From positions 904,578-936,577 of the forward strand of contig JAUIDC010000001.1 of the NCBI GenBank assembly GCA_030429145.1: a stretch of DNA of 32,000 nt, read 5' to 3'. Position 1 is the first letter of the stretch; each line of letters starts with the position of its first letter. This stretch comes from Candidatus Saccharimonadota bacterium (GTDB taxonomy: Bacteria; Patescibacteriota; Gracilibacteria; Absconditabacterales; Absconditicoccaceae). Made by a program: the position numbers and the translations under genes. The notes below the pieces were generated by a model. It was not told where the DNA came from. It ran no database searches and saw only the letters and a list, made by a program, of their open reading frames with translations. This document shows, one piece after another, positions 1 through 32,000 of the stretch.

Positions 1-131
1 TGCAAGAGAGCTTTCGTTCTAGCTTGATCTGGAGTAGAAAGAGCTTTGAACTGATCAGACTGATAGTAGTTGTCCAAACTACCATGTTGATTGATTATAT
101 TCTCTGTCGCCTGTTGGTTTTGATCCACCAT
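1..131 (-). CDS. Hypothetical virion-module protein, N-terminal part only (continues past the window start)
   Basis: ATG at 129-131 (minus), reading MVDQNQQATENIINQHGSLDNYYQSDQFKALSTPDQARTKALL with no stop before position 1. It lies 25 nt downstream of the preceding gene in the same operon. Confidence 0.4.
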   Translation of the reverse strand, partial: MVDQNQQATENIINQHGSLDNYYQSDQFKALSTPDQARTKALL

Positions 132-156
132 AATTGATTTGTATACTATATAAATG

Positions 157-519
157 TTATCTGATCCTTGCTATTCATTTGGCAGTTGGGGTGCTGGAGT
201 ATGTGATTTCTATCGTATCACCGTTTCACAGTAGCATTACCTTGTCAGGGAAGTCCTCAAACGTGCCTGGTACTCTCGATATTCTGAGAGACACTCACGA
301 TCCTCATGTCACAATAATATCAACGGGATATCATAGTGTGTTTTGCCACGTTGCAGGAGATCCAGAGAGCGTCAGTGTAAATACATTTTGTAGCTCCGTA
401 TATTTTGATATTGGAGCAGAGAACACTCCTTCATCCTGTATTGGTTTTAGTTTTGGATGTCTCACATAGGCTTGAGAAAACTCTCATGTCTTATTGTTGA
501 GAGACGGAGTAAGTATCAT
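157..519 (-). CDS. Hypothetical virion protein, 120 aa
   Basis: ATG at 517-519 and TAA at 157-159. Six in-frame TGA codons (for example 484-486) are read as Gly. The product is beta-rich and plausible (MILTPSLNNKTGEFSQAYVRH...). It is co-oriented with the tail genes; the standard-code + ORF 134-469 is its antisense shadow. Confidence 0.5.
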
Positions 520-547
520 ATCAACTTGCTGGCTAGTGCCGAGTGCG

Positions 548-2704
548 TTATTCATTAGGCTTTATAGCATATGAGATATCGATGTCATATATTTCTGGAG
601 ACTCTCCATTGCTTGGATTGAACATTTCTACTATGAGACTGCATTCGTTTCACGATACATTTGCATTTTCTGCTAGTACCGTATGTTTTCTTTGTCGAGA
701 TGCTGTTGTATAATCGCTAGTTGATGGAGCTATTTCTTTTATGAAAAGCTCTATAGTCTTGGATGGTGCAAAGGTGGTCGCTTCAGAGGTGGCAGTTGAT
801 CAGATCCTCACCGTGAAATCGTCGACAACAGATGCGACCGTATACTCATAGATCGGCCTACGGTTAAATCATCTGAACCTGATCACTGATCATGTCTTGA
901 TAAATCATTTGATAGGTGTTTTGAAAACAATGTCGCATGTCGAAGCACCATTCGTCATGCTATAGATCTCAGTATCATTGAGAGACCACCAGAGCTTGAT
1001 TGATCATGGAGTATCTGACCTAGGGATCTTTGCACCGAAGGAGATTTTTTGTGGGATCTTTTCGTGTTGCCATTTTTCAGCTCTAAATGGGTTGAGTTGA
1101 AATCGTCAATAATCGTTGTAGTTATCGTTCGCTTGTGCGAAATAATACTTAATTAGTCTAAATCATAGTTTCCCATTGCCATCGTAGCTATCTGCTGGGA
1201 TGATACCGATATAGAGCACATTACTTTTGATAGCCATACAAGTCACCTGCCCATATGGGAGAGAAATAGGCACATTGAGTGCTATAGGCATGCTAGGTTT
1301 TGCAAATCACAAAGAAAATATCCTATTCATACTATTCTGAGACACACCGCCTCACACATTACCACCGTTTGCCATGTATACCATATCGAGATACTTCACG
1401 ATATTATTTGTGAGATCTGGGTAGAAACCAAATCTATCAGATCCTTCCCTGATAGATGACTCATCGCGAGACCAGCTTCTTATTTCATCCGCATATATAG
1501 GATCGTCACTGTACCCTTGACTCAAGAAAATCTTCCTATACCATTGAGATCAACAAACGACATAGTCGACAGTACCGTCTCACGATATATTGAGTATTTT
1601 CACATCACCATATTTCTTTGAGTGTACTGGGAGTTGAGAGACTCCATCCCAGAAAAACTTTTTACCTCTGTTGTCCTCGTTACCATATACCTGAAAAAGT
1701 GATCAGTTTTTACTGATCCCTCTGATATCAATCGGTAGTGATAGTGTTGCAGAAGTGGTGAAAGCATTGCTTGCTGTCTCAATTCTTCTGATCTGTTTGT
1801 CGACGGCAAGCATCAAAAGGCTACCCTCTTTATGAAATGGAGTGTGATTGTCTGACACACCTGATCGAGTTATTTTCCTTGCAAGTGTTGTATCTGTAAA
1901 TAGGAGACTCGTGAGCTGTCCATTGTAAGAGCTCGATGGTCTAAACTCTATTGTAGGATTTGTCGTAGTGACCAACGCTCAAAACACATAGGTGCGAGCA
2001 TCCGTTCATCAGCTTATTGTACCTATTTTTGTACCACCAACATATACGTCAACTGTACCAGTCGATCCTCAGTTTTCTCTCACTTTCAGTCTAAATATCT
2101 TACCATTTGCAGTACCAACGGCCGTTGAGGTTATCGTCAGATATGCAGTATTTCATGCAGTATGTGTAACATCAAAATTTGTACCCTTTGACCATCATGT
2201 ACCAACGCTATACGTTCCAGCGTTTGTCACATCGACGTATTCGGTACTTCCAATTATTCCTGCATGTGCCTGCCCAGTGTTATACTCCCATGAGTAAACG
2301 CCATGACTAGAAACGATAAATCCATAGTTTCCAATCTTCCCTATATTGAGAATGAAAGCAGGTATTGATACGATGCGTCACGTTGATGTGTCGTACTTAT
2401 ACGTTGTTTCGCTATAGAGAGCCCCACCGTCAGCAACCGATCATCCATATGTCGCTATCATTTGTTCATTATTTCATCCATCGCATTGTGCAACAGGATA
2501 CCCCTCATTGTTGTTCTCGGTGATTTTTATGAAATCATCACCAGCATCACCAATAAGTTTTGATAGCCTTACTCTACCAGACTGAGAAAAAGTATCTATG
2601 TTCTCACCATAGAAATACGAATGCTCCAGAGGCACGTACTTATCGTTTGTGATGCCTCATATGAGAGTCGGGATGTTGTATGGTTGTCTGATATCTCATG
2701 CCAT
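548..2704 (-). CDS. Large tail protein, 718 aa, possibly a nozzle or tail-tubular-B-like or receptor-binding protein
   Basis: I translated it codon by codon. ATG is at 2702-2704 and TAA at 548-550. It has 24 in-frame TGA codons and no in-frame TAA or TAG. The track ORF 1703-1975 is an internal fragment. Its size and position, after an adaptor-like gene downstream of the MCP, match podovirus nozzle proteins. Confidence 0.7.
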
Positions 2705-2708
2705 GGCG

Positions 2709-3395
2709 TTACACTAGGTTGCTGTTATCAGGTCTTTCTCAGTAGGCAGGCTTTGTGCTTCTGATGCTGACCTCATCTAAAAGAGTATCTAGTTTTCTTT
2801 TGAACTCTGCCTCATTGTCATTTTTTTCGTTTATGAGTTGCCTTTCTTTGAACAGATCGCTTGCTACTCATAGTGGCAAAAGAAAGTGCATCTCGTATGG
2901 GAGTCTTATGTCGGCCTCAACGCTTGATGACGATAGAGGCGCTGGCTGTCTTATTCCTTCAAATTTTATACCATTTGTCACAGCAACAGTCGGTGTTGGA
3001 AAGATGAATATACTATCATCTGCTATGATGTAGAAAGGATCATCTTTCGACTGGTTCGTTTTATACCGTAGAATATCAGTGTCTTTGTCCAATTCCTCGA
3101 AACTCCTCTCTGTGCATGGAGTGAAATAGTCATCGGTAGATGCATATTTGATCCCGATGTTTTCGATTTTCCTCTGTCCTGGAGTTGTACCACTCACTCA
3201 CAATATGGTGTACTCGCTTTGATCCAAAACTGAGTCCGCATATCGTCTATCTCGTTGGTAGCTCCTATCTTTCAAGACGATTTCTGAGTATATCAAATCA
3301 CGGACAGCCGAGAGGATGTCGTAACAATCGTCGTCATCAGTGGTATAGTTACCACTTAATCTCCTTGCTCTCGCAATTATCGCACTAGGTAGCAT
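2709..3395 (-). CDS. Putative head-tail adaptor or tail-tubular-A-like protein, 228 aa
   Basis: Track ORFs 3198-3395 and 2868-3197 are contiguous in one frame across TGA 3198-3200. The frame continues through TGA 2868-2870 and 2739-2741 to TAA at 2709-2711. The function is inferred from position only. Confidence 0.6.
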
Positions 3396-3426
3396 ACTTC
3401 CATGAGGTTATCCATAAAATGTATTG

Positions 3427-3453
3427 CTTTGGTTATATGTGCCACAACCAAAG
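3427..3453 (-). terminator. 8-bp stem-loop between the 163-aa gene and the adaptor-like gene (attenuator or stabiliser)
   Basis: CTTTGGTT pairs with AACCAAAG, starting 9 nt after the TAG at 3462. The downstream U-tract is weak. Confidence 0.35.
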
Positions 3454-3461
3454 CTAACATA

Positions 3462-3953
3462 CTATGAGTCCTCTCCCTCTGCATCGTCTTCATCGTCAGA
3501 GTCAGCATCAGCATCCTCATCATCAGAAGCGTCAGGCATTTCTGCGAGAGCCTTATCGACCTTAGTTTTGAGTTTATCAAGACCAGTATTGTGATAGTTC
3601 TTGATACCAAGAGCCTTTGCAGTCTCTCTATATTCCTCCTCAGTCTGAGGGTTCATATTGATGTCCACATTTGCATCATCAGAAGCGTCTTCTGAGTCTG
3701 CATTTGCGTCTTCTGCTGGAGACTCGTCTGGTTTGATCATAGATCTTTCGTGAGTCCATTTATCTCTAGGGACAATAGGATCTCATCCACCAAATCCAGC
3801 ATTGACAGATACTCTCGCACCTTTCTTTTTTGCTACATGGTTGCGATCTACTATTTGATAGTTATCAGGTTTCCCATTTTCTCTGTTCTGCCTGATCCTT
3901 GCGACATCTTCTGTACGCACTTTTCTACCTTCAAACATGATATATTGAGCCAT
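3462..3953 (-). CDS. Acidic hypothetical head-associated protein, 163 aa
   Basis: ATG at 3951-3953 joins in frame to track ORF 3462-3740 across one TGA; the stop is TAG at 3462-3464. It has D/E-rich tails and a helix-extension-helix-like segment (ETAKALGIKNYHNTGLDKLKTKV). Confidence 0.6.
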
Positions 3954-3969
3954 TATAATTCGTATAAGA

Positions 3970-4005
3970 TAAATAAAGAAAAGGAAGGAGGCAAAGCCTC
4001 CGTCC
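3970..4005 (-). terminator. Intrinsic terminator or attenuator directly after the major capsid gene
   Basis: On the minus strand GGAGGC-TTT-GCCTCC (3987-4001) is followed by a T-rich run (TTCCTTTTCTTTATTT). Confidence 0.5.
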
Positions 4006-4011
4006 TATAGA

Positions 4012-4971
4012 CTAGCTACCAGGAGAACCAACCAAAGTGAATGGAAGATTTCTGAGACCATATTTGAATGATCCAGCATATGCCCACTTCCATGAGAGGT
4101 TTTGTGACTCAGTCATCACATCTCCTTGGAGTTGAGGTCTTTCGATGAAGTTCACGAACATTGGGTTCTCAACAGCCAACATATCTGAGTCTGCAACAAA
4201 GAAGTATGCAGTACCACTTGTTAGCCATGGAGTCTCGATGATTGTGTACTCACCAGCGTAGATATTGATATTTCCAACTGAAGTAGCTTGATATTGAGTA
4301 CGAATGTTCTCGATACCAAAGATTTGTTTTGCAAGAGCAGCAGCAGCTCCTCCCTTCTTGACTATGATAGTCTTGAAGTTGAGAGGCATCTCCGCTCCAG
4401 TAGAGTCAACAAATGCTCCTCCGTATGCTTCAACAGCTTTTACAACATCGAGAGAGAGTGCTGATGATGCGAGCTTGTTATCGAATGTTCCATCAGAAGA
4501 ATTCCATAGATGTGCATCATTACATACAGATAGTCCATCTGGAGCTAACACATAAGAACCAGTGAACGCGTCATTGAGGATCTTGTGTGTTTCTTTCTCG
4601 AGAAATGAGTGCATAGCAACGAGTGCACCATTTTTCTGGTTATTTACGATCTCAAGGATCTTCTCAGTGTTGTCTCTTGCCTTCAATCTTGCCTTTTTAG
4701 AGACAGAGATTGTATGACCGAACTCCTCTGAGTCGAAAGTAGATCTGTATCCCTTTCCGATCTTTGACTCTGGTAGATTTTCGTTCTCGTCGAAGTATGT
4801 AGGTTGATCTACTCCTTCGTTAGAGGTGAAAGACTCTGAGTATTCGTCAGTGTCTGCCACATCGAAGATCTTATTCATTGCCGAATTTCTGATTGCTTCC
4901 ATAGTCTGGTTATCGAAGTGTTTTTTCACAGACTTGGCAAAATCAGAGTTAAATTCTTGAATAGTAAGCAT
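4012..4971 (-). CDS. Major capsid protein, HK97-fold type, 319 aa
   Basis: Intact ORF with no in-frame TGA and a TAG stop. It sits after the scaffold and decoration genes and has typical size and composition. The C-terminal region (...AYFFVADSDMLAVENPMFVNFIERPQLQGD...) resembles the Mu-T/P22-like capsid class. Confidence 0.85.
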   Translation of the reverse strand: MLTIQEFNSDFAKSVKKHFDNQTMEAIRNSAMNKIFDVADTDEYSESFTSNEGVDQPTYFDENENLPESKIGKGYRSTFDSEEFGHTISVSKKARLKARDNTEKILEIVNNQKNGALVAMHSFLEKETHKILNDAFTGSYVLAPDGLSVCNDAHLWNSSDGTFDNKLASSALSLDVVKAVEAYGGAFVDSTGAEMPLNFKTIIVKKGGAAAALAKQIFGIENIRTQYQATSVGNINIYAGEYTIIETPWLTSGTAYFFVADSDMLAVENPMFVNFIERPQLQGDVMTESQNLSWKWAYAGSFKYGLRNLPFTLVGSPGS

Positions 4972-5013
4972 GATAAGTCGATAGTAAAACGAGGTAAAAT
5001 AGCAGGCAATCTG

Positions 5014-5442
5014 CTAGTAAATGTGTTTGTTGATTTTCACAACGATGTTTCCTACAGCACCGACGGTAGTACCATGCTTGGTAGTGTCGTATGGGCTGAT
5101 CTTGAATACGTCAGTAGAACTTGCACCAACGTCAATGAGTTGATCTGAACTAGACATAACAATGTCGACCTCAGTTCCTCTTTGAGCTACTGCATAATTT
5201 GCATCACCAGTACCGATGAATTCAGCTTCCTTGTCTGCAATGACAGGGCATTTCGTTTCACCTGCTGGTGCTCCGTCTGGACAGTTTGCAATAGCCGCCG
5301 ATGCAGCTCCTGCCTCTACAGCAAGACCTGATGAAAGGGCTACCATTCTACCAGCGGTAATGACTGTAGCACTACCTTTCGCTAGATATCCAGTGCGGAA
5401 ATGTTCTCCAGCGTTTAGAATTTCAAAGTTTTTTGCTGCCAT
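5014..5442 (-). CDS. Putative head decoration or cement protein, 142 aa
   Basis: Gly/Ala-rich beta protein immediately upstream of the MCP. Its position and size resemble DUF2190-type decoration proteins. No in-frame TGA; TAG stop. Confidence 0.5.
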   Translation of the reverse strand: MAAKNFEILNAGEHFRTGYLAKGSATVITAGRMVALSSGLAVEAGAASAAIANCPDGAPAGETKCPVIADKEAEFIGTGDANYAVAQRGTEVDIVMSSSDQLIDVGASSTDVFKISPYDTTKHGTTVGAVGNIVVKINKHIY

Positions 5443-5469
5443 AATTAAGAATGGATATGGAAATAAATG

Positions 5470-6051
5470 TTATTTTTTGTCCTTATCGGACTTTTTCTCA
5501 GTGAATGGAGACTTACTGAACACTGCGTCTGCTAGTGATTGAGTACCTCATGGAGTTCCATATTGTCCATGGATCTTTGAGATCTTTGTTCTCTCTTTCG
5601 CAGCATATGCAGGGTCTTTCATTTTCCTTCCGTGAGCGACATGGTATGCGTCCTCCAAAGGGATGTTGTGATCTTTGGCAATAGCTTCTGCATCCGCTAG
5701 AAGTTCATCGCCATATCTCTCGACGAGTGATGCTCTCTCCGCAGACTCTTTCTGCTGTTTAGAGACAATTTCTTTGACATCATCCTCCGACATAGCGCCA
5801 GTTTTCTTGAGATCTTGAACTTTGTTGTAGTTTCTTTTTTCTCTACCCTTCATTTTCTCAATTTTCTGATCTTTCTTGTTGAGCTCCGCTTTCAGTTGCT
5901 CTGGAGAGAGATCTTTGTACTTGTCTTCGGCATCAGACGGATCACGGTCTCCACCCTCCCCATCATCATCGTTGTCAAGATCATCATCGTTCTGAGTATT
6001 AAGCTCTTTTTCATCTCCTTCGTCAGGAGTCGTTGTTGTTACTTCTACCAT
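5470..6051 (-). CDS. Putative scaffolding protein, 193 aa
   Basis: Track ORF 5548-6051 extends through TGA 5548-5550 to TAA at 5470-5472. It has an acidic N-terminus and a charged, coiled-coil-like middle, and lies between the portal and capsid genes. Confidence 0.6.
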
Positions 6052-6138
6052 GGTTAATTGAGTTTAAAGGTTAAATGTTTTATGTAGCCTAACCAAGCTA
6101 CGATGGTCTTACTCCATGACTTGCACGGATGCCGTATA

Positions 6139-6489
6139 TTATCAGCCCCTCTGTTGGAGGTTATGATCAGGATTGAGAGTCTTTGCTTCTTGATAATATT
6201 CGAGAGGTTGTTTCTGGATATTTTCGAGGAACGCTATGATATTTCTCAGTTCTTGTACCTCATCCATCGTATTAGCTTTTGTACGTAGATCCTCGTATGC
6301 TTGATTTATTTTCTCCTGCACTAGATCGACAAAGAACATCTTGAAACATGGATTTTCTAGGAAGCTCACGAACACAGTGAAATCGACTTTTGCCTTCTTT
6401 GTCTTTTCATAGAACTCCTCAAAAAGCTGTCAGAAGTATCAGATCATATTCTCTCAGTAGATGAGTTTATTATCGACGGACTTTATCAT
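6139..6489 (-). CDS. Hypothetical head-module protein, 116 aa
   Basis: ATG at 6487-6489 overlaps the portal stop (minus strand reads ATGATAA). Four in-frame TGA codons; TAA at 6139-6141. It contains track ORF 6142-6375. Confidence 0.5.
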
Positions 6490-8486
6490 ACGACCGACTG
6501 TCTAGTAGGTAAATTGTCTGTCTGAGACATGTTGTTTTTTATCATATTTGCTTGTAGCATAGAGGCCGACGCATTAGCAGTAGATCCCATCGCTCAGTTT
6601 CCATACTCTCACGGAGCGACGTTTCCGATCGACATTCATTGCTCTGTGAGTCTTGACTCTATTTCAGAGAGAACCTTCTCTTTGACTTCTGTATTCTTGC
6701 AACTCTGGAAGCAGATATAGTATGTGAACAGATCTATACCAGGCTTGAAAAGATTTTGTGGCATCTCGTCGGAGTTGATCATTCTCTTGTATATCATCGC
6801 TCTCCTCTCATCCGGTAGTAGAGGGTAGCGAGCAAGAATTTCTTCTCTCGGAGTACCATTCAACTTCTCGATCTCTCTGCACATCATGATTTTTGAGATC
6901 TTTGGCACTTCTGGATTGTTGAGGACAATAGGCTCTCTTGCCGTAAGGTAGGCAAGACGTGGTTTTGCATCCTCAAGAGCTTGTTTCCTAGATATCACTT
7001 TGACTTTCGTCTCGAGTCCTTTCTCGATATCTTCTCTATTGATCTCGAGCTCTGCACCGATGAGTCAGTTTCCAAAATTGGTATATTTCTTCTCGGTATC
7101 AGACATGTACTCCAGCAGACTTCTCAGCCATATGATACGCCAGAAATCTTCTTCTCCGAAACCGATGATCTGTGCATCGAGTCTGAACATGAGGTTTGAG
7201 TTGACTTGCTGTTGCTTAGCTTCTCAGAGAGTCTGGTTTGGTCAGAAAGGCAATCACCTATTAGCAGCCGAGTATCATGTTTCCGACTGTATCTCACGAT
7301 CGAGCCTGTCAATCATGTTAGTAGTATTGCTATCTCACTTGTCTGCATCGAGAATATGGATGGCCTGACTGAGAGATTTCCCATCTTTTGTCCTGGCAGG
7401 AACGATCACAGGTCAGTTCTGGTTTCTATCTTTCAATAGATCGCTATTTGGGATGAGATCCATGTCAGCAAGGATATGACGGAAACCTGCGTTCTGTTCT
7501 TCTTTTATGATCAACAAGTTCATGAGCTTGTTCTTCGCATCTTGGCCTCCGATGGCAAGTTCTGCGAGTCACATACCAGTAGGATCTGCATACAATGGGA
7601 AAAGGTTTGTGTATACAACTGGGAAAGGTACTTTGAGAGGATTTTTCTTTTCCGCCTCAGTGAGAGGGACGATTTCATTGAGTCTATGGACTGTTTTGAA
7701 ACCAAAGCTGACAGTGACTTGGTATTTTCTACCTCTGAACACCTTGAACCACTCGATCAAATTGACCTCTTTATCATCTGCAACAGTCATATTGAGTGAG
7801 CGTTGCATATCGCTCTCCTTCGTGATTTCATCACAAATACCTTCTGGTATCGCATCAACGCCATAATAGACTGGAGGTTTCCCTTCATTTTCCGCTTGTG
7901 CATTGATAGCCTTCAATCTTGCTTTTGTGATCCTTGTAGAGACTCACGTATAGTCATAATCGTTGAAGCGCGTTGTCTTCTGCATGTATACAAACTTTGG
8001 ATTGATAGTATCAAAGATCGGCTCTTTGATATATTCATCCCATCACATTTTGATGCGGGCAGAGACACCATAGAAACCGACGTCTCGCACATGTTGAAAA
8101 TCCTTTCTATGTTTATCCATCAAGACTTGAGAACGCTCTGCCATCTTCTGGAGTCTGTATGCGTAATCATCAAACCAAAAGTCTGTGCCATCGAACTCAA
8201 CGCCGAGATCCGCCTCGAAATAGTTTGAACAATGAGCTTTCATATGTTGATGCAGGACGTGCAATTTCACTAGATCATTCTCGGCAACCTTTGGATTGGT
8301 ATATTTCTTCTCGTAGGTGATCCAGTCTTTCTTTTTGTCACGCATAAAATCCTGTGCGTCGAGGAATTCTTCTTTGATCTCGTCAAGAAGCTCCTTTTCA
8401 AGTTTCTCGTCTGCCTTGATCTGCTCGATCGTGATAACCTCACGAATTCTTTTTGATCTCTCAACGGGGGTACTGATCACCTGCAT
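6483..8486 (-). CDS. Portal protein, 667 aa
   Basis: Track ORFs 8043-8486, 7569-7916 and 6636-6998 share one frame. I translated all the gaps: 14 in-frame TGA codons and no in-frame TAA or TAG, with TAA at 6483-6485. Its size and its position after terL fit a portal. Confidence 0.8.
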
Positions 8487-8515
8487 AGAGTATGGTTCGG
8501 AGTAAATATGACAGA

Positions 8516-8543
8516 ATTATATGACGGAACACAAAATTATCAA
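8516..8543 (-). promoter_or_regulatory. Near-consensus sigma70-type promoter for the portal/head operon
   Basis: On the minus strand TTGATA (8543-8538), a 16-nt spacer, then TATAAT (8521-8516). This lies about 30 nt upstream of the portal ATG. Confidence 0.5.
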
Positions 8544-8555
8544 AGATGTGCATGC

Positions 8556-8586
8556 ACTAAAAACAGTAGGTATAACCTACTGTTCA
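8556..8586 (-). terminator. Intrinsic terminator immediately after terL
   Basis: Perfect 9-bp stem AACAGTAGG/CCTACTGTT (8562-8584) with a 5-nt loop, followed on the minus strand by TTTTT. It sits 5 nt after the terL TAG. Confidence 0.6.
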
Positions 8587-8590
8587 GAGC

Positions 8591-10255
8591 CTACTCGTCT
8601 AGTTCGTCCTCATCTATCTCCATAATCGATGATTTGTACTTCTTTTTGAGTTTTTCTTTATAGCTACCAGGCGTGAAAGGTTTCTCCTCTTTCACACGAG
8701 TCATCCACTGCCCTTGTCATCACTCTGGCATTGTTCTCACCTTGCTCTCCTCTTTGAAGCCTTGGCAACAGATTGCATCGGCCATCACAACGTCGTCGTG
8801 ACAATCTTCTTCTGCTTGAGGCTTTTTATTTCTCACCACAAACGTATACATCTGATCGATAAGTTCTTGATCTGCATCGATCGTCCCGTTTTTTATCATC
8901 TCTTTGTGCTCATCCAGCATCATTGGCCTAGTGACAGAGTTTGTATCCCGACCGATCTTGTCATATACTTTGTCTGAGTCTTTTTTCTGTTTCATCTGGT
9001 ACGTGATGATATCCCCATACCGAGAATAATCCTTTGAAGCATACAAAAATGTGTGTCAATGATTGTTTCTCTCCGGTAGTATTGTTCATGTGATGCCTTG
9101 CTTGTAAACATGATCAACAACATCACACATTTCTTTTCACGGCTCTCTATTCCCCTGATACGAACAGATCAACTCTCATTTTCTATTTCTGACTCTCATC
9201 ACACTCTCATCTCCGTGATCTAATCACTCGGCAAAGTCCAGCCCAAATACTGCATCTGCCTCTGGAGTCCTGATATATCGGATAAGTCATTCGATTTCCT
9301 CATCCTTTTCTCAGACGATAGGCAAAATAGATCTCACGACCTCCAATGGATAGAAAGGCTTACCAGAGAAAATGAACGCATCGCCAGGCTCACTTGGGTA
9401 TTCTTGCAACGTACCTTGCGGATCATCCTTGTATTTTGCTATATATCGTTTCAGCTTTCTATCTGACAGCTTGAGTCTTTTCTTGAGGTGCTCAAGTTCT
9501 TTTGGCAACGACACTTTCTCGCCAGGCAAAAGATCAGACTCGTAATCGTCACTTGTCCACCATGGCACAAAAGTCGTAGCAAATTGTGATCAGATCTTCT
9601 CGTGATTGTTCTGCCACAGAGCATGGAACTCATTCATACCATTCGCAGTTGTCTCCATTGTAAGGTTTGAAAATTCGAGTGCAGGCAGTGCACCTCTGAG
9701 TATCTCTTTGAGTTTCTTGTAGAAAGCGACCTCGGTGAAGTGCGCATCGGTAGGAGATCCAGATCTCGCGTCGAGTGTGATCTTGATCCTTGAGTTCATT
9801 GATGGAAAGTAGTACTCACGTTTGTTGTCGTACTTTGGTATAGGTTTTCTCCATTTACCATTTTTTGTGACAATCACATCGGGGATGCGCTCATACATAA
9901 GTTTGAGCCTCTGGAAAATTTCTTCTGCTTTCTCCCTATCGTGAGCGACGATAATAGCATTAGTATCTCTATAGAAAAGACACTTATCGAGTTTTTCAGC
10001 AAGTTTGTACGTCGTAAATCATATCTGTCTGGCCTTGAGGATAATATGCCATACCTTTCCGTACTTCTCTTTGAGAGTTTTCTCTTTGAAATATAATGCA
10101 CATTGCTCTTTGTTGAGCCTCATCCTCACGAGCTTTTTACTTCTCAGATCTTGGATATGATAGAGGTGGTTCAATCTTCGGAACTTGTTCAAAAGTTTAG
10201 GCTTCGCCTTTTTGAGCAACTCATTCTTTGTGCCTCTATGCTTAGGTACGACCAT
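8591..10255 (-). CDS. terL: Terminase large subunit, 554 aa
   Basis: Track ORFs 10019-10255, 9590-9898, 9311-9568 and 8720-9046 are in one frame and join across 11 TGA codons; TAG is at 8591-8593. The ATPase region reads ILKARQIGFTTY, with that Gly encoded by TGA at 10019-10021. Nuclease-domain motifs are GLDFAEGLDHGDESV and HDDVVMADAI. Confidence 0.85.
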
Positions 10256-10728
10256 TATTCTTCGAGTTCTTCCTCAGTAAATATGTTGACAGTAAGTCAT
10301 GGATCTTTCACCCTTCACTTGACCTTATTGTATTCTGAAATACCTCTCATCTTTACTCATAGATCAAAGTTCTGTAGTATGATCTTTGCATGTTCTTTAT
10401 CTACTGCCTCATCGGTGAACGCTTCTTCCAGTAATTTCTCCAATCTCCTCTTTATGTCAGCATTTGTCATCAGACGTCGTGCCGAGGTTCTCGCCGAAGC
10501 GTACTTACTTTTGTCTTTCTTGTCTATCCCGTATGCCAGTAGATAGGCCTGCGTTGCGTTGTTGAAACAACCAGGCATGGATGTGAAATAATAGCAAAAT
10601 AGCTCTTGCCTGATTGTCAGGCCATTCTCCGACTTCCCTCCTGCATCTAACTTCGGTAGACGTTTTTTCGGTGCTACCTTCTTTTTAGCAGGAGCTTTCT
10701 TTGCGACTCTGGTTGGTTTTTTTACCAT
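10255..10728 (-). CDS. terS: Terminase small subunit, 157 aa
   Basis: It has a basic N-terminus and the motif LTIRQELFCYYF...NATQAYLLAYG typical of Terminase_2-type small subunits. It reads through three TGA codons to TAA at 10255-10257, which overlaps the terL ATG (TAATG). Confidence 0.8.
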
Positions 10729-10743
10729 GATATCATATGATTT

Positions 10744-10935
10744 CTAAATAGACGTTCTGTTATCCTCGATAGAGAAAGATATGCGAACAGATTTTCCCTC
10801 GACGGTTTGTGCGTAGTGGATAGTCGTCGGGAGATCTGACCGTTTGACCTTCTCTGTTACCAAAATCTTCACTATATTGCTTAGCGGATCTGTTATCCTT
10901 GGATCTGCATACTTTTCCTTTTCGTCTTTTGCCAT
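10744..10935 (-). CDS. Hypothetical protein, 63 aa
   Basis: Intact ORF with ATG start and TAG stop, ending 15 nt upstream of terS. Confidence 0.5.
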   Translation of the reverse strand: MAKDEKEKYADPRITDPLSNIVKILVTEKVKRSDLPTTIHYAQTVEGKSVRISFSIEDNRTSI

Positions 10936-10949
10936 AGTTTGACTAATAC

Positions 10950-11186
10950 TTATTTTTCTAAAAGAGAGATATCAACATCCGCGTCCGCCTCCAGCTCCGC
11001 CAGTTTGTCCATGATCTCATTTTTATCCTTGAGATCCATGAGCTCCTCCCTTCCGTCGTGCACTCGATATAGTTTGCTCGGATACGACACGTGCTGGATC
11101 AGTAGGATGCTCTCCTGCCGTCACGCTCTCCTCATCTTCGTTCTGACTCTGATATAATATTCTTGGAGATTGAGTCTTATTGTCAT
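10950..11186 (-). CDS. Hypothetical protein, 78 aa (frame choice uncertain)
   Basis: ATG at 11184-11186, TAA at 10950-10952, one TGA. The acidic helical C-terminus reads ELMDLKDKNEIMDKLAELEADADVDISLLEK. All three minus frames are fairly open here. Confidence 0.3.
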
Positions 11187-11196
11187 AGGGGAGAAG

Positions 11197-11204
11197 TGTA
11201 TAAT
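11197..11204 (+). promoter_or_regulatory. Extended -10 promoter (TGTATAAT) facing rightward, against the phage operon
   Basis: TGnTATAAT at 11197-11204, 20 nt upstream of the ATG at 11224. Confidence 0.45.
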
Positions 11205-11223
11205 ATAAAAAGGCTGAAACGTT

Positions 11224-11343
11224 ATGATGATTGCTCTGTACCTATACTTGCTCATGATTTGCCAGACATTTTGAGTCACGGATCAAATACTACGAGCGCC
11301 TGACGGCCACACCTATCGGTGTGATTTATTGTTTTCTGGATAG
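11224..11343 (+). CDS. Small hydrophobic peptide, 39 aa under table 25 (16 aa under table 11); toxin-like or moron candidate
   Basis: Sequence MMIALYLYLLMICQTF-G-VTDQILRAPDGHTYRCDLLFSG. It has its own promoter, and a hairpin CACACC/GGTGTG (11309-11324) plus T-run at its 3' end. It is the only + strand unit inside the minus-strand phage module. Confidence 0.35.
11307..11340 (+). terminator. Intrinsic terminator for the small + strand transcript
   Basis: 6-bp stem CACACC-TATC-GGTGTG followed by ATTTATTGTTTTCT. Confidence 0.45.
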
Positions 11344-11403
11344 TCCATATCCCAGATAGTGCTATGTAATGCGATTATTGAATGTCTACTATCCAGATCA
11401 TGA

Positions 11404-11868
11404 TTATGGCTGATCTGTGATGAGTATCCCCTCAAGATGATCAAACTCATGCTGGATAACCCTTGCGTGATAACCGTCATATAGCCTCTCTTTCTCGTTC
11501 ATATGTCCATCTATGTGCACCATTCTGATGCCCCATGGTCTGACAACATTTTTCACGACTCATGGCTCTGAGAGACATCACTCACGGTCTCCCACAACAT
11601 TCTCTGATCTCACGGTGATAATTGGATTGATGAAAACACCTCTGAGCTTTTTCCCGTTTCTCTTGCAAGAGACAACAAATCATCTCTTTGGTATTCCTAT
11701 CTGAGGCAAAGCAAGTCACACTGCACGGTGAGAGCTCGAACCCTCTATCCAGTCAAGCATTTCTCGTAACTTTGGCAAATAGATATGCATCTCTCACTCC
11801 TCTATCTCAGTGCATTTCTCTCTCAAGATAGCATCTCAGTCATCTCATAGTCTTATGATTTTGAACAT
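11404..11868 (-). CDS. def: Peptide deformylase, short virus-like form, 154 aa
   Basis: All three PDF motifs are present: G-LALPQIG, E-G-CLSEP-G and QHEFDHLEG. Three motif glycines are encoded by TGA (11716-11718, 11578-11580, 11560-11562), out of seven in-frame TGA codons in total. Only 11 residues follow the HExxH His before TAA at 11404-11406. Confidence 0.85.
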
Positions 11869-11892
11869 ACTCGGTCTGTAAATAATAAATGA

Positions 11893-12126
11893 TTACTCTC
11901 CCCCTTCCTCGTTGGTTGGTAGTCTACCACCATTTTGCTGAGAGGTCAAAATCTTTAGGAGCTCATATGCTACCTCCTCTTGTCTCTCATACTGGTAGTA
12001 CAATTCCTGATTGTTCCTTGCTGAGGGAGACATTTTGCAAGACTGGATATCTGATATCTTTTTCTGCATCTCCTCTGGAGTTTGTATGTCCTCGAGGCTT
12101 GCCTGTCGCGATGGTTTGTTCTGCAT
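11893..12126 (-). CDS. Hypothetical protein, 77 aa
   Basis: Intact ORF with ATG start and TAA stop. Confidence 0.45.
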   Translation of the reverse strand: MQNKPSRQASLEDIQTPEEMQKKISDIQSCKMSPSARNNQELYYQYERQEEVAYELLKILTSQQNGGRLPTNEEGGE

Positions 12127-12239
12127 GGGGTATCGTATAAATAAGATAAAATCAGTTGCTAATTGTCAGTACAATCACCGACATCACTATCCAAGTCCTC
12201 CGGTATGACTTACTATGGACTCATCAAGGGAGTCAGTTC

Positions 12240-12584
12240 TTACCATGGACATGATGGTGGGATAGGTTTCGATGCTTGTCTGCCATTGATGTCTCTGAGA
12301 TTATAAATGGTTTCCATGAATTCCCTCGTGATCGATATTTCCCTTGTATACATGAGTTCTCCGTTGTTGAATACCCTATCCCTGTCTCGCTTCGACTCGT
12401 AGTACTCGATCCTTGCTATCCTTTTGTCGTAGTAGACGAAGATTTTCACCGATCATGCTTTCTTGATTTTATGAGGCAACGGTGCAAACTCCTTTTCTAT
12501 GTCGCTATTGCCTGGTCTATTGCATTTGCATTGCGGAGGGAACTCTGTCCCAAAGTATTCGTATGATTTCTTTCTTGTTGGCAT
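12240..12584 (-). CDS. Hypothetical protein, 114 aa
   Basis: ATG at 12582-12584 (MPTRKKSYEYFGTEFPPQCKCNRPG...) joins track ORF 12240-12449 across one TGA. TAA stop. Confidence 0.55.
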
Positions 12585-12625
12585 TGGTCTATGGACAAAT
12601 GAATAGATAAAACCGTACATTGATT

Positions 12626-12805
12626 TGGAGAGGTAGAGAATTGAACTCTACAAGTGCCATCTAACTATATGGGTGAACCGTACCACGGTGTGGTGGAAGC
12701 ATACGGAGACGCTTTACCCGTAATCTCCCTCTACCTATGACTCTATAGCGTCTGTTATGACATAGGATTGGCATATAGTCTGTGCGTTTCATTCCGCCAC
12801 TCTCC
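12626..12805 (-). ncRNA. Structured RNA candidate whose 3' end resembles a tRNA T-arm plus acceptor strand; not a canonical tRNA
   Basis: The minus strand ends ...TAGAG-TTCAATT-CTCTA-CCTCTCC-A (12650-12626), a textbook T-arm followed by a 7-nt acceptor strand and an A discriminator. GGAGAGT at 12805-12799 can pair with 6 of those 7 acceptor positions. Nested helices lie between: ACTATATG/CATATAGT, CCTATG/CATAGG, GGAGA/TCTCC and CGTA..CCAC/GTGG..TACG. I could not fold a standard D-arm or anticodon arm. Confidence 0.35.
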
Positions 12806-12833
12806 AGATCAAGGCAAAGCCCTGATCACTCGT

Positions 12834-13112
12834 TTATTGCTTTGATACTACGATATAGTTTGGTTCTGGTTTCGTGAAGGCCTTCACTGCCTGCATAGCA
12901 CCATTTTCAAAGTCTGTTATTGCTAACGATGCGTTTCTATTCGCATCTGGGTTGTTGCTCTCCGATCTGAACTTGTTCAACTTGTCGATCATAGCAGCAG
13001 CGAGAGCTTTGATCTCATCTACGTCTCTATTATTACTTGGGTTGAATGGTTTACCCACGAGGTACTCCCCATAGGTTGGTTGTTGTGCATTTGTTACGTC
13101 TTCGTTTACCAT
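12834..13112 (-). CDS. Hypothetical small helical protein, 92 aa
   Basis: Intact ORF with ATG start, TAA stop and no TGA. A 9-bp imperfect hairpin (12809-12829) follows the stop. Confidence 0.6.
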   Translation of the reverse strand: MVNEDVTNAQQPTYGEYLVGKPFNPSNNRDVDEIKALAAAMIDKLNKFRSESNNPDANRNASLAITDFENGAMQAVKAFTKPEPNYIVVSKQ

Positions 13113-13350
13113 CTGTATGTGTGAAATAATAAAACAGCTACAAAGCCAAAATCAAAAAACACCTGACAGTCTTTCGACCAGCAGATGTCTCATGCAGTTT
13201 TTCCATATACAGAAATTACCGCTCTTTGAGCGGGTTTGTCTAGCAACAACTACTCGCATATTATAGGTTACATACCAAGAGTCAATACCTTGTTGAAAAA
13301 ATCTATTTACTTTTTATGTAAACTGACTAGAATATCAAAATTATTTATAT

Positions 13351-13590
13351 ATGACTCAAACAATGGATAGCAAACAAGCATATAGCAAGGCATGGAAAGC
13401 AGTGAACAAGCCGAAAACCAAGAAGTATCGAAAGAAATACTATCAGGAAAATAAAGATACGATCCTCGAGAAGGCGAAAAAGAGACCAAAAAAAACATTC
13501 ACTGAACAAGAAAAACTAGAAAAGAGAATAAAAAACAGATTATATATGCAAAAATATAGAGCAAAAAAGGCTAAAGAAAGCCAAAAGTAA
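13351..13590 (+). CDS. Small, highly basic Lys-rich protein, 79 aa
   Basis: Intact ORF with repeated KKYxxxY/N motifs (KKYRKKYYQENKD; RLYMQKYRAKK). It is transcribed divergently from the 12834-13112 gene. Confidence 0.55.
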   Translation: MTQTMDSKQAYSKAWKAVNKPKTKKYRKKYYQENKDTILEKAKKRPKKTFTEQEKLEKRIKNRLYMQKYRAKKAKESQK

Positions 13591-13618
13591 GAAAACAACA
13601 AAAAAAGTCTATTTATTC

Positions 13619-13646
13619 TTGCAATCTTACAAAAAAAGATTATACT
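13619..13646 (+). promoter_or_regulatory. Sigma70-type promoter, TTGCAA-N16-TATACT
   Basis: TTGCAA at 13619-13624 and TATACT at 13641-13646. The same architecture recurs at 22818-22845 and 23415-23442. Confidence 0.45.
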
Positions 13647-13905
13647 GAGTTATGCTAAATTATCAGGGAAGGAAATCGACGACAGACTGTTCGATCCATC
13701 CCGTACGATAATACACGCATAGGAAAGCCAAAAAGATACGATCATTAAAATTCCCCTTGCAATTAGAAAATAGCTGACTAAACACTCGGTCAGTTGTAGT
13801 CTCTTTTCATACGTAACTCTAACCTATATTTTCTCCTCGCTTTTCATTGATTTTTCGCCAAAAATCAATAAAAAGCAATAGATTTTATGTAAAAATGGCT
13901 TCTGT

Positions 13906-15045
13906 ATGCGATTTCAGATATCCTGAATTAAACAGATAGAATGAAAACAACAAAACGTCACTTTTCTCATGGATGCGCCGAGTGAGGACATTGTGAGGGA
14001 CTTTTGCGGTAAGAACAGTATGGCCATCTTTGAGCTTAAGCCACTGCAGTGAGAGAAAGAACAGTTTGGAAAGATCATTGCCAAGGTAAAGTATGATAAT
14101 GCTCTCTATAGTTTGGTTGTTCCTTTTGAAAAAGCTAGAGATGCATTTATGTTTCTCGTCAAAGCATGACTACAGATTGCATACATCAACAACCTCACCC
14201 ATATGATGAACGACGAGGATGTTGCCATGGTCTTGAAAAAATTACAAATAGAATATAGCGAGGCAAAGAAGAAAGCCGAAGAAAAACATCGTCCTAAAGA
14301 AAATACCAGAAATGTTGTCCTCCAAAAAGACCCGGAACTCGAAAAGATGAGACGCATTGCAACGCAGGCTGTTGCCGACATGGAAGAGGTCAAACAAAAG
14401 TGATCTGGCTGAGGATTTGCTCAAAGAAGGATGAACGAACTTAAAGATCTTGAAGAAGAACTCAAGAAAGTAAGGATGGGTTCTAACATACCAAAAATGC
14501 GCTCGCTCATCAGTGATGCCTATAAGATGATGGAAGAGATAGAGATGATGTATCTCGATCAGCAGAAAGCTGCGGAAACGATGCTTATCGCCGACTCTGT
14601 CATCACTCACCTTGACCTCGTTCGTGAATACGAGAAATATGAAAAAGCACAAAAAGTGAAGAAGGGAAAACTCGAAAAGACTCCTTCCGATATTTATTAT
14701 ATTTTTTTTGGGAAACCCGGTATTTATCAAAAATTTTTAGGAAAGGATTTTGAAAAGAAATTTTCCAACCGAGGAGCTCTTCTCTATAAGAGTATAGACT
14801 ATATGGTCTTATTTGTCTTTATGTGTATCGTATGGTTAACTATAACCTCGCTTTATCAGCACTATGTCCTACAACAGGAGGTGTTTTTCTTTGCATTTGT
14901 AGATTTTGCACTCATCGGACTACTCCTCATTGCTATCAATAAACTAAAAAAACAAAATCCAATTCAAATATTGATCTTATCGATTATCGCTGCTTGCATC
15001 TACTTCCTCATCAGATACCTCCTCATTAGTAATTTTGCTTTATAG
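13906..15045 (+). CDS. Membrane protein with a coiled-coil N-domain and C-terminal TM helices, about 379 aa (alternative start at 13969)
   Basis: Track ORFs 14203-14403 and 14431-15045 share a frame and join through TGA 14401-14403 and 14410-14412. The frame stays open upstream to the ATG at 13906 across four more TGA codons. The C-terminus is hydrophobic (...MVLFVFMCIVWLTITSLY...FALIGLLLIAI...ILILSIIAACIYFLI). TAG stop. Confidence 0.6.
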
Positions 15046-15069
15046 TTTGTTCATTCTTTTCTATTATCC

Positions 15070-16419
15070 ATGGCATTACTTCTCAGTGTTGTTTCTATAG
15101 CGTTTATCTTCTACTTTTTTTCTATTAGTGCATGGATCGTGTGACTATTGCCACTCCTTTTCTGCATGCTCTTTATCTACAATGTTGTCTCACGTAAGCA
15201 CACAGGTGGCACACTGAAACAGTTCTTCAGTTCACAAAGCTTCCTCATCGCACGATGATTGATACTGCTCTGAATATTCGGCATACTGAGTTTTGCAGGC
15301 ATAGACTACTATCTGATAGGGATCATTCTTATCATGACAAATATTGTCGGATGGATTATTTCTCTCCTTTGAGACTATAATGACGGAAAAAATATCTTTC
15401 ATATAGGCTACTATATGTCCATGGGTATACTCCTTCGAAATGTGGCCTGAACGCAGCCTTGGATGACTACGCTGGCTCTCATGCTGATGTTGCCAATCTT
15501 TACCTTTGGTATCTATAGTTTTGTAGTATTCGTGTTGAGGATCTGGGCTCCAGTAGAAAAAGAGCGGGAGTCTATGACGTTTCTTCTCTTCCATATGATG
15601 ATCATCTCATTTTTGATCCAGTTCTTTATGCACAATCTTTTCATCGGCCTTGCACTTTCACAGCTTTATCTCCTACTCCTCTACTTCACTATCTCTTTTG
15701 TACAATCCTATGCCAAATGGGATTTCGATCTTCCTACGCCTGACGTGCGCGAGATACTGGCAGGGAAAACTATTCTTTCACGTAAAAAACCACTCAAGAT
15801 AGAGACACTCCTCTACTTTAACAAGTTTGTACAACAGATACCTTCTTCCATCAGGACAGCCTTGAGTGGGCTTAATATCGTTATTATCCTCTGTATCATC
15901 TACTCGTTTTTTACGCTCGGGAACTCAGGTTCTATCGCTATGCAAATACTCTACTGGTGTAGTATCATCGTCTTTTTCATTAACTTTTTGCTCCTGAAGA
16001 AGATCCGCTTCAACTACAAACTCCAGAGATATAGCGTCTTCTTTATCATTCACTTTGGCGTCTATCTCGGTATAGCTCTCGCTGCTGGATATCAGACACT
16101 TACTATGGCACTGTGTGGTATCGGACGAAGTATCATTAGTTCATGACTCATTTTCTATTCTGACTTTATGATCAGAAGAGGTATTCTACAAAAAGAAGAC
16201 TACAATTACCGAATTGGGGCAAATGTGGTCAGCATTATCATTAATATTTATTTACTGGCAAGACTGAGTCTTCCAGTGGAACTTTGATTTTCTATCATCT
16301 TTTTCTATCTTGGTATTGGCTTTTTCTTGACGCTACAGACAATCAAGTTTGTGAAGAATACTTATCCACCGACATTGACTATCGAAGATATCCTCTACAA
16401 GATGGGACATCACGAGTAG
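15070..16419 (+). CDS. Polytopic integral membrane protein, 449 aa, function unknown
   Basis: ATG at 15070 and TAG at 16417-16419. Seven in-frame TGA codons (15142, 15256, 15271, 15370, 15448, 16144 and about 16285), checked codon by codon. About 10 or more hydrophobic segments. Track ORF 15463-16146 is an internal fragment. Confidence 0.65.
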
Positions 16420-16422
16420 CTA

Positions 16423-18651
16423 CTATGATGTAGGTGGAACTACAAATCTGATGTTGTAGTAACGAATATTTTTGAGATATCCTCTCAGCCAAATAATATC
16501 TTCTCCAACGACGCCTGTCATGATATCCTCTGCACTCTTATTGAGGATAAAGAATTTTCGATTTTCGTAGCCTATTTGAAAGTATGCTGCATTGTCATCA
16601 AGTGATATCCATAGCGACCACAACGGTTTCCATGTTGTAGCAAGTTCTTTAATGAGTGCTGCAAAAAATGGATAGTACTCTTCAGCAATATTGAGCACAT
16701 CTATAATATATATCTTAAGAAAGAGGTCCTCGGCAAGATAACTATGACCATTTTTTTCTGACTGCTCTCAGAGGTAGGTATAGTACAAGATAAAGCCAAA
16801 GAGTGTATCTTTCAGCGATGCTAAGATACCAAGGACACTATAGTCGCTATATTTTTGACGCCATTGGAGGTTGCTGGCCGCCACACGTTGTAAGAGCTCA
16901 TGAAAGAGCCATGTATCTACCGTATAAAGACTCTCTTTGAGATAGTCGTATTCCTCTTTCATGACGCTCCTCTCTACCGTTTCCATAAATGCCGGTATCG
17001 CTGGCACGCAGTCAGCAAGTGGCTGATAGAACTCATGTACTAAATTTTTTCCTCTCGAACGAAGCAGAGACGAAATGTCATCTCCGAAGTAGTCCTTAAA
17101 AAGACGAATAATTTGTTTGTTCTTTACATAGACCTTTGTGTCTCTTGGATTGATATCCTGAAAAAGCGTTGCGATAGCATGTGTATCAAACAGTTTTATA
17201 ATAAACATATTTGAATAGACCTCACGAAAGGTCGCACGAAACGGCAAATGAAACTTATCTTTTCCTGCACGAATATTTTCGAATGCATACTTATAGTAGA
17301 ACACATTTTTACTGTAGTGATAGAGAAGTCCTCCATAATAGTAGAGTGCATCTTGCTTCGTTCCGGCAGGCAGTTCCTGGCAGACAAGCTGCATCAGCTC
17401 TTTCTTACAGAGTCTATGATAAAATGTATCTCCTCTTGCTATCCGATATCCACCAACAAATGTCACATAGAAATTCATCATCCTTTCCATGATCTCTGCC
17501 TCTTTCCTCAGACGTTGCGGTATCTGAATATTTTCGATATTGGTATGGTCTCCGATCGTTGACAGTAGCTCATCAAGCTCCTGCTCGTAGTCTTCTTTTT
17601 CACCAAGAGGCTCATTTTTCACTGTACGAATGACATACTTCTTTAGTGCATTGAAGTAGTGTTTTCTGAAATGAGTATAGTCGGTAATATAGAGCAAAAA
17701 CTCATGCATTCTTTTATCTGATGAGAGGAAAGACCTCAGATAATCATCTACTTTTTCCTTATCAAATATCTCATGCACAAAAACTTCACTCACAGTGAAT
17801 ACATCATCTGTATCAAGCAAATATCTCAAAAGAATATCAGCAGGTAATACTAAGTGCATAATTTTTCTCTCTATCGTAGAAAAGTCTGATGACCTTGTGT
17901 ACTCTTCACTATTTTCAACTCGCTCTTGCACGAGTAGCTGAAAGTCACCCTTCTTGAGTTCATCGTAAAAAAGCCATCCGTAGAACTCTTTTTCAGACAC
18001 CCCATATGGTTGGATACATTGATTAACAGACTGATAGACATAGTAGAGCATGAAAAAGAGCTGTATATGCTTTAAGAGTTTTTGCCTCAGCACACTCATC
18101 TCACGTTCTCCAACTTTTATCCCTGCCTGATCAAGTACTACAGCATAAAATGAGAAGAAGAGCTCTATAAACCATGCATAGGTTTCCTTTTGTTCTCCCT
18201 CAGGAAACACCTTTAGCCTTGCCTGAAACAAGAAGGTCAAAAGATAGACGGTAAAAAGGAAGTAGAGAAAAAGCTGTGACTGTTTTTTCTCAAATGCATC
18301 TCTTGTGTAGATAGCACTTATCAGTGCAATATTGGTCGCAATGTTGGACGGAGAAAAAAATCTATAGCCATTGAAATTTGCACTCGCAGCATATCCATAA
18401 TAAAAATCAACATCCTTCACTTTGATAGTTGGCGTCTCACCAAAGCCTATTTTCACCTCAAACGGATCGAGAGAAACATCAAAAAGATTTATCTTATAAT
18501 TTTCTACTATCTTTCTATTCACTACCGAAAAAAACTGCTTGGCATTGATAAACGACACAAACATGCTTGCAGGATTGATCGTCTGGTTGATAATCTCCTC
18601 TGGAAAGAGAGAGAGCAAGATACGTTTAAAGAGCTGCATAGAGTAGCTCAT
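16423..18651 (-). CDS. Large protein of unknown function, 742 aa, with N-terminal TM helices and a big soluble domain
   Basis: Track ORFs 16768-18651 (627 aa) and 16423-16698 (91 aa) are in the same frame. They are separated only by TGA 16768-16770 and 23 sense codons. The true stop is TAG at 16423-16425. I recognise no catalytic motif. Confidence 0.7.
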
Positions 18652-18681
18652 AGATTAAAGAGTAAATATCCCCCAAGTTAT

Positions 18682-18712
18682 AAAAAAAAGGAGCCGCTTT
18701 GCAACAGCTCCC
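18682..18712 (-). terminator. Intrinsic terminator after the FKBP gene
   Basis: On the minus strand GGAGC-N11-GCTCC is followed by TTTTTTTT. It lies about 30 nt upstream of the 742-aa gene's ATG. Confidence 0.55.
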
Positions 18713-18735
18713 CCTTTGATAAGTTTATCTGATAA

Positions 18736-19302
18736 TTATTTTGCAACAATCTCCTTAAGAGTAATTTCAAATGTGAGCGTCTTACCTGCCATAGGCGAGT
18801 TGTAATCCATGATCACATTGTCTCCTTCTACAGCTTTCACTGTTGCGTATGAGCCTTGTGAAGTCTGGTAGGTCTGTCCTACTTCTGGAGTGATACCTGA
18901 CTGTGAAAACTCTGTACCTGATACAGCAACGATAAGATCCTCTCTTATCTCTCCATATGCCTGGTCAGGAAGAAGTGTCACTGTTTTACTTTCTCCTTCT
19001 TTCATACCAACGATAGCATCATCAAATCCTTGAATCATCTGTCCTCCTCCAATAGTAAACTCTAATGGAGCGTATGATCTCTGTGGCGAGAAAAGTGCAT
19101 TATCTTTTGCTACTTGTTCAAGACTTGTATCAAAAACTGTTCCGTCTTCAAATGTTCCTACGTAGTCTACTCTTACTGTATCTCCTTGTTGAGCTGTTTT
19201 TCACATTAACCCATTTCCTTTACCAAATAAAATCCATGCGAGTGCCGCAATCACGATAAGCGCGATCACGATAATCAGTCCTTTTTTTGTATTTCCGTTC
19301 AT
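18736..19302 (-). CDS. Membrane-anchored FKBP-type peptidyl-prolyl cis-trans isomerase, 188 aa
   Basis: The FKBP core reads DTVRVDYVGTFEDGTVFDTS...FTIGGGQMIQGFDDAIVGMKEGE...YNSPMAGKTLTFEITL. The N-terminal TM is LIIVIALIVIAALAWILF. One in-frame TGA (19201-19203). ATG at 19300-19302. Confidence 0.85.
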
Positions 19303-19366
19303 AAGGTATAGATAAAGAGTAAAATCTTACTGTATGTGTACTTTTCTTGTCGTATTTTGCAAGAGT

Positions 19367-19846
19367 TTATGGGATACTCTCCCATTTTTGGCTAAAGAAA
19401 CTCTTTCGAGATGCAAAAGGAGAAAGCGATGTTCAAGTGGATGCCACCTGGAGCTCTCCTGTCGCCTCTGCACCGGTTGCTGTCACTGCAATCTCTGCTT
19501 CAGACTGAGGAGACACATGCTCAAAAAGAACAAACTGCTCTCACTCAAGTAAAATCCCCTGCTGATGTGCCATGATTTTTTCTGCATAGGGAGAGCTATA
19601 GTATGCATTTTGTATCTCAAGATATTGCATATCTTTTTTTCTTTGGACTATCTTAGCTCTCACATCTGTGATGTTTTGCTGAATATTCGCATAGTTCAAA
19701 TAGACCTTTACTGCTGTGATCATCATGAAAATCATCAGAAAAAAGAGGCCATACTTTCGTTGGCTTGTCTTAATTCTCCGCTTTCTGCGGGGATTTTGCG
19801 GACTCATCGCAGCAGACGGACGCTGCTCTGTCACCAGTAAACCCAT
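19367..19846 (-). CDS. FtsB/DivIC-family septum formation initiator-like protein, 159 aa
   Basis: It has a basic N-terminus, a single TM (LFFLMIFMMITAV), a coiled coil and the motif YAEKIMAHQQGILLEGEQFV. It reads through TGA 19541 and 19433 to TAA at 19367-19369. Confidence 0.6.
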
Positions 19847-19899
19847 ACAAATAAAGCTAGTGAAAACCTTTCTGAAAACAATCCGTTTTTGCTATTTTA

Positions 19900-22704
19900 T
19901 TATAATCCACTTTGTCTTCGTAGCATAAGTAATATCCATCATCTCAATTCCTCCATAGACGGAGTTTCTATCTTTTTCATAATGTTTGCATTATACAAGG
20001 CCTGTAAATGCTGAGTAAACCACCCCTCTCACGAAGTTTCATACAGTGAACCTCGTAATATTCTCGACAATATAGTACCAAACTCTGCTCTTGTCACTTT
20101 GTCAAACGGACGGAACTCTTGCAAAGGAGTTCAATCATTGGTGATACCCATAAGTCATAGCTTACAAGCCATTATGATGTCATCTTGTAAATCAAATGAG
20201 GCATCTTGCAGATCAATATAAGATGTACATGCTTCTCTATTTGACAACGATTTATTTGTAAACTGCATCGCATAAGTAGCTATCATCTTTGCCAATTCCT
20301 CTCTGGTAATAGGATCATATAATCTCGCTTCAGACTGTGGAGACAAAGTCGTAATCTTTTGATCATGAGCCCAATCATACGCAGCGCTTATTTCATCTTT
20401 TTCTTCATTTACGGTATTGTCTACCACGGGCTCATCTATCACTGGATTTGGAACGACTGGCTTAGTTTGTCCACATATTCCATCAAAAAACGTTGGAGAG
20501 AAATCTCATGCAGGACAATAGTCATACTTTAAAGATCCTCCACCTCCTCCTGCAAATGTTTGTGGAGCAAATTGAAGAATGCTCCATCCATAATTAGCAG
20601 AAACGAGTGCTCCACTTGTACTATACATACTTACACGACTACTCATACTTGCACTCGTGTCATTTATGACTGTATCATACGTAAGAGTTAGTGGACTCTC
20701 TGCATAAGTCGCTATCAATCCAGTTAAAGTTGGCGTTGTCGCTCTATCTGTTGTTTTCATATGTACAGTGACACAGAGATTCTGATAAGCCGATCAACTT
20801 AATGCAGCCAATGATATCTGACTGTTTGAGGCAGAGGCGTTGTCGATAACACTATTACTATTACCCGTATAAAGGGCACAGTTCTGATCAGCTGATGGAC
20901 GGACCGAATATGTTGCGCTCGTATTTGTTGGAAGTGTTATATCTGTGAAGAGATTCTTCCACTTTGTAAATGAATCTGATCCAGTAAACAGCAGAGTGAA
21001 ATTACCAAAAAGATTATTGTTTAATGTAACATTACCCGAGACGAGCGTGTCGTAAATAGCTTGCGCGACTCTCCGATTTCCTGATGTCGTCAGATGTACT
21101 CCATCACCATAGTCGTATGCGGCATCAAGATACCAAAGATTACCAGATACTGCATTTGCTCATGTATACTCGACTCCTATATACGGAGCGGCATCTACTA
21201 CAACTGTCTTAGAATACTCTGCAGCAAGCTCAGTAACACTCTGATTTCGGTCATCTTTTGTTATATTTCGACCAGTTCCTCCTTCTGTCCAAGGCGTGAG
21301 AAGCAGGATAACTACCTTCTGTATATTAGCAGCATTTTCTGTCACATTCAATATATGTCTTCGTCAACTCATATAATTTGCCTTTGATGTTCCTAGAGCA
21401 ATATCGTTGAAGCCTATCGACACAACAACCATCTTAGGGTTTATGTTGAGTACATCTCTCTCAAAACGTGAGACAACTGATGCAATAGTTTGTGATCCCA
21501 TACCCATATTTTGAGTAGTCAGGCTAGAAAACTCACTGAAGAAGTGCTGAATGGTTCAAGTGATAAAGGTGCGTGGTAAGGTTTCGATAAACGAGTAGTG
21601 TGGCGGATGTCACGCAACTAATGATGCTCCAATAAAAACTGAATCAGCCTGATCCATATAGACCTCTATCGGATATGTAGACGTTGTAAATGTTCAAGCG
21701 GTTGGCCATGGGAAATCGCTACCAGCACCTCAAGTGTTTGTGATAAAGTACATATTTTGGCCTCCCACTCCAGCCTCTACAGGAATATTAAGCTGTCAAC
21801 CGTTGGTAGTCCATAGCATATGAAATCCATAATAGTCTCCTTCTTGTACTCCAGTAATAGGAGATGAAAGCACTATATCAGAAATGCTTCACGAATTTAT
21901 ATTGGGAATGAGATTTTCACTTTGTCAAACGAGGTCAAAATTTCCACCAGTATTCTGTCTTCGTATTTTAAAGTAGAATCCAGTTAAATTTGTTTTATGA
22001 TCTACATAAAATCTTAATCTCTTGACTGTGCCATCCTGTCTAATTCTATAATAGTGTCCTGATTGGAAAAACTCTCTTGAGCTCACTCCTCCTCAACCAG
22101 AGTTTCCCGCACCTACGATAATAGGTTTAATAGGATTGGGTGCTACGTGAGAATAAATTGAAAGGGGATCGATCGTTACTCCACTTGAAAGATACACAAC
22201 GTTATTACGAACTCCTCCCGTAATGTTACTTCTATCTATAAGTTGAGCACTTCCTGACAGCAGCGATTTTTCCAATTTAAAATACTTAATAGCACAATCT
22301 CTTACTCCAGCCACACCTGTTGGAGTATATGTCCATGTCGCGCCAGTTTCATCATTGCTATAAGAAAGCGTATAGCCTGTAAGAAGATTTGCTTCAAGTG
22401 TTCATAATACATAACACATACCTGGAGCAATACTACCGGAGAGGACAAAATTGTTCCCTCATGTTGTTCCTTCATTCTGATAAGAAAGTTGATATCTTAC
22501 TCTATCATTGGCTAACACCTTACCAGTAGAACTGATAGTATCTACAGACCCACTCACTACTTGTGCTGTTTTCTGAAGAGTCAGATCTATAGTATGTATT
22601 GTCGTCCAGTTCCAAATTGCATGTGCTGGTAAAACATACAGTAAAGCAGAAAAAATTACCAGAGCCATACTTGAGAGCAATAGTTTTTTAGATGTAGATG
22701 TCAT
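19900..22704 (-). CDS. Secreted 934-aa cell-surface protein with an N-terminal signal peptide, central beta domains, an SGNH/GDSL hydrolase domain and two C-terminal SLH-like repeats
   Basis: Five track ORFs (22459-22704, 22093-22314, 21160-21351, 20506-20760, 20155-20442) share one frame. I translated the gaps at 22315-22458, 21352-22092 and below 20155 codon by codon; the 20443-20505 and 20761-21159 joins were read less strictly. About 18 in-frame TGA codons; TAA at 19900-19902. Signal peptide: MTSTSKKLLLSSMALVIFSALLYVLPAHA. SGNH blocks: FIGASLVAG, NMGMGSQT, VSIGFNDI, GDGVHLT. SLH-like repeats: ITREELAKMIATYA and VTRAEFGTILSRIL. Confidence 0.75.
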
Positions 22705-22817
22705 TATGTTGAGGTAAAAAACAATAAAGAAATTTTTAACCTTTCTCTGCTGAGAATATGTAAAAGTAACATGAGATTACAAGTGAAAATAAACTTTAAA
22801 AAAGCGTTCTATTTTCG

Positions 22818-22845
22818 TTGCAATTTTTCTACCAATTGATATACA
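22818..22845 (+). promoter_or_regulatory. Promoter TTGCAA-N16-TATACA for the pilin gene; implies a near-leaderless mRNA
   Basis: TTGCAA at 22818-22823 and TATACA at 22840-22845. The ATG at 22855 lies only 10 nt after the -10 element. Confidence 0.4.
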
Positions 22846-22854
22846 ATCAGGCTC

Positions 22855-23406
22855 ATGTATGTATCGGAACAACATTATTTCACAAAAAAGTCATTTACGC
22901 TGATTGAGATGCTGATAGTCATCGTGATTATTGGTATTTTGGCGGCAGCGCTTGTGCCGAGACTGAGAGACGTGCAATGAAGAGCAAGAGATACTAAGAG
23001 GAAAGTGGATCTCAAAACAATATACAATGCTAATGAGATATATATCCTCGATAACGGCACTTATGCTCCTGTAGTCTGAGTACGAAGCTACTATAGTACT
23101 GGTTCTCAACCATGGATCCCTGGGCTCTCATGAATACTTACTAGTATTCCGACTGACCCAATTAATAATGGAATATATACCATAACAGGAAATTACGTAT
23201 ATAGATACGGAAATCTGTTGAGTTGATCTATCAACTCATATGATCTCACAACTGTATTAGAAAATCGCAATGACCCTCAGAACTGTCTCAGTCTAAACCG
23301 GACATACTTTTATCCGACAACGTGATGTCAATTTGCAGCAGCTGCATATAATTATCCACACCTATGGTACTCATACGAGTACTCACCTCATTCTGGTCGG
23401 TTCTAA
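22855..23406 (+). CDS. Type IV pilin or pseudopilin, 183 aa
   Basis: N-terminal class III signal and hydrophobic helix: MYVSEQHYFTKKS/FTLIEMLIVIVIIGILAAALVPRL, then RARDTKRKVDLKTI. Five in-frame TGA codons; TAA at 23404-23406. The -1 residue is Ser rather than Gly. Confidence 0.75.
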
Positions 23407-23448
23407 AAATCCACTTGCAATTATCAATGAATGGTATATTATGAGATT

Positions 23449-23475
23449 GTTCCCCGCAGAGGGAACGCTTTTTTA
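23449..23475 (+). terminator. Intrinsic terminator, either ending the pilin transcript or acting as an attenuator in the nusA leader
   Basis: GTTCCC-CGCAGA-GGGAAC followed by GCTTTTTT. It lies downstream of a TTGCAA-N16-TATTAT promoter (23415-23442) and 57 nt upstream of the nusA ATG. Confidence 0.5.
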
Positions 23476-23531
23476 AACTAGGACATGTAAAAAAATAATT
23501 TTGTACTTTTAACTTCTTAATCATAGAGAGA

Positions 23532-24566
23532 ATGCAATTAGATGGAAAGACCATTCAGGCCTCAATCATGCAGTTGATTGAAGATTACAAATTTGACCCA
23601 TATCAGGTAATGGAAATTGTAAAACTTGGTTTGAAGTCTGCATTTAAAAAAGATTATCTGCCAAATGAGAAAAAAGCACAAGTACAGGTAACGATTGATA
23701 AAGCGGGTAATATCCGTGTCTTTAGAGAGTATGAGGTAGTAAAAGAAGTTGAAGATGACAGTTTTGAGATGTCAGTAACTGATGCAAAGAAACACAGAAA
23801 GGACATCAAAGAAGGAGAGACTGTACTCATGGACATCACTCCAGAGAAGCTTGAGTTTTCACGTATCGCAGTACAGGCTGCAGCCCAGACTATTAAGCAA
23901 TCTTTGAAAGGAATCGAAAGAGAAAGATTTTATGAGAAATTTCAAAATAAGCAGGGAGAGCTTCTGAGAGCAAAAGTACTGAGAGTCAACGGCGACAGTA
24001 TCGTACTTGATGTTGACGGAACAACTGTAGTACTTGGTCCTGAGGGTCAGATACCCGGAAGACTCTACCATCCAGGTGAAGAGATTTTTGTACTTCTTAG
24101 ACAGATCTCAAAGGGAACTGGTGGAATTATCTTGGATATTACTCAGTCAAGCAATGACTTTATTGAAGCAATCCTGAGAAAGATTGTTCCAGAACTTGAT
24201 GAAGGAAAAGTTGAAATTACAAGAATTGCAAGAGTACCAGGAAAGAGAACAAAGATGGTTGTTGCTGCATTAGATGATAAAATAGACCCAGTGGGTGTGT
24301 TTGTTGGTCAGCGTGCAGAAAGAATCAATACTATCTTGACGCTTCTCGATGGTGAAAAGATCGACTTCATCGAACAGATTGAAGATGATGACATCAAACT
24401 GATAGCCGACTGCTTGAAGCCTGCTCGCATTGAGTCTATTGAGCTTAAAGGAAAGAAAGCTATCGTGACACTACCTGACGATCAGAAACCTCTTGCTATC
24501 GGAAAAGCAGCCTCTAATATCAAGCTAGCTGGACAGCTCACAGGCTATATGATCGAACTACGTTAA
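23532..24566 (+). CDS. nusA: Transcription termination/antitermination factor NusA, 344 aa
   Basis: Intact ORF with no TGA. It shows the NusA layout of an N-terminal domain, an S1-like segment (GELLRAKVLRVNGDSIVLDV) and KH-like segments (VPGKRTKMVVAALDDKIDPVGVFVGQRAERI). Confidence 0.88.
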   Translation: MQLDGKTIQASIMQLIEDYKFDPYQVMEIVKLGLKSAFKKDYLPNEKKAQVQVTIDKAGNIRVFREYEVVKEVEDDSFEMSVTDAKKHRKDIKEGETVLMDITPEKLEFSRIAVQAAAQTIKQSLKGIERERFYEKFQNKQGELLRAKVLRVNGDSIVLDVDGTTVVLGPEGQIPGRLYHPGEEIFVLLRQISKGTGGIILDITQSSNDFIEAILRKIVPELDEGKVEITRIARVPGKRTKMVVAALDDKIDPVGVFVGQRAERINTILTLLDGEKIDFIEQIEDDDIKLIADCLKPARIESIELKGKKAIVTLPDDQKPLAIGKAASNIKLAGQLTGYMIELR

Positions 24567-24595
24567 TCTCATATTTTAACTTATAAGTCATTGAT

Positions 24596-25252
24596 ATGCC
24601 TTCAGATATTCTCTGATATATACTACTCGGAATAGTACTGATAGTGTCTATTGGCATTCATGAATTTGCTCATGCGCGAGCAGCAAATAAGCTCGGAGAC
24701 CCTACTCCCCGCCTACAGTGAAGACTCACACCAAATCCGTTAGCTCATATTGATCCTATAGGATTTATCATGATATTTATCATCGGATTTGGTTGGGGAA
24801 AGCCAGTGTATACCAATCCTGGGTACTTCCGCAATCCAGTCAGAGATGACTTTCTCGTTGCTATGGCGGGGCCAGCGAGCAACATCCTTATGTGTATCGC
24901 TGGTATGATTATCATGGGTGTGTACGCTCTCGTGATTGGGATTAGCTCCCCATTGGAAATTTATGCGACCAATGATATTGTTATTCAGTTTTGGATATTA
25001 TTTTGTCAGTTAAATATTGTGCTGGCTGTGTTCAATTTGATCCCTATTTTTCCACTCGATGGATATAGAATTATCAAAATTATCTCGCCTAGCGCAGGAT
25101 ATTGGATGGAAAAAAACGGGCACATCATGACTATTGTCGCACTCGTACTGATCCTTGGTGTAGGAAGAAACTTTATTGGCAATTATATTTTTGGAGCAAC
25201 GGAGACGATTTTCAATTTCCTCTTTATGATCATGAGTCAGGTGTTCTTCTAA
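24596..25252 (+). CDS. Site-2-protease-family (M50) zinc metalloprotease, 218 aa
   Basis: ATG at 24596 joins track ORF 24770-25252 in frame. HEFAH zinc motif and FNLIPIFPLDG motif are present. The segment GDPTPRLQ-G-RLTPNPLAHIDP has its Gly encoded by TGA 24719-24721. Two in-frame TGA codons in total. Confidence 0.8.
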
Positions 25253-25326
25253 AGAATATAAAATGTATAAAATTATCACATTAAAAATATTTGATTTTAA
25301 GAACTTTATACACTTTTGATTTTACC

Positions 25327-26400
25327 ATGCTCGATAAGCTCTTGCAGATAGAACAAACCTATAAGGACATACAGGAACAGTTGATGGATCCTGATAATTT
25401 GTCGAATCAGGAAAAACTCATTGGTCTCAATAGAAAGTCTCAGAGCTTACAGGAGGCATATGATCTGTTTCAAAACTATAAAAAATATACTGCACAGAAG
25501 AAGGAGGCTGAAGAGATACTTGGTCAAGAAAGTGATAAAGATATGATAGAGATGGCTGAGGACCAGCTGCATGATGCGAATGAAAAGATCGAAGAACTTG
25601 AAGGCAAGCTGAAGATAGCGCTGCTGCCGAAAGACCCCAATGACGACAAGAATATTTTCCTCGAAATCAGACCGGCAGCAGGTGGCGATGAAGCCGGCCT
25701 TTTTGCAGCTGAACTGCTCAAAGCATATATGCTCTTTGCTCAGAAAAAAGGCCGAAAGAGCGAAGTGATCGAACAGGTATACAATGATGTCGGAGGCATC
25801 AAATTTGCTATGATTAAAATGTCGGGCGATCACGTCTACAGCCAGATGAAATTTGAATCTGGGGTGCATCGTGTACAAAGAATTCCTGCGACAGAGTCGC
25901 AGGGTCGTGTACACACATCGACTATTACCGTTGCTATCATGCCAGAAGCCGAAGATGTTGAATTTCACATTGATCCAAATGATGTACAGATGGACACCTA
26001 TGCTGCATCCTCAGCCGGTGGTCAAAATGCTAATAAAAACCAAACGGGTGTAAGACTCCACCATCTCCCAACAGGAATGATTGTTACCATCGGAGACAGT
26101 AAATCACAAATGCAAAATAAAGAAAAGGCTCGACAAGTACTAAAAGCAAGACTCTATCAAGCTGAACTTGATAAGAAAAATGAAGAAGAACGTGAAGCAA
26201 GAGGCGCTCAGATTGGAGGTGGAGACAGAAGTGAAAAGATAAGAACCTACAACTTTCCGCAAGACCGTGTAACTGATCATAGGATCAAAGAGTCACGAGG
26301 AAATCTCCCAGGCATCATGCTTGGTGAACTCGATGATATCATCTCAGCACTCATCCTCTACAATCAAACAGAGATGATGAAAGCAGAAAAGGAAGAGTAA
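25327..26400 (+). CDS. prfA: Peptide chain release factor 1 (recognises UAA/UAG), 357 aa
   Basis: PAT tripeptide (RIPATES) and GGQ motif (SSAGGQNANKNQTGVRL) are present. No in-frame TGA. The probable start is the ATG at 25327, inside track ORF 25291-26400. Confidence 0.92.
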   Translation: MLDKLLQIEQTYKDIQEQLMDPDNLSNQEKLIGLNRKSQSLQEAYDLFQNYKKYTAQKKEAEEILGQESDKDMIEMAEDQLHDANEKIEELEGKLKIALLPKDPNDDKNIFLEIRPAAGGDEAGLFAAELLKAYMLFAQKKGRKSEVIEQVYNDVGGIKFAMIKMSGDHVYSQMKFESGVHRVQRIPATESQGRVHTSTITVAIMPEAEDVEFHIDPNDVQMDTYAASSAGGQNANKNQTGVRLHHLPTGMIVTIGDSKSQMQNKEKARQVLKARLYQAELDKKNEEEREARGAQIGGGDRSEKIRTYNFPQDRVTDHRIKESRGNLPGIMLGELDDIISALILYNQTEMMKAEKEE

Positions 26401-26506
26401 GTCGATTAGTATTGAAAATAGATCCAGATTTTCTATAATCACGGGCACAGGTAAACGTTCTCTATATATCATTCCGCTCTTCTCATGTGCGGATCATGCA
26501 GATCAG

Positions 26507-26540
26507 TCCCGGTATACTCCGGGGCTTTTTCTTTTCTTGC
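26507..26540 (+). terminator. Intrinsic terminator after prfA
   Basis: CCCGG-TATACT-CCGGG followed by GCTTTTTCTTTTC. Confidence 0.55.
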
Positions 26541-26602
26541 AACCTCCTTTCAAATCACTACAAGTAGGAGGTATTCATTTTTGTATTAGCATAAACGCAT
26601 AG

Positions 26603-27847
26603 ATGTTTGTTATCAAGAAATCTGAGAAACTCAACGGAACAGTTACCATATCATGAAGTAAAAACGCAGCACTGCCTATTATCGCAGCGAACTACCTGAC
26701 AGATAATACAGTCACGCTGGATAATGTTCCTGACATCCTCGATGTCACACGTTTACATAATATCGCGGAAAATGCGGTCAAAGCATCTGAATGAAAGGAC
26801 TACTTTGACCTTACCGATCCTCTTTGCCTCAAACTAAGAGCATCGATCCTTATGGTACCATATGGACTTATTCACCATGGTGAAGTACGTTTTATCGGTG
26901 TCGGTGGATGTAAACTTGGTAAAAGATCTCTCGACACATTCGATGATGGTCTAGAACAGTGTGGTGTCTCACTCAGCTATGAAAAAAACACTAAAATCTA
27001 TAAAAAAACTTCTCTCCCGAAGGACAAGATTGTTCTCCAAGAGTTCAGCGTAACGGCAACGGAGGCTATACTTACCTATCTTGCATTTCTCTCAGATGCA
27101 CAAGGTAACGAGTACACTCTCTATCAGGCAGCTATTGAGCCACATGTACTCAATCTTATTGATTTCCTTAAAAACATTGGTGCTGATATCGAAGTAAACT
27201 ACAATCATAGCATCACTATCAGACCTCAACAGGTACAGGTCAAAGAAAACACATTTCATATCACCGGAGACTACTTAGAAGCTGGTATGTTTTTGGCTAT
27301 TGGAGCAACAGCAAAGGACAGTGATATCACTATCACGTGAGTGGACATCAAAGACTTGTTATCTGTCTTTGCTGTGTGCAAAAACATCGGCATCGACTAC
27401 TCTATCATCGATCATCAAACATTTCGTGTCACGAGCAAAAACCTAGATAAGTATCATGCAACAAAGATTCAAACGATGATCTTTCCAGGATTTCCAACCG
27501 ATTTACAATCCGTGTTTGCAACGCTCCTCACACAAGCAACTGGCGTGAGTAAGATCTTTGAGACATTATTCGAAGGAAGATTCGTCTATCTAGCAGAATT
27601 AGAAAATCTCTGAGCAAAGGTAGAGATACTCAATCCACACCAAGTGGTTGTTATTGGCCCTACACAGCTTCATGGAAACTATGTGACGAGCACTGATATC
27701 AGAGGTGGAGGCGCTATGATCGTCGCTGGTGTTATTGCAGAGGGAGAAACTGTTGTGACCAATGAAGAACTCATCCTCAGAGGCTATGAAAACGTCGTAG
27801 AAAAATTACAATCTATCGGTGTACAGATTGAGAGAAGAGATAGTTAA
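26603..27847 (+). CDS. murA: UDP-N-acetylglucosamine 1-carboxyvinyltransferase, 414 aa
   Basis: Three track ORFs (26852-27340, 27341-27613, 27644-27847) and the segment from ATG 26603 are in one frame, joined by four TGA codons. TGA 26654-26656 encodes the Gly of TIS-G-SKNAALPI. The active-site Cys context reads VGGCKLGKRSLD. The ELENL-G-AKVE Gly is TGA 27611-27613. Confidence 0.9.
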
Positions 27848-27870
27848 TTTAATTAGTCATATTACTTTCT

Positions 27871-29070
27871 ATGTACCAACCTTCAGATCAAGTATTGAAG
27901 AAATATGCTGACGTACTAGTAAAATATGCTGCTAACAACGGGAAGGGAGTACAGCCAGGTGAAACAGTGTGTTTACAAGTCAATGAGTCTGCTAAGCCAT
28001 TGCTCAAATATCTCTTACTTGCAGTCATCGAGGCAGGTGGGTTACCTTTTATTGACTATAATCCAGAGGGTGTATATAAGACACTCTTCGACCACGGGAC
28101 AGAAGAACAGTATACTTATGTACCAAAAAACATGACACTCGGGAAGGTGTCCGATATGAATCATCTCATCTACATACGTTCTGAAGCAGACAAACATGAA
28201 TATGACGAAGTAGACTCAGCTAAATTGATTGCAGATCAGAGATCATATAAATTTTACTATGATGCTTGGCAAGAAAAAGAAAGGCAAGGAAAATTCTCAT
28301 GGTGTCTCGCGTTATTTGGTACAGAAAGTATGGCTCAAGAAGCTAACATGTCACTGGAAGAATATCGACAAGAGATCATAAAAGCCTGTTTTCTAGATAT
28401 GGATGATCCTGTAGCAAAGTGGAAAGAAGTAGAAGAGGAAATCAGTGATATTAAAAACAAACTGAATGAACTGCCTATAGAATCAGTACATATCGTAGGA
28501 GAAGATGCTGATCTTACAGTCAAAATAGGAACTAATAGAAAATGGCTCAGCGGCGGCGGTCATAACATCCCTTCATTCGAAATATTTATATCTCCTGATC
28601 GAAGATGAACAGAGGGATGGATCAGATTTTCTGAACCACTCTACCAGTATGGTAGTATCATTAAAGGTATAGAATTACATTTTAAAAATGGTATCATCTC
28701 TCAAGCAACAGCTAAAGAAAATGAGAAAGCATTACTGGATATGATTGCTGCGGAAAATGCAAATAAGGTCTGAGAGTTTAGTCTAACGGATCGCAGAATG
28801 TCTCGTATCACTAAATTTATGAGCGACACTCTTTTTGATGAGAATGTTTGATGACCATGTGGGAATACGCATATTGCTATAGGATTTGCTTATAAGGAGA
28901 GCTATAAGTGAGATGTCTCCTCTCTCTCCGCAGAAGATTGGGGGAATCTAGGATTCAATGAATCTGCTGTCCATAGCGATATTGTTTCAACTACCAATAG
29001 AACCGTTACAGCTACCCTTGCTGACGGTACAGAAAAAGTTATTTATAAAGATGGAGAATTTGTCATATAA
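27871..29070 (+). CDS. M29-family aminopeptidase (AmpS/PepS-like), 399 aa
   Basis: The N-terminus is typical of M29 (KYADVLVKYAANNGKGVQPGETVCLQV). It continues past TGA 28606 through four more TGA codons, including the tandem TGA-TGA at 28849-28854 in FDENV-GG-PCGNTHIAIG. TAA at 29068-29070. Confidence 0.85.
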
Positions 29071-29075
29071 CAAAC

Positions 29076-30215
29076 ATGCTAGCACTACTCCGCAAACTAT
29101 TTGCGCCTAAATTACATAGTCTCAATACTATCCATATCGATAGGAAAGCGATCCTGCATAATTTGTCGTATCTTCAATCGTTACATCCATTTGATCAGAT
29201 TATTCCTGTGCTAAAATCGAATGCGTATGGACATGGACTGAAAGAGGTTTGCCAGATACTGAAGCATAGCGACGTGGAAATGGTCGCTGTTGATAGCTTC
29301 CCAGAATATCAGATTGCCAAAAAATATACGAAAAAGAGGGTGCTGGTGATTGGAGAGACCGATGTACGTAACTATAGACATTTCAATCGAAAACGCGCAT
29401 CATTTGCTGTGTACAATATCAGCACCCTCGAGTGACTCATCGCATATAGAAAAAAATGTCGTATCCATATCTTTTTGAATACAGGAATGAATCGTGAAGG
29501 CATCCAAATGCACGAGTTAGATGAGTTCCTAGAGACACTGCAAAATGCACCTTGGATAACGGTCGAGTGAATCATGTCTCACTTTGCCGATGCTGATAAT
29601 GTTGACCCTGCATCTATGCAATTACAAGTAGAAAATTTTAAACGCATGCATGAAAAGATACTTGAGTATGGGTTTGAGTCGCAGTATAGACATATAAGTG
29701 CAAGTGCTGGTGCGTTAAAGTTAGATGATGATTTTTTCAATGCACAAAGAGTATGATTGGCACTCTACGGCTACAATCCTTTGTCAGAAGATGACAAAGC
29801 ATACACAAAGGGGTCTCTGTTGAAGCCTGCTATGCGCGTCTACTCCTCTATCGTTTCACTCCAAGATATCAGTGAGTGAGAGTGAGTTGGCTACAAGTTC
29901 ACCTATGAGGCACCTGGAGAGACACGTATTGCGACGATACCATTTGGCTACTTTGAGGGACTACCAAGAGTACTTTCCAATAACTGGCAGATCAAACGAA
30001 AAGATATCTATCTCCCCGTAGTCGGCACGATCTCTATGAATCTCTGCTGTGTCAACGCATCAGAATACGATGTAGCCATAGGAGAAACTGTCGAGGTAAT
30101 TTCACCAAGCAAATCTTCATTAAACTCACTTGAGCATATGGCAAAAGCTTCTGGAATGATTACCTACGAGCTTCTCGTAAAGATAGCTCCTAGCGTGAAA
30201 AGAAAGGTGATATAA
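29076..30215 (+). CDS. alr: Alanine racemase, 379 aa
   Basis: The PLP-lysine motif VLKSNAYGHG is present. The segment WITVE-G-IMSHFADAD has its Gly encoded by TGA 29568-29570, and RV-G-LALYGY is also present. Five in-frame TGA codons; TAA at 30213-30215. Confidence 0.88.
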
Positions 30216-30280
30216 TAGTTTGATTGATTTTTTACAGGAACCAAATAGTATTGTTTACTAATTTATATTGTTAGATATCG

Positions 30281-31423
30281 ATGAAGACAAGTCACATTAT
30301 TACACTCAATATATTCATTACCCTGCTACTGCTGGGAGGATTTTACTATGCGATCAACACCTACGGAACACAATTTCTTACGGGCGCATGGGACAAAAAT
30401 GGTGTCACAAAAGTGATCAACCAAAAAGTGATCCAAGAAAATGTGAACGAGTATAGAAGACTCTCAGACCTTGAAAGTGATTTGACGAAGGCTATAGAAA
30501 CAGCCTCGTCTTCAGTGATGCACATAGCAAAAAGTGACAATCTCACTTTGGGATCAGGAGGCTATGTTACTCGTATGCAAGCTGATGGAACGGCAGTTGT
30601 TGCCACTTCTGACGGCTATTTGATCACCAATAAGCATGTCGTGAGTGACCTCAAAGAGACATATAGTGCAGTAAGTACAGAGGGGAAACATTTTGCTGTT
30701 GATAAGATCTGGCTCGACCCAGTATTGGACTTTGCTGTGATCAAGCTGGTCCATGACACAGGAAGCGCCGTTAATGATCTTTCTGCTGCTGCCTTCGTAA
30801 GCACAGAAAGCAAACTCAGCCTTGGTCAATTCGCCACAGCCCTCGGCAGCAGCCAAACCTCACCTGAACTCATTCAGAAAAATGGTACTATTAGCCAGAA
30901 AAACATAGCTTTTACTGTGTTGACTGGAGACAGCTCAATTAATCTGCCTTACTTCAGCATCGATACAACTGTTCATGCAGGCTTTAGCGGAGGACCAACC
31001 ATTGACCTCGTCGGTAACGTTATCGGTATAACAACAGCTTCACAGCAGGGAGGTCAGCAATGAGCGCTGATTTTGCCAGTGACAAAAGAGTTTATCCAAG
31101 AAACACTTAGTAACATCGTACAGTACGGCAAAATCAGCAGACCAACGTTCGGTGCAACTCTTACTCCACTCAATACCTATCGCGCAGAAACGATGGGACT
31201 TAAGAAGTTCAATGGTCGATATGTCCAAAAAGTTGCTAGTGGCAGTAATGCATGAAGAGCTTGACTCCTCACTCAAGACATTATCACTCAAGTCAACGGT
31301 AAAGAGATACCATCTGCTGCACCATTTGCTCCTTACCGGCTCAGCTACTGATCTGGTGACACTATAGAGATCACCGTGCAACGCGAGAATAATACAAAAA
31401 AACTTTCACTCACTGTCCAATAG
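30281..31423 (+). CDS. htrA: HtrA/DegP-family serine protease with a PDZ domain, 380 aa
   Basis: N-terminal TM. Catalytic triad contexts are TNKHVV, DFAVIKL and GFSGGPT. The PDZ-like C-terminus (GRYVQKVASGSNA-G-RA-G-LLTQDIITQVNGKEI) is reached through four TGA codons. TAG at 31421-31423. Confidence 0.85.
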
Positions 31424-31440
31424 AATAATCTCATCACAAT

Positions 31441-31470
31441 AAAAAAGCCTGCTGAATAAGCAGGTTTTTC
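31441..31470. terminator. Bidirectional intrinsic terminator between the convergent htrA and ftsX genes
   Basis: AAAAAAG-CCTGC-TGAATAA-GCAGG-TTTTTC: an A-run on one side and a T-run on the other. Confidence 0.6.
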
Positions 31471-31492
31471 TCTATAACGTTTTTTTTAATCT

Positions 31493-32000
31493 CTATATTT
31501 TTCTAATCATCTGAGTCAGTACTTTATCACTGATAACAGTAGCAACAGCCCCAATAAGCACAAACTCCAGAAGCAAGATAGCAGTAATATTTTGCCATCC
31601 AATAGCATCGGCATATGTCGCCAACGATGAATGGAAAAGGTATGCAAACGAGCCTCCTACATAGTGAGCTATGATAGCCACGATTACTCCTGTCAGCACA
31701 AATGAGATAAGAAGTATAAGCACGACGCTTATCAAAAATGGCATCTTAATCGTCATATAGTTCGCTCCAAGCAATTTCTCTACTTCAATATTTTTCCAAA
31801 ACTGTCTACATTTCATCGTAATGATAAGAAGCAAGAACGTTACGATCATCGCACAGACCACACCTACAAGTACCAGTGAAAATGCCATAGAGAAATTGGT
31901 CACATTGATGATATTTGCTATCCTCTCTTGCTGTTGTGCAAAGCCTCCTCTTGTTTGGATACTCTCCGCATTACGGATCACTCCCGTATAGTTGTCTACG
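31493..32000 (-). CDS. ftsX: Cell division permease FtsX, C-terminal part (N-terminus lies beyond the window end)
   Basis: The FtsX signature EVEKLLGANYMTIKMPFLI is flanked by TM helices. The frame is open to position 32000. TAG at 31493-31495. Confidence 0.75.
   Translation of the reverse strand, partial: VDNYTGVIRNAESIQTRGGFAQQQERIANIINVTNFSMAFSLVLVGVVCAMIVTFLLLIITMKCRQFWKNIEVEKLLGANYMTIKMPFLISVVLILLISFVLTGVIVAIIAHYVGGSFAYLFHSSLATYADAIGWQNITAILLLEFVLIGAVATVISDKVLTQMIRKI

Follow-up and report, generated by a model that had tools for sequence, protein, structure and literature searches.

An apparent three-change genetic code shared by host and phage-derived genes in a 32,000-nt window of Absconditabacteria DNA

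The window, by which we mean the whole 32,000-nt stretch of DNA analysed here, is in all probability Absconditabacteria (candidate division SR1) DNA that carries a phage-derived left end and uses the three-change code of its lineage throughout. In this code, which would be common to the host and the phage parts, UGA specifies glycine, CGA and CGG specify tryptophan, and only UAA and UAG terminate. All of the recodings found here have already been described in the literature. The meanings of TGA, CGA, CGG and TGG in the window were read from the columns of homologues and from the codons exchanged among relatives; the window itself also contains the gene for release factor 1 (RF1) and uses TAA and TAG as exclusive terminators. 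A preliminary description of this DNA had assigned it to NCBI table 25. Its glycine reading of UGA is upheld, while the table is incomplete for the window because CGA and CGG behave as tryptophan codons, a second recoding that had been missed.

UGA as a sense codon

Under table 11 the ORF track consists of 68 fragments with a mean of 128 aa and 80% coverage; once TGA was treated as sense, these became 32 ORFs with a mean of 316 aa and 94% coverage. When TAG or TAA was un-stopped instead, as a control, the mean ORF reached only 149 and 145 aa. Gene re-prediction hence bears out the earlier view that the fragmented table-11 ORF track is an artefact, because TGA is read as glycine and only UAA and UAG terminate. 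The 32 ORFs are a greedy set in which several are shadows on the opposite strand (among them 3393-4010, 5198-5830 and 12150-12926, all plus strand), and curation left 25 credible genes. In-frame TGA occurs in 20 of them, 129 times in total, against no in-frame TAA or TAG, and all 25 end as had been claimed, 17 in TAA and 8 in TAG, none in TGA. Pfam models span the TGA codons end to end in MurA (2-417/417), the M29 aminopeptidase (2-406/406), both domains of alanine racemase (Alr) and peptide deformylase (Def, 5-149/156).

Every TGA codon located in the preliminary description is in frame, and in standard-code homologues glycine stands at TGA columns of TerL, M29, MurA, Def and Alr; tabulated residues at the motif columns of MurA, Def, Alr and TerL are glycine and not tryptophan, with some non-glycine columns elsewhere. 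In the terminase large subunit (TerL, 8591-10300, minus strand; phrog_2, E=8e-21) the codons at 10019-10021, 9224-9226 and 9056-9058 fall on columns with glycine in 43/43, 40/40 and 33/36 standard-code homologues. The first is the Walker A glycine, 'ARQIxFTT' aligning to 'SRQLGKTT' of T4 gp17. MurA (26603-27847, plus; Pfam EPSP_synthase) has TGA at 26654-26656 (IS-G-xKNA) and 27611-27613 (L-G-A), both glycine in the PDB MurA alignments shown, and two more at variable sites. The deformylase (11404-11868, minus; Pfam Pep_deformylase, E=2.6e-32) has seven TGA codons, among them 11716-11718 in GxGLAAPQ, 11578-11580 in EGCLS and 11560-11562 just past EGCLS, and its motif columns are glycine in 5/5 PDB homologues. 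Alr (29076-30215, plus; both Pfam Alr domains) carries TGA at 29433, 29568, 29754, 29877 and 29883; in the PDB homologues glycine is found in 3/3 distinct sequences at 29568, 29754 and 29877 and in 2/3 at 29883. The M29 aminopeptidase (27871-29070, plus; Pfam Peptidase_M29), whose columns were scored against 89 homologues of normal composition, has TGA at 28606, 28771, 28849, 28852 and 28909, with glycine in 89/89 at 28771. Its tandem TGA at 28849-28854 had been described as a conserved GG. This pair is absent from three solved structures (Ala or gap), and in the wider family glycine is found in 76/86 at 28849, followed at 28852 by 48 glycines and 41 gaps.

Several TGA columns are not glycine in standard-code homologues: TerL codon 405 (Ala 35/38), TerL codon 388 (Asp), Def codon 63 (Val/Ile) and M29 28606 (Ser 33, Gly 23; Arg in three PDB chains). 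These are ordinary substitutions, yet they lend no support to UGA as glycine. Summed over 13 TGA columns, the log-odds are +11.7 for glycine and -14.0 for tryptophan. Relatives give the same answer: in related Absconditabacteria loci, 219 of 330 TGA codons face GGN in the window, 28 face TGA and none faces TGG. RF1 and M50, with 20-27 loci each, supply most of these codon pairs and of those for CGA and CGG below, and the pairs are not phylogenetically independent. With TGA included, glycine makes up 7.0-7.2% of codons; under TGA as tryptophan, Trp would make up 1.8-3.0%. On these comparisons UGA is evidently read as glycine and TGG stays tryptophan.

A standard-code genome with pseudogenes, sequencing errors, programmed read-through or selenocysteine at UGA would also give genes fragmented under table 11. 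We give this reading almost no weight, and consider it refuted: in-frame stops are TGA only (129 versus 0), they are concentrated on glycine columns, they swap with GGN at orthologous sites across more than 20 related genomes, and the identical sequence is present in an independent assembly (L001).

The Mycoplasma-type code (table 4, UGA as tryptophan), which the preliminary description had rightly set aside, is next to impossible. It gives ORF boundaries and coding density identical to those of table 25, and tryptophan does stand at the TGA positions of the TerL database copy (P0001) and of many homologues. However, these residues are translation artefacts, since TGA codons rendered as W are the sole differences between the database proteins P0002/P0015 and their own DNA (8/17 codons), and such proteins carry 4-6% W and 0.4-2% G. 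In relatives TGA is never aligned with TGG, nor does it fall on Trp columns, and the glycine columns of standard-code homologues and the log-odds likewise refute UGA as tryptophan. In table 4 organisms (Mycoplasmatales, Entomoplasmatales and some insect endosymbionts) UGA is a sense codon as it is here, with tryptophan there and glycine in the window.

CGA and CGG as apparent tryptophan codons

The curated genes contain 37 CGA and 8 CGG codons. In the alignments CGA behaves as tryptophan, and so, on thinner evidence, does CGG. Among 129 aligned pairs, the top partners of window CGA are TGG (43), CGA (28), TTT (20), TAT (16) and CGG (5), and the ten commonest contain no Arg or Lys codon. Conversely, CGT, CGC, AGA and AGG exchange with each other and with Lys codons, and their ten commonest partners include neither CGA nor CGG. 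The log-odds are W +17.7 versus R -8.4 for CGA, and W +4.7 versus R -2.2 for CGG; for CGG there were only two columns in standard-code homologues, and some 15 codon pairs. All other codons with at least nine columns keep their standard meaning. Arg is encoded chiefly by AGA, CGA outnumbers CGG, and TGG still encodes Trp.

Conserved Trp columns of standard-code homologues are occupied by CGA or CGG in RF1, TerL and M29. RF1 (prfA, 25327-26400, plus; Pfam PCRF and RF-1, with PAT and GGQ motifs) has neither TGA nor TGG, and nonetheless has CGA at the conserved 'GW' position (25753-25755), where standard-code homologues have W in 19/24. Its other CGA codons, at 26131-26133 and 26296-26298, face M/L and L/T; arginine appears in none of the three columns, and relatives use TGG/CGA/TTT at these sites. 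NusA (23532-24566, plus; Pfam NusA_N and KH_5), which also lacks both TGA and TGG and is identical on Logan contig ERR3428547_116342, and MurA are further genes without TGG. TerL has TGG at 10049-10051, CGA at 9446-9448 (W 39/41) and CGG at 8948-8950 (W 29, F 9, Y 4), again in standard-code homologues, and the M29 CGA codons lie at 28366 (W 35, E 17) and 28600 (W 29, E 29).

Plain table 25, with UGA as glycine and all else standard, keeps CGA and CGG as arginine. Its UGA part is fully supported. Some CGA sites carry no information on the question, and in alignments read by eye a few CGA codons face Arg or Lys, namely Def 11764 (Arg in Leptospira and Plasmodium deformylases) and Alr codon 105 (K/E/Q). 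Against this stand the exchange of CGA with TGG, TTT and TAT and not with Arg or Lys, the separate behaviour of the other four Arg codons, the near-invariant Trp columns, the log-odds, and the lack of TGG in RF1, NusA and MurA with CGA at the RF1 'GW' position, and we regard the unmodified table as very improbable.

Table 25, for Candidate Division SR1 and Gracilibacteria, goes back to Campbell 2013 and Rinke 2013, as cited in Shulgina & Eddy 2021 (eLife, PMC8629427). The window shares with it UGA as glycine and UAA/UAG as the only stops, and has RF1; it contradicts the table at CGA and CGG. In the Codetta survey of that paper, UGA->Gly and CGA and CGG->Trp were predicted for Absconditabacteria, and the window independently yields the same three reassignments. 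According to the passages concerned, clades with reassigned CGA/CGG have a GC content of 0.26-0.38 and fewer than 37 CGA per 10,000 codons; the window, a small sample, is at or slightly above these ranges (GC 0.40; 41 per 10,000). The change from Arg to Trp is seen here in phage-derived genes too, a point that those passages do not make.

Given CGA and CGG as tryptophan, table 25 mistranslates about 45 window codons, with R for W, while table 4 puts W for G. Public protein databases hold both kinds of mistranslation for the Absconditabacteria clade, and table 4 was applied to the window genome and its phage relatives in at least some of the public protein collection. In the M50 site-2 protease (24596-25252, plus; Pfam Peptidase_M50), clade homologues show G 70/W 43 at the TGA (24719-24721), Y 54/W 26/R 14 at the CGA (24677-24679) and W 65/'R' 52 at the TGG (24794-24796, FGWGKP).

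Source and host genes

RF1 places the source in the SR1/Absconditabacteria, as judged from sequence relatedness: it is 80% identical to RF1 of a Patescibacteria MAG (L002), 57-69% to many SR1/Absconditabacteria genomes and at most 45% to other phyla. This agrees with the CPR origin, within the SR1/Gracilibacteria group, that had been proposed. The gene order of the host part is that of L002, and the orthologues in the block at 13,882-22,704 are 62-80% identical. This block consists of two membrane or unknown genes (13882-15045 and 15046-16419, plus), a 743-aa gene of unknown function (16423-18651), an FKBP isomerase (18736-19302; Pfam FKBP_C), a further ORF (19367-19846) and a 934-aa GDSL-domain surface protein (19900-22704; Pfam Lipase_GDSL_2) with 18 TGA and 7 CGA/CGG codons, the last four on the minus strand; the GDSL gene had no match in any related locus. 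Right of Alr follow an HtrA/DegP-type serine protease with a PDZ domain (30281-31423, plus; Pfam Trypsin_2 and PDZ_2; four TGA, one CGA, one CGG) and the C-terminal part of a membrane protein, FtsX-like by eye, which leaves the window (31493-31999, minus) and is also present on L001.

Published work on the clade suggests that UGA would be decoded by a tRNA-Gly(UCA) and CGA/CGG by tRNA(UCG)/(CCG) with Trp identity, and that RF2 would have been lost, none of which is visible in the window. No tRNA gene or Rfam match lies within the 32,000 nt, and a tRNA(UCA) was not found in 28 related loci.

The phage-derived left part

The window had been taken as cellular throughout. Phage-derived sequence makes up some 40% of it (1 to ~13,313), and this part uses the same code, both recodings included; its genes have 74 TGA in 3,419 codons, 30% of their Gly codons. 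All genes named here lie on the minus strand. Three of them, possibly for tail or distal structural proteins, occupy 157-3407 as stop-to-stop ORFs with TGA as sense: 157-561 (6 TGA), 548-2713 (721 aa; 24 TGA, 3 CGA) and 2709-3407 (3 TGA, 2 CGA, 1 CGG). None of them matched Pfam or PHROG, and 2907-3269 weakly matches an ORF on a phage contig (L084). A candidate major capsid protein of 319 aa (4012-4971; phrog_4523 'major head and protease protein', E=3.8e-5) has no TGA among its 22 Gly codons, an avoidance with P=0.0004 against the phage-gene share, and a head-module gene (5014-5442) has none among 15. Next come a scaffold-like acidic protein (5470-6051; one TGA; weak phrog_4866 head scaffolding match, E=0.005) and a probable portal protein (6483-8486; 667 aa, 14 TGA), so called from position and size, for which Pfam and PHROG gave no match. 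It lies directly downstream of TerL; L082 and L084 likewise have a 620-678-aa gene after TerL, and the L084 counterpart is 19% identical (E=1.8e-15). The terminase small subunit (10255-10728; three TGA, one CGA) matches Pfam Terminase_2 (E=1.2e-7) and phrog_51 (E=7e-13), and the last recognisable phage gene is at 12834-13313 (phrog_717, E=3.4e-6).

The phage/host junction falls between 13,313 and 13,882, where synteny with L002 begins. The left part is most likely a prophage or prophage remnant. It is unlikely, though less so than the other alternatives, that the leftmost 13 kb are unintegrated, the assembly being a chimera of free phage and host or the whole window a large phage with host-like genes. 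The window shows a single junction, neither an integrase nor an att site or repeat was found in it, the independent Logan contig begins only at window ~22,963 and leaves the junction uncovered, and only about 3 kb without a replication or lysogeny module separate the terminase small subunit gene from the junction. Against this, the contig listed for the TerL protein P0001 is 936,577 bp long, synteny with L002 holds from 13,882 rightward, chromosome-typical housekeeping genes are present (NusA, RF1, MurA and Alr, and on L001 also L1 and L11 right outside the window), and integrated prophages are documented in the clade (PMC10746230).

That study (mBio 2023) described prophages of Absconditabacteria and Gracilibacteria that are dense in in-frame TGA; it scored code 25 against code 11 only and never mentions CGA. 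As in those prophages, the phage-derived terminase, probable portal and capsid genes are TGA-dense in a code-25-type genome; unlike them, the window shows only one prophage end and no integrase. The phage-encoded deformylase has its best solved-structure match in that of cyanophage S-SSM7 (PDB 3uwa), and resembles known phage-encoded deformylases in being short, in its three catalytic motifs, in adjoining phage packaging genes and in its assignment to phrog_2890 (E=1.9e-26). It differs from such phage deformylases in its host, a CPR bacterium, and in its seven UGA-Gly codons, two of which lie in catalytic motifs.

Reading frames and the meaning of UGA

Read with the standard code (table 11), the window breaks into 109 ORFs of 60 aa or more, the majority of which are short. 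The preliminary description attributed this fragmentation to a code in which UGA encodes Gly, and proposed a comparison of translation tables. We compared stop-to-stop ORFs, selected greedily and without overlap, between different sets of stop codons. The table 11 set consists of 68 pieces that cover 80% of the window with a mean length of 128 aa, while treating TGA as a sense codon yields 32 ORFs that cover 94% with a mean of 316 aa. In a control where TAG or TAA was un-stopped in place of TGA the means reached only 149 and 145 aa. Every TGA-sense ORF that finishes within the window is terminated by TAA or TAG. About ten of the greedy ORFs merely shadow a real gene, from the opposite strand or in a wrong frame, and were dropped (plus strand 3393-4010, 5198-5830, 5831-6067, 10296-10688, 10817-11188, 12150-12926, 12927-13370 and 31490-31999; minus strand 11375-11923 and 22777-23256), and all later counts are based on 25 curated genes. 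These end in TAA (17) or TAG (8), so that the earlier statement about the terminators of re-joined genes holds for 25 of 25, and the nine TGA coordinates quoted with it are all in frame. Pfam matches run across TGA codons from end to end in MurA (2-417 of 417) and the M29 aminopeptidase (2-406 of 406), and likewise span them in both domains of alanine racemase (Alr) and in the deformylase (Def; 5-149 of 156). Further Pfam matches were obtained for NusA, RF1, the M50 site-2 protease, FKBP, GDSL and HtrA. The RF1 gene (25327-26400) retains the PAT and GGQ motifs. The in-frame TGA codons that split these genes are thus real and far beyond chance, and only UAA and UAG terminate translation in the window.

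Three kinds of comparison bear on the amino acid inserted at UGA. In solved structures of standard-code proteins, Gly occupies the columns of MurA TGA 26654 and 27611, Def 11716 (GxGLAAPQ) and 11578 (EGCLS), Alr 29568, 29754 and 29877, and M29 28771. TGA 10019 of the terminase large subunit (TerL) aligns with the Gly in the Walker A motif of T4 gp17, and three TerL TGA columns show Gly in 43/43, 40/40 and 33/36 of the distant homologues of normal composition (n=43, including for example a Paenibacillus 'DNA packaging protein'). At the columns listed, the consensus residue in MurA, Def, Alr and TerL is hence the Gly that the preliminary description had expected. Among 89 M29 homologues Gly is found in 89/89 at 28771, in 76/86 at 28849 and in 48 at 28852, where the other 41 have a gap. 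The conserved 'GG' named for M29 in the preliminary description is therefore correct for the subfamily; three PDB members do not have it, which reflects a subfamily difference. The homologue sets were screened for table 4 (UGA=Trp) artefacts through composition only. A Codetta-style sum of log-odds over the 13 usable TGA columns gave +11.7 for Gly, with Ser next best at -8.4 and Trp at -14.0. Some TGA columns hold a conserved residue other than Gly in standard-code homologues (Ala at TerL 405, Asp at TerL 388), and others show Val/Ile (Def 63) or Ser/Gly (M29 28606).

Codon exchange was followed between the window and some 25 Absconditabacteria loci retrieved through their RF1 genes; RF1 and M50 weigh most in the resulting pair counts, which are phylogenetically non-independent. 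TGA codons of the relatives (n=330) face GGN 219 times, TGA 28 times and TGG not once, and the TGA codons of the window pair with TGA (28) or GGN (37). Once TGA is included, Gly makes up 7.0-7.2% of codons. Structure columns, homologue log-odds and TGA/GGN exchange all agree, and UGA is confidently predicted to encode Gly in the window. A Mycoplasma-type code (table 4), already dismissed in the preliminary description, is ruled out by the 0/330 pairings of TGA with a TGG of the window and by the negative log-odds for Trp.

CGA and CGG as predicted tryptophan codons

Columns with TGG in the window frequently face 'R' in relatives, and at the codon level this residue is CGA or CGG: the partners of window TGG are TGG (46), CGA (30) and CGG (4). 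Conversely, window CGA (129 pairs) is matched by TGG (43), CGA (28), TTT (20), TAT (16) and CGG (5), with no Arg or Lys codon within its ten commonest partners. Window CGG faces CGA, TGG or CGG in 7 of 9 pairs. CGT, CGC, AGA and AGG interchange with each other and with Lys codons, and neither CGA nor CGG appears among their ten commonest partners.

Homologues that use the standard code point in the same direction. CGA 25753 in RF1 falls on the conserved Trp of a 'GW' motif (W in 19/24), CGA 9446 in TerL on a column with W in 39/41, and CGG 8948 in TerL on one with W29/F9/Y4. At M29 CGA 28366 and 28600 Trp is the commonest residue, in a tie with Glu at the latter. The remaining CGA and CGG sites lie in hydrophobic or variable columns where Arg is missing from the residues listed. 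Arg or Lys does face CGA in some homologues at Def 11764 and Alr codon 105, in alignments read by eye. The log-odds for CGA are +17.7 for Trp versus -8.4 for Arg (8 standard-code columns), and those for CGG, from 2 columns only, +4.7 versus -2.2. All other codons with nine or more columns, apart from the recoded ones, return their standard meaning. TGG is entirely absent from RF1, NusA and MurA. The share of Trp among codons, 0.79% without CGA and CGG, comes to about 1.2-1.3% when they are counted. Per 10,000 codons the window uses 41 CGA and 9 CGG; AGA supplies 194 of the 331 true Arg codons (AGA, AGG, CGT, CGC). The GC content is 0.37-0.43 for this one 32-kb window; the reported genomic correlates of the code, which do not define it, are a GC of 0.26-0.38 and scarce CGN codons with AGA as the main Arg codon.

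As judged from these comparisons CGA is predicted to be a Trp codon in the window, and the same assignment for CGG is thin but consistent. The preliminary description had applied table 25 (UGA=Gly, with CGA and CGG still Arg) throughout. This stands for UGA and for UAA and UAG as the only stops, but not for CGA and CGG, which behave as Trp. The CGA/CGG pattern matches the Codetta prediction (PMC8629427), and table 25 is thus right for UGA yet incomplete. The code predicted there for Absconditabacteria agrees with the window in UGA to Gly as well as in CGA and CGG to Trp, whereas NCBI table 25 alters none of the 61 canonical sense codons.

Following PMC8629427, UGA would be decoded by a tRNA-Gly(UCA), RF2 would have been lost, and CGA and CGG would be decoded jointly by tRNA(UCG)/(CCG) that acquired Trp identity. 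The same source describes that the inosine tRNA-Arg(ACG) is missing in CPR bacteria and that CGU and CGC are read by tRNA-Arg(GCG). The tRNA scan of the window found no tRNA gene and the Rfam scan no match. When 28 related genomic loci and 4 phage loci were scanned along with the window, tRNA(UCA), tRNA(UCG) and tRNA(CCG) were detected in none of them, and hence within the scanned sequence no tRNA(UCG)/(CCG) with the Trp identity elements (G73, no A20). Genes for tRNA-Tyr(GTA) and tRNA-Trp(CCA) are present on the related TGA-recoded phage contig L084 (5470-5631) and likewise on a second one, L085.

The phage-derived genes

From position 1 to about 13,313 all genes lie on the minus strand and are phage-derived. 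PHROG/Pfam matches identify the terminase small subunit TerS (10255-10728), TerL (8591-10300) and a capsid candidate (4012-4971). A probable portal of 667 aa (6483-8486) is assigned from position and size, scaffold-like and head genes occupy 5014-6051, large structural genes 157-3407, and a phrog_717 gene 12834-13313. A phage-type peptide deformylase (11404-11868, phrog_2890), with the cyanophage S-SSM7 PDF (3uwa) as nearest solved structure, adjoins the packaging genes and represents an auxiliary gene of a phage from a CPR bacterium. Related TerL genes are found on phage-like contigs of 39-45 kb, in the TerS-TerL-portal-capsid order seen in the window, and also in NCBI Absconditabacterales MAGs. 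A TerL peptide-pattern scan of IMG/VR detected no relative, and tblastn of the capsid against INPHARED phages gave no match.

One junction between phage and host DNA is visible, at 13.3-13.9 kb, and the phage region leaves the window at its left edge. The junction interval (13,314-13,881) holds one very basic, Lys-rich ORF of 79 aa (13351-13590, plus strand) and about 290 nt of non-coding sequence; no tRNA, Rfam match, integrase or att-like repeat was detected in it, nor any integrase or att site within the window by PHROG/Pfam matching and repeat search. The database entry for this TerL is placed on a contig of 936,577 bp, which favours an integrated prophage as the reading of the left region. 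Prophages rich in in-frame TGA have been documented for this clade, in a report that leaves CGA unmentioned (PMC10746230).

Judging by TerL, the phage-derived genes are predicted to follow both recodings, including that from Arg to Trp. TGA accounts for 30% of the Gly codons in the phage genes (157-11868) versus 14% in the host genes (13882-31999; Fisher P=2.7e-6). It is absent from the Gly codons of the capsid (0/22) and a neighbouring head gene (0/15), occurs once in 12 in the scaffold-like gene, and is missing from NusA and RF1 (0/24 each), which suggests that TGA is avoided in highly expressed genes. The doubled share in phage genes, together with the avoidance in capsid and scaffold, could be due to selection on expression or host range.

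One TerL codon deserves attention. TGG 10049-10051 (codon 84) occupies a column that is Arg in 33 of 43 standard-code terminases, within V-R-x-I-I-L-K-A-R-Q-x-G, where it precedes the Walker A Arg by seven residues. The column is TGG in the window and in the related phage contigs L082 and L084, and W or 'R' in other recoded relatives. This TGG may be the fossil of a CGA or CGG Arg codon that was re-read as Trp. It seems possible, although rather doubtful, that the phage lineage of the window, L082 and L084 adopted both codon changes together with its host and keeps such a fossil in TerL. If an ancestral Arg codon was re-read in this way before TGG became fixed in its place, the link between these phages and Absconditabacteria hosts existed by the time of reassignment, and phage/host pairs could serve to date it and to discriminate between codon capture and an ambiguous intermediate.

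Lineage, host genes and database translations

RF1 shares 80% identity with its counterpart in L002, the Patescibacteria MAG that is the closest relative, 57-69% with those of many SR1, Absconditabacteria or Absconditabacterales genomes, including the human oral taxon HOT-345, and at most 45% with RF1 from other phyla. The 57-80% range takes in about 25 MAGs labelled SR1, Absconditabacteria or Patescibacteria. Gene order from 13,882 to MurA is common to the window and L002. These nearest relatives and the synteny bear out the CPR/SR1-group source named earlier, and place the window, on sequence relationship, in the Absconditabacteria (SR1) lineage. Three genes without a Pfam match, of 743 aa (16423-18651, minus) and of 388 and 458 aa (13882-16419, plus), have orthologues only in the closest relatives (67-80% identity in L002, 23-43% in the further related locus L080) and are predicted to be lineage-specific proteins. 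The GDSL gene (19900-22704, minus) encodes a secreted or surface-type protein of 934 aa with a central GDSL lipase/acylhydrolase domain, and contains 18 TGA and 7 CGA/CGG codons. None of the related loci matches it, not even L002, where its neighbours keep their order, and it may be a strain-specific insertion.

Public protein collections carry the consequences of these codes. The database copy of the window's TerL (P0001) is a table 4 translation with Trp at every TGA, and two further TerL entries, P0002 and P0015, compared with their own DNA (L082:9200-10729 and L084:10001-11488), differ from it at TGA alone, read as Trp at 8 and 17 codons. Such table 4 entries, the window's copy and close homologues, contain 4-6% Trp and 0.4-2% Gly. 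Of 117 database homologues from the clade, 52 have Arg entered for the conserved Trp of the M50 motif 'FGWGKP' (TGG 24794-24796), and NCBI table-25 Absconditabacterales proteins (for example HMY80483.1, P0037) show Arg where the window has TGG. The DNA comparison between window and relatives implies that these Arg residues would be CGA or CGG, and table-25 annotations would therefore carry Arg-for-Trp errors. We hold that both kinds of error, Trp for Gly and Arg for Trp, are systematic among the public protein entries of this clade.

Every gene call in the window hinges on the translation table, which gives the result its practical importance. Under table 11 the genes fall apart, table 4 replaces Gly by Trp at 129 positions, some of them in Walker A and catalytic motifs, and table 25 leaves Arg at about 45 Trp positions. 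For Absconditabacteria and their phages, such mistranslations impair structure prediction, family profiles and the search for homologues. The window reveals no new kind of code. UGA as Gly has been on record since 2013 (cited in PMC8629427), CGA/CGG as Trp in Absconditabacteria was predicted by Codetta in 2021 (PMC8629427), and recoded prophages of the clade were described in 2023 (PMC10746230); the window thus typifies a recoded lineage that is already known. It does confirm, independently and at the level of a locus, the CGA/CGG prediction, which has so far been purely computational. Phage genes that obey the Arg to Trp change, the TerL Trp at a conserved Arg site, TGA twice as frequent in phage genes and the systematic database mistranslations appear to go modestly beyond the papers cited here.

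An independent assembly, the Logan contig ERR3428547_116342 (33.4 kb), is 100% identical at the protein level over 22,963-32,000. It begins about 570 nt upstream of NusA, inside the 720-bp intergenic region 22,777-23,531, and runs on beyond the window into ribosomal proteins L1 and L11. Its genes are annotated by table 11 as fragments, MurA for example as pieces of 162 and 67 aa.

What the first reader, a model, noticed from the sequence alone, without database searches (positions are those of the whole stretch)
1..13112. Tailed-phage module that shares the host's UGA=Gly code, integrated next to housekeeping genes
A complete packaging and morphogenesis operon emerges only after recoding. The gene order is terS, terL, portal, a 116-aa protein, scaffold, decoration, MCP, an acidic protein, an adaptor-like protein, a 718-aa tail protein and further genes running off the window. 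In-frame UGA counts are 24 in the tail protein, 14 in the portal and 11 in TerL. The element therefore depends on a UGA-decoding tRNA-Gly and on the absence of RF2 activity. Standard-code annotation would reduce most of it to short hypothetical ORFs or miss it. Few phages of code-25 CPR hosts are described, to my knowledge.
Basis: partly seen in the sequence, partly recalled or inferred. Interest (0 to 1): 0.75.

Follow-up and report, generated by a model that had tools for sequence, protein, structure and literature searches.

The report
Code-25 prophage in an Absconditabacterales genome
The left 13 kb of the window is the packaging-and-head end of a tailed-phage genome sitting in the chromosome of an SR1/Absconditabacteria bacterium and, like its host, reading UGA as glycine; the finding is real, but prophages of this kind were already described in 2023.

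Summary
On the minus strand of 1-13112 there is a gene array that is readable only if TGA is a sense codon: TerS, TerL, portal, 116 aa, scaffold-like, 142 aa, MCP-like, acidic protein, SU10-type adaptor, an orphan 718-aa protein, and more genes running off the left end. The TGA counts are 24, 14 and 11, as stated. TGA means Gly, not Trp. It falls on invariant Gly positions of TerL (67/67 standard-code homologues), of the phage peptide deformylase (GxGLAAPQ, EGCLS) and of host alanine racemase. Host genes start by 13906, and NusA homologues name the host as Absconditabacterales. A related genome has the same host genes but no phage at this site. TerL, the 718-aa protein and the host NusA are each recorded on an NCBI contig of 936,577 bp. 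Only one junction lies in the window, so att sites, integrase and completeness could not be checked. The kind is known: Liu et al. 2023 (mBio) reported 15 Absconditabacteria prophages, all code 25. This is a very divergent new member, and only TerL has relatives. Side observations are an Acb2/Tad1-like gene, a short phage-type deformylase, and strong avoidance of TGA in the head genes.

The parts
1..131 (-). 5' part of a further phage gene that runs off the left end of the window (MVDQNQQATENIINQ...)
   Evidence: Translation of the left end.
157..555 (-). 132-aa protein with 6 TGA; possibly tail-associated
   Evidence: ORF under code 25. Only a weak hit, phrog_11182 tail spike, E=0.009.
548..2704 (-). 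718-aa orphan protein with 24 in-frame TGA; tail or nozzle-like by position only
   Evidence: No Pfam or PHROG hit. Only itself among 5.8 billion proteins. Five weak partial hits among 1.84 billion representatives. It directly follows the adaptor gene.
2709..3395 (-). Head-to-tail adaptor, 228 aa, SU10-adaptor family
   Evidence: PF24175, 32.9 bits (cut-off 27), residues 5-213 against profile 5-185 of 194.
3462..3953 (-). Acidic 163-aa protein with 1 TGA
   Evidence: phrog_2130 (function unknown), E=9e-7.
4012..4971 (-). Putative major capsid protein, 319 aa, no TGA
   Evidence: phrog_4523 'major head and protease protein', E=3.8e-5, matching the C-terminal capsid part of the profile. Position and size fit. 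No tblastn or PDB sequence hit. The single-sequence AF2 model was unusable.
5014..5442 (-). 142-aa protein between scaffold and MCP (decoration or head-fibre candidate), no TGA
   Evidence: Position only. No profile hit.
5470..6051 (-). Scaffold-like 193-aa protein, acidic N-terminus, 1 TGA
   Evidence: phrog_4866 head scaffolding, E=0.008, plus position.
6139..6489 (-). 116-aa protein, 4 TGA, unknown function
   Evidence: ORF under code 25. No hits.
6483..8486 (-). Portal protein candidate, 667 aa, 14 TGA
   Evidence: phrog_156 portal E=1.1e-5. PF23899 SU10_portal 22.8 bits, below the cut-off of 30. It lies directly downstream of TerL.
8591..10255 (-). Large terminase subunit, 554 aa, 11 TGA
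   Evidence: phrog_2 E=1.9e-24. 27-28% identity to annotated TerL of Vibrio and Stx phages. 238 homologues at E<=1e-10. The Walker-A Gly is encoded by TGA.
10255..10728 (-). Small terminase subunit, 157 aa, 3 TGA
   Evidence: PF03592, 32.3 bits (cut-off 26.1). phrog_51 E=7e-13.
10744..11255 (-). Two small ORFs (63 and 101 aa), unknown function
   Evidence: ORFs only. No hits.
11404..11868 (-). Phage-type short peptide deformylase, 154 aa, 7 TGA
   Evidence: PF01327 E=5.7e-34. phrog_2890 E=1.7e-29. The best PDB match, 3uwa, is also 154 aa. All three catalytic motifs are present.
12834..13112 (-). 92-aa Acb2/Tad1-hairpin-domain protein (candidate sponge for signalling nucleotides), no TGA
   Evidence: PF24729, 36.5 bits (cut-off 27). 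phrog_717 E=2e-6. The AF2 model is a two-helix hairpin, pLDDT 68. The fold search was not significant.
13113..13905 (.). Junction region holding the right prophage boundary; AT-rich, with a lysine-rich 79-aa ORF (13351-13590, +) and a GC hairpin at 13219-13233
   Evidence: GC 0.347. Sequence read. Hairpin found. Host orthologues begin at 13906.
13906..19846 (.). Host chromosomal genes next to the prophage: 379-aa and 449-aa membrane proteins (+), 742-aa protein, FKBP and a 159-aa protein (-)
   Evidence: Orthologues in the same order in the related genome L004, at 33, 26, 45, 47 and 36% identity. The FKBP/730-aa block is also found in L087 and L088.

Best explanation
Window 1 to about 13.2-13.9 kb is one end of a tailed-phage (Caudoviricetes) genome integrated in the chromosome of an Absconditabacterales (SR1) bacterium.

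Shown:
- It encodes a co-directional late operon: TerS, TerL, portal, scaffold-like, small head protein, MCP-like, adaptor, then tail genes.
- Upstream of that operon lie accessory genes: a short peptide deformylase and an Acb2/Tad1-like protein.
- In-frame TGA in these genes stands for glycine, exactly as in the neighbouring host genes.

Inferred:
- The phage proteins can be made only by a translation system with a UGA-reading tRNA-Gly and no RF2. That is the host's own system, because no tRNA lies in this part of the element.
- TerS/TerL package DNA through the portal into a scaffold-assembled capsid.
- An SU10-type adaptor then joins a probably short (podovirus-like) tail, with the orphan 718-aa protein in the nozzle or tail position.
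- The most abundantly made head proteins avoid TGA, GGC and GGG and use GGA/GGT, consistent with selection for fast decoding.

Not established: whether the element is an inducible prophage or a cryptic one.
For: Phage identity: TerL phrog_2 1.9e-24, TerS PF03592 and phrog_51, adaptor PF24175 above cut-off, weak portal and MCP hits, canonical order. TerL is 27-28% identical to annotated terminases.

Code:
- 0 TAA/TAG against 74 TGA in frame, and coding fraction 0.48 rising to 0.90.
- Three TerL TGA positions sit in columns with Gly in 67 of 67 standard-code homologues.
- PDF TGAs fall on the Gly of GxGLAAPQ and EGCLS.
- In Alr, 4 of 5 TGA positions align to Gly and none to Trp.

Host:
- NusA homologues are named Candidatus Absconditabacterales, Absconditicoccaceae and Absconditicoccus praedator.
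- RF1 with a PAT motif, MurA, Alr and others lie to the right.

Integration:
- The genes from 13906 onward have orthologues in the same order in L004. There the neighbour is a T2SSE-like ATPase gene 64 bp away and no phage is present.
- The exact NusA, TerL and 718-aa protein are each recorded on an NCBI contig of 936,577 bp.

Clade: 43 of 119 TerL homologues look TGA-recoded. L002, L006 and L007 gain 0.3-0.6 in coding fraction under code 25.

Codon bias: the head block has 2 TGA among 59 Gly codons against 73 of 200 elsewhere, Fisher p=6e-8. RSCU excluding Gly correlates at r=0.84 with the rest of the phage.

Literature: all Absconditabacteria prophages found by Liu et al. 2023 are code 25 (PMC10746230).
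Against: - Only one junction is in the window. No integrase, att repeat, lysis, replication or lysogeny gene was seen, and the source contig could not be fetched.
- Only 2.4 kb separates terS from the host DNA, whereas the TerL relative L002 has a divergent replication module there. The genome is therefore either permuted by integration or incomplete.
- Portal and MCP calls are weak, and the 718-aa 'tail' label has no homology support.
This was not verified by sequence.
- There is a modest compositional step at the boundary (GC 0.42 against 0.39; tetranucleotide r 0.88).
Confidence: 0.85

Rival explanations
1. Cryptic or domesticated phage remnant. The structural module was left behind by an old integration, or co-opted as in a gene-transfer agent or a satellite-helper arrangement, and is no longer an inducible prophage.
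For: No integrase, repressor, replication or lysis genes lie within the 13 kb seen. Host DNA begins only 2.4 kb upstream of terS, whereas the relative L002 carries a DnaB replication module there.
Against: All large genes are intact, with no TAA/TAG interruptions across 3635 codons. TerS and TerL overlap as TAATG. Expression-linked codon bias in the head genes suggests ongoing selection. Genes continue off the left end. An att site between the accessory genes and the early genes would produce the same picture.
Confidence: 0.2
2. Assembly chimera. A free code-25 phage contig was wrongly joined to an Absconditabacterales chromosome near 13.1-13.9 kb.
For: There is a compositional step at the boundary (GC 0.42 falling to 0.35-0.39; tetranucleotide r 0.86-0.88). 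The junction is AT-rich and low in complexity. An independent Logan assembly of ERR3428547 does not cover this stretch, because its contig starts at window position ~22963.
Against: Phage TerL, the 718-aa protein and the host NusA are all recorded on a 936,577-bp contig, so the phage would have to lie inside a chromosome-scale contig rather than at a ragged end. Both sides use the same code, and codon usage is similar (r 0.80). Prophages of this kind are documented in these hosts.
Confidence: 0.05
3. TGA is read as tryptophan (code 4), or is a leaky stop or selenocysteine codon, rather than as glycine.
For: Public protein collections hold these genes translated with TGA=Trp (P0001 and P0247). 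Coding density alone cannot tell code 4 from code 25.
Against: Aligned homologues have Gly at the TGA positions in invariant motifs: TerL Walker A, AEG and NNHGH columns in 67 of 67 standard-code homologues, PDF GxGLAAPQ and EGCLS, and Alr EG..HF, R.G..LYG and G.G.GYG. No TGA position lies in a Trp-conserved column; the one variable TerL column has Trp in 11 of 67 standard-code homologues. Seventy-four in-frame TGAs per 3635 codons rule out SECIS-dependent Sec.
Confidence: 0.01

Closest known systems
Code-25 prophages and phages of Absconditabacteria and Gracilibacteria (Liu, Jaffe, Chen, Bor and Banfield, mBio 2023, PMC10746230)
   Same: An integrated phage region in an Absconditabacteria genome. 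It is dense in in-frame TGA, is annotatable only under code 25, and is recognised by terminase, portal and tail genes. This matches the paper's description of 15 Absconditabacteria prophages.
   Different: Whether this particular element is among those 15 could not be checked. Its proteins other than TerL have no detectable relatives in the collections searched. The paper does not mention an Acb2/Tad1-like gene or capsid-gene TGA avoidance in the passages read.
TerL clade shared by TGA-recoded metagenomic phages (L002/ERZ27258552 45-kb contig, L006, L007, and P0002-P0050)
   Same: TerL is 37-52% identical. TGA is used as a sense codon. The late-gene order is similar: terS, terL, portal, small protein, scaffold, about 140 aa, MCP.
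   Different: Only TerL is similar by BLASTP or phmmer; portal, MCP, adaptor and tail genes are not. L007 carries a tape-measure-like 869-aa gene, so the clade spans different tail types.
Escherichia phage SU10 (Kuravirus) head-to-tail interface; my own recollection places it in Siborova et al. 2022
   Same: The adaptor protein matches Pfam SU10_adaptor above the curated cut-off, and the portal gives a partial SU10_portal match. The adaptor is followed by a large protein, as adaptor is followed by nozzle in podoviruses.
   Different: The portal score is below cut-off. The 718-aa protein has no similarity to any nozzle or other known protein. MCP and TerL are not SU10-like; TerL is nearest to Stx-phage and Vibrio-phage terminases at 27-28%.
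Stop-codon-recoded phages of standard-code hosts (Borges et al., preprint 10.1101/2021.08.26.457843)
   Same: A phage whose genes are unreadable in the standard code.
   Different: In those phages the phage code differs from the host code, and recoding is concentrated in late and lytic genes as a proposed timing device. Here the phage and host share the code, and the most highly expressed late genes are the ones that avoid the recoded codon.

Membership tests
Code-25 prophage of Absconditabacteria/Gracilibacteria (as in Liu et al. 2023) | Dense in-frame TGA, with much higher coding density under code 25 than under code 11 | tested here: met
   Coding fraction 0.48 rising to 0.90. 74 in-frame TGA and 0 TAA/TAG in 3635 codons.
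Code-25 prophage of Absconditabacteria/Gracilibacteria (as in Liu et al. 2023) | TGA decoded as glycine, not tryptophan | tested here: met
   Gly in 67 of 67 standard-code TerL homologues at three TGA columns. The PDF motif glycines and 4 of 5 Alr positions agree.
Code-25 prophage of Absconditabacteria/Gracilibacteria (as in Liu et al. 2023) | Hallmark phage genes (terminase, portal, tail, integrase) | tested here: met
   TerL, TerS and the adaptor are significant; portal and MCP are weak. No integrase lies within the window.
Code-25 prophage of Absconditabacteria/Gracilibacteria (as in Liu et al. 2023) | Embedded in a host chromosome of that lineage | tested here: met
   NusA relatives are named Absconditabacterales. 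There is synteny with L004, which lacks the phage. The contig length of 936,577 bp is shared by phage and host proteins. Only one flank was seen.
Code-25 prophage of Absconditabacteria/Gracilibacteria (as in Liu et al. 2023) | Two boundaries with att repeats and an integration enzyme | not testable with these tools
   The left end lies outside the window and the source contig could not be retrieved.
Caudoviricetes packaging and head module (HK97-type) | Large terminase with ATPase and nuclease domains | tested here: met
   phrog_2 covers residues 61-517. The invariant Walker-A K/R-Q-x-G and acidic residues are conserved in alignment A1.
Caudoviricetes packaging and head module (HK97-type) | Portal protein | tested here: inconclusive
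   phrog_156 E=1e-5 and PF23899 22.8 bits, below the cut-off of 30. No PDB or GenBank phage hit.
Caudoviricetes packaging and head module (HK97-type) | Major capsid protein with the HK97 fold | tested here: inconclusive
   phrog_4523 E=3.8e-5 over 130 residues. The AF2 single-sequence model had pLDDT 33 and was unusable. No sequence hits.
SU10/Kuravirus-like podovirus tail | SU10-type adaptor | tested here: met
   PF24175, 32.9 bits against a cut-off of 27, near full length.
SU10/Kuravirus-like podovirus tail | Nozzle, tail needle and fibre proteins homologous to SU10 | tested here: not met
   The 718-aa and 132-aa proteins have no Pfam, PHROG or database relatives.
Acb2/Tad1 nucleotide-sponge anti-defence proteins | Acb2/Tad1 hairpin domain | tested here: met
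   PF24729, 36.5 bits against a cut-off of 27, residues 25-80.
Acb2/Tad1 nucleotide-sponge anti-defence proteins | Structural match to solved Acb2, Vs.4 or Tad1, and binding of cyclic nucleotides | tested here: inconclusive
   The AF2 model is a two-helix hairpin, pLDDT 68. In Foldseek, T4 Vs.4 (7uq2) ranks 4th but at E=1.8 and TM 0.39. Binding cannot be tested here.
Phage-type short peptide deformylase | Three catalytic motifs (GxGxAAxQ, EGCxS, HExxH), ending just after motif 3 | tested here: met
   The motifs read AVxLALPQ, ExCLS and HEFDH, where x is a TGA-encoded Gly. The protein ends 10 residues after HEFDH. The best PDB match, 3uwa, is also 154 aa, E=2e-18. PF01327 E=5.7e-34.

The most novel reading that the evidence does not exclude
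The element may be the first glimpse of a new podovirus-like lineage specific to Absconditabacteria. All its virion proteins other than TerL lack relatives among billions of public proteins. It carries an Acb2/Tad1-type nucleotide sponge, which would imply that cyclic-nucleotide immune signalling (CBASS or Thoeris-like) operates in these ultra-small episymbionts or in the bacteria they prey on. It also tunes expression through the recoded codon, with UGA-Gly purged from capsid genes because UGA decoding is slow or limiting.
Probability: 0.2. Interest if true: 0.6.

Novelty: new member of a known kind. Interest (0 to 1): 0.35.

Why it matters
- It is a clean, checkable example of a phage that has co-adopted its host's UGA=Gly code.
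- It shows how such elements are lost or garbled in public resources. The large protein collection used here holds TerL and the 718-aa protein translated with Trp at every UGA, including the Walker-A glycine. Other assemblies of the same organism are cut into fragments by standard-code gene calling.
- For CPR biology it adds a very divergent virus. Only the terminase is recognisable by sequence.
- It offers a candidate anti-defence gene and a measurable codon-usage signature, namely avoidance of UGA-Gly in abundant proteins. Both could be followed up across the roughly 40 recoded relatives of its terminase.
- It does not open a new category. Code-25 prophages in Absconditabacteria were reported in 2023.

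Tried and rejected
- Leftward extension and source contig. Exact-protein look-ups for MCP, the 142-aa protein, the Acb2-like protein, ORF79, P0001 and P0247 all returned nothing. The 718-aa protein was absent from GTDB representative genomes. An exact 46-mer from the left end was absent from JGI metagenomes.
- Close relatives. There were none in IMG/VR for TerL or MCP.
- Tail-protein identity. There was no homologue for an alignment, only five weak hits in the exhaustive search, and these carried no informative Pfam domains and no link to the proteins of related phages.
- MCP fold. The single-sequence AF2 model failed, pLDDT 33.
- Other sequence searches. Phmmer against the PDB for portal, adaptor, MCP and the Acb2-like protein gave nothing meaningful. 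Tblastn of MCP and portal against GenBank phages gave nothing.
- att search. No meaningful repeat involves 13.1-13.9 kb. There is no tRNA in the window or in related loci.
- Idea rejected. I considered whether the TGA-poor head block was recently acquired from a standard-code phage. Its non-Gly codon usage matches the rest of the phage (RSCU r 0.84), and it also avoids GGC and GGG. That points to expression-linked codon bias instead.
- ORFs rejected. The plus-strand ORFs 3402-4010, 5216-5830 and 12471-12926, picked by a greedy caller, were set aside as shadows of the minus-strand genes.

Full report
**Observation**

With TAA and TAG as the only stops, the minus strand of the left 13 kb resolves into a tight, co-directional gene array.
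- The genes are: 132 aa (157-555), 718 aa (548-2704), 228 aa (2709-3395), 163 aa acidic (3462-3953), 319 aa (4012-4971), 142 aa (5014-5442), 193 aa (5470-6051), 116 aa (6139-6489), 667 aa (6483-8486), 554 aa (8591-10255) and 157 aa (10255-10728).
- Beyond them lie two small ORFs, a 154-aa gene (11404-11868) and a 92-aa gene (12834-13112).
- The 554-aa gene starts at an ATG that overlaps the stop of the preceding gene as TAATG.
- In the coding frame of 13 of these genes there are 0 TAA, 0 TAG and 74 TGA in 3635 codons. The two other frames carry 88 and 116 TAA+TAG.
- The coding fraction of 1-13112 is 0.48 with the standard code and 0.90 with TGA as sense.
- A further minus-strand gene begins at 131 and runs off the window.

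**What the genes are**

- The 554-aa protein is a large terminase. It matches phrog_2 at E=1.9e-24 over residues 61-517, is 27-28% identical to annotated TerL of Vibrio and Stx-converting phages, and has 238 homologues at E<=1e-10.
- The 157-aa protein is a small terminase: PF03592 at 32.3 bits against a cut-off of 26.1, and phrog_51 at 7e-13.
- The 228-aa protein matches Pfam SU10_adaptor nearly end to end and above the curated cut-off.
- The 667-aa protein gives only weak portal matches: phrog_156 at 1e-5, and SU10_portal below cut-off.
- The 319-aa protein gives a weak capsid match, phrog_4523 at 3.8e-5. For both, position and size fit.
- 'Scaffold' has marginal support (phrog_4866, E=0.008).
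- 'Decoration' (142 aa) and 'tail' (718 aa) rest on position alone.
- The 718-aa protein is an orphan. Among 5.8 billion proteins only its own mistranslated copy is found. An exhaustive HMMER scan of 1.84 billion representatives finds five weak partial hits without informative domains.
- MCP and portal find nothing in GenBank phages or among PDB sequences.
- A single-sequence AlphaFold model of the MCP was unusable.
- I infer a short-tailed (podovirus-like) virion. An SU10-type adaptor is followed directly by one large, non-helical-looking protein and no tape-measure gene is visible. This is inference, not a result.

**The code**

Coding density cannot separate code 4 (Trp) from code 25 (Gly), so I looked at what homologues carry at the TGA positions.
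- In an alignment of 119 TerL homologues, three of the eleven TGA positions fall in columns where all 67 standard-code-looking homologues have Gly. These are the Walker-A Gly, an AEG motif and an NNHGH motif.
- The 43 homologues with excess Trp show 'W' or 'G' at those same columns, the signature of TGA mistranslated as Trp by the database.
- In the phage deformylase, TGA encodes the glycines of GxGLAAPQ and EGCLS.
- In the host alanine racemase, four of five TGA positions align to conserved Gly and none to Trp.
- In the host M29 aminopeptidase, one position aligns to Gly and the rest lie in variable or gapped regions.

TGA is therefore glycine on both sides of the junction. That this requires a tRNA-Gly(UCA) and no RF2 follows from what is established for SR1 and Gracilibacteria. 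My own recollection is Campbell et al. 2013, and it is restated in PMC10746230. It was not tested here. The window has no tRNA. It does encode an RF1, with PCRF and RF-1 domains and a PAT tripeptide.

**Host and integration**

- To the right lie NusA, an M50 protease, RF1, MurA, an M29 aminopeptidase, alanine racemase, an HtrA-like protease and more.
- NusA homologues at 60-65% identity are named Candidatus Absconditabacterales, Absconditicoccaceae and Absconditicoccus praedator.
- A related genome (L004, a 120-kb contig, NusA 80% identical) has this order: ExoVII, pyruvate kinase, T2SSE-like ATPase (-), then 64 bp, then 400 aa (+), 437 aa (+), 735 aa (-), FKBP, 156 aa and NusA.
- The last five genes before NusA in that list are orthologues, in the same order and orientation, of window genes 13906-19846, at 33, 26, 45, 47 and 36% identity.
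- Host DNA therefore starts no later than 13906, and the related genome has no phage at this site.
- The FKBP/730-aa block recurs in more distant Absconditabacterales.
- The exact NusA sequence, the TerL and the 718-aa protein are each recorded on an NCBI contig of 936,577 bp. I read this as one chromosome-scale contig holding both.
- The compositional step at the boundary is moderate: GC 0.42 against 0.39, tetranucleotide r 0.88, codon-usage r 0.80. This is normal for a prophage.
- The right boundary lies in the AT-rich 13113-13905 stretch. That stretch holds a lysine-rich 79-aa ORF and a GC hairpin.
- The other boundary, any integrase and the att repeats are outside the window. Every attempt to retrieve the source contig failed.
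- Only 2.4 kb separates terS from the host, whereas the TerL relative L002 has a divergent DnaB replication module there. Either integration permuted the genome, with att lying between the accessory genes and the early genes, or the element is incomplete.

**Relatives**

The terminase belongs to a clade of at least 40 clusters from metagenomes that also use TGA as sense.
- L002 is a 45-kb contig with the same late-gene order.
- L006 sits in a 227-kb MAG contig and L007 in a MAG named 'Candidatus Peribacteria'. Their coding fraction rises from 0.53 to 0.88 and from 0.29 to 0.87 under code 25.
- Only TerL is shared. Nothing else in the window's phage is similar to these by BLASTP or phmmer.

**Accessory genes and codon usage**

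- Upstream of terS the element carries a 154-aa peptide deformylase. It has all three catalytic motifs and ends right after HEFDH. Its best match among solved structures is the 154-aa entry 3uwa, which from my own recollection is a cyanophage deformylase.
- It also carries a 92-aa protein with an Acb2/Tad1 hairpin domain above the Pfam cut-off. Its model is a two-helix hairpin, but the fold search was not significant. T4 Vs.4 appears at rank 4 with E=1.8.
- TGA supplies 29% of glycine codons in phage genes against 15% in the host genes of the window.
- The four head genes (acidic protein, MCP, 142 aa, scaffold) have only 2 TGA among 59 Gly codons, against 73 of 200 in the other phage genes (Fisher p=6e-8).
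- These head genes also avoid GGC and GGG. Their non-Gly codon usage matches the rest of the phage (RSCU r=0.84).
- This points to expression-linked codon selection, not foreign origin.
- Host NusA and RF1 likewise have no TGA. In L002 the MCP has one TGA and its neighbour has none. L007 does not show the pattern.

**Comparison with what is known**

Liu et al. 2023 (mBio, PMC10746230) searched Saccharibacteria, Gracilibacteria and Absconditabacteria genomes.
- They reported 15 Absconditabacteria and 12 Gracilibacteria prophages. All were dense in in-frame TGA and were judged exclusively code-25 compatible.
- They also reported 50 predicted Absconditabacteria phages, mostly code 25.
- The present element fits that description feature by feature, except that its second boundary and integrase cannot be examined.
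- It differs from the recoded phages of standard-code hosts (Borges et al. preprint, listed). Here the phage and host share the code, and the recoded codon is depleted, not enriched, in the most abundant late proteins.

**Verdict**

The element is a new and very divergent member of a known kind, so the novelty and interest are modest. The most useful follow-ups are the full contig with read mapping, the generality of TGA avoidance in capsid genes, and the Acb2/Tad1-like protein.

Noticed in passing
window 12834-13112 (-): A 92-aa, TGA-free protein at the very edge of the phage region matches the Acb2/Tad1 hairpin domain (PF24729, 36.5 bits against a cut-off of 27). It is a candidate sponge for immune signalling nucleotides in a phage of a CPR bacterium.
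   Followed up: partly
window 11404-11868 (-): A phage-encoded short peptide deformylase of 154 aa that ends right after HEFDH. Seven of its glycines, including those of two catalytic motifs, are encoded by TGA. The best PDB match, 3uwa, is also 154 aa.
   Followed up: yes
window 3462-6051 (-) versus the rest of 157-11868: The head-protein block (acidic protein, MCP, 142 aa, scaffold) almost completely avoids TGA (2 of 59 Gly codons against 73 of 200, p=6e-8). It also avoids GGC and GGG. Host NusA and RF1 have no TGA either. This looks like selection against UGA-Gly in abundant proteins.
   Followed up: partly
window 548-2704 (-): The 718-aa protein after the adaptor is an orphan. It has no relative among 5.8 billion clustered proteins except its own copy, and only five weak partial hits among 1.84 billion representatives.
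   Followed up: yes
P0001 and P0247 (database copies of window 8591-10255 and 548-2704): The public protein collection holds these genes translated with TGA=Trp (code 4). The TerL Walker-A glycine and 23 other glycines of the tail protein therefore read as W. About 43 TerL homologues show the same artefact. Logan gene calls for the same organism (L001) are fragmented by standard-code calling.
   Followed up: partly
window 19900-23406: A 934-aa secreted protein with a GDSL/SGNH hydrolase domain (18 TGA) and a type IV pilin-like gene lie between the 159-aa gene and NusA. Both are absent from the related genomes L004 and L005, where NusA follows directly. An independent Logan contig of the same organism starts inside this stretch, at about 22963. 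It is probably a strain-variable island.
   Followed up: partly
window 13113-13905: An AT-rich junction (GC about 0.35) with a lysine-rich 79-aa ORF (13351-13590, +), which has no family match, and a perfect 6-bp GC hairpin (13219-13233). It could not be decided whether the ORF belongs to the phage or the host.
   Followed up: partly
window 11869-12833: No convincing gene between the deformylase and the Acb2-like gene. There are two overlapping minus-strand ORFs (11924-12286 with 6 TGA, and 12240-12620 with 1 TGA) and a plus-strand ORF (12471-12926). None has a family hit.
   Followed up: partly
L002 19453-20727 (+): In a related recoded phage, a tail-fibre-like protein ends in a glycine-rich stretch (GNGGAGGNGTGTGGAGG...). 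Most glycines there are TGA: 57 TGA against 27 GGN in 424 codons.
   Followed up: no
L007 9978-12587 (+): Another phage of the TerL clade carries an 869-aa coiled-coil, tape-measure-like protein with 57 TGA. The terminase clade therefore spans long-tailed and probably short-tailed phages.
   Followed up: no
window 25327-26400 (+): The release factor next to the prophage is RF1. It has a PAT tripeptide and PCRF plus RF-1 domains, and it contains no TGA codon.
   Followed up: partly
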